The position numbers were made by a program, and so were the translations under genes. A DNA stretch of 61,182 bases, counting the filler, from Coriobacteriales bacterium (lineage in GTDB: Bacteria; Actinomycetota; Coriobacteriia; Coriobacteriales; UBA8131), in the NCBI GenBank assembly GCA_031263105.1. It is 7 parts of 7 records of this genome, joined end to end, with 100 filler letters (N's around TTAATTAATTAA, not from the genome) between each part and the next. Parts side by side here need not be neighbours in the genome. Positions count along the whole stretch, not along the records: positions 28,213 to 34,318 come from JAISGJ010000072.1; 6 more parts are not named here. One strand, given 5' to 3'. Positions 1-61,182 of this stretch are shown here, in pieces (within the stretch, counting starts at the first letter, position 1; each line of letters begins with the position of its first letter). The notes under the pieces are model-generated. The model did no database searches. It was not told where the DNA came from and was given only the letters and a program-made list of their open reading frames with translations.

Positions 1-217
1 CCCCCCCCCCGCCCCCCCAGGCTTCCCGGTCCCAACGAGCCCCACTTACCCCCCCCCCCCCCCGCCGGGGGGGGGGGGGGGGGGGGCATACTAGGTTGGA
101 AGAATGCGCGGTGCCGAGAGGGCGCCGTCCGCCAGCGCCGCCGGGCGGCATGCGCGGCCGGGCCTGTTCGAGGCTGCCCGCACAGGGAACGCTCGGAACG
201 GCAGAAGGGGAACCACC

Positions 218-2806
218 ATGGAACACGCACGCACCGCGCCGCGCAAGGACGCGCCACGCAAGGCACTGGCCTGCCTCCTGGCGGCCGTGCTCGCATTCTC
301 GCTCGCAGGCGCGCCCGTCGCCTACGGGGCCGAGGCGGCAGACGGGCCGGGCACGGAGGCGGCCGCAGCTCCCGGGGCCGCGCAGGATGCTGATGCGGGG
401 GAGGGTGTTGGGGGCGGCTTCGGGCCGGGCACCGGGGCGGGGGAGGATGTCGGGGGCATCGTCGGGCCGGATGCCGCCCTTGCCGTCGAAGGGGATGCCG
501 ACGGCGGCGCACAGGAGGTAGAACCCAGCGTCGAGCCGGACACCGAACCCGGCGACGCACAGGCCGCCGAGCCCGATAGCGTACAGGGCGCAGAGCCCGC
601 CGTCGGGCCGGATGCCGGGCCCGGCGTCGAAGGGGAAGCTGGCGACATCACACAGGGCACCGGCTCCGATGCCGCACAGGGTGCCGCCCCAGATGCGGAA
701 GGTTCCGCCGTGCCCCCTGCTGAGGCAGGGGAGGAGGCGGGTGACCTCGCGTCCTTGGCGAGTCACACCATCGACGTGTCCGCCGGGGTCGCAGGCGGCA
801 CGGGCTACACCTGGGACGCCACGACCAAGGTGGTGACCTTCACGGCGGCCGCCAAAGGGAGCACCTACACGCTCATCCAGACCGGGAAGCAGAACGCCCT
901 CGGCATCGTGGTTGCGAGCGGTGTCAGCACTACGATTACGCTCAAAAACCTCAATTTGGCGACGGAGCTTCCCTGCATCAAACTAGAGGGCACGGCGAAC
1001 CTGGCCCTCTCACTCGAAGGGACAAGCGAGCTGAAGTCGAGCTACAACGCAGGGATAGAGGTGACGCAGAGCGCCGTGCTTACCATCCAAGGCAAAGGGA
1101 AGCTGACAGCAACCAGCGACCACAACGGCGCAGGCATCGGAAGCAGTGAGGGCGGCTCCGGCGGCACCATAACCATCAGCGGCGGCACCGTCACAGCGAG
1201 CAGCTACAACAGTGCCGGCATCGGTGGCTCCGGCGGCGGAGTCGGTGGCAACATCAGCGTTACGAGCGGCACCGTCACGGCGACCGGCGGTATCAAGGGC
1301 GGCGCGGGCATCGGCGGCGGCGCCCGTGCCGTAGGCGACCCCTCCACCTCCGTCTCCATCGCGCCCGCCGCCACGGTCCGCGCCTTCGCCAAGGACGCGG
1401 CCACCCCTGCCATCGACGCCTACTGGGGCAACGCGGGGACGGGGCACTACGTGCTGGCCTACCTGGACGCGGCGCCCTGCGAGCGCACCCTCGCCTACTA
1501 CGCGGCAGGCTCCGCCTCGCGCACGGGTTCCCTCCCCCTCCCTGCGGGCTACTCCTCCTTCGCCTACACGACCGGCTCCGCCAAGGCGGGGACGCACCGC
1601 GTCTTCGCCTGGCAGGCGTCGCCTGCGGCCTACCTCGGGCGGGCCGAGCGCGTGTACGACTCCTCGCCCGACATCGCCTCCACCCTGAACGCCGCCCCCG
1701 TGGCGCTCAAGCTCAACGCGTCCGCCGCGGCACGCCCGCCGGACTGGCAGTACGCGGTCAGGCTCGACGCGAACGGCGGGAAGGTCGGCAAGGCCGCGTC
1801 CACGACCATGAAGCGGGCGAAGGGCACAGCGCTCGGCGCGCTGCCCACCCCAACACGCGCAGGACACGCCTTCCTCGGCTGGTACACGGGCAAGGCCACG
1901 GGCACGAGGGCCACCGCCTCGACGAAGGTCACGGGCGACGCGACCTACTGGGCGCACTGGAAGGCGAAGATCTACACCGTCAAGCTCGACGCCAACGGCG
2001 GCAAGGCCTCGCGGGCCTCCGTGAGGCGCGCCTACGGCTCCGCCATAGGGAAGCTCCCCAAAGCCGCGCGCGCCAACTGCACCTTCCTCGGCTGGTACAC
2101 CGCAAAGTCGGGCGGCAAGAAGGCGGGCACGGGTACGCGGGCCACCAAGGACACGACCTACTATGCCCGCTGGAAGGCCAACGGCCCCGTAGTCACCCTC
2201 GACGCCAACGGCGGCAAGGTCGGCAAGTCCGCCAGGGCGTCCCTGGTGCGCGCCAAGGGCGCGGCCATAGGCAAGCTCGCCACCCCGAAGCGCGCCGGCT
2301 ACACCTTCAAGGGATGGTTCACCGGCAAGGTGAGGGGCACGAGGGTCACCGCTGCCACGAGGGCCACAAGGAGCGTCACCCTCTACGCCCACTGGAAGGC
2401 CAAGAGCTACACCGTCAAGCTCAACGCCAACGGCGGCAGGCTCGGCAAGGCATCGACCTTCTCCACGAAGAGATCCCACGACGCGAAGTTCGGCAGGCTC
2501 GCGGCCCCCAAGCGCACAGGCTACAAATTCGATGGCTGGTACACCGCCAAGAGGGGCGGCACCAAGGTGACGGCCTCGACGATGGTCACCCGGGCCGTAA
2601 CCCACTACGCCCCCTGGAAGCGGGGGCGGTTGGGGGTGGGCGCAGGGGTGCGCAAGTTAATGTTCACCCCCCCCCCCCCCCCCCCCACTGTCATCCCGAG
2701 CCCGCCGAGGGATCTTTGGGTCCGAGCGCCCGGAAAACGCACCGCGTTTTCAGCGCGGACGGGCCGACAGGCCCACGGAACGCGAAGCGACCAACAGCAG
2801 GTCTGA
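218..2806 (+). CDS. Secreted/surface protein with acidic linker, GAGIGG beta-helix-like repeats and C-terminal InlB B-type repeats
   Basis: ATG 218 after GAAGGGG; signal peptide (RKALACLLAAVLAFSLAGAPVAYG); four V.L(D/N)ANGG...F.GW(Y/F)T.K..G...Y(W/Y)A.WK repeats. The true stop is probably near 2625; the ORF runs through G/C homopolymers into the repeat element. Confidence 0.8.
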   Translation: MEHARTAPRKDAPRKALACLLAAVLAFSLAGAPVAYGAEAADGPGTEAAAAPGAAQDADAGEGVGGGFGPGTGAGEDVGGIVGPDAALAVEGDADGGAQEVEPSVEPDTEPGDAQAAEPDSVQGAEPAVGPDAGPGVEGEAGDITQGTGSDAAQGAAPDAEGSAVPPAEAGEEAGDLASLASHTIDVSAGVAGGTGYTWDATTKVVTFTAAAKGSTYTLIQTGKQNALGIVVASGVSTTITLKNLNLATELPCIKLEGTANLALSLEGTSELKSSYNAGIEVTQSAVLTIQGKGKLTATSDHNGAGIGSSEGGSGGTITISGGTVTASSYNSAGIGGSGGGVGGNISVTSGTVTATGGIKGGAGIGGGARAVGDPSTSVSIAPAATVRAFAKDAATPAIDAYWGNAGTGHYVLAYLDAAPCERTLAYYAAGSASRTGSLPLPAGYSSFAYTTGSAKAGTHRVFAWQASPAAYLGRAERVYDSSPDIASTLNAAPVALKLNASAAARPPDWQYAVRLDANGGKVGKAASTTMKRAKGTALGALPTPTRAGHAFLGWYTGKATGTRATASTKVTGDATYWAHWKAKIYTVKLDANGGKASRASVRRAYGSAIGKLPKAARANCTFLGWYTAKSGGKKAGTGTRATKDTTYYARWKANGPVVTLDANGGKVGKSARASLVRAKGAAIGKLATPKRAGYTFKGWFTGKVRGTRVTAATRATRSVTLYAHWKAKSYTVKLNANGGRLGKASTFSTKRSHDAKFGRLAAPKRTGYKFDGWYTAKRGGTKVTASTMVTRAVTHYAPWKRGRLGVGAGVRKLMFTPPPPPPTVIPSPPRDLWVRAPGKRTAFSARTGRQAHGTRSDQQQV

Positions 2807-3006
2807 GAGCCCTTCGACCTACTGTCGACCGCTGGCGCGGTCGAAGATTCCTCGGCAGGCTCGGAATGACAGTGGGGTGTGGACAGTGGGGTGTGGACAG
2901 TGGGGTGTGGACAGTGGGGTGTGGACAGTGGGGTGTGGACAGTGGGGGTGTGGACAGTGGGGGTGTGGACAGTGGGGGTGTGGGCAGTGGGGGTGTGGGC
3001 AGCAAC
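2656..3006. mobile_element. GTTAC-TIR palindromic element, copy 1, with 14/15-nt tandem expansion of its right end
   Basis: gttaatgttcac-polyC-cactgtcatcccgagc ... gctcggaatgacagtgggg, then (ggacagtgggg[g]tgt)n at about 2867-3000, ending gggcagcaac. Confidence 0.85.
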
Positions 3007-3090
3007 CCGGTAGGCGCAGCGGCGCGGCGGCGGCGCGGCGGCGGGCGGCGCGGCGGCGGTTGCCGCTGGGCCGCACGCGGCGAACAAGGG

Positions 3091-3113
3091 TATACTGGTA
3101 CGTTCAACGTACC
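3091..3113 (+). promoter_or_regulatory. Putative -10 box (TATACT) followed by a perfect palindrome
   Basis: TATACT 3091-3096, then GGTACGTT-C-AACGTACC 3097-3113, upstream of the ACP operon. Confidence 0.45.
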
Positions 3114-3132
3114 GGACATGAGGAGCAGCGTA

Positions 3133-3375
3133 ATGGCAGACATCGAGAACTATCGGCAGGCCTTTGTGGAGACCTTGGAGATCGACGAGGGCCAATTGGG
3201 AGCGGACCTGCTCTATCAGAGCGTGGAGACCTGGGACAGCGTCGGGCACATGCAGCTGGTCACGGCCTTGGAGGACGCCTTCGACATCATGCTCGACACC
3301 GACGACATCATAGACCTCAGCTCCTACCTTGCGGGAATCGAGATACTGAAGAAATATGACGTCTCGTTCGATTGA
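3133..3375 (+). CDS. Acyl carrier protein
   Basis: AGGAG RBS; 80 aa acidic protein; WDSVGHM phosphopantetheine-serine motif. Confidence 0.9.
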   Translation: MADIENYRQAFVETLEIDEGQLGADLLYQSVETWDSVGHMQLVTALEDAFDIMLDTDDIIDLSSYLAGIEILKKYDVSFD

Positions 3376-4810
3376 GCAGCTGGAACGGTACGGCGAGGAC
3401 ATCGCCTGCATAGAGTCCGGCGAGCGCTTCACGTACCGGCAGCTGCTCGCGGCGGCCGACGGGGTAGCCGCTCCGATCGACGGGCGCCCCCTGGTCGCGC
3501 TGTCGGCGGCGAACACCGTCCCTTCCCTGGCCGCGTACCTCGGCTTCCTGAGACGGGGCATACCGGTGATGCTGCTGCCTTCCGACATGAGGCAGGACGT
3601 CCTGCAGGAGACGCTCGCGGCCTACCGTCCCGGCTATCTCTTCGCGCCGCTCGGCGCGTGGGAGCGGGAGGCGCCCCGTTCCCTCTGCTCGTTCAGGGGC
3701 CACGCCCTGTTCGATGTCGGGGAGCTCGGGGCCCGGGGCGTCGCGGGGGCACCCGGCTCCCAAGGCGTGCCGGACGCGCCTGTCCCCCTCCACCCCGACC
3801 TGGCCCTCCTGCTGACCACGTCGGGCTCCACCGGCTCCCGCAAGTACGTGCGCCTCTCCGTGCGGAACCTCAACGCCAACGCCCGCTCCATCGCCGACTA
3901 TCTGGGCATCGGGCCAGGCGACCGCGCCATCACGACGCTGCCCTTCTCGTACTCCTATGGGCTCTCCATCATCAACAGCCACCTGCTTGAGGGCGCGACC
4001 CTCGTCCTCAACGAGGATCCTCTCGTCAACCGGCGCTTCTGGGACACGCTGCGCGAGCAGGAGGCCACGACCTTCGGCGGGGTCCCCTACACCTACTCCC
4101 TGCTCAAGCGCCTGCGCTTCGAGCGCATGGACCTGCCGTCCCTCAGATACCTGACGCAGGCCGGCGGCCGTCTGGGCGAGGAGCTCCATCGGGAGTTCGC
4201 CGAGACCTGCGCAAGGAAGGGCATCGGCTTCGTCGTCATGTACGGGCAGACGGAGGCCACGGCGCGGATGTCCTATCTGGCGGCATCGGACGCGTCGCGG
4301 TTCATAGGCAGCGTGGGGAAGGCCATCCCCGGAGGCCGGTTCGAGCTGCGGGGCGCCGACGGGGAGACGGTCGAGCGCCCCGGCGAGGAGGGCGAGCTCG
4401 TCTACTTTGGCGACAACGTCTCCTTGGGCTATGCCGAACAGGCCTCCGACCTTGCAAAAGGCGACGAGAACTGCGGCCGGCTGGAGACGGGCGACATCGC
4501 GAGAAGGGACGAGGAGGGCAACTGCTACATCGTCGGCAGGAAGAAGCGCTTCCTGAAGATACACGGCAAGCGGACGAACTTGGACGAGCTGGACGCCCTT
4601 CTCGAACGGGAGGGGTTCTCTGCGGCATCCACAGGAAGCGACGACAGGCTCATGGTCTATACTGACATGGACGACCCGGACGCGATCAGGACCTTCCTCA
4701 TCAGGACGATCGGCCTGAACAAGGGCACCTTCGAGATACGGCGCATCGAGGCCATCCCAAGGAGCGATTCCGGGAAGGTGCGGTATTCCGCCTTGGAGGA
4801 CAGGCGCTAG
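3356..4810 (+). CDS. AMP-binding acyl-CoA/ACP ligase
   Basis: TTSGSTGSRK P-loop, MYGQTEA, TGDIA and GRKKRFLK adenylation motifs. Confidence 0.9.
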   Translation: MTSRSIEQLERYGEDIACIESGERFTYRQLLAAADGVAAPIDGRPLVALSAANTVPSLAAYLGFLRRGIPVMLLPSDMRQDVLQETLAAYRPGYLFAPLGAWEREAPRSLCSFRGHALFDVGELGARGVAGAPGSQGVPDAPVPLHPDLALLLTTSGSTGSRKYVRLSVRNLNANARSIADYLGIGPGDRAITTLPFSYSYGLSIINSHLLEGATLVLNEDPLVNRRFWDTLREQEATTFGGVPYTYSLLKRLRFERMDLPSLRYLTQAGGRLGEELHREFAETCARKGIGFVVMYGQTEATARMSYLAASDASRFIGSVGKAIPGGRFELRGADGETVERPGEEGELVYFGDNVSLGYAEQASDLAKGDENCGRLETGDIARRDEEGNCYIVGRKKRFLKIHGKRTNLDELDALLEREGFSAASTGSDDRLMVYTDMDDPDAIRTFLIRTIGLNKGTFEIRRIEAIPRSDSGKVRYSALEDRR

Positions 4811-4850
4811 CGAGATGCGAGCGAGACGCGAGCGAGATGCGAGAGAGATG
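4809..4850. repeat. 11-nt tandem repeat, about 4 copies
   Basis: agcgagatgcg agcgagacgcg agcgagatgcg agagagatg between the ligase stop and the next start. Confidence 0.7.
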
Positions 4851-5891
4851 CTGGACTACGACGACATATTCGTGACAGGGCCCTTCTCCCTCGACGCCCG
4901 GGCCAAGTCCTCCTTGCACAGGGACTGGCTTTCGAGGCTGGGGGAGCACCACCGGAGGCTCTGTGGGCCCTACGACCGCCTCTGTGCGGCGCTGGGCGAC
5001 TCTCCCGCGCTGCCCGTCAGGCTCTTCAAGGAGCACGACCTGCGCAGCGTCGAAGCGGGCGACGTCGTCAAGACCATGACGTCCTCGGGCACCACGGGGC
5101 AGCAGGTCTCCCGGATCTACCTTGACAAGGCGACCTCCGCGCGGCAGTCCAAGGCCCTCTCGAAGATAACCTCCGACTTCATCGGCAAGCAGCGGCTGCC
5201 GATGCTCGTGATCGACAGCGCGTCCGTCCTGAAGGACCGCGCCCTGTTCTCGGCCCGGGGGGCCGGCATCCTGGGGTTCTCGATGCTGGGGCGCGACGTC
5301 ACCTATGCCCTGGACGAGGGGATGGACATCGACTACGGGAAGGTGGACGCCTTCGTCGAGAAGCACCGTGGCCGCGACGTCCTTCTGTTCGGCTTCACCT
5401 TCATGGTATGGCAGCACCTCTGCCTCGCGTTGCGACGCTCCGAACGAAGGCTCGACCTCCAGGGCTTCCTTGTCCACGGCGGCGGCTGGAAGAAGCTCGG
5501 GGACCTCGCGGTGGGCAACGAGGCGTTCAGGCAGACGGTCACCGAGCTGACGGGCATCAGGGGAATCCATAACTACTACGGCATGGTGGAGCAGACGGGC
5601 TCGATATTCATGGAGTGCGAGCACGGCCACCTCCATGCCTCGCTGTTCTCCGATGTGGACATCTTCGACCCTCTGACGCTCAGGCCCGGCCACGCCGGGC
5701 GCGGCTACGTCTGCACGACCTCCCTTTTGCCCACGAGTTATCCCGGCCACATCCTCCTGACCGAGGACGAGGGGGAGCTGATGGGCGAGGACGACTGTCC
5801 CTGCGGCAGGCTCGGCAGGTACTTCAGGGTCTTCGGCAGGATGCCCGGGGCCGAGATAAGGGGGTGCAGCGACACCTATGCCGTCCGTTGA
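4848..5891 (+). CDS. LuxE/PaaK-family acyl-protein synthetase
   Basis: LPVRLFK, TSSGTTG, HGGGWK, YYGMVEQ, LLTEDEG, CPCGR.G and EIRGCS motifs. Confidence 0.85.
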   Translation: MLDYDDIFVTGPFSLDARAKSSLHRDWLSRLGEHHRRLCGPYDRLCAALGDSPALPVRLFKEHDLRSVEAGDVVKTMTSSGTTGQQVSRIYLDKATSARQSKALSKITSDFIGKQRLPMLVIDSASVLKDRALFSARGAGILGFSMLGRDVTYALDEGMDIDYGKVDAFVEKHRGRDVLLFGFTFMVWQHLCLALRRSERRLDLQGFLVHGGGWKKLGDLAVGNEAFRQTVTELTGIRGIHNYYGMVEQTGSIFMECEHGHLHASLFSDVDIFDPLTLRPGHAGRGYVCTTSLLPTSYPGHILLTEDEGELMGEDDCPCGRLGRYFRVFGRMPGAEIRGCSDTYAVR

Positions 5892-7086
5892 GCTCGACAG
5901 GGAGAGGCTGGCCGACGTGACGGTCGTGGCGGGGTCGCTGGACGTCTCCAACACGCCGCTGCCCCCGTTCTCCGAGGCCGCCCTCGCCTTTCTCGCCGAC
6001 CTTTCGGGCACCCTGTTGCGGGACAAGGGGATTCGTCGGTCCCCCGATGTCGCAGCCTTCGCGTACTGGTGCAGGGCGGCGCAGCTGCGGGGCCTCGAAC
6101 AGGCCTTCCGGGCGCAGGACGGGTCCGCAGGCAGGATCGGCAGGGGACTGGCCTTCCATGTCACGCCTGCGAACGTGCCGGTGAACTTCGCCTTCTCCTT
6201 CGCCTTCTCCCTTCTCGCGGGCAACGCGAACATCGTCAGGGTGCCTTCCCGGCGGTTTGCCCAGGTCGAGACGATCTGCTCGGCCGCAGACGGCCTTCTG
6301 GGGGCGCACCCGGAGATAGCGGCCCGCTCTGCCTTCGTCCGCTATCCCGCGGCCTCGGCCGCCACGGAGGAGTTCTCCCGTAACGCCGACGCCCGCCTCA
6401 TCTGGGGCGGCGACGCGACCATCGCCACGATAGGCGCCCTGCCCAAGGCCCCCCGCTGCAAGGACGTCAACTTCGCGGACCGCTATTCGGTCGCCGTCAT
6501 CGACGGGGCGGCGGTCGCGGGCGCCGGCGCCGAAGAGCTGGAAAGGCTCGCCGAGGCCTTCTACAACGACACCTACCTGATGGACCAGAACGCCTGCTCC
6601 TCGCCGCATACCGTCTTCTGGCTCAACGCGGACGACGCGGCAAAGGGGCGCTTCTGGGCGGCGGTACGGGACTTAGCGGCGCAGAGGTACACGCTTCAGT
6701 CGCAGGTCGTCATGGACAAGTACGTCCAGCTGTCAGGGGACGTCATCAGGGGGACAAGCTCGCGGCGCGTCGAGTTCGACGCCCTGCTCACGGTCGTCGC
6801 CGTCGACGAGCTGCCGCACGACCTCTGCGGCCTGCGGGGCGTCGGGGGCTATTTCTACCAGGCGGACATCGACAGGCTCGACCGCCTGGCGCCGCTCGTC
6901 AACGACCGGTACCAGACCGTGCTCTATCACGGGATCGACCCGCTGCTCCTGCGGGGGCTGGTCATCGACAACCGCCTGCGGGGCATCGACCGGATCGTGC
7001 CGATCGGGAAGGCGATGGACATAGACATCGTCTGGGACGGCTACGACTTGGCTATGGAGCTCTCCCGGATCGTGGATGTGAGGTAG
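5878..7086 (+). CDS. LuxC-family acyl-CoA reductase
   Basis: GRGLAFHVTPANVP, WGGDATI, FADRYS, DQNACSSP (catalytic Cys), WDGYD. Confidence 0.85.
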   Translation: MPSVELDRERLADVTVVAGSLDVSNTPLPPFSEAALAFLADLSGTLLRDKGIRRSPDVAAFAYWCRAAQLRGLEQAFRAQDGSAGRIGRGLAFHVTPANVPVNFAFSFAFSLLAGNANIVRVPSRRFAQVETICSAADGLLGAHPEIAARSAFVRYPAASAATEEFSRNADARLIWGGDATIATIGALPKAPRCKDVNFADRYSVAVIDGAAVAGAGAEELERLAEAFYNDTYLMDQNACSSPHTVFWLNADDAAKGRFWAAVRDLAAQRYTLQSQVVMDKYVQLSGDVIRGTSSRRVEFDALLTVVAVDELPHDLCGLRGVGGYFYQADIDRLDRLAPLVNDRYQTVLYHGIDPLLLRGLVIDNRLRGIDRIVPIGKAMDIDIVWDGYDLAMELSRIVDVR

Positions 7087-7092
7087 GCTGCC

Positions 7093-7833
7093 ATGACTGC
7101 TCTTCTCGAAGACAAGGTATGCGTGGTCACCGGTGCCAACCGGGGCATCGGCCGCGCCGTCGCGAGGCTCTTCGTCGCGGAGGGGGCGTGCGTCTATGCC
7201 TGCGCTCGGCGCGACGGCTCCCTCGACGCGCTCGTGGGGGACTGCGGCCCTGAGCGCCTCGTGCCCCTCTACTTCGACGTCACCGACACGAAGGGGATGA
7301 AGGCGGCCTTCCTGCAGGTCCGCAAGGAGCAGGGGCGCCTCGATGCCCTGGTCAACAATGCGGGCATCATGAAGGACGCCCTCATCGGCATGATAGCCCC
7401 CGAGCTCGTCTCCGAGGTGTTCGAGGTCAACGTGTCGGCCACGATCGCCGCGCTCCAGTTCGCTGCGGGTCTCATGCGCCGCCAGGGGTCCGGCAGCATC
7501 ATCAACTTCTCCTCGATCGTCGGGGTCGAGGGGGTCGCCGGGCAGGCCGTGTACGCAGCATCCAAAGGGGCGGTCGTCGCCCTGACGAAGGCGGCGGCCA
7601 AGGAGCTCGCCCCCCAGGGGGTACGCGTGAACGCCGTCGCCCCCGGCTTCATCGACACGGACCTGTTCCGCTCGATAGGGGAGAAGAGGGTCGAGGGCGC
7701 AAGCGGCAACGTGGGCATGGGCCGCCTGGGGACCCCGGACGACGTGGCCCGTGCCTGCGCCTTCCTCGCCTCCGACCTCTCGGACTACGTCACCGGCCAG
7801 ATCCTCGGCATCGACGGCTCCGCAAGGGTGTAG
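7093..7833 (+). CDS. SDR oxidoreductase, FabG-like
   Basis: TGANRGIG, NNAG, YAASK, VNAVAPG. Confidence 0.9.
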   Translation: MTALLEDKVCVVTGANRGIGRAVARLFVAEGACVYACARRDGSLDALVGDCGPERLVPLYFDVTDTKGMKAAFLQVRKEQGRLDALVNNAGIMKDALIGMIAPELVSEVFEVNVSATIAALQFAAGLMRRQGSGSIINFSSIVGVEGVAGQAVYAASKGAVVALTKAAAKELAPQGVRVNAVAPGFIDTDLFRSIGEKRVEGASGNVGMGRLGTPDDVARACAFLASDLSDYVTGQILGIDGSARV

Positions 7834-7853
7834 GAGCGCCACCGCGCTGTCCC

Positions 7854-8603
7854 CTATGCCTGGGGCTGGCGAATCATGCGGTACTCCGTGAGTCCCAGAT
7901 CGGGCATGGGCGTCGTGCCGGTCACCTCGAAGCCCCGGCTCCCATAGAGGGCGGCCAGGTGCCCGGTGTAGCATTCCAGGAACAGGGGCATGCCGAGCCG
8001 GTCGCATTCGGCGGCGACGGGGCCCATCAGGTGGTCGAACGCGCCCGTCCCCCGGCAGGCCGCATCGACGCAGATCGCGTAGAGGTAGCGGAAGTCCCCC
8101 GTGCAGAGGCCTCCCATCCACTGCCCGTTCGAGAAGGCCTCCATCTGTTCAAGCCGGGCCGAGAGCAGCGTGCGGCTTTGGGGAGGCAAGGCCTCGCAGC
8201 CTTTCTCGAAGCCCCGTGTGCGCAGGGCGTCGAAGTCGGAGGCCGTCGGCATGTCCCTGCCCCCCACGAGGGCCAGCCCGACGGGCGGGGGCGCAGCGCC
8301 TGTGGCGCCTGTGTCGCCGTCTGCGACATCCGCGTTGCCCCCGCCGCTCGCAGCGCCCCCGCTGCCCGTCCTGCTCGCCACGAGGACGCCGCCCCATGCC
8401 GCGAAGCACGCGAGGTCCGTCCGACAGCTGCCGAGCAGGAAGGCCTGCTGTTCCTCACAGCTGGGAAGCACCTCTACAAGGGCCGCATTCCAGGGTTCCT
8501 CGGCGAAGCATCGCGCGAAAAGGGCCGTTGCGGCATCGCGCTCGTCGTCTCCGAGGAGGTGCGCCTCCGCCAGTGGAGTTACTGTACGCATCCCCACTGT
8601 CAT
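7854..8603 (-). CDS. GNAT-family acetyltransferase; the ancestral 5' end (8974-9004) is separated by element copy 2
   Basis: YLYAICVDAACRGTGA acetyl-CoA motif, PLFLEC, LYGSRGF. In-frame ATGs at 8603 and 8591 both lie inside the element terminus. Confidence 0.75.
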   Translation of the reverse strand: MTVGMRTVTPLAEAHLLGDDERDAATALFARCFAEEPWNAALVEVLPSCEEQQAFLLGSCRTDLACFAAWGGVLVASRTGSGGAASGGGNADVADGDTGATGAAPPPVGLALVGGRDMPTASDFDALRTRGFEKGCEALPPQSRTLLSARLEQMEAFSNGQWMGGLCTGDFRYLYAICVDAACRGTGAFDHLMGPVAAECDRLGMPLFLECYTGHLAALYGSRGFEVTGTTPMPDLGLTEYRMIRQPQA

Positions 8604-8973
8604 TCCGCACACCCCACTGTCATTCCGAGTCCTTCGGCTGCGCTCAGGAGAAACTCCGCCGAGGAATCCTTGGGTCCGAGCGCCCGGAAGACGCACCGCG
8701 TTTTCAGCGAGGACGGCGCGACAGTCCGGCGGACTGTCGCGGGGCGAAGCTGCGTTGGGAAACAGCCCAGTGGGCTGTTTCCGGGCGAAGCTGCGAAGCA
8801 GCGCGTGAGCCCCTGAGCGGGTGAGCCCATGGGACCGACAGGCCCACGGGACGCGAAGCAGCCGACTGCGGGCAGATGCGTCTCTCCGGCTGCAGTTGTG
8901 CGCTGGCGCGTCCAAGGATTCCTCGGCTTCGCTTCGCTGCGCTCGGAATGACAGTGGGGGCGTGAACAGTAAT
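8578..8973. mobile_element. GTTAC-TIR palindromic element, copy 2 (longest, 396 bp)
   Basis: gttactgtacgcatccccactgtcattcc ... ggaatgacagtgggggcgtgaacagtaat; flanks ccagtgga / ccagcgag (5/8 match). Confidence 0.9.
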
Positions 8974-9311
8974 CCAGCGAGGGCCTGCGTCGTTCGTTCG
9001 TCATGGTGCGTCCTTCTGCAATCGAGAATCAGGTAACCTTATAAGCATAGGGGGCAAGGTGAGGGCGCACAGGCAGACGCATGGTCGGCCCTGCCCGTCG
9101 GCCCCACGTCCGTTGGCAAACGGGAGCAGGCCTCTGATGCGGCCGCAGCAGGGACGCTCGCGAGGCAGCGCCATTCGGGGAATTTTGAGGAATTTCGCAG
9201 CACCTGCAACAATCCGGGTGCCTGAATCGTGTTCTCTATGACGTCTGGACATGCACGTGCGGAAAGGAAGCCCGGCTCTATTCGGCGGAAACGGCTTGGA
9301 GCATCGGCCTG

Positions 9312-9969
9312 ATGAAGCGGCTCGGCCCCGTTGCGGACCCCACCGTCGACGCGACCGGTGCCCAGCAGGCGGAAGACTATCTCTTCGGCCCGTGGACCAA
9401 TGAGGGCACGCTCAGCCTCAAGGGGCTTCTCGACTCTTTCGGCGGCGAGACGCTCACCGTGACCGTCTGGTTCGAGGACGGCCATCAATCCACCGTGGCC
9501 ATCGGGCTCGATTCCGTGGACGTCAAGTGCAGGCCGGTCTACGCCGACGTCGATGACGGTCACGGCCCGTATCGGCAGCGCATCGGCACGGAGTTCACCG
9601 ACGAGGTCGTCGAGCCGGATGCCCTGACCGAGCAGCAGCTCGAAGAGATCTACGACGCAGGCTACGAGATCGTCCACACCCTGCGCGGCACCGTCATCGA
9701 CAGCTCGACCTCTGTCAGCGGGCAAGTTACTGGTCACACCCTCCACGGACACCCCACTGTCGCCCCGGGCCCCGCTGCCGCCCCGGGCCCCGCTGCCGCC
9801 CCGGGCCCCGCTGCCGCCCCGGGCCCCGCTGCCGCCCCGGGTCCCGCTGTCGCCCCGGGTCCCGCTGTCGCCCCGGGCCCCACTGACGCCCCGGGTCCCG
9901 CTGTCTCCCCGAGTCCCGCTTTCAACCCGGGTCCGGCAGAGCCCACTGGACCCGCACTAGGCGCCGCTC
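9312..9969 (+). CDS. Hypothetical protein, 3' partial, with Pro/Ala-rich repeat tail
   Basis: Open frame with host-like codon usage to the contig end; no recognised motif; start uncertain. Confidence 0.5.
9726..9935. repeat. Element left end (copy 3) followed by an 18-nt tandem repeat
   Basis: gttactggtcacaccctccacggacaccccactgtc (matches the reverse complement of the copy 4 right end), then about 9 copies of cccgctgycgccccgggy. Confidence 0.8.
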
Positions 9970-10069
9970 NNNNNNNNNNNNNNNNNNNNNNNNNNNNNNN
10001 NNNNNNNNNNNNNTTAATTAATTAANNNNNNNNNNNNNNNNNNNNNNNNNNNNNNNNNNNNNNNNNNNN
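9970..10069. other. Artificial contig linker
   Basis: N-run, TTAATTAATTAA, N-run. Confidence 0.98.
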
Positions 10070-10690
<621 letters not shown>

Positions 10691-10781
10691 GATCGTGCCC
10701 CCCGGACTAAGAGTGCAGTGGGAACGGGCAGCACCCCTTGCGGCTGCGGTCGCCGTATCGGCCCGGCAACCTTCCTCTGCA

Positions 10782-11105
10782 TCAGCGGTATAATACCATT
10801 TTTCCGTGCGTCATGCGTTGGGCAAGATCGGCAATCCTGCCGTAGCTCATGCAGCCTGCCTGGCAGTGCTGCACGCAGCTGGGCTGCTTCCCCGCCTGTA
10901 CGCGTGCGACGCACAGGTCGCAGCGCTCGGTAGGCATAGGGAGAAAGTCATACTGCCACCTGCGTCCGGCGATCTGTTCCGGCCCCTGCTGCTTTAAGGC
11001 GATGCCGGACACGCCCGGATCAAAGCCGTGCTCGACCTGACAGCTCACTTCGCAGCTGTGGCAGCCGGTGCAATACAGGTAGTCTATCAACAGTCCGTGG
11101 TCCAT
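10782..11105 (-). CDS. 4Fe-4S small subunit of molybdoenzyme
   Basis: GGAGG RBS; CTGCHSCEVSC, CDLC, PSCVQHCQAGC. Confidence 0.9.
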   Translation of the reverse strand: MDHGLLIDYLYCTGCHSCEVSCQVEHGFDPGVSGIALKQQGPEQIAGRRWQYDFLPMPTERCDLCVARVQAGKQPSCVQHCQAGCMSYGRIADLAQRMTHGKMVLYR

Positions 11106-11127
11106 GGTCGCCTCCCTCGATCCTTCC

Positions 11128-13527
11128 TCACTCCGTCGCTGTCGTTGCGTCGAGCGCATCAAGGCTCGCCTCGACACCCGCCGGCGCATCCGTTCTGCTC
11201 ACCCGGCAAAGCTGTGACTTGTAGGAATTGCAGTACCCCGACTTTCCCGGTCGCATGGGGAGCAGCTGGTTGACATTGACGTCCATTACTCCAAAGAGCG
11301 TGCCGTCGCCCTGTTCGCGCTCCGGGAACCACCAGCCGTGGTCGGCCGAGACCGTGTCCTCGCGGATGCGCGGCGAGAGCTCGGCGCGCATCTTGCAGGA
11401 TCCGAAGCTGTTCTCAAGAAGCATCCAGTCGCCTTGGGCGATGCCGTGTCGAGCGGCTGTCCTGGGGTGCAGCATCGCCTGCGGCCAAGGCGCGAAGCGG
11501 CGAAGCGTGGGCGACTGTCGGTGCTCGGAGTGAAAGTATCCCCAGCGCCTTGCGCCGGTGGTCAGCACCAGCGGGTACTGCTCGGCCAGCTCGGGCGTGG
11601 AAAGCGGGCTCTCCAGCGGCTCTTCGTAATACGAGAGCGCCTCGAGGCCAAAGTGCTCCAACGCCATGCAGTGGAACTCGTAGCGCCCGGTCTGCGTGTT
11701 GAAGCCCGGGTGACCGTCAGGGCGCAGAAGGCCCTTCTCGTGCTTGTGATACTCGAACTCGGGATAGGCCCAGGTGCGCTGTCTCATCTCCTTGTAGCTA
11801 AAGGGCGCGTCGCGCAGGATCCAGTCGTAGAACTGCTCCTCGCTCTCCCAAGGGCTGGCAGCCCTGCCGACTGCCTCGCCCGAACGCGCCGTCCAGAAGT
11901 GGCGCGCGAACTCAAAGATGATCTGCTGGTCGCTCTTGCACTCGCCGGCCGGCTCGGTTGCCTGGGCAATGGCGCCCAGATAGTAGGGATGGTGCCCCGT
12001 GAGGCCCGGACGCTCGGTAAAGCAGGCTGCGGGCAGCACGACATCGGCGAGCGCCATGGCCGTAGGAGTCATAAAGAGATCCACCACCACATTGAAGTCG
12101 GTGCCCCGCAAGGCTGAAAGCAGGCGTTGCGGCTCGGCGCCCATACAGGCAAGCGTGTTGTTGGTCTGAAGCCAGACTCCCTTGACGGGATAGTCGCCCT
12201 CAAGCGGCTGGCTCCCCTCGCCGAGGCCCACTACGGCCCTGCCGGTCTCCAAGGCCTTGAGCATCTCATCGTTGCTGGGCATCCCCAAGGCCCCCACAGC
12301 GGGATAAGGGCCGGTGAGCCGCTTGTCGAGCCCTGGGTTTCCGGGCACGTCCAGTGCCTGTATCGCCTTTTGCGAGGCCAGCCAGGGCTCTTCCACACCG
12401 AAGCATGGGCGCGCGGCCACCATCGAGCCGGGCCTCTCGAAATTGCCCGTCAGGGCCAGCAGGTCGAACATGGTCATGCCCGTATAGAAGCCCTCGGTGG
12501 TATGGTCCACGGCCACGCCCCATTGCAGGCAGGCGCTTGAGGCTGCGGCTATGGTGCGGGCGGTCTCCTCGATCAGGTCGGCGTCGATGCCGCAGACATC
12601 GGCGGCGTATGCGGGCGTGTAACGCGCTACGCTTGCGGCGAACTCCTCAAAGCCATAGGTCCAGCGGTCGATGAAGTCCCAGTCGTAGAGCTGTTCTCGC
12701 ACGATCACATTGCAGAGGGCAAGCGCCAGAGAGGCATCGGTGCCCGGACGTACCTGCAGCCAATGCTTGGCACGGCCGGCCAGCCAGGTGAGCTTGGGAT
12801 CCACACAGACGATCTCGCTGCCGCGCTTCATGCATTCCACGACCCAATGGCCCAGCGTGCCGTCAGAATTGGCGACCACGGGGTTGTTGCCCCAGATGAC
12901 GATGACGCCGGGCGGCCGCCAGCGCGGATCCTCGTAGCGCTCGGGCATGAATTGAGAGTAGTCGCAGACAAAGGCGTCTCCCGCCTTGAAGAACATCATC
13001 ATCAGGCGCGGCGCATAGCAGCCTTGGCCGGAAAGGAAGCCCATGCCGTAGTTGGGCGTGCCGACAAGGCGGGCGAGCATGGGGCCATAGCCGTTGATGT
13101 CGCGTCCCGTGCCCTGGGTCACGTTGATGGCCTGGGTGCCGTACCTGTCGATGATGGCGCCGAACTCCGTGGTGATGCGCTCGAAGGCCTCGTCCCAACT
13201 GCAGCGCTCAAAGCTGTCCTGCCCGCGCTCGCTGCGTTTGCGCTGCAGGGGATACAATAGGCGCCTGGGATGCTCGATCATCTCCTTGGCGGCCAGGCAG
13301 CGCAGGCACAGGCGTCCCTGGTTGTAGGGGTTCTCGGGGTCACCCTCTATCTTTTGCAGTCTGCCGTCCTTGGTGTAGAGGAGCACGCCGCAGCTGTCGT
13401 GGCAACCGGGGCCTGTGCGGGCGTTGCTGCGAATGACGGTGCAGCCGTCCTCTTCCCATGTCCATCTGCGACCGACGGGGTCGTCTTGGGTGACGGTGGC
13501 GCTGCTGATGGTCTCATCGGCGATCAT
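11128..13527 (-). CDS. DMSO-reductase-family molybdopterin oxidoreductase, no Tat signal
   Basis: AGGAG RBS; GPGCHDSCG...GRLC Fe-S motif, HPRRLLYP, RPGTD, DLFMTPTA..AD.VLP, YPLVLTTG, FHSEHRQ, HGWWFPE. Confidence 0.92.
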   Translation of the reverse strand: MIADETISSATVTQDDPVGRRWTWEEDGCTVIRSNARTGPGCHDSCGVLLYTKDGRLQKIEGDPENPYNQGRLCLRCLAAKEMIEHPRRLLYPLQRKRSERGQDSFERCSWDEAFERITTEFGAIIDRYGTQAINVTQGTGRDINGYGPMLARLVGTPNYGMGFLSGQGCYAPRLMMMFFKAGDAFVCDYSQFMPERYEDPRWRPPGVIVIWGNNPVVANSDGTLGHWVVECMKRGSEIVCVDPKLTWLAGRAKHWLQVRPGTDASLALALCNVIVREQLYDWDFIDRWTYGFEEFAASVARYTPAYAADVCGIDADLIEETARTIAAASSACLQWGVAVDHTTEGFYTGMTMFDLLALTGNFERPGSMVAARPCFGVEEPWLASQKAIQALDVPGNPGLDKRLTGPYPAVGALGMPSNDEMLKALETGRAVVGLGEGSQPLEGDYPVKGVWLQTNNTLACMGAEPQRLLSALRGTDFNVVVDLFMTPTAMALADVVLPAACFTERPGLTGHHPYYLGAIAQATEPAGECKSDQQIIFEFARHFWTARSGEAVGRAASPWESEEQFYDWILRDAPFSYKEMRQRTWAYPEFEYHKHEKGLLRPDGHPGFNTQTGRYEFHCMALEHFGLEALSYYEEPLESPLSTPELAEQYPLVLTTGARRWGYFHSEHRQSPTLRRFAPWPQAMLHPRTAARHGIAQGDWMLLENSFGSCKMRAELSPRIREDTVSADHGWWFPEREQGDGTLFGVMDVNVNQLLPMRPGKSGYCNSYKSQLCRVSRTDAPAGVEASLDALDATTATE

Positions 13528-13917
13528 GTCTGCTCCTGCTGTTCTGATCGTGGCCGCACTCTCGTGGCCGTGCCCTGCGCCTTGCACGGTGGATGCCTGT
13601 GCGCATCGGCTCACGGTCGGCGCTTCGCGGCGGTCTCTGGGAACCTCTACTGTACGTCCTCGGCAGGCCCTGTCAATATGTGCGGCCTGCGGAGGCTTTT
13701 ACAGTATCCACCGGCAGGCGCTGCCAGCTTTACACAGGAGGAGAAGCGTAAGGCTCCGCGCAATCAATCGCGCGGTATGTCTGTTGCCAGCACACGGCAG
13801 GGCAGTGCATAGTCGTACCCAGCAGCTGCAAGCGCGCAATGATCAAGCGGCACTGCGACGCGTCGAAAGTCCCATAGTTGAGAGCCCGATACCTTCCATC
13901 AACTGTTTGGAGGCATT

Positions 13918-15183
13918 ATGACACGCACGAGTGGTACCGGCGCTGCTGCCAGGCTTTCCCTCCTCAACCTGGTCGGCATCTTCGGCCTGTTCTCGTTCAT
14001 GGCCGAGTTCACCATCATGACGCCGTCGATAGCGGCGTTCTCGGCACACTTCGACGGCACTCCCTTCACCACTATCATGTTGGCCAATACCATAACCGGC
14101 GTCATCGGCATCCCCATGAGCATCATCGCGGGGGTGACGGTCAACAAGGTGGGCTACCGGCCCATGGCCATCGTCGGCTCGCTGGTCATGATCTTTGGCG
14201 GCGCCTTCCCGTTCCTGATGCCCGACCTTGCGGAGTACTGGCCCGTCATCTTCTCGCGCGTGCTCGTGGGCATCGGCTACGGCCTGATATTCCCGCTCGG
14301 CGGCGCGCTCTTCATCCTCTACTTCAAGGGCAAGAAGCGCTCGCAGCTCCTAGGCGCCGGCGTTATGGTGCAGTTCGGCTTCGCCATCCTCTTCTCGCTG
14401 GTGGCAGGCTTCCTCACCGAGATCGGCTGGAACTACAGCTTCCTCACCTATCTGATCTCACTCGTGCCCTTCGTCTTTGTGGCGGCGTTTCTGCCCGAGG
14501 GCAAGCACCTGGGCATCGAGGCGGAGAAGGCCAAGGCGCAGGCGTCCGCAGGCAGCGTCAAGGAGAGGATCCCCAACGCGACCTATGCCTACATCGTCGT
14601 CTTCGGCCTCGTCATGTGGATGATGTACATCGTCGTGCAGTTCCTTGCCGCCATCCTGCTGCAGGAGCGCAGCATCGGCGACGCAGGCGCCGCCGGCATG
14701 ATGGCGTCGTGCTTCTGCTTGGGCAATGTGGTCTCCGGTCTGCTGTTCGCCCAGTTCGTGGGCCTGTTCAAGAGCCGCATCTTCGGCATCTTCGGCCTCG
14801 TTGCAGCCGTCGGCCTGCTCTTGGCGTATCTGGCGACCGGCTCGAGCGGTGCCCTGATGTACGCTGCGGGCGCGTTCCTGATCGGCTTGGGCGGCTCCAC
14901 GGTCTATGTGGCCGCGCAGAACTCCATCGGCAACATCTCGCCCAAGGCCCGCGTGCCCTTTACCAACGGCCTGCTCACTGCGGCAATGAACCTGGCCTCG
15001 TTCTTCGTGGCGTACTGGATAGTCTTCGGCCAGGCCGTCATGCCCGACCTCGGCACCGCCGCCCCGCTTGCGATCAGCGCGGCCTGTGTGGCCGCAATCT
15101 CGCTCGTCTGCGCCTTCATCCCCTTCAAGGCCATACGCAAGGGCATACAGGCGTCGGACGAGGAGGATGCCGCGTCGGCGTAG
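13918..15183 (+). CDS. MFS transporter
   Basis: GGAGG RBS; about 12 hydrophobic segments; G.TVNKVGYR motif A variant. Confidence 0.9.
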   Translation: MTRTSGTGAAARLSLLNLVGIFGLFSFMAEFTIMTPSIAAFSAHFDGTPFTTIMLANTITGVIGIPMSIIAGVTVNKVGYRPMAIVGSLVMIFGGAFPFLMPDLAEYWPVIFSRVLVGIGYGLIFPLGGALFILYFKGKKRSQLLGAGVMVQFGFAILFSLVAGFLTEIGWNYSFLTYLISLVPFVFVAAFLPEGKHLGIEAEKAKAQASAGSVKERIPNATYAYIVVFGLVMWMMYIVVQFLAAILLQERSIGDAGAAGMMASCFCLGNVVSGLLFAQFVGLFKSRIFGIFGLVAAVGLLLAYLATGSSGALMYAAGAFLIGLGGSTVYVAAQNSIGNISPKARVPFTNGLLTAAMNLASFFVAYWIVFGQAVMPDLGTAAPLAISAACVAAISLVCAFIPFKAIRKGIQASDEEDAASA

Positions 15184-15218
15184 GCGGACGTGTCCCCCAC
15201 AGCCCCGACCGGCATCTC

Positions 15219-15446
15219 GTTACTGCTCACGCCCCACTGTCATTCCGAGCCTGTCGAGGAATCTTTGGTCGCGAAGCGACCAACAGTAGGTCGGGAGATC
15301 TTTCGACGTGCGGTCGGCCGCTGGTGCGTTCCATGGGCCTGTCGCGCCGTCCTCGCTGAAAACGCGGTGCGTTTTCCGGGCGCTCGGACCCGAAGATTCC
15401 TCGACAGGCTCGGAATGACAGTGGGGTGTCCGTGGAGGGTGTGACC
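15219..15446. mobile_element. GTTAC-TIR palindromic element, copy 4
   Basis: gttactgctcacgccccactgtcattccgagcctgtcgaggaatct ... agattcctcgacaggctcggaatgacagtggggtgtccgtggagggtgtgacc. Confidence 0.9.
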
Positions 15447-15482
15447 TCCCTTGAGCCCCTTAGAAAAGAACAGGAGTACATC

Positions 15483-18167
15483 ATGGCCGAACTGCCCCCG
15501 AACTGCCCCAACAACTATATCGACGAGAACGGCATCCGATGGCGCTACACGCACTGCTTCATGTGCCATATGGCCTGCCGGATGATCGCCGGCACCAAGA
15601 ACCCCGACACCCCCGAGGAGCGTGTGGTCGAGGTCAGGAGCGTCGACGGCTACCCCCTCTGCGACCGCATCGGCGAGAAGGGCATCAACGCCATCAAGCA
15701 GCACTACCACCCCAAGCGCATCAACCACGCCCTGAAGCGCGTGGGCCCCAAGGGCAGCGACCGCTTCGAGCGCATCTCCTACGACCAGGCGTTGGATGAG
15801 ATCGCCGCCAAACTGGACGAGCTGCGGACGGAGTTCGGCCCTGAATGCGTCATGGCCGCCGAAGGCACCTACCGCTCCGACCATATGTGGGCGCGCAGCC
15901 GCTTCTTCAACCTCTTCGGCAATCCGGGCAACATCATCGACCCGGGCACCATATGCTGGTGCTACACCTACACGGTCAACATGGCGATGGTGGGCTGGCC
16001 TATAGAGACCACGCTGCCCGCGACCGTGCCCTACTCCAACTGCATCGTCATCTGGGGCATCCGTCCCGACGAGAAATGCGACAAGCACGGGCCGCTCTGG
16101 CGCGCCCTGCGCATGGCGCTCGACCGCGAGGGCGAGCGTCCGGCGCTCATCGTGATAGACCCCGTCGCCACCTCGCTGGTGCGCGAGGCAGACCATTTCC
16201 TCTGCATCAAGCCCGGCACCGACCTCTACATGCAGATGACCTGGGTGGGCGAGATCATCCGCAACGGGCTCTACGACAAGGAGTTCGTCAAGAGCTACAC
16301 CAACGCGCCGTTTTTGGTGCGCAAGGACAACAACCTCTTCGTCCGAGGCTGCGACGTGGATGCCGACGGAAAGTTCGAGGACTTTGTGGCCTGGAACGAC
16401 GCGTCCTTTGTTGAGGGCGGCGGGCCTGCCGTATGGTGCTCGGACGAGAACCGCTACTATGTGGAGAAGGACGGCGGCAGCGTCGACGCGCCCATCGAGG
16501 GCGAGCATGTCGTCACCTTGGCGGACGGCTCCGAGGTCGCCGTCTGGACGGTCTTTGACGCCATCAGCGAGCGGGCCTTGGAGTACACGCCCGAGGAGGC
16601 CGAGCGCGTCTGCGGCGTCCCCGCCCGTGTGACCAGCGCTGCCATCGACACCTATGCCACCACCCAGCCGGGCGTCATCGCCTGGGGCATCGGCGGCGGC
16701 GACGGAGAGGGCCCCAACGCCCACGGGACCACCATCGCCAAGACCCTGCTGCGCTGCCTGACCGGCAACATCGACATCGTGGGCGGCGAGTACATCGCCA
16801 TCCCCGGTCCTGTGGGCCCCAACGGCGAGAAGTACTTCCCCGTGCGCGACTCCGAGCTGGAGATGCCGGACATCGTCTCGCCCGAGGCCCGCGCCAAGTT
16901 CCTGGGCAACGACCAGTTCCGCGTCATGAGCTGGAAGGCCTTCGAGAAGGGCGATGCCGTCTTCAAGAAGAACCTCTTCATCAACCGTCCGCAGCAGCAC
17001 CAGATGCTCGTGACGCCGTCCCTGTGCTGGAAGGCCATCCTCGAGGAGGACCCATATCCCATCAAGGCGATGATCTGCTACACCTCGAACCCCCTGGTCT
17101 GGGCGCCCAACACCAAGCGCGTCTACGAGGCCATGAAGAAGCTGGAGCTTCTGGTGGTCTGCGAGTACTGGAAGACCCCCACGGCCGCCATCGCCGACTA
17201 CATCATGCCGGCCGCCGGCTGGCTGGAGCGTCCCTACGCGTCGACCGTCGAGGACTCGCTGGACTTCTTCGACGGCGGCGACCGCGTGGTGAGGCCGCTT
17301 TACGACCGTCACCTCGACTTCGACTTCTTTGCCGAGCTCGGCCGCCGTTTGGGCCAGGAGGACCATTGGCAGTGGGAGACCTACGAGGACCTCATCAAAT
17401 ACCGCATCGAGCGTGTCGGCTGGGACTACGAGACCTTCATGAGCTACGGCTCCATCCCGCCCGCCGACGGCATGCGCGAGCTGAAGTACACAGAGGAGCT
17501 TCCCAACGGCCAGATCCGCGGCTTTGTGACCCCGTCGCGCAAGGCCGAGATGATGCCGAGCATCATCCAGGAGTGCGACTACGACCCCATCCCGCGCTAC
17601 ACGCACATGCCCGAAAGCGAGCTCGGGTCACCGGAGAAGCTGGCAAAGTACCCGTTGAACCTGACCACCGGCGGCCGCTTCACGCCGATGTACCACTCCG
17701 AGCAGCGCGTGCCCGGCTACGGCAACCGCTCGCAGTTCCCTTGGCCGCTTGTCAAGATCAACATGCACGACGCCAAGCTCTACGGCATCCGCGAAGGCGA
17801 CTGGGTGTGGATAGAGACCGAGCGCGGCCGCGTCCAGATGAAGGCCTGGCTGGGCTGGGACATCCGTCAGGGATCGGTGCAGGCGCAGGCCAGCTGGTGG
17901 TATCCCGAGATGCCGGCCGAGGAGCCGTGGAGCCAGGGCCTGTTCATGGCCAACGTCAATGTGCTGACCGACGACGCCGAGGACACGCTGGACGAGTGCA
18001 CCGGCTCGTGGATAACGCGCGGCCTGCTCTGCCGCATCTATCCCGTGGTCGATCCCGCCGACCGCTCCGACCAGGTGGTCGACCTGGACGCCTTCATCGA
18101 CGGCGGCACCCCGGGCGGCGACTACTGGCGCGACGTCTACCGCAGGCTCGACCCCAACGTGGAGTAG
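15483..18167 (+). CDS. DMSO-reductase-family molybdopterin oxidoreductase, no Tat signal
   Basis: AGGAG RBS; CFMCHMAC...PLC, KPGTD, TPTAAIADYIMP, YPLNLTTGGR, YHSEQR, SWWYPE. Confidence 0.92.
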   Translation: MAELPPNCPNNYIDENGIRWRYTHCFMCHMACRMIAGTKNPDTPEERVVEVRSVDGYPLCDRIGEKGINAIKQHYHPKRINHALKRVGPKGSDRFERISYDQALDEIAAKLDELRTEFGPECVMAAEGTYRSDHMWARSRFFNLFGNPGNIIDPGTICWCYTYTVNMAMVGWPIETTLPATVPYSNCIVIWGIRPDEKCDKHGPLWRALRMALDREGERPALIVIDPVATSLVREADHFLCIKPGTDLYMQMTWVGEIIRNGLYDKEFVKSYTNAPFLVRKDNNLFVRGCDVDADGKFEDFVAWNDASFVEGGGPAVWCSDENRYYVEKDGGSVDAPIEGEHVVTLADGSEVAVWTVFDAISERALEYTPEEAERVCGVPARVTSAAIDTYATTQPGVIAWGIGGGDGEGPNAHGTTIAKTLLRCLTGNIDIVGGEYIAIPGPVGPNGEKYFPVRDSELEMPDIVSPEARAKFLGNDQFRVMSWKAFEKGDAVFKKNLFINRPQQHQMLVTPSLCWKAILEEDPYPIKAMICYTSNPLVWAPNTKRVYEAMKKLELLVVCEYWKTPTAAIADYIMPAAGWLERPYASTVEDSLDFFDGGDRVVRPLYDRHLDFDFFAELGRRLGQEDHWQWETYEDLIKYRIERVGWDYETFMSYGSIPPADGMRELKYTEELPNGQIRGFVTPSRKAEMMPSIIQECDYDPIPRYTHMPESELGSPEKLAKYPLNLTTGGRFTPMYHSEQRVPGYGNRSQFPWPLVKINMHDAKLYGIREGDWVWIETERGRVQMKAWLGWDIRQGSVQAQASWWYPEMPAEEPWSQGLFMANVNVLTDDAEDTLDECTGSWITRGLLCRIYPVVDPADRSDQVVDLDAFIDGGTPGGDYWRDVYRRLDPNVE

Positions 18168-18179
18168 GGGTCGGATTAC

Positions 18180-18512
18180 GTTACTGACACCATGTGTTCA
18201 CACCCCACTGTCATTCCGAGTTCCACCGAGGAATCTTTGGACACGCAGTGTCCAACGGTAGGCCAGGGGAGCCTTCGACCTGCGGTCGGCTGCTCCGCGT
18301 TCCGTGGGCCTGTCGGTTCCATGGGCTCACCCGCTCAGGGGCTCACCCGCTGCTCCGCAGCTTCGCCCGGAAACAGCACACTGTGCTGTTTCCCAGTCCG
18401 CCGGACCGTCGCGCCGTCCTCGCTGAAAACGCGGTGCGTTTTCCGGGCGCTCGGACCCGAAGATCCCTCGGCTGCGGGGCCTTGCCCCTCCGCTCGGGAT
18501 GACAGTGGGGGG
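18180..18512. mobile_element. GTTAC-TIR palindromic element, copy 5 (reaches contig end)
   Basis: gttactgacac...caccccactgtcattccgag ... ctcgggatgacagtgggg; shares internal modules with copy 2 in the opposite orientation. Confidence 0.9.
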
Positions 18513-18612
18513 NNNNNNNNNNNNNNNNNNNNNNNNNNNNNNNNNNNNNNNNNNNNTTAATTAATTAANNNNNNNNNNNNNNNNNNNNNNNNNNNNNNNN
18601 NNNNNNNNNNNN
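18513..18612. other. Artificial contig linker
   Basis: N-run, TTAATTAATTAA, N-run. Confidence 0.98.
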
Positions 18613-18699
18613 TGGGGCGCCTCCGTCGTAATCGTTTTACCCCCTTCCCGCATATACATCGTCACCTCATGTGGGGGCTGGGGGACGCCCCCCCCCCCC

Positions 18700-18975
18700 C
18701 CCCCCCACTGCCGCTCCGCGCCCCCACTGCCGCTCCGCCCCCACTGCCGCTCCGCCCCCACTGCCGCTCCGCCCCCACTGTCATCCCGAGCCTGTCGAGG
18801 AATCTTTGATCGTGAAGCGATCAACTGCGATCGGGAGGCGCACCTGTCCGCGGTCGACCGCGGGCGCGGTCGAGGATCCCTCGGCAGGCTCGGGATGACA
18901 GTGGGGGGCGCGGAGCGGCAGTGGGGGCGGAGCGGCAGTGGGGCCGGGATGACAGTGGGGGGTGCGAACTGAAAC
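18700..18975. mobile_element. GTTAC-TIR palindromic element, copy 6, with mirrored 17-nt tandem repeats
   Basis: (cccccactgccgctccg)x4 - cactgtcatcccgagc ... gctcgggatgacagtg - (cggagcggcagtgggg)x2 ... ggtgcgaactgaaac. Confidence 0.85.
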
Positions 18976-19109
18976 GCCAATCGGTACTCTCCAAAGGAAA
19001 AACGGCTCCTTCTCTTGACCCTGCGAGGGGGTCTGTTACTATTTCTAGCATGGGTTTTTAGGTCGAGAACGTGCCGTCCCATGCAAGTAGACGCAGTTGG
19101 AGGATGTCA

Positions 19110-20237
19110 ATGCCCGAATTTTCTGGCCGGGAGCATTTAGCCGTTATCAAAGTGGTGGGGGTCGGTGGCGGCGGAAGCAACGCCGTCAACCGAATGATAG
19201 AAGCCGGTATCAAGGGCGTTGAGTTCGTGGCGATCAACACGGACCGCCAGGCGTTGCTGATGTCGGATGCCGACGCGACCGTCCATATCGGCGAGGACCT
19301 GACGAGAGGGCTCGGCGCAGGTGCGAACCCCGAGATAGGGGCCCAGGCCGCCGAGGAGAGCCGTGCCGAGATACGCGAGGCGCTTGCAGGCGCCGACATG
19401 GTGTTCATCACTGCGGGGGAGGGAGGCGGGACCGGGACCGGCGCCGCCCCCATCGTCGCAGAGATCGCACGTGAGGAGATAGGCGCGCTGACGGTCGGCG
19501 TCGTCACCAAGCCCTTCGGCTTCGAGGGGCGCAAGAGGCGCATGCAGGCCGAGGACGGCATCGCGCTGCTCGGCGAGAAGGTCGACACCCTCATCGTCAT
19601 CCCGAACGACCGCCTGCTCCAAATCGTCGAGAAGAAGACCTCCATGCTCGATGCCTTCCGCATCGCCGACGACATCCTGCGCCAGGGCACCCAGGGCATC
19701 ACGGACCTCATCACCATCCCCGGCCTTATCAACCTCGACTTCGCCGACGTGCGCACGGTCATGAAGAACGCCGGCACCGCCATGATGGGCATCGGCATCG
19801 CGTCGGGGGAGAACCGCGCGGTCGAGGCGGCGACGTCCGCCATCTCCAGCAAGCTGCTCGAGGCCTCCATCACCGGCGCGAACCGCATCCTGGTCTCCGT
19901 CGCAGGCGCCTCGGACATGGGGCTCATCGAGGTCTCGGAAGCCGCCGACACGGTCACCGAGGCGGCCGACCCCGACGCCATCATCATCTTCGGTTCCGTC
20001 ATCGACGACACCTTGGACGACCAGGTGCGGGTCACGGTCATCGCAACGGGCTTCAACGACCAGAACACCCAGGGCTCGCTCGACTTCGGCAGCGCGCCCT
20101 CCTTCTCGCAGCGGGACGGCGAGTATGCCTCCTTCGCGCCCCTCTCGACGCTCACGGCCGCCGAGGGTGCGGGCGCCTCCGGCGGGGCCGTGCTCGACGA
20201 GGACTATATCCCGGACTTCCTCAAGCGTGGGTTCTGA
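19110..20237 (+). CDS. ftsZ: Cell division protein FtsZ
   Basis: [30 protein letters not shown]-terminal IPDFL. Confidence 0.98.
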
Positions 20238-20244
20238 CGGGGAC

Positions 20245-21264
20245 GTGCCGACGGGCGCGGCAGGCGCGGCAGGCGCGACGGGCGCGGCAGGCGCGGCGGG
20301 CGCGGCAGGCGCGGCAGGCGCGGCGTTACTGGTCACACCCCACTGTCATTCCGAGCCTGTCGAGGAATCCTCGACCGCGTCAGCGGTCGACTGCGGTCAG
20401 AGGGCGCTCCGACCTGCGGTCGGCTGCTTCGCGTTCCATGGGCCTGGCGGCCCGTCCTCGCTGAAAACGCGGTGCGTTTTCCGGGCGCTCGGACCCGAAG
20501 ATTCCTCGGCTCCGCTTCGCTGCGCTCGGAATGACAGTGGGGGTGTGACCAGTAACGGCGCGGCGGGCGCCCTGCGTGCGGCAGGCAGCGTCATCGCAGA
20601 CAACCACCGGCGCATCCGCGAGGAGATAGCGGCCGCCTGTGCGCGCGTGGGGCGCGACCCTGCGGAGGTCACGGTCGTTGCCGTGAGCAAGACCGTCGGC
20701 CTCGCCGAGGTCGCCCGGGCCGTCGAGGGCGGCATCCACGACTTCGGCGAGAACCGCTCGAAGCCGTTCAACGAGAAGCGCACGGCGTTCCCTGACGAGC
20801 GCTGGCACTTCATCGGCAGCATCCAGACCAACAAGATAAAGGAGTTCGTCGGGCGGGCGGCCCTGGTGCACTCGGTCGCCTCGGAGCGCGCACTGGAGGG
20901 CATCGCACGGCGCGCATGCCTGCTGGGCTGCGTCCAACGGCTGCTGATAGAGGTGAACGTCTCGGGCGAGGGGAGCAAGGACGGCGCAACGCCCGCCCTT
21001 CTCCCCCTTCTTCTGGAGAGGGCCGCCGAGCTCGAGGGCATCGAGGTCGCAGGGCTCATGACCATGGCGCCCCAGGGCGACCGGGCCGCCGCCCGTGAGG
21101 CCTTTGCCTCCCTGCGCCGCCTGCGGGACGACCGGGCGGCCTCGCTGGGCCCCCTTGAGCGGGTGCCGCTCCGTGAACTTTCGATGGGGATGTCCGAAGA
21201 CTACGCCATCGCCGTCGAGGAAGGTGCTACAATAGTACGCATAGGCAGGAGCATGTGGGCCTGA
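20245..21264 (+). CDS. yggS: YggS-family PLP-binding protein; start at GTG 20245 (reads through element) or GTG 20545 (inside element end)
   Basis: VAVSKT, FGENR, WHFIG.IQTNK, GLMTMAP, LSMGMS.DY..A.EEGAT.VRIG; located after ftsZ. Confidence 0.85.
   Translation: MPTGAAGAAGATGAAGAAGAAGAAGAALLVTPHCHSEPVEESSTASAVDCGQRALRPAVGCFAFHGPGGPSSLKTRCVFRALGPEDSSAPLRCARNDSGGVTSNGAAGALRAAGSVIADNHRRIREEIAAACARVGRDPAEVTVVAVSKTVGLAEVARAVEGGIHDFGENRSKPFNEKRTAFPDERWHFIGSIQTNKIKEFVGRAALVHSVASERALEGIARRACLLGCVQRLLIEVNVSGEGSKDGATPALLPLLLERAAELEGIEVAGLMTMAPQGDRAAAREAFASLRRLRDDRAASLGPLERVPLRELSMGMSEDYAIAVEEGATIVRIGRSMWA
20252..20324. repeat. 9-nt tandem repeat (ggcgcggca), about 8 copies
   Basis: Direct reading; encodes GAA repeats in the yggS frame. 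Confidence 0.85.
20325..20556. mobile_element. GTTAC-TIR palindromic element, copy 7, with exact 8-bp flanking direct repeat
   Basis: gttactggtcacaccccactgtcattccgagc / gctcggaatgacagtgggggtgtgaccagtaac; ggcgcggc on both sides. Confidence 0.92.
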
Positions 21265-21419
21265 CCGGCAGTGTGCCATGCGTTGCGCCCGGACGGGCGC
21301 AGGTGCCGCCCTGTAGGGCGGGTGCGGGTGCCGCGCGGGCGCCCTTCTGGCTGTAACCGGCGAATTTGTACAGGAAACGTGGTCGTCGTCGGGGCACGAA
21401 ATCGGCTTTGAGGTGAACT

Positions 21420-22292
21420 ATGGGTATATGGGACAACGTGAAGAGCCGCCTGGGGATGGGCGACCGGTACGGGCGGTACGACGAGTATGCCGGCCACGAC
21501 GACGGCTACCATGACGGGTACGGGCAGGAGGCCGCAGACGACGGCCTGTACGAGGACGGGGCGGACGGCGCCCAGGGCGCCTACGGCTACGACGGCAACG
21601 ACGTCCGCCAGGCCCCCATGAGGAGCTTCGGGGTCGACCGTGCGGACTACTACAGCGACAGCCATGCGCCGCTGATAAGCCAGTCGGACGTGCGCTCGCA
21701 GCCGCTCTCGGTCGTGCCGGTGGCCGGGCAGTCCCGTGACGCGATACCCCCGCCCCGCGTCTACCAGCGTCCGAGGAACGGCCTTGCGCGGCCTGCGCAG
21801 ACGGGCGTCGCAGGAGCCGCAGGAGCCGCAGGCGGCGAGGGGCGTGCGGGGCGCGTGCCCTACCCGGAGCGCACGGAGCGCACGGAGCGTGCAGGGCGCA
21901 CGGAACGTGCAGGGCATCCGGAGGACATCTACGCGTTCAAGGACGGGCTTGCCCGCCAGCCGGGCTCCTTCGCCCAGTTGCAGTCGGAGCGGATCCGCAT
22001 GGAGGACACCGGCAGGCTCACGTCGCCGGGCACCGTCCATCGCCGCCTCGAGCACATCCGTCCGATAACCTATGCCGATGCCGAGCAGGTCGCCCAGGCC
22101 CTCAAGGGGGGCATCATCGTGGTGCTCGACCTCAGGACGACCAGGCCCGAGCTTGCCAAGCGCATACTCGACTTCTCCTTCGGTGCGGCAAGCGCCCTTG
22201 ACGGACAGGTGGATCGTCACGTGGACCGCGTCTACGTGTTCACGCGGAGCGCCCCGTTGAGCGAAGGGGAACGGGCCGCCATACGTCTGTGA
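21420..22292 (+). CDS. sepF: Cell division protein SepF
   Basis: GAGGTG RBS; C-terminal YADAEQVA...AKRILDFSFGAASALDG domain; synteny. Confidence 0.9.
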   Translation: MGIWDNVKSRLGMGDRYGRYDEYAGHDDGYHDGYGQEAADDGLYEDGADGAQGAYGYDGNDVRQAPMRSFGVDRADYYSDSHAPLISQSDVRSQPLSVVPVAGQSRDAIPPPRVYQRPRNGLARPAQTGVAGAAGAAGGEGRAGRVPYPERTERTERAGRTERAGHPEDIYAFKDGLARQPGSFAQLQSERIRMEDTGRLTSPGTVHRRLEHIRPITYADAEQVAQALKGGIIVVLDLRTTRPELAKRILDFSFGAASALDGQVDRHVDRVYVFTRSAPLSEGERAAIRL

Positions 22293-22335
22293 AAGGTCTT
22301 GGGAAGCCGGTGTGTTCCTGAAAGGAAGGGAGCCC

Positions 22336-23154
22336 ATGAAGGACAAAGCTGCTCAGTTGGGAACGATCGCCCTCATCGGCGGCGGGAAGATGGGGGAGGC
22401 CATCGTCGTCGGCCTCGTGAAGAGGGCTGAGCTCGACCCCGCGCAGGTCGTCGTCGCCGACCCCAACGAGGACAGGCGCGCGTACCTGGGCGCCACCTAC
22501 GGGGTCCCCTGCGTCGCCGAGGGCGCCGAGGTGCCCCATCCCCGCACCGTGGTGCTCGCGGTCAAGCCGCAGGTGCTCCGCGAGGTGTGCGGGCCGCTCG
22601 TCGCCTCGCCCACGTTCAGGCCGGTGCGCGTCATCTCCATCGCCGCCGGCATCGACACCGCGACCCTCCGCTCCCTTTTCGGCGAGGCCGCCGTCATCCG
22701 CGTCATGCCTAACGCCCCGCTCATGGCGGGGGCGGGGATGAGCGCGGTCTGCGTGGGCCCCGGCACGCCCCGTGGCGAAGGTGAGCTGGTGCGGGACCTG
22801 TTCTCCTTGATGGGCGAGGCCGTCCTCCTCGACGAAGGCCTCATGAACGCGGCGACTGCGGTCTCCGGCTCCGGCCCTGCGTACTTCGCGCTGTTCACCG
22901 AGGCGCTTGCCCGTGCCGCCCGGCACAGGGGCCTTGCGTCCGCAGACGCCCTGCTGCTGGCGACCCAGACGCTCAAAGGGGCCGCCCGCTACCTCGAGCT
23001 CACGGGCGTGGCCCCCGGCCGGCTGCGCGAGGCGGTCACCAGCCCGGGCGGCACCACGCAGGCCGCCCTTGAGGCGTTCGCGGCGGGCGGCCTGTTCGAC
23101 TTGGTGGACGACGCTGTTGCGGCAGCGGACATGCGAGCGAAGGAGTTGGCATGA
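22336..23154 (+). CDS. proC: Pyrroline-5-carboxylate reductase
   Basis: IGGGKMG, LAVKPQ, ISIAAG, RVMPN, SGSGPAY, VTSPGGTT. Confidence 0.95.
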   Translation: MKDKAAQLGTIALIGGGKMGEAIVVGLVKRAELDPAQVVVADPNEDRRAYLGATYGVPCVAEGAEVPHPRTVVLAVKPQVLREVCGPLVASPTFRPVRVISIAAGIDTATLRSLFGEAAVIRVMPNAPLMAGAGMSAVCVGPGTPRGEGELVRDLFSLMGEAVLLDEGLMNAATAVSGSGPAYFALFTEALARAARHRGLASADALLLATQTLKGAARYLELTGVAPGRLREAVTSPGGTTQAALEAFAAGGLFDLVDDAVAAADMRAKELA

Positions 23155-23465
23155 CAGGAGTCGGCATGGCAGCGGCAGGCATGGCGTCGGCGAGCATGGC
23201 CGCCTCCCTTATCCCGTACCCCCTGGGCACCGTCGTGACCGGCCTGGTGCAGTTCTACGTGCTGCTCATCGTCGCCTGGGCCGTCCTCTCATGGTTCGAG
23301 CAGGGCAAGGGGGGCTTCATAAGCGAGGTGTACGGGATACTGGACCGGATAGTCAGCCCCTACATCGACCTGTTCAGGAGGTTCATCCCGAGCGCAGGGG
23401 GCATCGACTTCTCTCCCCTTATCGCGATAATCGTCCTCCAGGTGCTCCTGCGCATCCTCGTGTAA
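23151..23465 (+). CDS. YggT-family membrane protein
   Basis: LSWF...PY..LFRRFIP..GGIDFSPLIA. Confidence 0.9.
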   Translation: MTGVGMAAAGMASASMAASLIPYPLGTVVTGLVQFYVLLIVAWAVLSWFEQGKGGFISEVYGILDRIVSPYIDLFRRFIPSAGGIDFSPLIAIIVLQVLLRILV

Positions 23466-23466
23466 G

Positions 23467-23473
23467 GTTACTG
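23467..23473. repeat. Probable stub of another element end at the contig break
   Basis: gttactg immediately after the yggT stop and directly before the N linker; only 7 nt visible. Confidence 0.5.
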
Positions 23474-23573
23474 NNNNNNNNNNNNNNNNNNNNNNNNNNN
23501 NNNNNNNNNNNNNNNNNTTAATTAATTAANNNNNNNNNNNNNNNNNNNNNNNNNNNNNNNNNNNNNNNNNNNN
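23474..23573. other. Artificial contig linker
   Basis: N-run, TTAATTAATTAA, N-run. Confidence 0.98.
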
Positions 23574-23933
23574 AACCAGTTGATCCGCAAGGGTCGCCAG
23601 CAGCAGGTCGATAAGAAAAAGACCCCCGCGCTCAAAGGCAATCCGCAAAAGCGCGGTGTTTGCACCCGCGTGTATACCACCACGCCCAAGAAACCCAATT
23701 CCGCCTTGCGCAAGGTGACCCGCGTCCGTCTCGTTAACGGCATGGAGGTCACCGCTTACATCCCCGGCATCGGCCACAACCTGCAGGAGCACTCGATGGT
23801 GCTCATCCGCGGCGGCCGTGTAAAGGACCTGCCGGGCGTGCGCTACAAGGTCATCCGTGCGGCCCTCGACTGCGCTGCTGTCAACGACCGCAAGCAGGCC
23901 CGTTCGCGCTACGGCGCGAAGCGGCCCAAGTAA
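23574..23933 (+). CDS. rpsL: 30S ribosomal protein S12 (5' partial)
   Basis: [23 protein letters not shown]. Confidence 0.98.
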
Positions 23934-23951
23934 AGCAAGAAGGAGAAGCCC

Positions 23952-24422
23952 ATGCCGCGCAGAGCAGCAGCGATTCGTCGCGAGATTACTCCGGACGCCG
24001 TATATAACAATCGTCTGGTGACCCAGCTTATCAACAAGATACTGTTGGATGGCAAGAAGTCGGTTGCGGAAGCCATCGTCTACGGCGCTTTTGGCATCGT
24101 TGAGGAAAAGAGTGGGAAGGATCCCCTCTCGGTATTCAAACAGGCGATGGACAACGTCCGCCCCACGCTTGAGGTCAAGCCCAAGCGCGTCGGTGGCGCC
24201 ACCTACCAGGTGCCAATGGAGGTCAACTCCCGCCGTGCCACCACGCTGGCCGTGCGTTGGATCGTCGATTTCTCCCGTCGCCGCCGTGAAAAAACCATGG
24301 CCGAGCGGCTCGCCTTTGAAATCATGGACGCCTCCAACGGCGTTGGCGCCTCGGTCAAGAAGCGCGAGGACATCTTCAAGATGGCGGAGGCCAACCGGGC
24401 CTTCTCGCACTATCGCTGGTAA
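23952..24422 (+). CDS. rpsG: 30S ribosomal protein S7
   Basis: [26 protein letters not shown]. Confidence 0.98.
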
Positions 24423-24437
24423 CGGGGCATTTGAGCA

Positions 24438-26525
24438 ATGGCAAAGACTCCCTTGAAGGATACGCGCAACATCGGCATCATGGCTCACATCGATGCCGGT
24501 AAGACCACAACCACGGAGCGCATCCTCTATTACACAGGAAAGACGCATAAAATCGGTGAGGTTCATGACGGCGCCGCGACGATGGACTGGATGGCTCAGG
24601 AACAGGAACGGGGCATCACCATCACGTCGGCGGCGACCACCTGCTTCTGGCGTGATCACCGCATCCAGATTATCGACACCCCCGGCCACGTGGACTTTAC
24701 GGCCGAGGTCGAGCGTTCGCTTCGCGTGCTCGACGGCACGGTTGCCGTGTTCTGCGCGGTCGGCGGCGTACAGCCCCAGTCCGAGACGGTCTGGCGTCAG
24801 GCCCACCGCTACAACGTGCCGCGCATGGCATTTGTCAACAAGATGGATCGCACGGGTGCGGATTACTTTTCCGTCATCGACCAGATGAAGGACCGCCTTG
24901 AGACCCGTACCGCCGTGCTGCAGCTCCCCATCGGCAGCGAGGATCGCTTTACCGGCCTTGTTGACCTCATCACGATGACCGCCTGGCACTTTAACGAGGA
25001 TGAGAAGGGCATCATCTACCCGGAGGAGGCCGCCATCCCCGACGGCTATCAGGAGCGCGCCGAGCAGTATCACGAGCAGCTCGTCGAGCTCGCCGCCGAG
25101 TTTGACGACGACCTTATGATGAAGGTCCTCGAAAGCGAGGACTACAGCACCGACGAAGTGCGCGCGGCGCTGCGCAAGGCGACCATCGCCTGCGAGATTA
25201 CCCCGGTCATCTGCGGGGCATCCTTCAAGAACAAGGGTATCCAGCAGTTGCTCGACGCCATCATCGACTTCCTGCCCTCGCCGCTTGACATCCCCGCCAT
25301 CAAGGGCATCGACGTCAAGACCGACGCCGAGGTCGAGCGTCACGCCGACGTGAAGGAGCCCTTCTCGGCGCTTGCCTTCAAGGTCATGACCGACCCCTAC
25401 GTTGGCAAGCTCACGTATTTCCGTGTCTATTCCGGCACGCTTGACGCCGGTAGCTATGTACTTAACGCGACCAAGGACAAGAAGGAGCGCATCGGGCGTC
25501 TGCTCGAGATGCACTCCAACTCCCGCGAGGACGTCGAACGGGTCTCGGCGGGCGACATCTGCGCCGCCGTCGGCCTCAAGGACACCTCCACGGGCGACAC
25601 GCTCTGCGTGGAATCCAGCCCCGTCATCCTTGAGTCCATGACCTTCCCCGACCCGGTCATCGACATCGCCATCGAGCCCAAGACCAAGGCGGAGCAGGAC
25701 AAGCTCGGCATTGCCCTTCAAAAGCTTGCGGAGGAGGACCCGACCTTCAAGGTCTCCACGAATCAGGAGACCGGACAGACGGTCATCGCCGGCATGGGCG
25801 AACTCCATCTTGAGATTATCGTCGACCGCCTGCTGCGCGAATTCAAGGTCGAGGCGAACGTCGGCAAGCCGCAGGTCGCCTATCGCGAGACGGCCGGTAA
25901 GCCCGTCATGGGCGCCGAGGGCAGGTTTGTGCGTCAGTCCGGCGGGCGCGGCCAGTACGGTCACGCCATCATCAACCTCTACCCGCAGGAGCCGGGCGCG
26001 GGCTATGTCTTCGAGAACAAGATCGTTGGTGGCGTCATCCCCAAGGAATACATCACGCCCATCGACCGCGGTATTCAGGAGGCCATCGCGTCAGGTGTCA
26101 TCGCCGGATTCCCGGTTGTTGACGTGCGCGTTGAACTCGTCGACGGTTCCTATCACGAGGTTGACTCCTCAGAGGCCGCGTTCAAGATTGCCGGTTCCAT
26201 GGCGGTCAAGGATGCCCTCAGGAAGTCGCAGCCGGTGCTACTTGAGCCGATGATGGATGTCGAGGTCGATACGCCGGAGGACTACCTCGGCGAGGTCATG
26301 GGCAACCTGTCCGCGCGTCGTGGCCAGATACAGGGCATCGACGACCGAGGCGGCGCGAAGGTCGTCAAGGCCGTCGTCCCGCTCTCAGAGATGTTTGGCT
26401 ATGCCACCGACCTGCGCTCATCCACGCAGGGTCGCGCATCGTATACCATGCAGTTCAGCTCGTACGAGCCCGTTCCCAAGAGCATTGCTGAGGAGATTGT
26501 TTCTAAAGCCGGAGGTAACGCCTGA
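24438..26525 (+). CDS. fusA: Elongation factor G
   Basis: [31 protein letters not shown]. Confidence 0.99.
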
Positions 26526-26662
26526 TGGACTCTGGACGGTGCAAAGTCATTCATCGCCGCTTCGCGAGTGCTCACGCAGCCAAGTGCGCTGCGCGCTCTC
26601 GAAACGGCGCTTCATGCCTTATCACTCGCCCAGAGCCCCTCAGTTGAATGAAGGAGATGTTA

Positions 26663-26971
26663 ATGGCAAATCAGAAGATCAGGATTCGTCTCAAGGGTTA
26701 TGACCATGAGATCGTGGACCAGTCCACCAAGCTCATTGTTGATACCGCCCAAAAGACGGGCGCCAAGGTGTCGGGTCCGATACCGCTGCCCACGGAGCGC
26801 AACCTGTACTGCGTCATCCGCTCGCCGCACAAGAACAAGGACAGCCGCGAGCAGTTTGAGATGCGCACGCACAAGCGTCTGGTCGACATCCTTGAGCCCA
26901 CGCCCAACACGGTGGACTCGCTGATGCGCCTCGACCTGCCCGCGGGTGTCGATATTGAGATTAAGCTGTAA
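26663..26971 (+). CDS. rpsJ: 30S ribosomal protein S10
   Basis: [27 protein letters not shown]. Confidence 0.98.
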
Positions 26972-27123
26972 CACGCTGTTCCGGGTGTCGGTGGGTTGTC
27001 CGCCTGATGCCGCGGGTGGTTTGAGAAGGCGCGAAGCGCCAGAGAAACGGAGTTGGTCCTCTGGGACGACGAAGGGGTTCGTCGACAGGCCCATGACCAG
27101 GAAAAAGAAGGGTGACACGGAGT

Positions 27124-27747
27124 ATGTGTAACACATTGCTTGGCCGAAAACTGGGGATGACCCAGGTGTGGTCAGAAGATGACCGGCTGATACCCGTGAC
27201 GGTCATACAGGCGGGTCCCTGCGTCGTCACGCAGATTAAGACCGCCGAGAAGGAAGGCTACGAGGCCATCCAGATCGGTTTTGACCCCGTCACGAAGAAG
27301 AACGGGACCAACAAGCCCATGGCGGGGCACTTTGGAAAGAGCGGCGTCGACCCGACGAAGGTTCTCCGCGAGGTCAAGGTCGCCAGCGGCACCGACTATG
27401 AGCTCGGCCAGACTATTACGGTTGAGCAGTTCGCCGAGGTGGGCAAGGTCGATGTCACGGGCATCTCAAAAGGTAAGGGCTTTGCCGGCGTCATCAAGCG
27501 TCACAATTTCAGTGGCGGTCCGGGTGGCCACGGCGCGCACTTCCACCGCGCACCCGGTTCCGTTGGCCAGTGCGCCACGCCGTCGCGCGTGTTCAAGGGC
27601 CTGCGGCTCCCCGGCCATATGGGTGTTGACCGGGTCACCGTCAAGAACCTCACGGTCATAAAGGTCGACGGCGAGCAGAATCTGTTGTTGGTTAAAGGTG
27701 CCGTCCCCGGCGGCAAGGGCGCTCTCGTGAGCGTCCGCACCGCGTAA
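27124..27747 (+). CDS. rplC: 50S ribosomal protein L3
   Basis: [22 protein letters not shown]. Confidence 0.98.
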
Positions 27748-27762
27748 GGCAAGGAGCGTCTC

Positions 27763-28112
27763 ATGGCATCGAAATCGATTGCGATACTGAACACCAGCGG
27801 GGAGAAGGTCGGCACCGCCCGGCTCGATGAGAGCGTCTTCTCCATCGCCCCTAATATCCACGTGCTCCACGAGGTCTGCCGCGCACAGATGGCGGCGCGT
27901 CGCGCGGGCACCCATGACACCAAGACCCGCGGACAGGTTTCCGGCGGCGGTCGCAAGCCCTTCCGTCAGAAGGGTACGGGCCGTGCCCGCCAGGGTACCA
28001 TCCGTGCGCCGCACTACCGGGGCGGCGGCGCGGTATTTGGGCCGCATCCCCGCGACTACAGCTTCAAGGTCAACGGCAAGGAGGTCAAGCTCGCCCTGCG
28101 TTCCGCGCTTTC
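27763..28112 (+). CDS. rplD: 50S ribosomal protein L4 (3' partial)
   Basis: [25 protein letters not shown]. Confidence 0.97.
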
Positions 28113-28212
28113 NNNNNNNNNNNNNNNNNNNNNNNNNNNNNNNNNNNNNNNNNNNNTTAATTAATTAANNNNNNNNNNNNNNNNNNNNNNNNNNNNNNNN
28201 NNNNNNNNNNNN
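28113..28212. other. Artificial contig linker
   Basis: N-run, TTAATTAATTAA, N-run. Confidence 0.98.
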
Positions 28213-28461
28213 CCCCACTGTCATCCCGGCCCCCACTGTCATCCCGAGCCTGCCGAGGGATCCTCGGCCGCGCCAGCGGCCGACCGCAGGCCGAAGGGCC
28301 CCCTGGCCTGCCGTTGGACACTGCGTGTCCAAAGATTCCTCGGCGGAGCTCGGAATGACAGTGGGGGCCGGGATGACAGTGGGGGTGTGACGTGTGACAT
28401 GGCGGTGGGGGCCGGGGTGGCGGTGGGGGCTCGGGACGGCGGTGGGGGTGTGACGTGTAAC
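28213..28461. mobile_element. GTTAC-TIR palindromic element, copy 8 (left end cut by contig edge)
   Basis: ccccactgtcatcccggc-ccccactgtcatcccgagc ... gctcggaatgacagtgggg-gccgggatgacagtgggg ... gtgtgacgtgtaac. Confidence 0.88.
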
Positions 28462-28549
28462 CCGGGATGGAAACTTTCCACAGCCATCCAAACGCTCCCT
28501 GAGGCAGACCGTCTGCCACACTGAACGCAACGGGCTTTCTGCCCGCAAC

Positions 28550-28584
28550 CAATCAGGCGCAGCCAAAACGGCTGCGCCTGATTG
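28550..28584. terminator. Perfect 15-bp stem hairpin downstream of the transposase (possible terminator)
   Basis: caatcaggcgcagcc-aaaac-ggctgcgcctgattg; no clear U-tract. Confidence 0.45.
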
Positions 28585-28669
28585 CTGCTTGCAGCATTCG
28601 GATGGGTTTGATGGCGCACGGGGCCAAGCCTTCGTCAAGCCAGTTTCAAACCCATCCGAAAGCATGTCG

Positions 28670-30067
28670 TCAAGCGCTATCTGGCTGTATGCCCGCGCCC
28701 CGCCCGTGCGCCTCGGCCTCTTGCCGGATGCCCTGGAAGGGCATATCGCCAGTGCCGCTTCCAGTGGCGCCTATCGGCAGGTGGCCCATGCCGTCGGCAT
28801 CGGGCCAGACCATGGAAAAGATGTCCAAGGGCCCGGTCGCCCTCTCGCCGCATGCGCGGCACGGCATCTCTGTGGGCGACAGGCCGCAGGGCGACCTCCC
28901 GGGCGTGGAGTCGGCCTTGCAGTTGGCGTCGGCCACGTCGGCCGCAGCCAGGTTGTCCATGCCGGCTCGGCCTTTTGGCAGAAGCCGCCTAAGCCCTGCA
29001 TGGCTCTTCTCGCAGCGCCCCTTCTGCCGGGACTGCCGCGGGCCGCAGTAAAAGGCCCTGCAACGCTTGGGCGCCCCCTCGCAGACGGAGCGCTCCAGCG
29101 CTGCGGGGCCTTCGGGCTCTGGGCCGCTGTCGGTCAAAGGCACCGGGAACAGCACCGAGGGCAGGCGGCGCGACGTGCGCCCCGTCAAATCGAGCGCGCG
29201 CGCCGCCTCGGCAGTTGCCTTCTCCTCCAAGGGCACATGGAGCCGGAGGCGCGCCGGGCGGGCACAAGGCGCCGGCAGGCGTCCGGTGTCGGCCTTTTTG
29301 CCCGTTGCCGCGTCCGTCTCCACGCACCCGCCCTGCCCGCCTTGCGCAGGGCCCGGGAGTGCCGCATGGCCCCCGGAGCGGCCATGGCGGGCGATGCGCC
29401 TGTCCTTGTGCTGCCTGCGCGGCCTGGGGCCGACCTTGCGCTTCGGCTCGATGTCGGCCATGCCGCCGTAGCCGCGCCCCGCCCGGCGGCACGGCGCGGA
29501 CGGCGATACCTTGGGCTGCTCGGCGTACAGGGCGGCTGTCTCGCAAGGCGAGGGCCTGCGGGACAGCGCCGGGCGGATGACGCCCAAGGCGCGATCGGAC
29601 TCCTCGGCCGTCCTGTTGGCGCCGCGCCCGGCGCCCGTGCGCCCGCCACGGCTGGCCTTGTCGGCCACGGCGGCCACATGCCTGTGCCTGCCCGGCCTGT
29701 CGCAGCCGCACTTGAGCTTCCGGCGGCCGTTGCAGGCCCATGGCGCCGATGCCGTCTTGGCGCATCCCGCTGTCGCCAGATGGCATGCGCAGGCCTCCTT
29801 GCAAGGCATCCTGTCGCGCCTCGCGCAGACGGCCCCCGGCGTGGGGCGCTCCCGGCATATCGGCGTCTTTTCGCAGTGCCCCTGCTCGCGGCAAGGAGCG
29901 TTTGCGGCCCTTGTCTTGACAGGCATCCTGTCGGCCCTGACCTCGTGGGCCGCCACAGACGGGCCTTTGCCGACGGGCTGGGCGGCTCTGGCAAACGACA
30001 GCCCCTTGCCCGGGCTCTCCTCGACGATGCGCCTGTCGTCAAGCGCGATCCTCCCGTGCTCTTTCAT
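28670..30067 (-). pseudogene. Degenerate IS30-family transposase with an intact reading frame
   Basis: GGAGG RBS; HTH-like start (DDRRIVEE...GLSFA); Cys-rich region (APWACNG); eroded DDE motifs VETDAATG, LTDSGPEP, FYCGPRQSRQKGRCEKSH. Confidence 0.75.
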
Positions 30068-30274
30068 GGCGCCCTCCGTCTCTTCGGCAGACGGCGCGCA
30101 TGAGGGCTTAGGGCCAAGTGGGACCACAGACAAGGAAAGCGGCATTCGGACCCAGCCCGGCGCATTTGGTTGGATTTGAAAGTCTTGGCTGAGCGTTTGG
30201 GTGACTGCGGAAAGTTTCCAACTGTAACGCTCCAGGGGCCCCTGCCCCTCGTGAGGGCGGCTAAAAAATAATGC

Positions 30275-30303
30275 GTGACAAACTTCCGGTGGCGTGCTAT
30301 AGT
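30275..30303 (+). promoter_or_regulatory. Sigma70-type promoter for feoA
   Basis: GTGACA-17 nt-TATAGT with TG extension. Confidence 0.6.
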
Positions 30304-30370
30304 AGAAGCTGCAAAAGGAAGTGTTTTCTAACTTTGTTTCGATAGAACGGCAGAACGTGAGGTTGACGAC

Positions 30371-30583
30371 ATGACGCTCAACAAGGTCGATGTAGGCAGC
30401 GAGTACCGGCTTGTGGCATGCAATGCGCCACAGGCGACGCGCAGCAAACTCGAGACGATGGGCCTTGTCCCCGGCGAGCGCATCAATGTTTTGCAGAACA
30501 CCAATTCCGGCTTCATAATCGAGGTGAAGCGCTCCCGCTTGGCCATTGCCCACGACATCGCCAACAACCTCATCGTCTCCTGA
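30371..30583 (+). CDS. feoA: FeoA-family protein
   Basis: 70 aa; KLETMGLVPGE.I.V, IIEVKRSRLAI...IA. Confidence 0.85.
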   Translation: MTLNKVDVGSEYRLVACNAPQATRSKLETMGLVPGERINVLQNTNSGFIIEVKRSRLAIAHDIANNLIVS

Positions 30584-30757
30584 CCTGCCCCGACGCCTCG
30601 GAGCCGACCTTCTCTCCAAGTCTCCCATAGACGGGCAGGGTTCGTCCGTTGCTCATATCGTCGCACTTCCCCCTCATCTTCCGGGAGGTTTTCTGTTAGC
30701 ATGGGAACCCTCGGTACAGACGAGTGAATGCAAGAGAGGACGGCGAGGGGGCCGGTC

Positions 30758-31156
30758 ATGAAGGAGCATCCATTGGACAAGAAACTCTCCCCTGCAAACG
30801 AGGACTACCTTGAGGCCATCTTCGAGTTGGGCGGGACAGACGGTGCCGTGCGCTCCGTCGACCTCGCGACGAAGCTCGAGGTGTCGAAGGCGAGCGTCAA
30901 CAACGCGGTAAACAACCTCAAGCAGGCGGGGCTGGTCGAACAGCCTTATTACGGCGACATCACACTGACGAGCAGCGGGGCCGAGTATGCCGCCGGCATC
31001 CTTGAAAGGCATCATGTGCTCTATCATTTCCTGCTCGACGTCCTAGGGGTGGAGCCGACGGTTGCCGTCGAGGAGGCCTGTAAGATGGAGCACGCCATAA
31101 GCGACGACACGCTCAAGCGCCTGACCGCCCACCTCAAGGAGACGGTGCCGCACTAG
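30758..31156 (+). CDS. DtxR/MntR-family metal-dependent regulator
   Basis: EDYLEAI, LEVSKASV, ERHHVL..FL..VLGV, EEACKMEHAIS. Confidence 0.92.
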   Translation: MKEHPLDKKLSPANEDYLEAIFELGGTDGAVRSVDLATKLEVSKASVNNAVNNLKQAGLVEQPYYGDITLTSSGAEYAAGILERHHVLYHFLLDVLGVEPTVAVEEACKMEHAISDDTLKRLTAHLKETVPH

Positions 31157-31489
31157 GTGCCGCACGAGGGCTGCGTCGTCGCACGGGCGGGAAGCGGGCG
31201 GGAACGGCGTCGTATGGAGGATGTCGCAGGGGGATTGTGCGAGGAAAGGCGAGAGGCCCGGTGGAGGGACCGGGCCTCTCTTCAAGGAGGGGATGCGACG
31301 CATATGCATGCGCCGTGCTGTGCAAACCGAGTCTTGAGCACAGACGCGATTCGGAAGGGGAACACCGGAACCGCGCAAGAAGAAGTATGCCACAGACCCG
31401 GGGCGCTGCGGACAATGGATTGACAACGGTCGCCTCCCTGTCAGGCCCTTGAAACATTCGTCAAGGTCCTGTAAGAATCGCAGGAACGG

Positions 31490-32359
31490 ATGGATATGCG
31501 GATGGATGGGAACAGCCAGATGCCTGCAGGAAAGCGGGTCCAAGGGGCGGAAAAAGAGAGGGGGCCGGAGGGTCGCCCCGATGCCGCCTCGGGCGGCGTC
31601 CTTGCCCTGACGGTCGCCTATAACGGCGCGGGCTTCCACGGCTTCGCCCGTCAGCATGGGCTGCCGACCGTGCAAGGCGAGCTGGAGCTCGCCCTGCGCA
31701 CCGTCTTCGGCTGCCCGGTCGAGACCGTCGGTGCCGGACGCACCGATGCGGGCGTCCATGCACTGGGACAGGTGGTCTCCTTCGAGCTGCCGAAGCGGGG
31801 CCCCGCCCGCCGCACGCTCGACCGGCTCCGCAGCTCGCTCAACGCCCTGACCCCCGAGGGAATGGTCATACGCAGCATCGAGGAGAAGCCTGCGGACTTC
31901 TCGGCACGCTTCTCGGCACGGGAGCGCGAGTACCGTTACCGCTACGTGTTCAGCGAGGTTGAGCCGCTGTTCCTCCGTCCTTACACGTGGTGGGTGCCTT
32001 CGTCGCAACCCGTCGACGTGCAGGCGATGAAGCAGGCCGCGCCCCTTCTGCTCGGCACGCATGACTTCGCGTCGTTCTGCGTGTCCGCATCCGCTGTCGA
32101 GCGCAACACCGTTCGCGAGCTGCTCAGCCTCACGTTCTTCGGGACCGACCATCTGGGCGAGGCCTGCCTCGTGCTGCAAGTGCGCGGCACGGCCTTCCTG
32201 CACTCCATGATCCGCGTCATCGCGGGCAGCATGCTCGAGATCGGCCTTGGCAGGCGCGAGCCGCAGTGGCTCTCGGAGGTGCTTGCGGCAAAGGACCGCA
32301 CCGCTGCTGGGCAGACCGCTCCCGCACAGGGGCTGACCTTCTGGCGGGTCAGGTACTGA
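31490..32359 (+). CDS. truA: tRNA pseudouridine(38-40) synthase (start uncertain)
   Basis: AYNG..FHGF..Q, GAGRTDAGVHA.GQV, GTHDF.SF, FLHSMIR, TAPAQGL. Confidence 0.95.
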   Translation: MDMRMDGNSQMPAGKRVQGAEKERGPEGRPDAASGGVLALTVAYNGAGFHGFARQHGLPTVQGELELALRTVFGCPVETVGAGRTDAGVHALGQVVSFELPKRGPARRTLDRLRSSLNALTPEGMVIRSIEEKPADFSARFSAREREYRYRYVFSEVEPLFLRPYTWWVPSSQPVDVQAMKQAAPLLLGTHDFASFCVSASAVERNTVRELLSLTFFGTDHLGEACLVLQVRGTAFLHSMIRVIAGSMLEIGLGRREPQWLSEVLAAKDRTAAGQTAPAQGLTFWRVRY

Positions 32360-33042
32360 TGTCGGTCCCTGCGTCCGCGTCCGGGCAGGGGCGGCAAGGA
32401 CGGCGCGTCCCCTCCCTTGTCCTTCTGGTCGTCCTTGTGGCACTCTGGCTCATCGCCGCATCTTTCAGGCTTCTGCTGCTTCCGTCGGCCACCTCCCTCC
32501 TCGCCGAGCATACCGTCAACGACCGGCTCTCCGCACTTGACCACGCCCAGCTCGTCGAGGTCGCCGAGAGGGGGCGGGCCTTCGTGATGGGGGCTGAGGG
32601 TGTCACGCTTCCAGCAGGCGACGACGGGCGTACCGCCTTCCCTTCGGACGTGGTGGGCCATATGGAGGACGTGCGCGACGTCCTGTGCGCCGTCCGCCTC
32701 GCAGCCGTGGCGATCATGGTCCTGCTGCTGGTCGTGGCGGTGTACGTGTGGCGCAGGGCGGGCCGCAAGGCGCTGGGCCTCGGCCTGCTTGTGGGCGCCG
32801 TCGCGGCGGTCGCGGCCACCTTGCTGTTTGTGGCATTGGGCGCACTCAACTTCAATGCGCTGTTCGCCGCCATGCATCAGCTGTTCTTTGCGGAGGGGAC
32901 CTGGGTCTTCGCCGAGGACTCGCTGCTTATCTGCGCCTACCCCTTGGGCTTCTGGATAGGCATGGGCGCCACCTGGGCCCTCCTGCTGCTGCTCGCAAGC
33001 GCCCTCGTCGCGCTCCTCGGCATCGTGCTCCGCAGGAGGTGA
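32359..33042 (+). CDS. DUF1461/TIGR01906-like integral membrane protein
   Basis: TGATG overlap with truA; HMEDVR, F..LF..MHQLFF..GTW.F..DS.LI..YP..FW. Confidence 0.8.
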   Translation: MSVPASASGQGRQGRRVPSLVLLVVLVALWLIAASFRLLLLPSATSLLAEHTVNDRLSALDHAQLVEVAERGRAFVMGAEGVTLPAGDDGRTAFPSDVVGHMEDVRDVLCAVRLAAVAIMVLLLVVAVYVWRRAGRKALGLGLLVGAVAAVAATLLFVALGALNFNALFAAMHQLFFAEGTWVFAEDSLLICAYPLGFWIGMGATWALLLLLASALVALLGIVLRRR

Positions 33043-33043
33043 G

Positions 33044-33116
33044 GGAGAAAGAGGTTGGGGGAGAAGTTCGGGCGTTGCCTCCCCAGCTTGTCTCCCAACT
33101 CCCCGACTTTCTCTCC
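33044..33116. terminator. Imperfect long hairpin between convergent genes
   Basis: ggagaaag...gttggg ... cccaac...ctttctc complementary arms. Confidence 0.35.
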
Positions 33117-33133
33117 GGTGACGTGCTGTCTCC

Positions 33134-33928
33134 CTAGCCTTCGATCTTCTCCCCGATGAAGCGCTCCGCGTTGTGCCAGCAGATCTGCTCGCGCTCGGCG
33201 TCGCTCAGGTCGTTTCCCATAAAGCGCTCGACCTCCTCGGCGGGGCTCCACATGGGGTAGTCCGAGCCGAAGAGGATGCGGTCCGCCCCGTAGAGGCGGA
33301 TGAGTTCCGTCGTGCGGCGCGGCCCTAGGTAGACCGATGCGCTGGAGAGGTCCATGAAGCAGTTCTCGTCCTCCAGGTACTCGACGGCCAGGTCGTAGAG
33401 GGACCAGCCGCCGAAATGTGCCGCATTGAGCACGAGGCGGGGAAAGCTGTGCAGTATCTCCTTGATGCGGCGCGGGTGCGAGTTGTCCCAGCGGTAGTCC
33501 CCGCAGTGCAGGATGAGGGGCAGGCGGCCTTCGATGATGCCGTACAGGCGCATGAGGCGGGGGTCGTCCGCATCGACGCCCTGTGAGTCGGGGTGAAGCT
33601 TGAAGCCCTTGAGGCCCAGGGCGACGCAGCGCTCCACCTCGGCCTCGACGTCCTCGAAGTCCTGGTGCATCGTCGCAAACCCTATGAGCGAGGGATGCAG
33701 GCGTGCCTGTTCGGCGATAAAGTCGTTGATGCTCTGTACGTTGCCTGCGCGCAACGCGACGGAGTGGACGAGGGAGGCGGTGATGCCCGCCTGCTTCTGA
33801 GAGGCGAGGAGGTTTGTGACCGAGCCCTCCCCCCGCATCTCGAGGCCGTAGAACCTCCCGACGCTCTCGACGGCCTTGGCGGCGATCTTGTCGGGATAGA
33901 TATGGCAGTGTGCGTCGACGATCCTCAC
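33134..33928 (-). CDS. Amidohydrolase family protein
   Basis: AAGGAGG + GTG; DAHCH, KGFKLHP, HCGD, AHFGG, LFGSDYP. Confidence 0.9.
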   Translation of the reverse strand: MRIVDAHCHIYPDKIAAKAVESVGRFYGLEMRGEGSVTNLLASQKQAGITASLVHSVALRAGNVQSINDFIAEQARLHPSLIGFATMHQDFEDVEAEVERCVALGLKGFKLHPDSQGVDADDPRLMRLYGIIEGRLPLILHCGDYRWDNSHPRRIKEILHSFPRLVLNAAHFGGWSLYDLAVEYLEDENCFMDLSSASVYLGPRRTTELIRLYGADRILFGSDYPMWSPAEEVERFMGNDLSDAEREQICWHNAERFIGEKIEG

Positions 33929-34051
33929 AGGGTCCTCCTTAAAGGGTCTTTGCCACAGGGCGCTTGGGGCGTGCGGCGCAGGCACGGGCGCTGCGCCGTG
34001 CGGAACCCTCACGCGGAAACCGTCACGCAGAAACCCTCATGCGCACGAAAA

Positions 34052-34215
34052 GTTACTGTTCACACCCTCACTGTCATTCCGAGCCCCGCCGAGGAATCTT
34101 TGGACACGCAGTGTCCAACGGCAGGCCAGGGGACCCTTCGGCCCGCAGTCGACCGCTTGCGCGGTCGAAGATCCCTCGACAGGCTCGGGATGACAGTGAG
34201 GGTGTGAACAGTAAC
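34052..34215. mobile_element. GTTAC-TIR palindromic element, copy 9 (164 bp)
   Basis: 34-bp TIR, 33/34 match (gttactgttcacaccctcactgtcatyccgagcc); flanks cacgaaaa / cacgaaac. Confidence 0.93.
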
Positions 34216-34298
34216 CACGAAACGCCATGCGGAAAATGTGCGTTGCAAAAGCAGGTGGAAAAAGCAGAGCCAATATGGTACCATACCCCCTTGTGCGT

Positions 34299-34318
34299 GC
34301 GGGTGTGGCGGAACTGGC
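34299..34318 (+). tRNA. 5' fragment of a tRNA, probably tRNA-Leu
   Basis: GCGGGTGTGGCGGAACTGGC at the contig end, after an extended -10 (TGGTACCAT, 34276-34284); anticodon not visible. Confidence 0.7.
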
Positions 34319-34418
34319 NNNNNNNNNNNNNNNNNNNNNNNNNNNNNNNNNNNNNNNNNNNNTTAATTAATTAANNNNNNNNNNNNNNNNNNNNNNNNNN
34401 NNNNNNNNNNNNNNNNNN
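34319..34418. other. Artificial contig linker
   Basis: N-run, TTAATTAATTAA, N-run. Confidence 0.98.
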
Positions 34419-34542
34419 GGACACTGCGTGATCCGTGGGCCTGCCGGCCCGTCCTCGCTGAAAACGCGATGCGTTTTCCGGGCGCTCGGACCCAAAGATT
34501 CCTCGGCGGAGCTCGGAATGACAGTGAGGTGCGAACAGTAAC
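34419..34542. mobile_element. GTTAC-TIR palindromic element, copy 10 (left part cut by contig edge)
   Basis: cgctgaaaacgcgatgcgttttccgggcgctcggaccc ... gctcggaatgacagtgaggtgcgaacagtaac. Confidence 0.88.
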
Positions 34543-34559
34543 CTTCAGTGTAACAGATG

Positions 34560-34612
34560 GTTGATAGTTCAACAAATAATCGTTGACAAATCAACTGTTT
34601 GGGGCGTACACT
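34560..34612 (+). promoter_or_regulatory. Promoter overlapped by two GTTGA-N4-TCAAC palindromes
   Basis: TTGACA 34583-34588, 18 nt, TACACT 34607-34612; palindromes at 34560-34573 and 34582-34595. Confidence 0.7.
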
Positions 34613-34682
34613 GTCTGGTATAAGGTGCGACACTGCGGCGCAGGCCGCAGAGGCATTGCGCGTCGGAAGAAAGGGGTTTGCC

Positions 34683-35402
34683 ATGTCCATGCTCAACCTT
34701 CCCGAACCGTATCTGCTCTTCCTCGTCGGGTCGGGCCTGTTCTGGTCGATCACCTATGTCCTCATCATCCGGCGCGGGCACATGGACAAGGCGCACGGCA
34801 TGCCGCTGTGGGCGCTCGCGCTGAACTTCGCATGGGAGTTCAACTACGCCTTCATCACGCCCTCGCCCGCTCCCCAGCTCTACGTGAACATCGTCTGGTG
34901 CCTGCTCGACGTGGTGATCCTCGTCCACTTCCTGCGCTACTGCCGAGTCGACTACCCCGACCTCGACGTGAGGAAGACCTATGGGCTGGTCGCCTTGGCC
35001 TTCGTCGTCTGCTGGCTCGCCGTGGTCGCCTGCCAGATGGACACCTGGCCGCTTGCAAGCCCCGACTACCCGCTCGGCATGGGACGCGCCTATTCGGCCT
35101 GGGGCATGAACGTGAGCATGTCCATCCTCTTCGTCTACTTCATAATCGGACGAAAGAGCGTGCGCGGCCAATCCATCTACATCGCCATCGCCAAATGGCT
35201 CGGCACGGTCTGTGCGTGGTTCCCCTTCGTGCTGTACTGCGGCCTCATTCCCGGCATGCCCGTGGTGCCGGGCACGCCCGAGCCGACCTCCTGGTTCTTC
35301 CCGCTGACCTATGCGGCGACCTTCGTCTTCGACATCATCTATATCTGTCAGGTGTACTTTCAATGCAAGAAGGAGGGCATCAACCCCTGGAAGAGGGTGT
35401 AG
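34683..35402 (+). CDS. PaxB/Pyr4-like transmembrane terpene-cyclase-family protein
   Basis: W..TY..IIRRG..DK..GMP..AL.LNFAWEF, W.LLDV.I, RGQS..IA..KWLGT, FDIIY; about 7 TM segments. Confidence 0.75.
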   Translation: MSMLNLPEPYLLFLVGSGLFWSITYVLIIRRGHMDKAHGMPLWALALNFAWEFNYAFITPSPAPQLYVNIVWCLLDVVILVHFLRYCRVDYPDLDVRKTYGLVALAFVVCWLAVVACQMDTWPLASPDYPLGMGRAYSAWGMNVSMSILFVYFIIGRKSVRGQSIYIAIAKWLGTVCAWFPFVLYCGLIPGMPVVPGTPEPTSWFFPLTYAATFVFDIIYICQVYFQCKKEGINPWKRV

Positions 35403-35445
35403 CCACCACCACCACCACCACCACCGCCGCCGCCGCCGCCGCCGC
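35403..35445. repeat. (CCA)n-(CCG)n microsatellite
   Basis: Direct reading after the stop codon. Confidence 0.8.
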
Positions 35446-35490
35446 TGAGAAGCGCCGCCGTCCCGGGTGCAGGGAACGATTTGGCGCAAT

Positions 35491-35522
35491 GATACAAAAG
35501 CGATACAACCGAGCGTTACCAT
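35491..35522 (+). promoter_or_regulatory. 11-bp-period direct repeat and -10 box upstream of the response regulator
   Basis: GATACAA at 35491 and 35502; TACCAT 35517-35522. Confidence 0.55.
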
Positions 35523-35597
35523 GGAAGACGAAGGGCCGGCGCACAGCGGGACGCATGTCGGGCAGCGGCCTGTTCGGACGAGTCAAGGTGGTGACGC

Positions 35598-36371
35598 GTG
35601 AGCCATGTCCTGATTGTGGAGGACGAACGACCCATATCCGACCTTATCCGCATGAGCCTGGGCTCCGCAGGCTACCGCTGCGCGTGCGCCTTTGACGGGC
35701 TGGACGCGCTCAGGCAGATAGAGGAGGGGCAGTTCGACCTCGTCCTGCTCGACGTCATGCTGCCTGGCATCGACGGCTTCGGGCTCATGGACTACATCCG
35801 TCCTTTGGGCATACCGGTCATCTTCATCACTGCGAAAGACAGCGTTGCCGACCGCGTGAAGGGGCTGAGGATCGGCGCGGACGACTATCTGGTCAAGCCG
35901 TTCGATGTGCTGGAGCTGCTGGCACGGGTCGAGGCCGTGCTGCGGCGGTACGGCCTCGCCCAGAGCAGGCTTGCCCTGGGCGGCGTCGCCATCGACACCG
36001 ACTCACGCACGGCCTTGCGCGACGGACAGCCTGTCCAGCTCACAAAAAAGGAGTACGACCTGCTGCTGCTGTTCACGCGCAACCGCCATATCGCGCTGTT
36101 CCGCGACCAGATATACGAGAAGGTCTGGGAAAGCGACTACCTGGGCGACAGCCGAACCGTCGATCTCCATGTCCAGCGGCTCCGCAAGAAGCTGGGCTGG
36201 GAGGCCTATATCGTGTCGGTCTACAAGGTGGGCTATCGCCTGGACGCGCCGGACGACCCCGAGCAGGGTGCGACAGTGGGGAGAGGGGCGGGGGCGGGGG
36301 CGGCGGGCGGGGGCGCCCCTGCTGCCCCTGTTGCCCCCACGGCTCCCCGGCGAAGGACAGGCCGTGGATGA
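35598..36371 (+). CDS. OmpR/PhoB-family response regulator
   Basis: LIVEDE, LLDVMLPG.DG, GADDYLVKPF, SRTVDLHVQRLRKKL, GYRL. Confidence 0.95.
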   Translation: MSHVLIVEDERPISDLIRMSLGSAGYRCACAFDGLDALRQIEEGQFDLVLLDVMLPGIDGFGLMDYIRPLGIPVIFITAKDSVADRVKGLRIGADDYLVKPFDVLELLARVEAVLRRYGLAQSRLALGGVAIDTDSRTALRDGQPVQLTKKEYDLLLLFTRNRHIALFRDQIYEKVWESDYLGDSRTVDLHVQRLRKKLGWEAYIVSVYKVGYRLDAPDDPEQGATVGRGAGAGAAGGGAPAAPVAPTAPRRRTGRG

Positions 36372-37849
36372 AGCTGACCTGGAAGCTGTTCTTCTGCACG
36401 CTCCTCATAACCGTCCTCGTCTTTGGCGCAGGCGGCTTCGTCCTCATCACGCTCACCTTCAACACGGCGCTGGAACGTGAGAAGGCAAGCGCCTTGGAGG
36501 AGGCGGGGCTGCTCCGCCACACCTTCCAGGCATCCGTGTCGTCGCTCAGGGAGTGGCGGGTGCTTCCCGTCCAGGCGCTCACGACGTCCATCGTCTCCCG
36601 CTTCTCCAGCGACCGGCTCCGACTGCGAGTGACAGGGGGCGACCTCAAGCCGGTGCTCTCCGGCAGCGGGGCGGGCGCTGGCACGGGCACTGCGGGGGCG
36701 GCGGGGACTGCGGACACAGGCGCCGCCGCCCCTCTCGCCACCACAGGCCCCCAAGGCTTCCCCGGCAACGGGGGCCTCGCGGAGCGGGCTACGTCCGACA
36801 CGATCATCTACATGATCGTCCAGCAGGGCGAAAGCCACTACCTCCAGACCGCCCAGCGCGTAGAGCTGCTGGGCGTCATGGTGTCCCTCGAGACCTCCCG
36901 CGACATCAGCGCGGTGTTCACGGAGCGCACGGAGCTGTTCGGCATCTATCAGTGGCTGATGCTCGGCATGGCCGCCGTCAACGGCATCCTCGTCTTTGCC
37001 CTGGCGCGCTGGACGACCGCCCCGATACGGCGGCTCTCGAAGGCGACGCGGAGCATCGCGGAGGGACGCTATCTGGAGAAGGTGCCGGTTCGCTCGAACG
37101 ACGACCTGGGGGCGCTCACGCAGGACTTCAACCAGATGGCGGAAAGCCTGACGTGCACGGTGCGCGAGCTCGAGCTCTCTGCGGCCCGTGAGCACGATTT
37201 CGTCGCGAACTTCGCGCACGAGCTCAAGACGCCGCTGACCTCCATCATAGGATACGCGGACCTGCTGCGCTCGCAGCGGCTGAGCAAGGGCGACGCCCAG
37301 CTCGCGGTGAGCTACATCTTCGGCGAGGGGCGGCGCCTCGAGTCGCTTTCCATGAAGCTGCTCGACCTTATCGTCATGCAAAGAAGGGACTTCGAGCTGC
37401 AGCACGTGGGCCTGCGCCCGCTTTTGCAGAGCATCAGGACCGCAGTGTTCCCCCTCTTGCGCGAGAAGGGCGTCGAACTGGACATAGAGGCGGCCTCCAC
37501 GACGGTCCTCTGCGAGCCCGACCTCATCAAGACCCTGCTGCTGAACCTCATCGACAACGCCTGCAAGGCGACGGGGCAGGGCGGCCACATCCACATCGAG
37601 GGCAGCCGCCCATCTGAGCAGGACTTTCGCATCGTGGTGAAGGACGACGGCATGGGCATCCCAGAGGAGGACCTGCCGCGCATAACGGAGGCGTTCTATC
37701 GGGCCGACAAGTCCCGCTCGCGCGCAGAGGGCGGCGCGGGACTGGGGCTGGCGCTCTGCAACGAGATATGCGCCCTGCACTCCGGAACGATGGACATCGA
37801 GTCGACCGAGGGCAGCGGCACGCGCGTCAGTGTCACCCTGAAGGGATAG
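36368..37849 (+). CDS. HAMP-containing sensor histidine kinase
   Basis: Two TM segments; FAHELKTPLTSI, NLIDNA.K, DDGMGI, FYRADKSRSR..GGAGLGL. Confidence 0.95.
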   Translation: MKLTWKLFFCTLLITVLVFGAGGFVLITLTFNTALEREKASALEEAGLLRHTFQASVSSLREWRVLPVQALTTSIVSRFSSDRLRLRVTGGDLKPVLSGSGAGAGTGTAGAAGTADTGAAAPLATTGPQGFPGNGGLAERATSDTIIYMIVQQGESHYLQTAQRVELLGVMVSLETSRDISAVFTERTELFGIYQWLMLGMAAVNGILVFALARWTTAPIRRLSKATRSIAEGRYLEKVPVRSNDDLGALTQDFNQMAESLTCTVRELELSAAREHDFVANFAHELKTPLTSIIGYADLLRSQRLSKGDAQLAVSYIFGEGRRLESLSMKLLDLIVMQRRDFELQHVGLRPLLQSIRTAVFPLLREKGVELDIEAASTTVLCEPDLIKTLLLNLIDNACKATGQGGHIHIEGSRPSEQDFRIVVKDDGMGIPEEDLPRITEAFYRADKSRSRAEGGAGLGLALCNEICALHSGTMDIESTEGSGTRVSVTLKG

Positions 37850-37856
37850 GGGGGAG

Positions 37857-38876
37857 ATGACGCGCCGAAAGACGGATCCCGCAAGGATGGCCCACAAGCG
37901 GACGGCTCCCGAGGCACCGGCACGGGCGAGGCTGCAGACGAGGCTGCACATGGCCCTGGCGTTCGTCCTGCTGGGGGTGCTTGTCGCGGCGGGAGCGTTT
38001 CTGCCTGCACGAATAGCGGAGAGGCTCGACGGCCTCCTTCTGGAGAAGGTCGAGGTCCAGGCGCTTGCTCCCGACGAGGTGGCGCCGTCGGTCACCACGT
38101 CCCTCATCGATCGCCTCAAGCTGCTCTCCGCGTCCCCTTTTGAGCTGGCGACCCTGCCGCTCAAGACCGGCGGGCACCTGAACGAGCAGACGGCGCAGGA
38201 TGCCTTTGGGCGCGAGCTGGAGGAGCTGCGCGCCCGTGGGCTTTATCCGCCGCCCAACGCCCCGAGCTCCGTGAAGGCCCAGGCCGGCCTTTACGCGCTG
38301 ACCGGACAGCCCGACGTCAACGGAATCATCTGGACGATCGATTTTGAGGTCCCGTACTGTTCGGGACGTGCCTACTTGGACGACGAGAGCGGGAAGATAC
38401 TCAGTTATACGGTCAAGTACGACACCCCTTCTGTGAATCTGTTCACCGCGCAAAGCGGCGAGCTTTGGATGGACTACCTAGGGCTTGCCACTGACAGGCT
38501 GCGCCTCACGGAGGAGACGGGCGAGCCGTCGGAGAATGACACGGACTACGGCCTCGACGAGCCCGCCTTCTCCTTGGGCGGCTCCCTTGTCTTTGAGAAG
38601 ACCGATGCCCTCGTCGGCATCGTCCTTGAGAAGCGCATCAGGTTCCTGCTCGAGACGGGGGGTTCTCCTCTTGAGATCTCGTGCGAGCAGTTCGGCGACG
38701 GGCGGGCGGCGGTCGCGTCCTTGCGGGTCGCCTCCTCGAAAAAGGATGCCCCCTCGACCGTCATCCAGCAGAAGCCCCCTGAGACCGACCAGCCGCTCGC
38801 CGCGCCCTCCAAGCACGACCCGTCCGTCGTCAAGCCCCTTGAGGCCGACACGGCCGTCACGGGAAGCGTCGAGTAA
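37857..38876 (+). CDS. Hypothetical membrane-anchored protein
   Basis: GGGAG RBS; single N-terminal TM segment; operonic with the kinase. Confidence 0.7.
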   Translation: MTRRKTDPARMAHKRTAPEAPARARLQTRLHMALAFVLLGVLVAAGAFLPARIAERLDGLLLEKVEVQALAPDEVAPSVTTSLIDRLKLLSASPFELATLPLKTGGHLNEQTAQDAFGRELEELRARGLYPPPNAPSSVKAQAGLYALTGQPDVNGIIWTIDFEVPYCSGRAYLDDESGKILSYTVKYDTPSVNLFTAQSGELWMDYLGLATDRLRLTEETGEPSENDTDYGLDEPAFSLGGSLVFEKTDALVGIVLEKRIRFLLETGGSPLEISCEQFGDGRAAVASLRVASSKKDAPSTVIQQKPPETDQPLAAPSKHDPSVVKPLEADTAVTGSVE

Positions 38877-39095
38877 CTGCCAGCGAGTAGCTGCCTGTGT
38901 GCCAGACGACGAGTCGTGTTGCCTCTGATCTGCTTCCTGCCCTGCCCCACCACCTCGACAGAAAATGCAAGGGAGGCAATGATTGCTCATCGTCTCCCGA
39001 AAACTTACAAATCCGATGCATCCCTGATGCAGCGACCATGCATGCCTTGCGTAAGCTCTTCTTCGGAGAATTTCCCTGATGCCAAGGAGCGAGCG

Positions 39096-39899
39096 ATGCG
39101 GGCACGGCTGGAAACGCGGCTGGAAACAAGGTGCCGACAAGATCGAAACAGGCGGAGCGAGACACCCGGAGGCACAGGGCGGGGCGCCCGGCTCGCGCTG
39201 GCGCTCACATGCCTGGTGTGCTTGGCGGCGCTCGTCATCTACCAGTTCCAGACACGACAGGACGCCGATGCTCAGGGACTCGTCCCGGGGAGCGAGCGGA
39301 CGGTTGTGCAGGGAGACGTCTTGACGGGCGCGGCGGCGGGCGGGGAGACGGGCGCGGCAGCGGACGCGGAGGCGGCAGGTGGCCTTTCGGACGACTCGCA
39401 GACGATCCCCGGCACCCTCTCATCCGTGAGGCTCGAGGTGCCGCTCATCATGCAGATGCCCAAGCTCCCCACAGGGTGCGAGGCGACCGCGACGGCGATG
39501 ATGCTCCAGTACGCTGGCTCCTCCCTGACGAAGCTCGACGTCGCAGCCGAGATGCCCTACAGCGACGATCCGTACCAAGGCTTCGTCGGCGACCCCTTCA
39601 CAGAAAGCGGCTACACCATCTACCCGCAGGCCCTGACGAGCCTCGTGCGCGCCCAGCTGGGCAGCGCCGTCGACCTGAGCGGCGCGAGCCTCGCCGACGT
39701 GCGTGCCTTCTTGCAGGACGGCAAACCTGTCTGCTGCTGGATAGCCGACGACCAGGGATACGTGCACTGCGTCGTCGTCACCGGCTACGAGGACGGCGTC
39801 GTCTTCCTCAACGACCCCCTTGAGGGCCACACGACCATGACCGCCTCGGAGTTCGAGCACGTCTGGGACAACAACGCCCGCCGCGCCCTCTCGTACTGA
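39096..39899 (+). CDS. Membrane-anchored C39-like peptidase
   Basis: AAGGAG RBS; VPLIMQMP.LPTGCEATA, P.QGFVGDP, HCVVVTGY, NDP. Confidence 0.88.
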   Translation: MRARLETRLETRCRQDRNRRSETPGGTGRGARLALALTCLVCLAALVIYQFQTRQDADAQGLVPGSERTVVQGDVLTGAAAGGETGAAADAEAAGGLSDDSQTIPGTLSSVRLEVPLIMQMPKLPTGCEATATAMMLQYAGSSLTKLDVAAEMPYSDDPYQGFVGDPFTESGYTIYPQALTSLVRAQLGSAVDLSGASLADVRAFLQDGKPVCCWIADDQGYVHCVVVTGYEDGVVFLNDPLEGHTTMTASEFEHVWDNNARRALSY

Positions 39900-39930
39900 C
39901 GGGAGCCCTGCCCCGCTGCCTTGACGCCCC

Positions 39931-40090
39931 GTTACAGACACCCCCACTGTCATTCCGAGCCCCGCCGAGGAATCTTTGGACACGCAGTGTCCAACGGCAG
40001 GCCAGGGGGCTCTTCGGCCTGCGGTCGACCGCTGGCGCGGCCGAGGATCCCTCGACAGGCTCGTGATGACAGTGGGGTGTGCGCAGTAAC
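39931..40090. mobile_element. GTTAC-TIR palindromic element, copy 11 (160 bp)
   Basis: gttacagacacccccactgtcattccgagc ... gatgacagtggggtgtgcgcagtaac; flanks gacgcccc / aacgcccc. Confidence 0.92.
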
Positions 40091-40158
40091 AACGCCCCTG
40101 CCGGCGCCCCTGCCGACCCGCCTGCGCTCCCCTGCGGCATGGTATACTGACCTGTCCT

Positions 40159-41022
40159 ATGAGAACGCACCCCACCAGCCACAACCAGCGGCTCCAAGGC
40201 CTGAAGCAGGCCTTCGTCGCAGCTCTGCCCATCATGGCAGGCTACCTCGTGCTTGGCATTCCCTGCGGCATCCTCGGCCTGCAGGCGGGCATGAGCCTCC
40301 TGCAGATCACGCTCATGAGCCTGCTGTTCTACTCCGGGGCGGGGCAGTACCTTATCCCCAACATGTGGCTCGCTGCCGCTCCTGTGGCCTCGATCGTGGC
40401 AAGCGTCTCGCTGGTGAACGCGCGGCAGATACTCTACGGTGCCGCGCTCTCGCGCTTCTGTGAACACACGGGCAAACGCCTCACCCTGCTTTTCTCCGCG
40501 ACCGTCACCGACGAGAGCTTCGGCGTGAACATCGAGCGCTTCGCAGACGACGGGCGCTGGAGCGTTGCCAGGGCGACCGCCGTGAACCTCTTTTCGCTCC
40601 TGTCCTGGGTGTGCGCGAACGTCGTGGGCGCACTGGCGGGCACCGTCCTCTCCGTGCCGGTCGCGGTGGCGTCGTTCGCCATGACGAGCATCTTCCTGTG
40701 CCTGCTCTTCATGCAGGGCTTCAGCCGCCCCGCCCTCGTCGCGGGAGTGGCTGCGGCCTGCGGCGTGCTCGCCTGCAAGCTGCTCGGCCTTGCGGGACCC
40801 GCCATCTTTGTCGGCGCACTGCTCGGCATCGCTGCGGCGATGCTGGCGAGCGCGGGCGGCGGCGGGCATGCGAGCGGCGGCGGGCATGCGAGCGGCGCGA
40901 ACGCAGCGGGCGGCCCCGTCGGCGAGACTAGCGAAAACGACGAGAGCAAAAGCATGGGGAGACAATCGGGCGGGTCGGTGCACAGAGAGCAGGAAGCGCA
41001 GGAAGCGGGTGACGTCCCATGA
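40159..41022 (+). CDS. azlC: AzlC-family branched-chain amino acid exporter
   Basis: PIMAGY..LG, YSGAGQY, VNARQILY, TDESFG. Confidence 0.9.
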   Translation: MRTHPTSHNQRLQGLKQAFVAALPIMAGYLVLGIPCGILGLQAGMSLLQITLMSLLFYSGAGQYLIPNMWLAAAPVASIVASVSLVNARQILYGAALSRFCEHTGKRLTLLFSATVTDESFGVNIERFADDGRWSVARATAVNLFSLLSWVCANVVGALAGTVLSVPVAVASFAMTSIFLCLLFMQGFSRPALVAGVAAACGVLACKLLGLAGPAIFVGALLGIAAAMLASAGGGGHASGGGHASGANAAGGPVGETSENDESKSMGRQSGGSVHREQEAQEAGDVP

Positions 41023-41348
41023 GCTGGGGCACCTTTCTCGCCATCCTCGGGATATGCATGGCGACGATACTGGCGAGCCGCGTGCTCCCCGTCCTTCTCC
41101 TCAAGGAACGCGAGCTGCCGAAGCGCCTGTCCGAGGCGCTGGGCTACATCCCCCCTGCCGCCTTCGCCGCGCTGGTGGCCAACGACCTCCTCAGCCCGCA
41201 GCTGCTGGCGGGAGAGCTGTGGCCCGCGCTGATAGGCTGGATAGCCGCAGCGCCCGTGGTGGTGATCGCCCTCAGAACCCGCTCCCTGCTCTGGTGCACC
41301 CTCACAGGCGTCGTCGCCTACGCCCTGCTGCTCCTCCTCCCCCTGTGA
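41019..41348 (+). CDS. azlD: AzlD-family protein
   Basis: ATGA overlap with azlC; SRVLP, L.YIP.A.FAALV. Confidence 0.88.
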   Translation: MSWGTFLAILGICMATILASRVLPVLLLKERELPKRLSEALGYIPPAAFAALVANDLLSPQLLAGELWPALIGWIAAAPVVVIALRTRSLLWCTLTGVVAYALLLLLPL

Positions 41349-41430
41349 GCGGTTCGGGAGGACGGCGATGGCTGCCCAGCGAGCGAAACGATAGACTGGA
41401 AGAACGAGACGACGCACAAGGAGGCGAAGC

Positions 41431-42066
41431 ATGAGCGCAGACATACCAGGCAGCAGACATGAGTTTGAGGCCGCCTATGGCCTGATGGTCTTGGTGACAG
41501 ACGAGACCGCCGACAAAGTCCTTGCCATCACCAAGGACATCGTCGCCAAGCTGCCGTACAACGACGAGTACGGCCACGTCCCCTGGGAGGCCTGCACGCT
41601 CAGGCACTGGCTCAACCACGAGTTCTACGCCGGACTCCCCGACACCCTGAAGGCTGCCATCGTGCCCAGAGACGACGAGATGGGAGACCGAGTGTTCCTG
41701 CTCTCCGTCAACGAGGCCGCCGCCTGCTTCGAGGGCGACGCAGAGAGGGCAGCGACACACAACAGCAACCCCGCCTGGTGGTGGCTGCGCACACCAGGCA
41801 TCGCCGGCCACGCCGCCTTCGTCAGCAAGGACGGCACAGTCAACGCCCACGGCTACAACATCCTGAACCGCTACGGCGGCGGCGCTCGCCCAGCAATGTG
41901 GCTGGATGTGCGGGACTTGAACCCACGACCTCTGGCTTGCTCAGCTTGGTCACTCTCAAGTGGCCAAGCTGGCTCTGCGCCGCCATCAACGACCAACCAG
42001 CATCTCTGCGCCGTCGGCTCCGCGACTGCACCGAAATCAAAGAACGTTCTCAAAGCGGCAGGCTGA
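41431..42066 (+). CDS. DUF6273-like protein with a C-terminal extension running into island DNA
   Basis: AGGAGG RBS; W..CTLR.WLN..F, DRVFLLS..EA, WWWLRTPG, RPAMW. Confidence 0.75.
   Translation: MSADIPGSRHEFEAAYGLMVLVTDETADKVLAITKDIVAKLPYNDEYGHVPWEACTLRHWLNHEFYAGLPDTLKAAIVPRDDEMGDRVFLLSVNEAAACFEGDAERAATHNSNPAWWWLRTPGIAGHAAFVSKDGTVNAHGYNILNRYGGGARPAMWLDVRDLNPRPLACSAWSLSSGQAGSAPPSTTNQHLCAVGSATAPKSKNVLKAAG
41899..41940 (-). other. tRNA 3'-half-like fragment, candidate att site
   Basis: Minus strand reads GCCAG-AGGTC-GTGGG-TTCAAGT-CCCGC-ACATCCA-G-CCA; no 5' half present. Confidence 0.55.
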
Positions 42067-42148
42067 CCAGCAAAGAGCCCGGTATCGCGACGGGTGGAAA
42101 GGTGAAAGCCAAGGAGCGGTAGAAGCTGTGGTTGCATGGCAATGGTGA

Positions 42149-42244
42149 AGTGCCAATAGTATACCAAATACGGGATACTATTGGCACTCAACAATTACAC
42201 ATATTTATTGCCAAACCTATACCAATTCAGGTATACTTTTGCCA
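42149..42244 (+). promoter_or_regulatory. AbiE promoter with two related palindromic operators
   Basis: agtgccaatagtat-N12-atactattggcact (42149-42188); related copy at 42209-42244 overlapping TTGCCA-18 nt-TATACT. Confidence 0.7.
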
Positions 42245-42801
42245 TGACGTATTTCGACGACATATACGATCAGGCTGCTGACAATTACGGCTTCATAACC
42301 ACGGCAGAGGCTCGCGCCCTTGGCGTGCCCGGCATCGAGGTGGTGAAGATGGCGCAGCGCGGCAAGCTGGATCGCGTTGGCTACGGTGTGTACCGGCTCA
42401 ACCGCTACTACCCAACAGAGTTCGATGCCTATGCCCAAGCGGTGGCTTTAGTGGGTGATGGGGCGTACATCTACGGCGAGTCGGTGCTGGCGATGCTCAA
42501 TCTGGCTCTGGTAAACCCCAGCAAGATAACGGTAGCCACTCCCGCGCGAGTGCGTAAGACGCTACCAGCGCACATAAAAGTGGTCGCCGCCAAACCTGAG
42601 ACCAAGGTGACGCGCTACGAGTGCATCCCGTCGCAGACTGTTGCAGATGCCATCAGAACCTGCAAGAAAACCATAATGGCTGAGCGTCTGCTTCCTGCCA
42701 TAGAAAACGCCAGGCTACGGGGCCTGGTGGGCGAGCGGGAGGCCACGGAGCTGAAAAAGGAGATCAGGAATGCCCATAAAGCAACCAAACAGCCGACGTA
42801 A
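42244..42801 (+). CDS. Type IV TA antitoxin, AbiEi family
   Basis: N-terminal winged HTH (A..NYGFITT.EA, G.L.RVG.GVYRL), ESVL...L; paired with a nucleotidyltransferase. Confidence 0.85.
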   Translation: MTYFDDIYDQAADNYGFITTAEARALGVPGIEVVKMAQRGKLDRVGYGVYRLNRYYPTEFDAYAQAVALVGDGAYIYGESVLAMLNLALVNPSKITVATPARVRKTLPAHIKVVAAKPETKVTRYECIPSQTVADAIRTCKKTIMAERLLPAIENARLRGLVGEREATELKKEIRNAHKATKQPT

Positions 42802-43594
42802 CCTCGACATAGCAATTCAACGGCTGTTCAGCACTACCAATGACCCAGTGCGCGTAAGAAGGACGATTGCCAACACAATAGTAGGCCAGCTACTGCCCAA
42901 AGGGGTTATCAAAGGCGGCAGCTCGTTGAAACTGCGTTATGGCGACAAGGCTACGCGGCTGACGAAAGACCTTGATGCAGCCCGAGCAGAAGAGTTGGAG
43001 GATTTCATCCAAGAACTGGACGACGCTCTGACAAAAGGCTGGAACGGATTTTCCGGAAAGGTTGTGCGCCTCAAGCCCGCCAAACCAAAAGAAGTGCCGG
43101 ACGAATACATCATGCAACCTTTTGACATCAAGATGTCCTACAACGAAGCGTCCTGGCTCACTGTGCAGTTGGAGCTTGGTCATGATGAGATTGGCGACAC
43201 GGACAACCCGGACTATTGGATATCGCCCGATATCGTTGCCATCTTTGAACAGCTGGGCCTCCCGTCTCCAAAGCCTATAGCGCTGATGCCAATCCCACAC
43301 CAGATAGCCCAGAAGCTCCACGGAGTCAGCGGCCTGAAGAGCGAGAGGGCACATGACCTTATTGACCTGCAGTTAATGGTAGCTAACGAAGATGTCGATT
43401 ATGCCAAGACCAAGGAAGCCTGCCAGCGTCTGTTTGCCTCTCGCAAGCTGCAAGCCTGGCCACCGACAGTGGTAAAGGGCGAAAACTGGGATGAACTCTA
43501 CGAGAGCCAGTTGGGCGACCTGGACGTGCTACAATCCGTTGACGAGGCTGTGGCTTGGGCAAATAGGTTGATTGCTGCCATCAGTGCTAAATAG
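42770..43594 (+). CDS. AbiEii/AbiGii nucleotidyltransferase toxin
   Basis: IKGGSSL.LR, R.TKDLD, QIAQKLH, R.HDLIDL. Confidence 0.9.
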   Translation: MPIKQPNSRRNLDIAIQRLFSTTNDPVRVRRTIANTIVGQLLPKGVIKGGSSLKLRYGDKATRLTKDLDAARAEELEDFIQELDDALTKGWNGFSGKVVRLKPAKPKEVPDEYIMQPFDIKMSYNEASWLTVQLELGHDEIGDTDNPDYWISPDIVAIFEQLGLPSPKPIALMPIPHQIAQKLHGVSGLKSERAHDLIDLQLMVANEDVDYAKTKEACQRLFASRKLQAWPPTVVKGENWDELYESQLGDLDVLQSVDEAVAWANRLIAAISAK

Positions 43595-43712
43595 CACAGG
43601 CACAACAGGTACGGTTCGCCTGTTGAACTGCCCATTTTTGATTCACTAGCTCGTGGTTCAGGAATAGTACAATGAACAAAACAGATTTTGGGACCGGAAG
43701 AGAGGTGCGGGG

Positions 43713-43875
43713 ATGATTCACAACGAGAACTCACGGGTCAAAATTCCCGCCCTCGCACACTTCACCAGGGTTGGCTATGACTATGTTTCGCTCAAGGATT
43801 ATGAGGGGCTAATCGATGAGGACACCAACATCTTCCCCATAACGTTGCGTAACAGTGTCAATAGGATAAACGATG
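43713..43875 (+). CDS. hsdR: Type I restriction enzyme R subunit, N-terminus only
   Basis: GAGG RBS; NENSRVKIPAL.H..R.GY.YVSL, TNIF; truncated by contig end. Confidence 0.65.
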
Positions 43876-43975
43876 NNNNNNNNNNNNNNNNNNNNNNNNN
43901 NNNNNNNNNNNNNNNNNNNTTAATTAATTAANNNNNNNNNNNNNNNNNNNNNNNNNNNNNNNNNNNNNNNNNNNN
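43876..43975. other. Artificial contig linker
   Basis: N-run, TTAATTAATTAA, N-run. Confidence 0.98.
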
Positions 43976-44018
43976 GGGGGCGCGGGGGCGGCGGCCGCGC
44001 CGGCCCGCCGCCCCCCCC

Positions 44019-44064
<46 letters not shown>

Positions 44065-44099
44065 AAACGGACGGAGCGGCGGAGGCAGCAGAGAGCGGG

Positions 44100-44918
44100 T
44101 CAGCGGGGCCTGGTGCGGGCGATGCGGCGGGCGTTGTGGGCGAGGGCGTCGTCGAGCTCTGGGAGGGCGCCTTCGCCGTAGCGGCGGTCGAGGGCGGCCT
44201 GGATGAGGAAGTCGGCGACGGCGGGGTTCTTGGGGAGCAGGGGGCCGTGCAGGTAGGTGCCGATCGCGTTGCGGTGCAGCACGCCCTCCGTGCCGTCGCG
44301 GCCGTTGTTGCCGGCGCCGCTGACGACTTGGGCGAAGGGCTGCTCGCCGGCGGCGAGCCAGGTCCTGCCGCTGTGGTTCTCGTAGCCGACGACCTCGCCG
44401 AAGCGCTCGCTGGCCGTGACGATGTTGCCGATGAGGCGCTCTGTGCCGCCCTCGGTGTGGAGGTCGAAGATGCCCAGGCCCTCGATCGTCTCGCCGTCCG
44501 TCGTCTGGAAGTGGCTGCCGAAGAGCTGATAGGTTCCGCAGACCACGAGCGCGGGCACGCCCTGCTCCACCCAGGCGCCGAGCGCGGGGCCTATCCGCCG
44601 CAGGTCCTTTGCGACGACCGTCTGCCCGGAGTCCTGCCCGCCTCCGCCCAAGACGATGTCGGGCTCGGCGGGGATACCGTCGCCCGGATGATGGTCTGCG
44701 ACCTCGACCTCGAAGCCGCGCCATTGGAGGCGCCGGACGAGCGCAAGCAGGTTGCCATGGTCCCCGTAGATGTTCATCTCGCGGGGGTAGAGGTGCAGGA
44801 TGGCGAGCTTTCGGGCCGCGCCCGACCCTCCCGCCGCTCTCACCGCCGTCGCGCCCGCCGCCGCTGCCGTCGCCTGCACGGCCATGCCCGCACCCGCTGT
44901 TGCTCCCTGCGCCCCCAT
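44100..44918 (-). CDS. gatD: Glutamine amidotransferase GatD (CobQ-like)
   Basis: HLYP..MN.YGD.GN, GGGQD, VCGTYQL.G, GYENHSG, TYLHGPLLPKNP. Confidence 0.92.
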   Translation of the reverse strand: MGAQGATAGAGMAVQATAAAAGATAVRAAGGSGAARKLAILHLYPREMNIYGDHGNLLALVRRLQWRGFEVEVADHHPGDGIPAEPDIVLGGGGQDSGQTVVAKDLRRIGPALGAWVEQGVPALVVCGTYQLFGSHFQTTDGETIEGLGIFDLHTEGGTERLIGNIVTASERFGEVVGYENHSGRTWLAAGEQPFAQVVSGAGNNGRDGTEGVLHRNAIGTYLHGPLLPKNPAVADFLIQAALDRRYGEGALPELDDALAHNARRIARTRPR

Positions 44919-44920
44919 GC

Positions 44921-46366
44921 TCACTCCACCTTGCTCACGGCGGTGTAGGCGGCGAGGTGGGAGCGGCAGCGCAGCATGGCGGTGTAGGTGCAGTACAGGC
45001 GCATGGGACGCGTGCTCCCTTCGATGAAGCGGTCGAGGGCGCGCCCGAGCTCCGTGTCGACCTGAGCGAAGGGCACCTCGTCGTAGCAGAGGCGCAGCGC
45101 CATGTCCCAGGCGCGCGTCCCGCTGAGCATCGCCGCCCCTTCGTCGCGCAAGGTGGAGAAGCCCACGTCGAAGAGCCAGCTCATGTCGCGCCCGTCGGCG
45201 TACTCGTCGTTGATGGCGATCATCGTGTCGTGGCCCGCCGCCTCGAAGGATGCGAGCGCCAGGCGGAACCCGCCGGGGTTCTTCACAAGCACCATCTCGA
45301 GCATCCGCCCTTCGACGGTGAAGGACTCCCCTCTCCCGAAGGCGCTCTTCACGGTGGCGAGGCAATCGACGATCTGCGCAGTGGGCGCCGCCTCGCCGAG
45401 GACGACGTGTACGAGGGCCAGCGCGGCGGCGGCGTTGTAGGCGTTGTAGACGCCTTTGAGCTCAAGGGCCGTCTGGAAGGGCCGCCCGTCGACCACATAG
45501 GTCGCGCGGCCGCTGTCGAGGGCGTCAAGCGTCACGAGGGCCTCGGGCTCGAGTGTGCCAGCGGGGACACAGGCCGGTACACAGGGGGACGGTACACAGG
45601 GCGGTACACAGGGGGACGGCTCTTTGGGGACACAGGGGGACGGTTCTTTTGTGCCGCCGTATCGGCCTCGACTCTCTTTTGGTAGCACAAAAGAACCGTC
45701 CCCCTGTGTCCCCCGTGTCCCCTGTGTCCCCTCGTCGTAGAGCTCGTCGTCGGAGGGGAAGCGCGAAAGCAGGGCGGGGGCGAGGCCGTACCAGACGAGC
45801 CGCGCAGGGGCCTCGCGCAGGTCCTCGCGCGAGGCGAAGCGCGCGAGCCGGCCGTCCTCCCTGTTGAGCACCACCGCCTCGGTCGTGTGACGGGCGACGA
45901 AGGCGAGCAGGTCGGCGGTGTGGTCGATCTCGCCGAAGCGGTCGAGCTGGTCTCGCATGACGTTCAGCAGCAGGGTGTGGCGCGGGGCGACCCGCTGGAC
46001 GAAGTGCGTGGCGTGGGCCTCGTCGAGCTCGAGCACGGCGATGTCCGCATCGAGCCTGCCGCCGAGCGTGATCTGGGAGAGCAGCGCGGCGATGACCCCG
46101 CGCATGAAGTTCGAGCCCGTGGCGTTCGTGAACACCCGAAGCCCCTGCGAGCGGAGCAGCTCGGCGACGATCCGGGTCGTCGTCGTCTTGCCGTTGGTGC
46201 CGCTTATGACCACGACGCCGTGCGGCAGTCGCCGGAGGACGTCGACGGCGAAGGCGGGCTCGATCTTCTCCACCACAAGGCCGGGGAAGGCGGAGCCGGC
46301 GCCGCCCTTGAGCCGTGCTGCGGCCTGGACGAGCTTACCGAGCGCTATCGTTAGGGGATTCGCCAA
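44921..46366 (-). CDS. murT: MurT ligase (DUF1727) with an in-frame palindromic insertion
   Basis: SGTNGKTTT, LELDEA, RDQLDRFGE, AFGRGE, LVKNP.G, DGRDMSWLFDV; TTG 46366 after GAGG (alternative ATG 46378). Confidence 0.9.
   Translation of the reverse strand: MANPLTIALGKLVQAAARLKGGAGSAFPGLVVEKIEPAFAVDVLRRLPHGVVVISGTNGKTTTTRIVAELLRSQGLRVFTNATGSNFMRGVIAALLSQITLGGRLDADIAVLELDEAHATHFVQRVAPRHTLLLNVMRDQLDRFGEIDHTADLLAFVARHTTEAVVLNREDGRLARFASREDLREAPARLVWYGLAPALLSRFPSDDELYDEGTQGTRGTQGDGSFVLPKESRGRYGGTKEPSPCVPKEPSPCVPPCVPSPCVPACVPAGTLEPEALVTLDALDSGRATYVVDGRPFQTALELKGVYNAYNAAAALALVHVVLGEAAPTAQIVDCLATVKSAFGRGESFTVEGRMLEMVLVKNPGGFRLALASFEAAGHDTMIAINDEYADGRDMSWLFDVGFSTLRDEGAAMLSGTRAWDMALRLCYDEVPFAQVDTELGRALDRFIEGSTRPMRLYCTYTAMLRCRSHLAAYTAVSKVE
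45563..45731. repeat. GGGGAC-type palindromic element inside murT
   Basis: Perfect 29-bp inverted repeat at 45626-45654 / 45685-45713 plus partial tandem copies of its ends on both sides. Confidence 0.9.
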
Positions 46367-48284
46367 AGAACACCTCATACCAGACGAGGAACACGTACAC
46401 GTTCCATATCTTGCGGCTGTTGTCGGCACGCCCGGCGCGGTGGTCGTCGAGCAGCGCGACGAGCGGCCCGTCGTGGAAGAAGCGCCGGGCCGTCTCGCCC
46501 TCGAAGGCCGCGCGGACGCGGGCGTACCAGCGGTCCTCGGCAAGCCAGACGCGCATGGGGACGGGGAAGCCGAGCTTCGGGCGGTTCGCGACGCGCTCGG
46601 GCAGCACCTCGAGCGCGGCGGTGCGCAGCGCGGCCTTCGTGGCCCTGCTGGTGACGCGGTATCCGAGCGGCAGGGTGCGCGCCAGCGCGAACACCTCGCG
46701 GTCGAGGAAGGGCACCCGGCTTTCGAGCGAATGCGCCATGGACATCTTGTCCGCCTTGAGGAGGATGTCGCCCGGGAGCCAGAAGTTGTAGTCGATGTAC
46801 TGCATCTTGCCCGTGTCGTCCGCAGAGGCGACGCGTGCGTAGAAGGGCCGGGTGAGCGTCTCGGGGGCCGGTGCGTGCACGGGGGCCTTGAGCAGCGCCT
46901 CGCGCTCTGCGACGCTGAAGAGGTAGGCGTTGGAGATGTAGCGCTCCTCGACGGTCTTCGACGCGCGCTCAAGAAAGGACTTGCCCTTGAAGCGGAAGGG
47001 GACGGCGCGGGCGCAGGCCGCCAAGGCGCGACGGAGGGCGCGCGGCAGCCTTTGGAAGCCCGACAGCCCCAGCGGCTCGTGGTAGATGGGGTAGCCCCCG
47101 AAGAACTCGTCGGCGCCCTCCCCCGAGAGCACGACCTTCACGTCGGCAGCCACGAGCTCGTCGAGGAAGAACAGGGCGACGGCGGAAGGGTCGGCCAACG
47201 GCTCGTCCATGTGGTACATGATGCGCGGGATGGCGTCCCAGTACTCCTCGGGGGAGATGACGCGGCTCGTGTTCGTCTTGCCCATCTCGCGAGCCGCCTC
47301 CTCGGCATAGGAGATCTCGTTGTACCTCACGCCGTCGGCGGTCTCGAAGCCGACGGTGTAGGTGCGCTCGTTGGGGTAGAGCGCCGTGATGTAGCTCGAG
47401 TCGATGCCGCTGGAGAGCAGCGAACCGACCTCCACGTCCGCGATCATGTGCGCCGTGACGCTCTCCTGCATGACGCGCTGTATCCGCTCCACCGTCTGGT
47501 CAAAGGAGGGGGCGGGCGCAGCGGCGGGCAGCGGGTCGAAGTAGCGGCGGAGGGTGAGGGCGGGCGGGGCAGCAGGGGCGTCCGCAACGCCTTCCTCCCC
47601 TGTCCCCTCCCCTGCCGTGAACGTGAGGCATTCGCCGGGGCCGAGCTTGAAGACGCCCTTGAAGAAGGTCTCGGGCAGGGCCGAGTACTGGAAGCTCAGG
47701 TACTGCTCAAGGGCCTCGAGGTTGAGCTCGGGCACCGCAGCGGGATACGCGAGGATGCTCTTTATCTCCGAGGCGTAGACGAGGGTGGGGGCGCACGGGG
47801 CGTCGGGGGCGCCCAAAGCGTCAGGGCCGCATAGGGTGTAGTAGAAGGGCTTGATGCCGAAAGGGTCGCGCGCGGCGAAGGCGGTGCGGCTGCGCGTGTC
47901 CCATATGACGAAGGCGAACATGCCCCGGAGCCTGTCGAGGAGGGCCTCGCCGTACTCCTCCCACCCGTGCACCAGCACCTCGGTGTCCGCACCGGTGGCG
48001 AAGCGGTGCCCGCGCAGGATGAGCTCGGCCCGAAGGTCGAGGTGGTTGTATATCTCGCCGTTGAAGGTGACGACGACGCTGCCGTCCTCGTTGGCCATGG
48101 GCTGATGGCCGCAGTCGAGGTCGATGATGGAGAGGCGACGGAAACCGAGCGCCGCGCCCCCGTCGAGGTAGGAGCCCTCGTCGTCCGGCCCGCGATGGAC
48201 GATGCGGTCCTTCATGTCCTGGAGGACGGCCGCAGGGTCGCCTATGCCGGGGGCAGGGCCTATGAAGCCGCAGATGCCGCACAT
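46335..48284 (-). CDS. asnB: Asparagine synthase (glutamine-hydrolysing) family amidotransferase
   Basis: MCGICG, HRGPD, RRLSIID, FNGEIYN, LSSGIDSS, LSGEGADE.FGGY, RVPFLD. Confidence 0.93.
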   Translation of the reverse strand: MCGICGFIGPAPGIGDPAAVLQDMKDRIVHRGPDDEGSYLDGGAALGFRRLSIIDLDCGHQPMANEDGSVVVTFNGEIYNHLDLRAELILRGHRFATGADTEVLVHGWEEYGEALLDRLRGMFAFVIWDTRSRTAFAARDPFGIKPFYYTLCGPDALGAPDAPCAPTLVYASEIKSILAYPAAVPELNLEALEQYLSFQYSALPETFFKGVFKLGPGECLTFTAGEGTGEEGVADAPAAPPALTLRRYFDPLPAAAPAPSFDQTVERIQRVMQESVTAHMIADVEVGSLLSSGIDSSYITALYPNERTYTVGFETADGVRYNEISYAEEAAREMGKTNTSRVISPEEYWDAIPRIMYHMDEPLADPSAVALFFLDELVAADVKVVLSGEGADEFFGGYPIYHEPLGLSGFQRLPRALRRALAACARAVPFRFKGKSFLERASKTVEERYISNAYLFSVAEREALLKAPVHAPAPETLTRPFYARVASADDTGKMQYIDYNFWLPGDILLKADKMSMAHSLESRVPFLDREVFALARTLPLGYRVTSRATKAALRTAALEVLPERVANRPKLGFPVPMRVWLAEDRWYARVRAAFEGETARRFFHDGPLVALLDDHRAGRADNSRKIWNVYVFLVWYEVFFGESPNDSAR

Positions 48285-48287
48285 GGC

Positions 48288-48791
48288 TCATCGGGCCTCT
48301 CGCGGAGAGGGGGGCACAGGGCCCTCCTTGCCCTCCCAGGCATAGCGCAGGCGCTGGATGGCGGAGAAGGTCGAGTCCCCCGCGATGCCGTCGGCGCCGA
48401 GGCCGGCGTTGTGCTGGAACTCGCGCAGCGCCCCTTCGGTGCCCACGCCGAATATGCCGTCGGCGACGCAGGAGAAGCCCAGGGTCGCAAGCGCGGTCTG
48501 CAGGGTGTGGACGTCGTGGCCGTGGAAATGGGGCATGCGCAGATAGAGTATCCGGTCGCCGAGGATGAAGGTCGCATCGACCAGGGCCGTCCAGGTGTCG
48601 CGGTCGACCTCGCTGCCGGGCCCCAGCCGCGCCGACGCCCTGAAGGCCGCCACCGCCTGCGCCGTCAGCGGCCCGAAGACGGCCTGGCCCGCCTCGTCGC
48701 CCAGCCCGTAGCCGAGCGAGCGCAGGCGCGCCTGCACGTCCCTGACTGCCGGGCCCTTGGAGCCGTGTGCTATGGGGGCGACGTCCGTCAT
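48288..48791 (-). CDS. Peptidoglycan-binding domain protein
   Basis: Two PG-binding repeats (G..V..(V/L)Q..L..LG, DGIFG..TE.ALREFQ...GL..DGI.G). Confidence 0.88.
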   Translation of the reverse strand: MTDVAPIAHGSKGPAVRDVQARLRSLGYGLGDEAGQAVFGPLTAQAVAAFRASARLGPGSEVDRDTWTALVDATFILGDRILYLRMPHFHGHDVHTLQTALATLGFSCVADGIFGVGTEGALREFQHNAGLGADGIAGDSTFSAIQRLRYAWEGKEGPVPPSPREAR

Positions 48792-48803
48792 GCCTTCCTG
48801 CTC

Positions 48804-53035
<4,232 letters not shown>

Positions 53036-53146
53036 CGGCCCCTATGCGGCCCCCTGACGCAAAAGGGGCGACAGAACGGGCGACAAGCCCTATACTGTAC
53101 TGTTCACGATGCAAGGCCGTTGCAAGGAGGGAGTACGGACGACGAC

Positions 53147-54469
53147 ATGGCGACCAGGACCACCGAATACCGGGACGCAGGCAAGATCCGACAGGGTCAG
53201 AACGTGCAGGTCGGCAGTCTGCACCTGGGCACCTTGGTCGCGGTCGGCATCCTGCTGGCCCTGCTGCTTGCCGTGACAATCTTCCTCACCGTCGACAACA
53301 ACAGCAAGCTCAACGGCATCATCGAGGAGAGCGTCCAGTCCGAGCTGCTCGCCATCTGCTTCGCGGCGCGCGAGGACATCGACATGGACCTGTTCCTGTC
53401 CATAGACAACGAGGAGGACATCCAGGCGCAACGGGGGCGTTTCGACGAGGAGATCGCGCAGTTGCGCGAACTGAAGGACGGGGTCGGCGCCACCTATATC
53501 TATGCCCTCAAGGAGATAGACGGGGCCTATTACTTCATCTTCGACACCGACGAGGAGGCCGGCACCCCCGACAATCCCATATTCGACGCATACGAGATAG
53601 CCCCCGTCCATGAGCAGGCCTTCGCCGGCGAGCCTTCCGCCGACCTCATGAACGTCGAGGACGAATGGGGCAGCTACAACACCGGGGCCATCCCCCTGTA
53701 CCACGAGGGAAAGATCGTCGGCATCGTCAGCACGGATGTCGAGGACGCGTACATCGAGCGCGGAAGGCAGACCGCCACCTTCGACATGTTCCTGCTCATC
53801 AGCATCACGACCGGCAGCATAGTCGCCCTCATGGTGACGCTCGTCCTGTTGCTGCGCAGGAACCGGAGAATGCAGGAGAGCCTGTTCTTCGTCGCGAACC
53901 ACGACGCGGTCACCGGCCTCCTCAACCGCTACTACCTCTTCTCCTACCTCTCGAAGTGGGACAAGGCGCATCCGAACAGCGAGGCAAAGTTCGCCAGCCT
54001 GTTCATCGACCTCGACAACTTCAAGGTCGTGAACGACTGCGCAGGGCACGACGCAGGCGACGAGGTGCTGCAGCTCATCGCCGACTTCCTCAAGCGCTAC
54101 ACCGACGCGGATCCTTCCGACGGACCCGTCGAGAACCTGACCACCCGCATCGGTGGGGATGAGTTCGTGCAGCTCATACCCGGCATCGCCACGCCGACGC
54201 AGCTTGAGGAACGGGCGCGCACGATGCTCGCCGACTTCTCGGCCGCACCGGAGCTCCAGCCGTTCATACAGGATTACGGCATCGGCCTGAGCATCGGGGG
54301 CGCCCTGTTCCCCGCGCAGGCAACCGACCACAGCGAGCTTTTGCGGCTCGCCGACATCGCGATGTACGAGGCCAAGCACGGCGGGAAGGGCAACTACTTC
54401 CTCTACGACGAGTCGATGGGCAACGGCCCCGACGGCGCCCTCCTCGCCGTGCGCACCGCCCCCCGCTGA
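53147..54469 (+). CDS. Membrane-bound diguanylate cyclase
   Basis: Two TM segments; D.VTGLLNR, IDLDNFK.VND..GH.AGD, RIGGDEF, AD.AMY.AK. Confidence 0.92.
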   Translation: MATRTTEYRDAGKIRQGQNVQVGSLHLGTLVAVGILLALLLAVTIFLTVDNNSKLNGIIEESVQSELLAICFAAREDIDMDLFLSIDNEEDIQAQRGRFDEEIAQLRELKDGVGATYIYALKEIDGAYYFIFDTDEEAGTPDNPIFDAYEIAPVHEQAFAGEPSADLMNVEDEWGSYNTGAIPLYHEGKIVGIVSTDVEDAYIERGRQTATFDMFLLISITTGSIVALMVTLVLLLRRNRRMQESLFFVANHDAVTGLLNRYYLFSYLSKWDKAHPNSEAKFASLFIDLDNFKVVNDCAGHDAGDEVLQLIADFLKRYTDADPSDGPVENLTTRIGGDEFVQLIPGIATPTQLEERARTMLADFSAAPELQPFIQDYGIGLSIGGALFPAQATDHSELLRLADIAMYEAKHGGKGNYFLYDESMGNGPDGALLAVRTAPR

Positions 54470-54497
54470 AACAGCAAGGGAACGGCAGCGGCAGGCC

Positions 54498-55481
54498 TTA
54501 CGAAACGACGTTGCGCAGGGGCTCTCCGACGATGGCGCGGGCGATGTTCTCCCATATGGAGCGATGTGCGCGGTAGAAGGTCCCCTCGGTGATGCCTCCG
54601 ACGTGCGGCGAGAACACGATGCGCTCCGAGGCGCCGTCCGGCAGCCCCAGAAGGGGGTGGTCGGCGGCGACCGGCTCGGGATACAGGGTGTCGAGCCCTG
54701 CGGCCGCGAGATGCCCGCTCACGAGCGCGGCCGCCAGCGCCTCTTGGTCGACTATCTCCCCCCGGGCGGTGTTGATGAGGATGCCGCCCGCACACATCGC
54801 TTTGAGGAAGCCCTCGTCCACCATGCCCTGCGTCTCGTCGGTCACGGGCACGTGGAGGCTTACGATGTCGCTGGTCGCAAGCATCGTCTCCAGCGGCTCG
54901 AAGCGTGCGCCCAGCCGCCGCTCCTGCTCGTCCGTGAGCGGCGTCCGCTTGTAATAGGCCATCTCGCAGCCCCAGGCCGCAAGCCGCGCCATCGTCGCAG
55001 ACGCGATGTCGCCTGCGCCGAGGAAGCCTATCTTGCAGTCGCCGAGCTCCCGGATGCCCTCGGTCATCATCCGTTCCTTCGTCTGGATCTGCCGTCCCTG
55101 CCGCACCGCCCTGTCGCCCCCGAGCACGTCGCGCAGGACTGCGAGCATGAGGAGCACCGCCTGCTCGGCCACCGCGCCGGCGTTCACCCCCTTGCAGTTG
55201 CAGACGGGTATGCCTCTGCGACGGGCGGCCGCCAGGTCGATGGCGTTGTAGGCCACGCCCTCGGAATGGATGAGCCGGAGCTTGGGCATATGGTCTATCA
55301 GCGCAGCCGAGACGGGGCTTATGGCGTCGGCCAGGACGAAGTCGGCATCGGAGGCTGCCTCGAACATGTCCTCGTCCGACGTGCCGCGCGCGACGACGAC
55401 GCGCTCGACCTGCTCCGTCACCTCGAGCGCAGGCAGGTACTTCTCCACACGCGCCCTGTCCCCTATCACCAACAGCTTCAT
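54498..55481 (-). CDS. D-2-hydroxyacid dehydrogenase family protein
   Basis: GGAGG RBS; AVAE, GFLGAGDIA, SLHVP, LINTARG, SPHVGG. Confidence 0.92.
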   Translation of the reverse strand: MKLLVIGDRARVEKYLPALEVTEQVERVVVARGTSDEDMFEAASDADFVLADAISPVSAALIDHMPKLRLIHSEGVAYNAIDLAAARRRGIPVCNCKGVNAGAVAEQAVLLMLAVLRDVLGGDRAVRQGRQIQTKERMMTEGIRELGDCKIGFLGAGDIASATMARLAAWGCEMAYYKRTPLTDEQERRLGARFEPLETMLATSDIVSLHVPVTDETQGMVDEGFLKAMCAGGILINTARGEIVDQEALAAALVSGHLAAAGLDTLYPEPVAADHPLLGLPDGASERIVFSPHVGGITEGTFYRAHRSIWENIARAIVGEPLRNVVS

Positions 55482-55574
55482 GTCTCCTCCGTCCGTTCGA
55501 GGCGTCACCTGCTCAAGGGGCCTCCGTCGCCCCTGCCTCCATTATCGGTATATCGCAACGCACGTCAAGGAAAC

Positions 55575-55716
55575 GGTACTGCCCACACCCCACTGTCATC
55601 CCTCGGCAGGCTCGGGATGACAGTGGGCTGCGGGGCTTCGCCCCGGAGTTTACCCTGAGCGCAGCCGAAGGGCTCGGGATGACAGTGGGGGGGGGGGGGG
55701 GGGGGGTGGCCGGGAA
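55575..55716. mobile_element. GTTAC-TIR palindromic element, copy 13 (internally deleted or rearranged)
   Basis: ggtactgcccacaccccactgtcatcc ... two gctcgggatgacagtggg right ends; gagtttaccctgagcgcagccgaagg module shared with copy 2. Confidence 0.8.
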
Positions 55717-55763
55717 TAGATAGCCCGTCCGGCGACGGCAGACAGAAAGGAAGGAGGAGGCGC

Positions 55764-56102
55764 ATGGCGTTCAAAGGCTTCCTGGTGGACGTCGAGTACT
55801 GCACCGGCTGCGAGGCCTGCGTGCTCGCGTGCCAGCAGGAGAAGGGATTTTCCGAGAAGGAGAGCGGCATCAAGGTGTCCAAGCTCGGCCCCCTCAAGAC
55901 AGGCGAGAAGGAGTATCAGTACGACTTTATCCCCCAGTTCACCGACTGGTGCGACCTCTGCGAGGAGCGCGTGGCAAAGGGCAAGCAGCCCGCCTGCGCC
56001 CAGCACTGCCAGTCGCGCTCGCTCGAGTACGGCACGGTCGAGGGGCTCGCGAGGAAGGTCTTTCGCGAGAAACAGCTCGTCGTGGCGCTAAAGGGAGACT
56101 AG
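55764..56102 (+). CDS. 4Fe-4S small subunit, paralog of 10782-11105
   Basis: AGGAGG RBS; CTGCEACVLAC, CDLC, PACAQHCQ. Confidence 0.9.
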   Translation: MAFKGFLVDVEYCTGCEACVLACQQEKGFSEKESGIKVSKLGPLKTGEKEYQYDFIPQFTDWCDLCEERVAKGKQPACAQHCQSRSLEYGTVEGLARKVFREKQLVVALKGD

Positions 56103-56149
56103 GGCCCGGCAGAAGGCCGACCCTGTAACGTAGGAAGGAAGTGCACGTC

Positions 56150-57196
56150 ATGGCCGTTATCGACATCAACATCCACCATCTGCCGGAGGACCTGTTCTCC
56201 AACGAGAAGATCGGAGACGGCTTCTGGTCGACCGCCCCGCGCGCCTACGGCTGGAACGTCGAGGTGTTCGAGATGGAGTCGGGCAAGAAGCAGATGAACC
56301 TGGAGTACCCCAAGGGCTACTCCAACCTCAACTACGTCGAGGGCGACTACTCGGCGAAGTCCAAGCTCGACGCCATGGACGACGCAGGCGTGGACTTTGG
56401 CATCATGCGCGTGCCGGTCTGGCAGGAATGGCTGCGGGTGGAGACCTGCAGGGAGGTCAACGACAACGCCCACAAGATCGTCGGCGAGAGCGGAGGCCGC
56501 CTGTTCTCCACGGCCTGCGTCCCTCCGTGGGACTTCAAGGAGAACTTCTACGAGCTCGAGCGCTGCGTCAAGGACCTCGGTGCGGTAGGGGTGCAGCTCG
56601 CCTGCCACTACGGGCAGCTCTACCTCGACGACGAGGCCTTCCGCCCGATGCTCAGGAAGATCAGCGAGCTCAACGTCCCCGTGGTCGTGCACCACACGCC
56701 GCTCTCAGCCTACCCGCAGGACATCCTCGACTACCAGAACTTCCGCCGCGAGTTCGGGCGCATCAGCAGCCAGGCCACCGCTGTGGGCCGCGAGCTGTTC
56801 AGCGGCATGTTCGCGGAGCTGCCCGAACTCAGGCTCATCCACACGATGTTCGGCGGAAACTGGTTCGCCAACGCCGAGCTCCTGCGCCCCAAGAAGAGCG
56901 TCAAGAAGGAGGCCATGCAGCGCCTCTCCACGGACGACGCCGACGCCATCGTCCGTGGCATGAGGGAGAACATCTTCTTCGACATGACCCATCCGCACAG
57001 CTGGGGCAAGGAGCAGGTCGAGTGCGCGGTGAGGGTCAGCGGTGCCGACCATCTGCTCTTCGGGTCGAGCTTCCCCGTGTTCTACGGCTGGATGTCGCAG
57101 GGGGTCGAGTTCGTCAAGGGCCTCGACGTCACCGAGGAGGAGCGCGAGCTCATGCTCTTCGGCAACGCGAAGCGGATGTTCAACCTGCCGGTGTAG
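56150..57196 (+). CDS. Amidohydrolase_2 family protein (decarboxylase/hydratase-like)
   Basis: IDINIHH, MDDAGVD, ELERCVK.LG..GV, VVVHH, F.ELPELR.IH, LLFGSSFP. Confidence 0.8.
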   Translation: MAVIDINIHHLPEDLFSNEKIGDGFWSTAPRAYGWNVEVFEMESGKKQMNLEYPKGYSNLNYVEGDYSAKSKLDAMDDAGVDFGIMRVPVWQEWLRVETCREVNDNAHKIVGESGGRLFSTACVPPWDFKENFYELERCVKDLGAVGVQLACHYGQLYLDDEAFRPMLRKISELNVPVVVHHTPLSAYPQDILDYQNFRREFGRISSQATAVGRELFSGMFAELPELRLIHTMFGGNWFANAELLRPKKSVKKEAMQRLSTDDADAIVRGMRENIFFDMTHPHSWGKEQVECAVRVSGADHLLFGSSFPVFYGWMSQGVEFVKGLDVTEEERELMLFGNAKRMFNLPV

Positions 57197-57206
57197 CCGG
57201 TCGAAG

Positions 57207-57360
57207 GTTACAGTTCACACCCCCACTGTCATTCCGAGCCCCGCCGAGGAATCTTTGGACACGCAGTGTCCAACGGCAGGTCAGGGGGCCCCTCGACCTG
57301 CGGTCGACAGCTTGCGCGGTCGAGGATCCCTCGGCAGGCTCGGGATGACAGTGGGGGGTC
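57207..57360. mobile_element. GTTAC-TIR palindromic element, copy 14 (outer right end missing)
   Basis: gttacagttcacacccccactgtcattccgagc ... gctcgggatgacagtgggggg. Confidence 0.9.
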
Positions 57361-57448
57361 CGGGGAGGGGCGCAGCGACGGGCCGCGCCTCCCTCGAAGC
57401 CGAAACGACAAGGAGGGGCACGAAGCCCCCGGAACGAGGAGGAACGTT

Positions 57449-58798
57449 ATGAGCAAACCTGTAGCAGCGGCCGAAGGAGGCGCGCCCATGAGGACGCCGT
57501 CGTATGCCTGGCCCTGCCTGATCGTCTCGCTCCTGTGCGCGGTGGTCATCGTGTTCGCCTGGCAGTGGCTGCCGGGGGTCACCTTCCCCACCTTCCAGGG
57601 CTGGGAGGCACAGAACAACCCCACCTACGACGCGTCGCTGGTGGCCCACGTCATGGGCCTGGTGCCCATCGCGGCCATGATCATGGTGTTCCCCACCTCG
57701 TGGATCGTGCGCAAGTGGGGGCCCAAGGTCGGCACCGTCGTCGGGATGGCCCTGGCGATCGTCGGAACCTTGATCTCGACCCTTGCGGTGGCCAGCGACT
57801 TCATGGTCTTCCTGGTGGGGCGGTTCGTGCTGGGCTTCGGCCTGGCGACCACCGTCATCTCGGGGCCGACCTGCGTCTCCATCTGGTTCCCGCACGCCAC
57901 CCGAGGACGCGGCATGGCCATCTGGTCCACCTGGGCGCCCATCGGCATCTTCACCATCAATGCGACCGGCAGCCAGCTGTTCACCCTCGCAGGCTCGGAC
58001 ATGACCAACCTGCACTGGATAATCCTGGGCGTCCTGGCGGTGATGCTGGTCCTGTTCGTCGTCGTCTTCCGTGAGCCGCGCTCCGACGAGGCGTCCGAGG
58101 TCTCGGCCGAACGCAAGGGCTTCAAGGAGGTGCTGCCGCTCTTCAGGAAGCGCCAGCTGTGGTGCCTTATCGTCATGTTCGCGATATTCAACTATATGAA
58201 CTACGCCTTCAGCCAGTACCTGAAGAGCTGGCTTCAGCTCTCCGAGCGTGCGGGCGGCCTCGGCTGGGACGCGACGATGGCCGGACTGGTGGGCGGGGCC
58301 ATCGTGGCCTGCGGCATCCTTGCGCCCCTTGGCGGCTTCATCCTCGACAAGGCGCCGAAGCACCTGAAGTACCTCTGCGTGGTCGCCGGCATAACCGGGC
58401 TGACGCTCTGCTGCGCCTTCTCGTTCCAGAACAGCCTGCCGATGTTCGCCCTGTACGTCCTGTTCTTCTGCATCGGCAACATGTTCCTCAACGGCTGCTG
58501 CCGCCCCATGGTGCCCACCTACCTGTTCAAAGGCGGCGCAACGGCCGTGGCGCTGGGCCTCTCCTTCCTCACCTTCGGCCAGTACCTCGGCCAGAGCTTC
58601 ACGAGCTATGCGCTCGACGCCTTCAAGCACACGCTCTCCCAGCCCCCCGTCGATGCCTCGCTGGCCTTCTGGGTGCTGGTCCCCGTGGGCGCCGTCGGCG
58701 TCGTCTTGAGCCTGATGATGAAGCCGTCCAAAAAGGAGGCCGAGGCCATGAAGGCCGGTGGGGGCAAGCCGGGCGGCGGCGGGCCGGGCGGCCACTGA
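57449..58798 (+). CDS. MFS transporter
   Basis: AGGAGG RBS; about 12 TM segments; RKWGPK, GRFVLGFG, WFP...RG..M. Confidence 0.9.
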   Translation: MSKPVAAAEGGAPMRTPSYAWPCLIVSLLCAVVIVFAWQWLPGVTFPTFQGWEAQNNPTYDASLVAHVMGLVPIAAMIMVFPTSWIVRKWGPKVGTVVGMALAIVGTLISTLAVASDFMVFLVGRFVLGFGLATTVISGPTCVSIWFPHATRGRGMAIWSTWAPIGIFTINATGSQLFTLAGSDMTNLHWIILGVLAVMLVLFVVVFREPRSDEASEVSAERKGFKEVLPLFRKRQLWCLIVMFAIFNYMNYAFSQYLKSWLQLSERAGGLGWDATMAGLVGGAIVACGILAPLGGFILDKAPKHLKYLCVVAGITGLTLCCAFSFQNSLPMFALYVLFFCIGNMFLNGCCRPMVPTYLFKGGATAVALGLSFLTFGQYLGQSFTSYALDAFKHTLSQPPVDASLAFWVLVPVGAVGVVLSLMMKPSKKEAEAMKAGGGKPGGGGPGGH

Positions 58799-58941
58799 GG
58801 CCGTGCGCCGACGGTGCGACCGACAGACAAAGGTCTTACCAGGCGAGGAGTCGCCTGTAGGCAAAGGGGGGCGATGGCCAAGTCGACCAGGTTGTCGCCC
58901 CCAGGACACAAGGATATCGACAGAACCAGAAAGGAAAGAAG

Positions 58942-59472
58942 ATGAAAGAGTCAGTCAAGAGGTCGTCCCTGCTCACTTCCCTGTTCGCGCTCGTGCTCGC
59001 CCTAGGCCTGGGCCTGGGCCTCGCCGGTTGCTCGAGCCCCAGCAGCGCCGACAGCGACGCGCCGCCTGCGGCCACGCCTGCGACGGGGGACGCCGCGGAC
59101 AAGGACGAGCCCGCCGAGCCCGCCGCCGCCGAGGACACAGACGAGCCGACAGCCGGCACGGCGAGCGTCTCGGAAGAGGTGCAGGGCATGTGGTTCTCCA
59201 AGAGCGAGATCCTCCCGCCCGAACAGGAGACCGACCAGTACTCCCTTGAGGTCGCCGCCGACGGCAGCTTCGTCGTCTTGGACGGCGAGGCCGAGCTGTA
59301 CACCGGCACGCTGGAGATCACCGACCAGCCCGAGGCCGGATGGGGCGACGCCGAGATCGACGGCAAGGCCATCGCCGTCCAGCTGGTGAACGCCCAGGGC
59401 GTCTACAAGCTCATCATCAACGCCGGCGACGACTGGGACAAGGACCTCAAGAAGATCGTGTTCATGCGCTAG
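58942..59472 (+). CDS. Putative lipoprotein
   Basis: AAGGA RBS; signal peptide with LAGC lipobox; acidic linker. Confidence 0.82.
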   Translation: MKESVKRSSLLTSLFALVLALGLGLGLAGCSSPSSADSDAPPAATPATGDAADKDEPAEPAAAEDTDEPTAGTASVSEEVQGMWFSKSEILPPEQETDQYSLEVAADGSFVVLDGEAELYTGTLEITDQPEAGWGDAEIDGKAIAVQLVNAQGVYKLIINAGDDWDKDLKKIVFMR

Positions 59473-59497
59473 AAAGGCACTGGGTTAATCCCCTCGT

Positions 59498-59587
59498 CCG
59501 TCATTGCGAGGAGCGAAGCGACGAAGCAATCCAGTTCGTAACCCGCGAGTCTCCGACTGGATTGCTTCGCTTCGCTCGCAATGACGG
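59498..59587. repeat. CGTC-tagged/RPE-like palindromic repeat (different family)
   Basis: ccgtcattgcgaggagcgaagcgacgaagcaatccag ... ctggattgcttcgcttcgctcgcaatgacgg. Confidence 0.85.
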
Positions 59588-59649
59588 GATAGATTGGAGG
59601 GGCACCGAGTTGACGGACAGGAGCATCTCGGAAGGGGGGCACCGTACCG

Positions 59650-60984
59650 ATGGACAAGGACATCCGGCGCAAGGGCTGGATCGTGCTCTGCGCACTGCTC
59701 TTTGCCGGCATCATCGTCATCATGAACCAGTTCAAGGTCCCGACCTTCATGGGAGGGCTGGCCCTTGAGTTCTTCGACGGCGACATGGGGGCGACCGGTT
59801 GGCTCATGTCGATCATCGCCCTCGCCGGCATCGTCACCGCCTTTCCGGCGGCGTTCCTGATAAACCGCTTCGGGCCGCGCCCCGTCGGCCTCGTGGGCAT
59901 CGGCTTCATGGTCGTCGGCTGCACGCTGGGGGCGCTGACCGGCAGCGACGTGGCGCAGCTGCTGGCAGGGCGCGTGCTGGAGGGCATCGGCGTGGCGACG
60001 ATGGGCACGGTGGCGACGACCGTCATCTCCATGTACTTCCCTCGGGAGAAGGCCGGGCTCCCCATGGGGCTTTGGAACCTGTGGTACGTCACCGGCGCCT
60101 CGCTCGCCTACACCATCGGCGTGCCGGTGGCCCTCGCCCTCACGGGCGATGCGCACAACTGGCACGCCTGGTGGTGGTTCGCCGACGTCCTAGCCCTGCT
60201 CGCGTTCGTCGTCTTTGCGCTGGTCGTCCAAAAGCCGCGCGTCGCGCGTGACCAGGAGAGGGCGGCACGCAGACGGGCGGGCGAGGACGTCGGGCACCGC
60301 CCCTCGATCGTGGAGGGCCTCAAGGTCTGGCGCATGTGGCTGTTCGGCCTGGGCTTCTGCCTGGTGCTGGGCGCGTCTCTCTGCGTCTTCACCTGGGTTC
60401 CCACCTATGTGCAGCTCCACGAGGTCCCGCTCCTGGTCGCAGAGGGCGCCGCCCGAGGGATGGCGCCCGAGGCCGCCCTCGGCTGGGCCGCCGAGCAAGC
60501 GGGCATCACGAGCGGCTGGATGTCCTCGATAGGCTTCCTTGCCGCCATTCCCGTCTCGGTCGCCACGGGCTTCCTGCTCAAACGCTTCTCGACCATCAAG
60601 GCACGCAACACCATGGCCGTCATCGCCGCCTGCCTGGCCCTCCTCTACGTCTTCGCCTTCATGGTCCCCTACGAGTACCTGCCCTGGTACCTCGTGCTCC
60701 TGGGGCTGGAGAGCGGCTACACCTCGGGCGTCATCTGGGCCATGGTGCCCATCACCATGCCGAAGCGCATCACCATGCCCATCGGCATGGCCGTCATCAT
60801 CTTCTTCCAAGGCATCTCCAACCTGCTCTGTACGCCGGTGGTGGGCTATGTCGTCGGCAACCTGGCCGACCCGCATTGGGAGAACGTCGCGCCGCTGGTG
60901 CTCGGCTGCGTGCTGGCCGGCATGGCCTGCTGGCTCGTCTACGGCGTCACGAAGGCCCCGCCCTTCGAAGAGGATGCGGCGTAA
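59650..60984 (+). CDS. MFS transporter
   Basis: About 12 TM segments; NQFKVP, NRFGPR, GRVLEGIG, FP.EK.G.PMG.W. Confidence 0.9.
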   Translation: MDKDIRRKGWIVLCALLFAGIIVIMNQFKVPTFMGGLALEFFDGDMGATGWLMSIIALAGIVTAFPAAFLINRFGPRPVGLVGIGFMVVGCTLGALTGSDVAQLLAGRVLEGIGVATMGTVATTVISMYFPREKAGLPMGLWNLWYVTGASLAYTIGVPVALALTGDAHNWHAWWWFADVLALLAFVVFALVVQKPRVARDQERAARRRAGEDVGHRPSIVEGLKVWRMWLFGLGFCLVLGASLCVFTWVPTYVQLHEVPLLVAEGAARGMAPEAALGWAAEQAGITSGWMSSIGFLAAIPVSVATGFLLKRFSTIKARNTMAVIAACLALLYVFAFMVPYEYLPWYLVLLGLESGYTSGVIWAMVPITMPKRITMPIGMAVIIFFQGISNLLCTPVVGYVVGNLADPHWENVAPLVLGCVLAGMACWLVYGVTKAPPFEEDAA

Positions 60985-60987
60985 GGG

Positions 60988-61179
60988 GTTACTGCTCACG
61001 CCCCCGCTGCCGCCCCGGGCCCCCCACTGTCATTCCGAGCGCAGCGAAGCGGAGCCGAGGAATCTTTGGACACGCAGTGTCCAACCGCAGGTCAAGGGGC
61101 CCTTCGAGCTACGGTCGACCGCTTACGCGGTCGAAGATCCCTCGGCAGGCTCGGGATGACAATGAATGTGAACAGTAAT
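60988..61179. mobile_element. GTTAC-TIR palindromic element, copy 15
   Basis: gttactgctcacgcccccgctgccgccccgggccccccactgtcattccgagc ... gctcgggatgacaatgaatgtgaacagtaat. Confidence 0.9.
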
Positions 61180-61182
61180 CCC

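Follow-up and report, generated by a model that had tools for sequence, protein, structure and literature searches.

The small self-complementary elements with GTTAC...GTAAC ends that are scattered through this DNA are, with a probability that we put at roughly 85 per cent, MITEs (non-autonomous DDE transposons) that form a high-copy family and belong to the single-ORF, ISBst12-like type of the IS66 family. Both parts of the element can now be named: the shell is IS66 family, ISBst12-like and single-ORF, and the cargo is CGTC-REP / NTS / SRM-like.

Copies in the window and in the genome

The window, i.e. the whole stretch of 61,182 nucleotides that was analysed, consists of seven contigs of the source genome (G000) with N/ttaattaattaa linkers between them. 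The genome is a draft of 250 contigs (2.9 Mb, 86 per cent complete), and the bacterium is a termite-gut organism. Family sequence was found at all 15 starts listed in the preliminary description of the window, and the consensus end given there, GTTACTG(T/G/C)TCACACCCCACTGTCAT(T/C)CCGAGC, proved to be correct. A 21-mer taken from the conserved end matched the window 24 times when up to three mismatches were allowed, as compared with no match in 100 dinucleotide-preserving shuffles. The high copy number proposed from the window is even more pronounced genome-wide: an nhmmer profile run on the whole assembly detected 537 loci, which amount to approximately 70 kb or at least 2.4 per cent of the assembly and are distributed over 212 of the 250 contigs. 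It had also been noticed that contig edges fall in or beside copies. This applies to the entire bin, whose fragmentation can be traced to the family, since 173 of the 500 contig ends (35 per cent, against an expectation of about 8 per cent) have a family locus within 300 bp.

The copies vary in length and completeness (coordinates are those of the window; the copies carry no strand assignment). Copy 9 (34052..34215) is the canonical 164-bp form, flanked by CACGAAAA / CACGAAAC (7/8 positions identical). Copy 11 (39931..40090) is complete with 160 bp and has the flanks GACGCCCC / AACGCCCC (7/8), and the likewise complete, 232-bp copy 7 (20325..20556; C229:1713-1944) lies within an exact 8-bp duplication of GGCGCGGC at 20317-20324 and 20557-20564. 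Copy 2 (8578..8973) is a multi-module element of 396 bp with the ends GTTACTGTACGC... and ...GAACAGTAAT, and its flanks (CCAGTGGA / CCAGCGAG) match weakly, at 5/8 positions. The 8-mers of copies 7, 9 and 11 and the weak match of copy 2 agree with what had been reported previously. In copy 12 (51309..51591) the left outer end gives way to a 15-nt tandem array, GTGACCCGTAAC forms the right end, and GCTGCGC(A/C) is present on either side (7/8). Copy 15 (60988..61179), with the ends GTTACTGCTCACGCC... and ...GAACAGTAAT, is at the window end, its right flank being outside the view.

Intact left ends were found in copies 3 (9726..9969), 4 (15219..15445) and 14 (57207..57372). In copy 3 the end is followed by an 18-nt tandem array, beyond which the contig stops within the copy, and in copies 4 and 14 the right outer end is degenerate, without GTAAC in copy 4. 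The long, multi-module copy 5 (18180..18512) is also cut by a contig end. Copy 8 (28213..28461) begins at a contig start and therefore lacks its left end, its right end being GTGTAAC at 28461; copy 10 (34419..34542) consists of the right half only, from a contig start. Copy 13 (55575..55705), a fragment, has been rearranged or has suffered a deletion, and its end is of the GGTAC type. Copy 1 (2656..3006) carries a tandem array: its left end, GTTAATG, is followed by a poly-C run, approximately nine tandem units of 14-15 nt precede the right outer end with the terminal GCAGCAAC, and the flanks share no matching 8-mer. In copy 6 (18690..18977), which lies roughly 90 nt from the start of a contig, a poly-C run together with a tandem array of 16-17 nt stands in place of the left outer end, and the right end is degenerate (GAACTGAAAC). 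Close to contig ends, part of the poly-C/G runs and tandem arrays may be artefactual. The 7-nt stub GTTACTG (23467..23473) terminates a contig; it is compatible with a break inside a copy and is too short to test.

Terminal repeats, target duplication and empty sites

The source genome contains 425 GTTAC-type ends, as compared with seven in the reversed genome. They form 95 complete GTTAC...GTAAC pairs of 109-541 bp, most frequently 160-169 bp (36 of 95). The copies are short and non-coding, have no transposase ORF inside, and carry at both tips a terminal inverted repeat (TIR) of 15-17 nt, GTTAC(T/A)G(T/G)TCACACC(CC). Among the 92 complete copies with flanks, the 8-bp duplication was exact in 42 and had at most one mismatch in 58, whereas shuffling the flank partners gave means of 0.49 and 0.77, respectively. 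No exact flank match was found in these copies at k=7 or k=9, and a recognisable duplication was absent (two or more mismatches) in 34 of the 92.

Three insertions could be compared with an uninterrupted site that has a single 8-mer, the site being a paralogous one in every case. The copy at C15:8449-8610 interrupts a repeat that is continuous in C145 and C232, where it contains one CAGAGCTG or a one-mismatch version of it, and an insertion in C148 has an uninterrupted paralogous site in C35. The third insertion, in C180, is nested inside the end of another copy. The preliminary description had interpreted the inverted repeats and duplications as a transposon signature and had considered that the flanking 8-mers might match at chance level; the flank statistics, which are far above chance, and the three empty sites uphold that interpretation. 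Insertion sites were spanned by open frames of at least 300 aa in 39 per cent of the cases, compared to 88 per cent for random sites, although such stop-to-stop frames are a crude and, at 64.5% GC, weak measure. The transposition activity of the family may be past, because the copies of the main subfamily are on average 87 per cent identical.

The self-complementarity that had been pointed out is strong. Copy 9 (164 nt) folds into a 34-bp outer stem and a three-hairpin junction. The folding energy for DNA is -66.2 kcal/mol (z = -12.1), and for RNA it is -116.2 kcal/mol (z = -13.5).

Two other genera of this bacterial family, g6 and g7, also contain small elements with these tips. Their 8-bp duplications are exact at three loci (L147, L148 and L149) and near-exact at two (L152, 7/8; L146, 6/8). 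The exact-end pattern had no match in public genome contigs and none in metagenome contigs, the source genome being left out in both cases, and a search of a plasmid collection yielded no match to the element. In the comparison with Rfam that had been suggested, no match was obtained over the window at the gathering score, and around copy 9, with E values up to 10, only chance-level rows appeared.

Correia/NEMIS, RUP and Nezha are short, non-coding, high-copy MITEs with TIRs and target duplications that are moved in trans; they are IS630- or IS30-like, with TA or other short duplications. The present family resembles these classical MITEs in being short, non-coding, of high copy number and furnished with TIRs and a target duplication, and differs from them in its IS66-type ends, its 8-bp duplication and its REP hairpin cargo.

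The probable partner IS and the search for the transposase

It had been stated that the window encodes no transposase that could move the elements. This holds, and a matching one was not found anywhere in the 86%-complete assembly either: PF03050, the IS66-type transposase profile, had no match, and neither a full-length element with the MITE ends nor a long GTTAC...GTAAC pair with a matching 8-mer was detected in the source genome. A search for a transposase ORF bounded by GTTACTG-type ends was nevertheless successful in a sister genus (G020). The IS found there is 2302 bp long (positions 211-2512 of locus L213, G020:C41), its ends are inverted GTTACAGGTCACACC identical at 15/15 positions, and its flanks, CAAAACGG / TAAAACGG, form an 8-bp duplication (7/8). 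It has one ORF of at least 100 aa, the 575-aa product of which scored 183.4 bits against NF033517 IS66 (cut-off 180) and 71.8 bits against PF03050 (cut-off 23.1; 8.5e-20), and also matched zf-IS66 and DUF6444. G020 holds one copy of the IS, and the ends are known from that single instance. The exact 15-mer was present at seven of 40 GTTACAGNTCACACC ends of the source genome, among the matches listed. Apart from the outer 15 nt the IS has nothing in common with the MITE, and it lacks the TGTCAT hairpin. The link between the two consists of the 15 shared nucleotides and the duplication length only.

An 8-bp target duplication is the general rule for the IS66 family. The members of its ISBst12 group have a single ORF and are without the tnpA/tnpB accessory genes; one of them, ISDge4 of Deinococcus geothermalis, has the TIR GTAACTGCTCAGCA and, like the present family, an 8-bp direct repeat (PMC12898284). 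By eye, 11 of 14 positions match between this TIR, from one published element, and GTTACTGCTCACAC of the family. The single transposase ORF of the group corresponds to that of the IS in G020, with its DDE_Tnp_IS66 and zf-IS66 domains. The MITEs, in contrast, have no ORF, measure only 109-541 bp, have an interior unrelated to the IS, and no transposase was found for them in the same genome. In the portions of text covered by a literature search no description of an IS66-derived MITE was found; with the present finding, the IS66/ISBst12 group gains a MITE family.

Taking these data together, we infer that the MITEs were mobilised in trans by a G020-like transposase. A 575-aa IS66-family enzyme of this kind would bind the MITE tips in trans, cut the target with an 8-bp stagger and then join the MITE in. 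Its gene would either not be contained in the 86%-complete, repeat-broken bin or have been lost since the burst.

A close homologue of the G020 transposase was found in only two of 301 sampled genomes of the order, no relative was found in the metagenome contig collection, and tblastn against the source genome gave a best E value of 0.39. A homologue in G061 (42 per cent identity) was rejected as partner, having no GTAAC-type inverted repeat. Transposases of the IS256, ISL3, IS1595 and IS6 families, which likewise produce 8-bp duplications, and those of the rve type were discarded as movers, all being absent from the source genome; IS6 was not detected in any of 34 genomes of the bacterial family, and the IS256, ISL3 and IS1595 loci of relatives have no GTTAC-type ends. 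Among loci L178-L217 of relatives, an inverted GTTAC-type pair was found in L213 only. The three IS5 and the one IS630 transposases of the source genome belong with other ends, of the CTAG/TA type.

The interior hairpin

The interior of the MITE is a doublet of TGTC-tagged hairpins with the tags facing outwards. Each hairpin runs from TGTCAT through a stem containing tandem G.A, a loop and the returning stem strand to ATC, so that the motif, TGTC-ATTCC...GGAAT-C, has an unpaired tag and a stem opening with A-T pairs. The doublet is followed by one to three further hairpin modules. In 670 arms, the pair after GTCAT was T-A in 413, C-G in 226 and non-complementary in 31, and in 25 of 65 complete copies the two arms had different variants. 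Thus, pairing covaries within an arm whereas the arms of one copy often differ, and the arm is a unit. The inner motif is also found free-standing in many phyla, as palindromes of 70-110 bp without GTTAC ends. The free-standing dimers from other phyla that were inspected by eye extended the palindrome by only 0-7 nt and had no obvious duplication, in contrast to the present dimer, which is placed inside transposon ends with an 8-bp duplication.

These properties are those of the CGTC-tagged REPs, which have an unpaired tag before the hairpin (CGTC being changed to TGTC in many repeats), a stem opening with A-T pairs, and usually the form of inverted dimers, often heterodimers, and which occur in many phyla (Di Nocera et al. 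2013, PMC3733652). In Halothiobacillus neapolitanus, CGTC-1 dimers sit inside 41-bp palindromes, and this 2013 survey closes with the statement that such REPs are apparently without a dedicated transposase (PMC3733652). CGTC-tagged REPs have been described also as dRS3/NTS of Neisseria and as Ssn-related motifs, and the idea that NTS-ssnA-NTS units are IS-like has been raised only (Chenal et al. 2025, PMC11893778). The present hairpin shares the tag, the A-T stem start, the inverted (hetero)dimers and the distribution over many phyla; it differs in the tandem G.A of the stem, in the varying loop length and in not matching the published SRM search string, which had 27 matches in the source genome against 21 in the reversed control and matched none of seven test arms. 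The hairpin belongs with the CGTC-REP / NTS / Ssn-related group. A text search of papers for the motif returned primer coincidences only.

The packaging of a REP-like doublet in MITE ends, which was the central suggestion of the preliminary description, is borne out by the IS of G020, which has no hairpin, by the free-standing motif of other genomes and by the agreement with the published TGTC variant (PMC3733652). The interior is neither a deleted IS nor IS-derived. As it is a doublet of TGTC hairpins instead, the MITE acts as a vehicle that copies the hairpin around the genome.

Other explanations and the meaning of the hairpin cargo

REPINs consist of two inverted REPs, which together form a long hairpin, and have the tag GTAG, and Y1/HUH transposition is not known to produce a target duplication. 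If the elements were REPINs, i.e. REP doublets mobilised by a tyrosine (Y1/HUH) transposase of the REP-associated type (RAYT), the GTTAC tips would be a mere extra palindrome. An inverted doublet folding into a long hairpin is indeed present, and it belongs to a published REP super-family, in the description of which RAYTs are mentioned (PMC3733652). Four Y1_Tnp matches were found in the source genome, and two of its ORFs resemble RAYTs, one in C191 (264 aa, 64.9 bits) and one in C165 (286 aa, 57.2 bits). Both, however, are under the curated cut-off of NF047646 (80 bits), and neither has the motif adjoining: it is absent within C191:1500-5500, and the motif nearest to the ORF in C165 is approximately 1.4 kb away. 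Since, in addition, the tag is TGTC, not GTAG, and a duplication of fixed length (8 bp) is seen, unlike in Y1/HUH transposition, we consider such an origin very unlikely.

Hardly more can be said for an explanation in which the hairpins, as Ssn-related motifs, are primary and owe their spread or their retention to a small GIY-YIG single-strand nuclease, with IS66-like tips that are incidental. In five motif-carrying genomes from other phyla, seven of 11 small GIY-YIG frames (104-211 aa) were flanked by the motif on both sides, the flanked frames being in four of these genomes, compared to none of six long GIY-YIG proteins. Furthermore, TGTCAT-like sequence was seen by eye on both sides of a 97-aa GIY-YIG gene of a relative (G023), and NTS-ssnA-NTS units and cutting of single-stranded DNA near the hairpin have been published (PMC11893778). 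The source genome differs from the Ssn systems in that no ssn gene was found in it: its sole GIY-YIG match was the N-terminus of UvrC, and 10 small GIY-YIG-region frames used as tblastn queries yielded no credible match (best E = 8.5e-4). This best match came from one 211-aa stop-to-stop frame. The failure of the motif to fit the SRM string also speaks against the nuclease, which moreover leaves the 8-bp duplication and the shared IS ends unexplained, and its role as the primary agent is very improbable.

Immobile structural or regulatory palindromes (terminators, supercoiling sites) multiplied by recombination or assembly error would be in keeping with the very stable fold, with the low frequency of sites within long frames, as expected of intergenic elements, and with poly-C/G runs and tandem arrays that could be partly artefacts, but they are already contradicted by the fixed-length flank duplication and the paralogous empty sites, and do not agree with the nested insertion in C180, the duplications beside the same tips in other genera and the existence of an IS with these tips in G020.

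If the elements are IS66-type MITEs, they offer a concrete route by which CGTC-tagged REPs (dRS3/NTS/SRM) multiply, namely as a hairpin dimer between IS66-type ends, every insertion leaving an 8-bp duplication, and show one way in which such hairpins can spread. A wider reading can be proposed tentatively, with the odds somewhat against it. CGTC/TGTC-tagged REP hairpins (NTS/SRM) would be multipliable inside DDE transposon ends, the MITE delivering a functional single-strand DNA signal and not plain junk. An IS66-type shell would have carried hairpin dimers through several genera of the family, with differing variants, and would have undergone a burst to more than 500 loci in one termite-gut lineage; the arms would be under selection as separate single-strand hairpins, in line with the covariation within arms and the frequent difference between them; and an IS200-family element would also use the hairpins as its landing site. 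The family further provides a marker sequence with which this uncultured lineage can be binned and its strains typed.

Abundance and mobility of the GTTAC...GTAAC elements

The preliminary description had listed 15 copies of a miniature element (family A) in the window, and its observation was supported: family sequence was present at all 15 starts, several of the copies being truncated by contig ends, rearranged or degenerate at the outer end. Allowing up to 3 mismatches, a 21-mer from the conserved end had 24 matches in the window and 0 in 100 shuffles. The 61,182 bases of the window include N/ttaattaattaa linkers between the seven contigs, and public runs containing the stretch are labeled termite gut metagenome. 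The draft genome (G000; 2,905,931 bp in 250 contigs, G+C 64.5%, completeness rating 86%, contamination 6.5%) was the sole representative of its genus among the genomes compared. In this assembly the 16-nt core, with up to 2 mismatches, occurred 1242 times on 214 of the 250 contigs; this overstates the number of elements, since the core is present in two or more tandem copies at 109 of 425 ends. GTTAC-type ends numbered 425, against 7 in the reversed genome. Complete GTTAC...GTAAC pairs numbered 95 and spanned 109-541 bp, with 36 of them in the 160-169 bp range. A profile built on 37 copies detected 537 merged loci on 212 of 250 contigs, amounting to 70,091 bp or 2.4% of the assembly. As had been noted for the window, contig edges tend to fall in or beside copies: 173 of 500 contig ends were within 300 bp of a family locus (about 8% expected), thus the assembly breaks at the elements and the true copy number must be higher. 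One copy, at a contig end, lies approximately 30 bp upstream of the uvrC start codon (G000:C202:4240-4392).

Parts of the ends, either the TIR core or a CCCCACTGTCATCCCGAGC unit, are duplicated as tandem arrays with units of 14-20 nt; in the window these occupy positions 2880-3006, 9760-9969, 18700-18790 and 51309-51385, and genome-wide 109 of the 425 ends carry them. They may stem from slippage, from the hairpin head being cut and repaired repeatedly, or in part from assembly error. Long poly-C/poly-G runs at contig starts and within some copies (window 1-90, 2670-2690, 10070-10120 and 18690-18710) are possibly artefacts of sequencing or assembly and not biological.

Among 92 complete copies with flanks, the 8-bp flanks were identical in 42 and differed by one mismatch in 16 more, whereas shuffled partners gave means of 0.49 and 0.77 and maxima of 3 and 4 over 300 permutations. 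No exact matching was found at 7 or 9 bases. When 57 sites were rebuilt without the element and queried against the same genome, uninterrupted counterparts were found for three, all paralogous rather than orthologous. The C15 copy interrupts a repeat whose versions on C145 and C232 are continuous, with a single CAGAGCTG or its one-mismatch form; the C148 site has a similar uninterrupted counterpart on C35, and the C180 copy is nested within the end of another copy. The flank statistics and the three empty sites bear out the proposed combination of TIR and 8-bp duplication: family A is mobile DNA generating an 8-bp target duplication. Target preference is weak. The duplicated 8-mers have 57% G+C (genome 64.5%), with G or C at the eighth position in 50 of 58. 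Open frames of at least 300 aa spanned 39% of 51 insertion sites versus 88% of 1000 random sites, a crude measure at high G+C.

An IS66-type element with the same tips

The preliminary description had placed the transposase outside the window, and none of the tested families (ISL3, IS256, IS66, IS1595, IS6 and rve-type) was found even in the whole draft genome. The transposase-like genes present were three of the IS5 family, one of the IS630 family and four Y1-like. Apart from one of 557 bp, G000 had no long pair of family ends bordered by matching 8-mers. Two ORFs resembling REP-associated tyrosine transposases (RAYT), G000:C191:2860-3651 (-) and G000:C165:2223-3080 (+), scored 64.9 and 57.2 bits with NF047646, short of the 80-bit cut-off in both cases, and the hairpin motif flanked neither of them.

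In other genera of the bacterial family, which is known from MAGs only (34 species), 1 to 4 tip matches were found per genome, compared with 0-1 in the control. Ten tip-bearing places were fetched. Small elements with an exact 8-bp duplication were found at three loci (L147, L148, L149) and with a near-exact one at two (L152, 7/8; L146, 6/8), and at L145 an identical 8-mer is repeated with a one-base offset. At both L145 (G023:C9) and L147 (G023:C93), two differing MITE variants stand in tandem, in identical order, and three copies of a locus-specific 8-mer border the pair on either side and separate its members. This arrangement suggests that one element inserted into the target duplication left by an earlier one. 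The 78-bp element at L146 (G023:C41) has family tips but no tagged hairpin inside, thus the shell can exist without REP cargo.

The 34 genomes were also screened for transposase families giving 8-bp duplications, and 40 loci were scanned for tips. A single one stood out (L213, G020:C41): a 2302-bp element with inverted ends GTTACAGGTCACACC (identical at 15/15 positions), flanked by CAAAACGG / TAAAACGG. Its one ORF (575 aa) is by score an IS66-family transposase (NF033517 183.4 bits, cut-off 180; PF03050 8.5e-20; also zf-IS66 and DUF6444). The exact 15-mer of this IS was found at 7 of 40 listed GTTACAGNTCACACC ends in G000. According to PMC12898284, ISDge4 of Deinococcus geothermalis, an IS66-family element of the ISBst12 group, has a single ORF, an 8-bp direct repeat and the TIRs GTGACTACTCAGCA/GTAACTGCTCAGCA. 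By our own comparison, 11 of 14 positions of its TIR match GTTACTGCTCACAC. Taken together, the shared tips and the likeness to ISDge4 argue for an IS66-type MITE shell. The MITE interior does not come from this IS: the outer 15 nt are the only sequence shared between the G020 IS and the MITEs. The IS had no blastn match in G000, and tblastn with its transposase detected no homologue there (best E-value 0.39). Of 301 genomes sampled from the order, only 2 had a close homologue, and a search of the metagenome collection gave none.

The interior hairpin

The arms read TGTCAT(T/C)CCGAGC, loop, CGAGG(A/G)ATC, followed by hairpin modules variable in number and order; the fold of a canonical copy comprises an outer stem of 34 bp, a short inner stem and a junction of three hairpins. 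A pattern search of species-representative genomes for the arm motif alone gave at least 127 loci, the matches listed including Acidobacteriota, Chloroflexota, Verrucomicrobiota, Bacteroidota, Alphaproteobacteria, Gemmatimonadota, Planctomycetota and Clostridia. There the motif is free-standing, in 70-110-bp palindromes with outward tags, the palindrome extending only 0-7 nt further, and no target duplication was seen around these palindromes. By the published description, the interior hairpin is a member of the CGTC-tagged REP super-family (Di Nocera et al. 2013), which takes in Neisseria dRS3. Many of these REPs have TGTC in place of CGTC, stems start with A-T pairs, the units are mainly dimers, often heterodimers, and they 'apparently lack a dedicated transposase' (PMC3733652). 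The reading of a REP-like doublet inside MITE ends was thus upheld. MITEs and REP hairpins have each been described; what is new is their combination, an IS66/ISBst12-type MITE with a TGTC-tagged REP dimer as cargo. No IS66-derived MITE was found in the accessible text of the literature searched, the closest precedent there being CGTC-1 dimers of one species inside 41-bp palindromes, without transposase or duplication (PMC3733652).

In 670 arms the pair after GTCAT and before ATC was T-A in 413, C-G in 226 and non-complementary in 31; in the loci of other phyla it was complementary in 201 of 202. The two arms carried differing variants in 25 of 65 complete copies, thus pairing is maintained within but not between arms. 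This pattern fits a signal read as a single-strand hairpin, for which a nuclease, a Y1 enzyme and the IS66 transposase are candidate readers.

A 2025 re-description of this REP family presents it as NTS / Ssn-related motifs, single-strand DNA targets of small GIY-YIG nucleases (PMC11893778). In five motif-bearing genomes of other phyla, 7 of 11 small GIY-YIG frames (104-211 aa) had the motif on both sides, the four unflanked ones all being in one genome, and 0 of 6 long GIY-YIG proteins were flanked. The sole GIY-YIG match in G000 was the UvrC N-terminus. Ten small GIY-YIG-region frames gave nothing credible there in tblastn; the best match (E = 8.5e-4) was obtained with a stop-to-stop frame of 211 aa, any part of which may have matched. 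The published SRM search string did not match the arm motif, and it hit the genome 27 times versus 21 in the reversed control. Among five relatives tested, G023 alone has a small GIY-YIG gene (97 aa) of this kind, lying between two stretches that resemble TGTCAT, as judged by eye.

Subfamilies and other mobile elements at the hairpins

In the main subfamily, to which 29 of 37 aligned copies belong, pairwise identity averaged 87% (range 55-97%). Tip nucleotides 6-8 were equal at both ends in 55 of 95 copies (24.7 expected under random pairing), and their variants associate with particular interior variants, a pattern to be expected if each subfamily was amplified from a master copy of its own.

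Two IS200/IS605-family tnpA elements (G000:C197:3537-4407 and G000:C168:12339-13300) are inserted in two different MITE copies, both exactly between CACTGTCAT and TCCGAGC. Their left ends bear a hairpin and their right ends terminate in ...TTAC; the C197 tnpA ORF has 137 aa (NF033573, 136.8 bits). The point of insertion makes the TGTCAT head of the hairpin look like the landing site of a Y1 element.

A second small-element family with CTAG/TA-type borders was observed at window 59470-59600 and on G000:C1, C96, C65, C81, C154, C31 and C48. Its ends resemble those of an IS630-family element on C1 (354-aa ORF, NF033545 217.9 bits). It also carries CGTCAT/TGTCAT hairpins, and five copies are composites in which the interior and a mutated right end are of family-A type.

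Follow-up and report, generated by a model that had tools for sequence, protein, structure and literature searches.

Introduction

To our knowledge, hypermutation of mobile elements in a single substitution class has been described from eukaryotes (RIP, APOBEC and ADAR) and from engineered mutators, but not as an A:T>G:C footprint in a bacterial chromosome. RIP of fungi converts C:G to T:A, makes stop codons, needs duplicated copies and acts before meiosis. ADAR, whose substrate is double-stranded RNA, causes a biased A>G/U>C hypermutation of RNA viruses and retroelements, and editing of this type could leave A>G together with T>C in a single DNA molecule only by way of RNA replication or several rounds of reverse transcription. 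The natural deaminases that mutate DNA, of the AID/APOBEC and DddA kind, act on cytosine as far as we know, and base-editing technology has so far had to evolve the deamination of adenine in DNA artificially. In bacteria, adenine-directed changes are described for diversity-generating retroelements (excerpts of PMC10907252), and engineered fusions of T7 polymerase with TadA write A:T>G:C into the stretch bounded by a promoter and a terminator (excerpts of PMC10250238 and PMC10442228). In PMC5290159, the mutations of ΔnucS strains are all given as "A:T->G:C or G:C->A:T", and section 9 of the same paper lists the Coriobacteriia as being without NucS and MutS-MutL. Among open-access papers and bioRxiv preprints we found neither a report of an A:T>G:C-hypermutated bacterial insertion sequence (IS) nor one of a natural enzyme that deaminates adenine in DNA.

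Here we analyse an IS30-like element of a termite-gut bacterium of the order Coriobacteriales, known from a metagenome-assembled genome (MAG) and contained in a window of 61,182 nucleotides, by which we mean the whole stretch of DNA that was analysed. With a probability of roughly 0.68, we read it as a dead, single-copy IS30 element of recent parentage that went through a near-pure episode of A:T>G:C transitions on both strands. Its parent would have been nearly identical to the element encoding P0003, its nearest relative; about one in three A:T pairs would have been converted, irrespective of codon position or residue conservation, and the episode would have added essentially no G:C>A:T changes, transversions or indels.

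Anatomy and Family Membership

The element spans positions 28468-30220 of the window and contains a single frame, P0001, at 28670-30067 on the minus strand. As the preliminary description held, this frame translates from 30067 to 28670 into 465 amino acids without a stop and is rich in Pro, Ala, Gly and Arg, which together make up 228 of the 465 residues. The 30-nt inverted repeats reported with it are present and lie outside the frame, at 30191-30220 (IRL, the transposase-upstream end) and 28468-28497 (IRR, the transposase-downstream end). The two arms are complementary at 27 of 30 positions, all three mismatches are A/G or T/C, their terminal 12 nt are the same (TGGAAACTTTCC), and they are homologous to the ends of two related elements, L020 and L002.

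Terminal inverted repeats of ~30 nt, within the ~20-30 bp usual for IS30, and a single transposase gene are traits that the element shares with the IS30 family. It differs from the family in failing the family model, in the loss of a detectable HTH domain and in the lack of a flanking duplication. Against the NCBIfam model NF033563 (transpos_IS30, cut-off 80), P0001 scores 21.6 bits (E=1.5e-4), whereas its relatives, at 46-64% identity, pass (110.9-115.1 bits for P0002, P0005 and L020). HTH_38 (PF13936) is matched by Pfam in 4/4 relatives at 41.7-47.2 bits and is not found in P0001 at E<=1. In the flanks, which read CCGGGA before and ACTGTA after the element, there is no direct repeat of 2-3 bp that would mark a target-site duplication, while L020 and L002 carry CC on either side, a 2-bp flanking duplication. 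The subfamily to which these proteins belong is ~440-456 residues long; its conserved block rich in Cys, at P0001 columns 59-122, is matched by no model in our Pfam scans. Judged by its sequence, the window copy is a degenerate IS30 descendant and not a working member, with an open but non-functional frame.

The IS30 motifs with which the frame had originally been compared are real. In our alignment of the relatives (A1) they read CEMDTVxGKK, LTDNGxEF, (F/Y)YCDP, CEK(N/A)H and STLYRW, and their counterparts in the window read VETDAATGKK, LTDSGPEP, FYCGP, CEKSH and SAPCRR. The two Asp and the Glu said to survive are also in place, on the minus strand: D252 (29312-29314) and D313 (29129-29131) stand in columns that are invariant in A1, and E353 (29009-29011) lies within CEKSH. 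Their survival carries no evidential weight; five other invariant Asp have become Gly, and three survivors at a chance of ~0.7 each are unremarkable and compatible with chance.

At its 3' end the frame runs on beyond the family C-terminus. P0002, P0004 and P0005 stop at LPF, and P0060 and P0063 likewise at PF; in P0001, the codon directly 3' of the conserved LPF is CAG (Q445, 28733-28735, minus strand), from which the frame continues for 21 residues. Q445 is probably the former stop, turned from a presumed TAG into CAG by T>C. Because A>G and T>C erase stops and cannot create them (neither change turns a sense codon into TAA, TAG or TGA), a gene wrecked in this way remains one long open frame, past its old stop. 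The suggestion that such substitutions suppress new stop codons is therefore correct, and can be put more strongly, as the same changes also destroy existing ones.

The source MAG comprises 250 contigs, is 86% complete with 6.5% contamination, and the window joins several of its contigs with N linkers, so that an artefact of assembly or sequencing, or contamination by a foreign contig, has to be weighed. We hold this to be very improbable. An independent Logan assembly of the likely source run is identical over 2332 nt that span the element and both flanks; the Logan contig is 2539 nt long, shows 0 differences and has a uniform depth of ~19, flanks included. At 28213-28398, the contig carries an ordinary copy of the genome's own high-copy MITE (386 near-full-length matches; word depth ~17,000 in the metagenome), whose 94-98% identity to copies on many other contigs ties the contig to this genome. 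Moreover, no known artefact converts A:T to G:C within 1.5 kb and leaves the flanks at 48-59% GC.

Substitution Spectrum

P0003 is known as a 313-aa protein fragment, and differs from P0001 at 114 positions. Changes of A>G or T>C in the direction from P0003 to the window explain 104 of these, compared with 6 in the reverse direction and with 15-25% of the differences in six control pairs, which bears out the early impression that nearly all deviations are of these two kinds. At codon positions 1 and 2, 107 of 314 A/T sites have been converted, whereas the 312 G/C sites show 6 G:C>A:T transitions, and transversions number 3, with no indel and no stop. On the coding strand, A>G (55/186) and T>C (52/128) both occur, again as first described. 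The spectrum is thus far from symmetric, with 113 transitions to 3 transversions and a per-site ratio of A:T>G:C (W>S) to G:C>A:T (S>W) changes of ~18:1; natural transition-to-transversion counts within the family are 21:6, 68:54, 48:81 and 26:29. These counts are polarised by P0003 at the protein level and so lie outside synonymous sites, the untranslated regions (UTRs), the inverted repeats and the last third of the gene; for six-codon amino acids, parsimony chooses whichever parental codon suits A>G/T>C, which affects ~10 events and is controlled by the reverse and control-pair counts only. A nucleotide-level comparison points the same way: at 360 sites conserved in >=80% of 25 relatives, the window has 90 changes, including 23 A>G and 35 T>C, whereas nine control relatives have 1-9 A>G/T>C changes each. 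The reported lack of a frameshift holds as well, since there is no window-specific indel over 441 aligned columns and tblastn returns a single gap-free HSP.

The conversions are dense and randomly placed along the gene. Their rate lies between 0.21 and 0.49 in all 120-nt bins, and strand-coordinated runs are absent (59 switches, with 50±5 expected). Among adenines, conversion depends on the 3' neighbour (44/91 if G/C, 21/78 if A/T, p=0.005), a hint as to mechanism. Divergence from P0003 other than W>S amounts to <=9 of 626 sites, so that the parent must be recent.

Selection has left no trace in this pattern. Columns conserved at >=80% were converted as often (28/69, 41%) as those conserved below 40% (23/61, 38%), from which we conclude that the gene is dead and not part of a divergent functional clade. 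That selection has kept the frame open, for a functional IS30-like protein that is highly divergent or domesticated, could be argued from its 465 open codons, the presence of D252, D313 and E353 and its well-preserved inverted-repeat ends. It is nevertheless hardly credible: of the 224 columns without variation in the four relatives, 74 are altered (among them 13 L>P, 4 C>R, a W>R and 7 Y>H/C, beside the five Asp>Gly), HTH_38 has become undetectable, and the open frame is a mechanical outcome of changes that make no stops. No close homologue shares the residues specific to P0001, nor does any other of 5.8 billion proteins; in the protein database, P0001 falls in a cluster of 3 member sequences, all from one contig.

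No intact parent came to light in our searches. A protein search seeded with P0003 gave a best other relative of 70% identity at partial query coverage, scans of metagenome and genome contigs for P0003-type parent DNA gave more distant relatives only, and a scan of viral contigs for near-parent DNA gave no match. Within the 86%-complete genome the element is present in 1 copy, and among the contigs (not reads) of runs X1-X3 there is no sibling at least 80% alike that spans it. One short contig from these runs has a 378-nt "skip" joint, which we set aside as probably derived from another organism or a repeat.

Genome Background and Other Copies

The preliminary description offered GC-directed neutral substitution in the lineage as one cause of the pattern, and in an extended form this is the main alternative to a distinct episode: a long-dead copy would have drifted slowly under a GC-favouring regime, in this host or in an earlier, more GC-extreme one, driven by mutation bias, biased gene conversion or selection for GC, with transitions dominating where mismatch repair is lacking. 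Some GC-favouring force does act on the host's coding DNA, whose median third-position GC (0.85) equals that of the frame (GC3 0.854), and relatives from other genera of the order reach GC3 of 0.94-0.99 and GC2 of up to 0.59. The order is also without MutS and NucS: the check for these genes that had been proposed at the outset found MutS in 1/61 of its genomes, and NucS as partial matches to ~40 of the model's 124 positions, with 3/61 just over the cut-off. Further in favour of slow decay, variants of the MITE terminal units are mostly A>G/T>C, and degenerate IS copies in GC-rich relatives lean towards W>S (21 vs 1 changes in L056, 23 vs 6 in L059, and also L050 and L052).

As a near-neutral benchmark, we counted the private changes of 58 MITE copies, each against 8 near neighbours. 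The 107 private substitutions divide into 41 transitions of the W>S class, 39 of the S>W class and 27 transversions (25%), and there are 37 indel columns, on which we rely qualitatively, as the count of 67 indel events is inflated by alignment noise in regions of tandem units. The resulting per-site W>S/S>W ratio is 2.0, against ~18:1 in the element, which has 3 transversions among 116 changes and no indel; the two spectra differ at p=1.7e-18 overall and p=1.6e-12 for W>S versus S>W (Fisher), a comparison for which the MITEs, as repeats, may stand in poorly for unique DNA, above all with regard to indels. A spectrum that differs in this way from that of the element leads us to reject GC-directed background drift as its cause. 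A benchmark based on the MITE consensus was dropped, as subfamily structure dominates it (~23 differences per copy).

Three further observations speak against slow decay, which overall we regard as unlikely. Under biased gene conversion or selection for GC, A>C and T>G should profit equally, but W>S transitions outnumber W>S transversions by 107:3 in the element, compared with 41:9 in the MITEs (p=0.0016) and 1.5-5:1 in natural family pairs. The parent is recent, as judged from the scarcity of other divergence. Finally, we fetched 17 other copies from relatives, choosing those with a stop within the match, a long open frame or a weak score; 13 of them are frame-changed or interrupted by an in-frame stop, and their W>S transition rates, at 0.00-0.16, are far below the 0.38 of the window element. 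We thus return to a distinct episode of hypermutation, the part of the original proposal of a "targeted process" that the data favour; targeting of the element would be a further assumption, and we found no candidate enzyme.

In the three other transposase genes found in the genome, GC at second positions is normal (0.43-0.48), compared with 0.64 in the window frame. In all, we count 1 clear case of an IS riddled with A:T>G:C changes and, in another genome (G227), a second GC-shifted IS copy that is a weaker candidate for the same phenomenon.

Very GC-rich regions elsewhere in the genome are mostly periodic genes or low-complexity coding sequence; one of them (C189, 16.0-17.9 kb) has no recognisable domain.

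Extent of the Tract

The GC profile places the strongly shifted tract at approximately 28690-30160, with boundaries that are soft because P0003 is known only as a protein fragment. GC reaches 0.72 in the ORF, and the inner 93 nt of the 5' UTR are at 0.68, whereas the outer 60 nt, at IRL, have 0.48 and the 3' UTR has 0.58; the corresponding values in L020 are 0.47, 0.57 and 0.47 for the 5' UTR, ORF and 3' UTR. Two hairpins in the 3' UTR are preserved beside this mutation load. The first, at 28550-28584, has a perfect 15-bp stem (100% complementary; the probability of 0 changes at 10 A/T sites is 0.016 at a rate of 34% and 0.11 at 20%). The second, at 28594-28663, begins 7 nt past the present stop codon and has an 18-nt stem paired at 17/18 positions (a rate of 34% would give <=1 of 18 with a probability of 0.006, a rate of 20% with one of 0.10); from its structure and place it is a possible terminator, at which the transcript would end. 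The intact terminal bases of the inverted repeats and the two hairpins would fit a tract limited to the transcribed part, and equally selection on the ends or chance at a 20% rate.

At a distance of 7 nt from the IS end, three tandem MITE-end units (28399-28461, plus strand) carry A>G variants (ATGGCGG, GTGGCGG and ACGGCGG, the canonical unit being ATGACAG). We considered and rejected the idea that they mark a tract overrunning the IS end, as similar graded arrays occur at C22, C207 and C151 with no such IS nearby, and as their strand asymmetry is unlike that of the IS interior; their A>G changes cannot be ascribed to the IS event.

Possible Mechanisms

For the chemistry of the conversion we can offer inferred scenarios. 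The leading guess, a tentative one, is that adenines were deaminated in place to hypoxanthine, roughly within the transcribed part, and went unrepaired; hypoxanthine in DNA would be read as G and thus yield A:T>G:C. Such lesions would persist because the order is without endonuclease V (0/61 genomes), MutS/L or NucS mismatch repair. No candidate for an adenine deaminase was seen in the 86%-complete genome, in which the sole gene of the CDA fold resembles dCMP deaminase/ComEB and PF00962 has a sub-threshold match only. A second and more doubtful guess is repeated copying with G misinserted opposite T, followed by re-insertion; nucleotide pools rich in G/C or containing dITP might bring this about, perhaps with the element in an extrachromosomal state.

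More broadly, it is a long shot that Coriobacteriia possess, or suffer from, a process that writes dense A:T>G:C changes into a defined stretch of DNA, such as a naturally occurring adenine deaminase of DNA or an editor coupled to transcription. If true, it would be an adenine-side counterpart of fungal RIP or vertebrate AID that silences mobile elements and leaves them as long, stop-free, GC-rich ghost frames, and the same activity could also have left its mark in the graded MITE-end arrays and in the IS copy of G227. An enzymatic origin would suggest that adenine deamination in DNA exists as a natural activity; with a replicative one, the element would record nucleotide pools in an extreme state, in a lineage devoid of mismatch repair. 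In either case, stop-free mutation yields extended open frames, with high contents of Pro, Ala, Gly and Arg, that gene callers will annotate as proteins.

Comparison With Known Systems

RIP comes close in form. In both, a mobile element is riddled on both strands by one transition class, at tens of percent and without indels, and is left as a dead copy. The window element differs in that the change is A:T to G:C, stops are erased, the copy is single and the host is bacterial; RIP would call for duplicated, co-mutated siblings, but there is one copy, the three other IS genes are normal and the W>S load of the MITE copies is not over-dispersed (mean 7.2, variance 7.7).

ADAR-type editing shares with it the same two changes on both strands, affecting up to a third to half of the adenines, but dislikes a 5' G, a preference that is absent here: conversion does not depend on the 5' neighbour (G 12/47, A 12/44, C 9/32, T 9/22, p=0.60). 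Diversity-generating retroelements change A to any base on one strand, within a short variable repeat copied from a template repeat. In the window element, adenine has almost always become guanine (A>C 3, A>T 0), the same strand shows T>C just as often, the tract is ~1.5 kb long, the changes fall on both strands and the genome holds no second copy.

Mutators deficient in mismatch repair (ΔnucS, mutS/mutL) likewise produce transitions only, and the lineage is without these systems; their changes, however, are genome-wide and include G:C>A:T, whereas those in the window are local, one-directional and absent from the MITEs. Dense transitions within a stretch of DNA are common to AID/APOBEC, the bacterial toxin DddA and the TadA fusions, and the promoter and terminator limits described for the last resemble the soft limits of the tract in the window element.

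An IS30-family element and its surroundings

The 465-aa frame P0001 (minus strand, 30067 to 28670), in which Ala, Arg, Gly and Pro account for 228 residues, lies within a 1753-bp insertion sequence bounded by 30-nt inverted repeats at 28468-28497 and 30191-30220 (27/30 complementary). Contig C233 (window 28213-34318) carries the only copy in this genome, a metagenome assembly (2.9 Mb, 250 contigs, 64.5% GC, 86% complete, 6.5% contaminated); the sequencing run that best matches the window is labelled as termite gut metagenome. In the independent Logan assembly of run X1, which is probably the source sample, positions 28369-30700 fall inside a single 2539-nt contig with zero differences, and word depth is ~19 over the element and its flanks alike. 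The element is flanked by a copy of a high-copy miniature repeat (MITE; 28213-28398), which places the contig in this genome, where the repeat has at least 386 near-full-length blastn matches (205 once overlaps are removed), its terminal 12-mer ATGACAGTGGGG occurs 824 times, and its word depth in the metagenome reaches ~17,000. The MITE is also found at contig ends (e.g., window 18499-18512), and contig breaks are frequent inside it. The seven contigs are joined by N44-TTAATTAATTAA-N44 linkers, at 28113-28212 and five other places, and the truncation of a ribosomal protein L4 gene at 28112 is a contig end, not biology. On the other side, feoA-like and DtxR/MntR-like genes adjoin the element (30371-31156), and their promoter region (30262-30370) is AT-rich and visibly free of A:T>G:C change.

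A Pfam scan of P0001 gave no match, and the NCBIfam IS30 model scored only 21.6 bits (cut-off 80 bits). A search among 5.8 billion proteins returned four relatives at 46-64% identity, all four with an HTH_38 domain and the full-length ones scoring 110.9-115.1 bits on the IS30 model, and family members turned up in 126 genomes when 401 from the order were searched with a profile. Each IS30 motif named in the preliminary description is borne by these relatives and has changed in the window copy. Residues 59-122 of P0001 and the matching columns of the relatives, which separate the N-terminal HTH from the catalytic core, share a conserved Cys-rich block (C-x5-C-x5-C-x9-C-x7-C-x3-C-x2-H...C-x9-C-x9-C), which no Pfam model matches in any of the five proteins and which is probably a zinc-binding module; members of this IS30 subfamily are 440-456 aa long.

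The substitution spectrum

Three independent counts agree on the element's spectrum, and the earlier observation of a strong bias to A>G and T>C is confirmed. The first covers 360 nucleotide sites with at least 80% agreement among 25 relatives, whose DNA came from the 401-genome profile search and contig scans. At these sites the window copy carries 90 changes, comprising 23 A>G (71 A), 35 T>C (84 T), 16 G/C>A/T transitions and 16 transversions; by the same procedure, each of nine relatives gives between 1 and 9 changes of the A>G and T>C classes combined. At the protein level, P0001 differs from its nearest relative P0003, a 313-aa fragment taken as parent, at 114 positions, 104 of which are explicable by A>G or T>C alone in the direction of P0001 and 6 in reverse, as against 15-25% either way when the relatives are paired with one another (six pairs); in essence, P0001 is therefore P0003 with A:T>G:C transitions added. 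At codon positions 1 and 2, with the same parent, 107 of 314 A/T sites are converted (34%), alongside G/C>A/T transitions at 6 of 312 G/C sites and three transversions, all A>C. Across 441 aligned columns there are no indels.

A>G and T>C changes never make a stop from a sense codon, TAG and TGA being reachable in this way only from TAA, so that the open frame is a by-product of the type of mutation and not a sign of function. The codon that follows the family's C-terminal ...LPF is CAG in P0001, consistent with a former TAG, and the frame extends 21 residues further. Conservation makes no difference to conversion: 28 of 69 A/T sites are converted in columns where at least 80% of relatives agree and 23 of 61 where fewer than 40% do. 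The four relatives are unanimous in 224 columns, of which 74 are changed in P0001, including 13 L>P, 4 C>R, 7 Y>H/C and a W>R. We therefore reject a functional divergent clade. The D, D and E residues are indeed present, as first described, but their survival is uninformative.

Extent and texture of the tract

Conversion affects both strands, at near-equal rates on the coding strand (A>G 55/186, T>C 52/128; p = 0.052). The two changes are intermixed, without strand-coordinated runs (59 switches, where chance would give 50±5), the order of converted and unconverted sites is random, and the rate is 0.21-0.49 in every 120-nt bin. The 5' neighbour of an adenine has no effect (p = 0.60), while a 3' G or C nearly doubles conversion (44/91 vs 21/78 otherwise; p = 0.005). 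Composition suggests soft limits: compared with the relative L020 (0.47 over its whole 5' UTR, 0.57 in the ORF, 0.47 in the 3' UTR), GC is 0.48 in the outer 60 nt of the 5' UTR at the inverted repeat upstream of the transposase, 0.68 in its inner 93 nt, 0.72 in the ORF, 0.71 in the read-through extension, which has no counterpart in L020, and 0.58 in the 3' UTR. The outermost 12 nt are the same in both inverted repeat arms, and each of the three positions at which the arms mismatch is A/G or T/C. In the 3' UTR two hairpins are intact (15/15 and 17/18), a survival that would be improbable if 34% of sites were hit (P = 0.003-0.016) but not if 20% were; against the distant L020, the UTRs show a ~2:1 excess of A/T to G/C changes over a noisy background. 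The tract certainly includes the ORF and inner 5' UTR, while provisionally the 3' UTR is less hit or unhit and the extreme ends are unhit. What is seen is A:T to G:C conversion that is dense, random, on both strands, free of any other class of change and confined to ~1.5 kb.

Background mutation in the genome and the order

A GC-directed drift of the lineage, one of two causes offered in the preliminary description, is favoured a priori by the high GC of the host's third positions (85%), by GC-extreme relatives in other genera (some up to 0.98 at third and 0.59 at second positions) and by an order without known mismatch repair. The mutS and nucS genes, whose search had been proposed, proved essentially absent from the order: among 61 genomes, MutS is found in one (MutS_V) and NucS_C gives only weak partial matches (~40 of 124 model positions). 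Endonuclease V is found in 0 of the 61, leaving a lineage with none of the three known removal routes for G·T mismatches and deoxyinosine. An earlier study likewise describes Coriobacteriia as without NucS and MutS-MutL (PMC5290159).

As a benchmark we used changes private to one MITE copy of the same genome; out of 205 non-overlapping copies, 58 qualified by having eight neighbours at most 8% divergent. These carry 107 private substitutions (41 A/T>G/C and 39 G/C>A/T transitions, 9 A/T>G/C and 5 G/C>A/T transversions, 9 G<>C and 4 A<>T) and 37 indel columns, although MITE repeats may overstate the indel rates of unique DNA. Their per-site transition ratio of 2.0 towards G/C predicts an equilibrium close to the genome's actual GC. 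The element is unlike this benchmark in every respect: A/T>G/C transitions against all else are 107:9 vs 41:66 (Fisher p = 1.7e-18), against G/C>A/T transitions 107:6 vs 41:39 (p = 1.6e-12), and against A/T>G/C transversions 107:3 vs 41:9 (p = 0.0016). The last contrast weighs most, because A>C/T>G should gain as much as A>G/T>C from biased gene conversion or from selection for GC; natural transition:transversion counts between close family members are 21:6, 68:54, 48:81 and 26:29.

Third-position GC of the frame does equal the host median (by codon position, 0.68/0.64/0.85 in the frame, 0.65/0.47/0.85 in the host and 0.56/0.46/0.69 in L020), and in GC-rich relatives there are several degenerate copies that lean towards G/C (L056 21:1, L059 23:6, L050 16:7). 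However, among 17 other copies from relatives, chosen because they had stops within the match, an open frame of unusual length or a weak score, 13 have a frame change or in-frame stop, and their A/T>G/C transition rate per conserved A/T site is 0.00-0.16, vs 0.38 in the element; three other transposase genes found in the genome have normal composition. Drift is therefore not supported as the cause, and, on the basis of one clear case from a draft genome, hypermutation by a separate process is the best reading, with a probability of roughly two in three; of the targeted hypermutation first suggested, it is the hypermutation that this covers.

A second candidate and other GC-shifted sequences

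L056, an IS30-family copy from another family of the order (G227:C9:11000-13500, match at 11808-12704, minus strand), looks similar to the window copy and older. Its stop-free frame is open for 641 aa with GC shifted to 0.72/0.61/0.98 by codon position, its catalytic EMD is now EMG, it shows 21 A/T>G/C transitions vs 1 reverse at conserved sites, and 44-53 of its differences are explicable by such change alone (reverse, 9-17). It also has one frameshift and no near parent, and is indistinguishable from drift in a host with third-position GC near 0.98.

The MITE end unit, 18 nt long, is repeated in tandem at window 28399-28461 and, elsewhere in the genome, at C22:8520-8660, C207:7520-7777 and C151:4330-4480. 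Some units form graded A>G/T>C variants, mostly on one strand (ATGACAG > ATGGCAG > ACGGCAG > ACGGCGG / GTGGCGG), and genome-wide such forms are far commoner than transversion forms, which may reflect either duplication of old variant units or a local mutational process. Contig C189 carries a GC island (1-18000; 68-79% GC per kb; locus L066 spans 15000-19000) adjoining normal DNA of 55-65% GC, with a phage-type integrase at ~15.0-16.0 kb and, at 16.0-17.9 kb, 79-82% GC, little codon periodicity and no Pfam domain in any frame.

Possible mechanisms

For the proposed hypermutation, our first choice is adenine deamination in DNA. On the chemistry we infer, adenines of the element would have been deaminated to hypoxanthine, which pairs with C and would give exactly the observed spectrum. 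Endonuclease V is the main hypoxanthine-removing enzyme; as it was not found and mismatch repair is missing, such lesions would be fixed. The activity would work on transcribed DNA, fitting the transcription-unit-like limits, although template-strand adenines are, if anything, slightly more often hit. We found no natural DNA adenine deaminase in open-access papers and bioRxiv, and the search for deaminase genes suggested at the outset returned no adenine-deaminase candidate in the genome.

Alternatively, the element may have been copied repeatedly with G misinserted opposite T, from dGTP/dCTP-rich or dITP-containing pools and with proofreading and repair both lacking. A next-nucleotide effect during such copying would produce the 3'-neighbour preference. 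This copying would, however, require a separate replicative history, a route back into the chromosome and ends that selection for mobilisation in trans has kept. Editing of RNA with subsequent reverse transcription is unlikely, given A>G and T>C on the same molecule and the absence of the 5'-G signature of ADAR. Among open-access papers and bioRxiv we found no described bacterial counterpart of an A:T>G:C hypermutated element; the activity proposed under adenine deamination resembles engineered polymerase-TadA mutators, which reportedly likewise act on transcribed DNA (PMC10250238).
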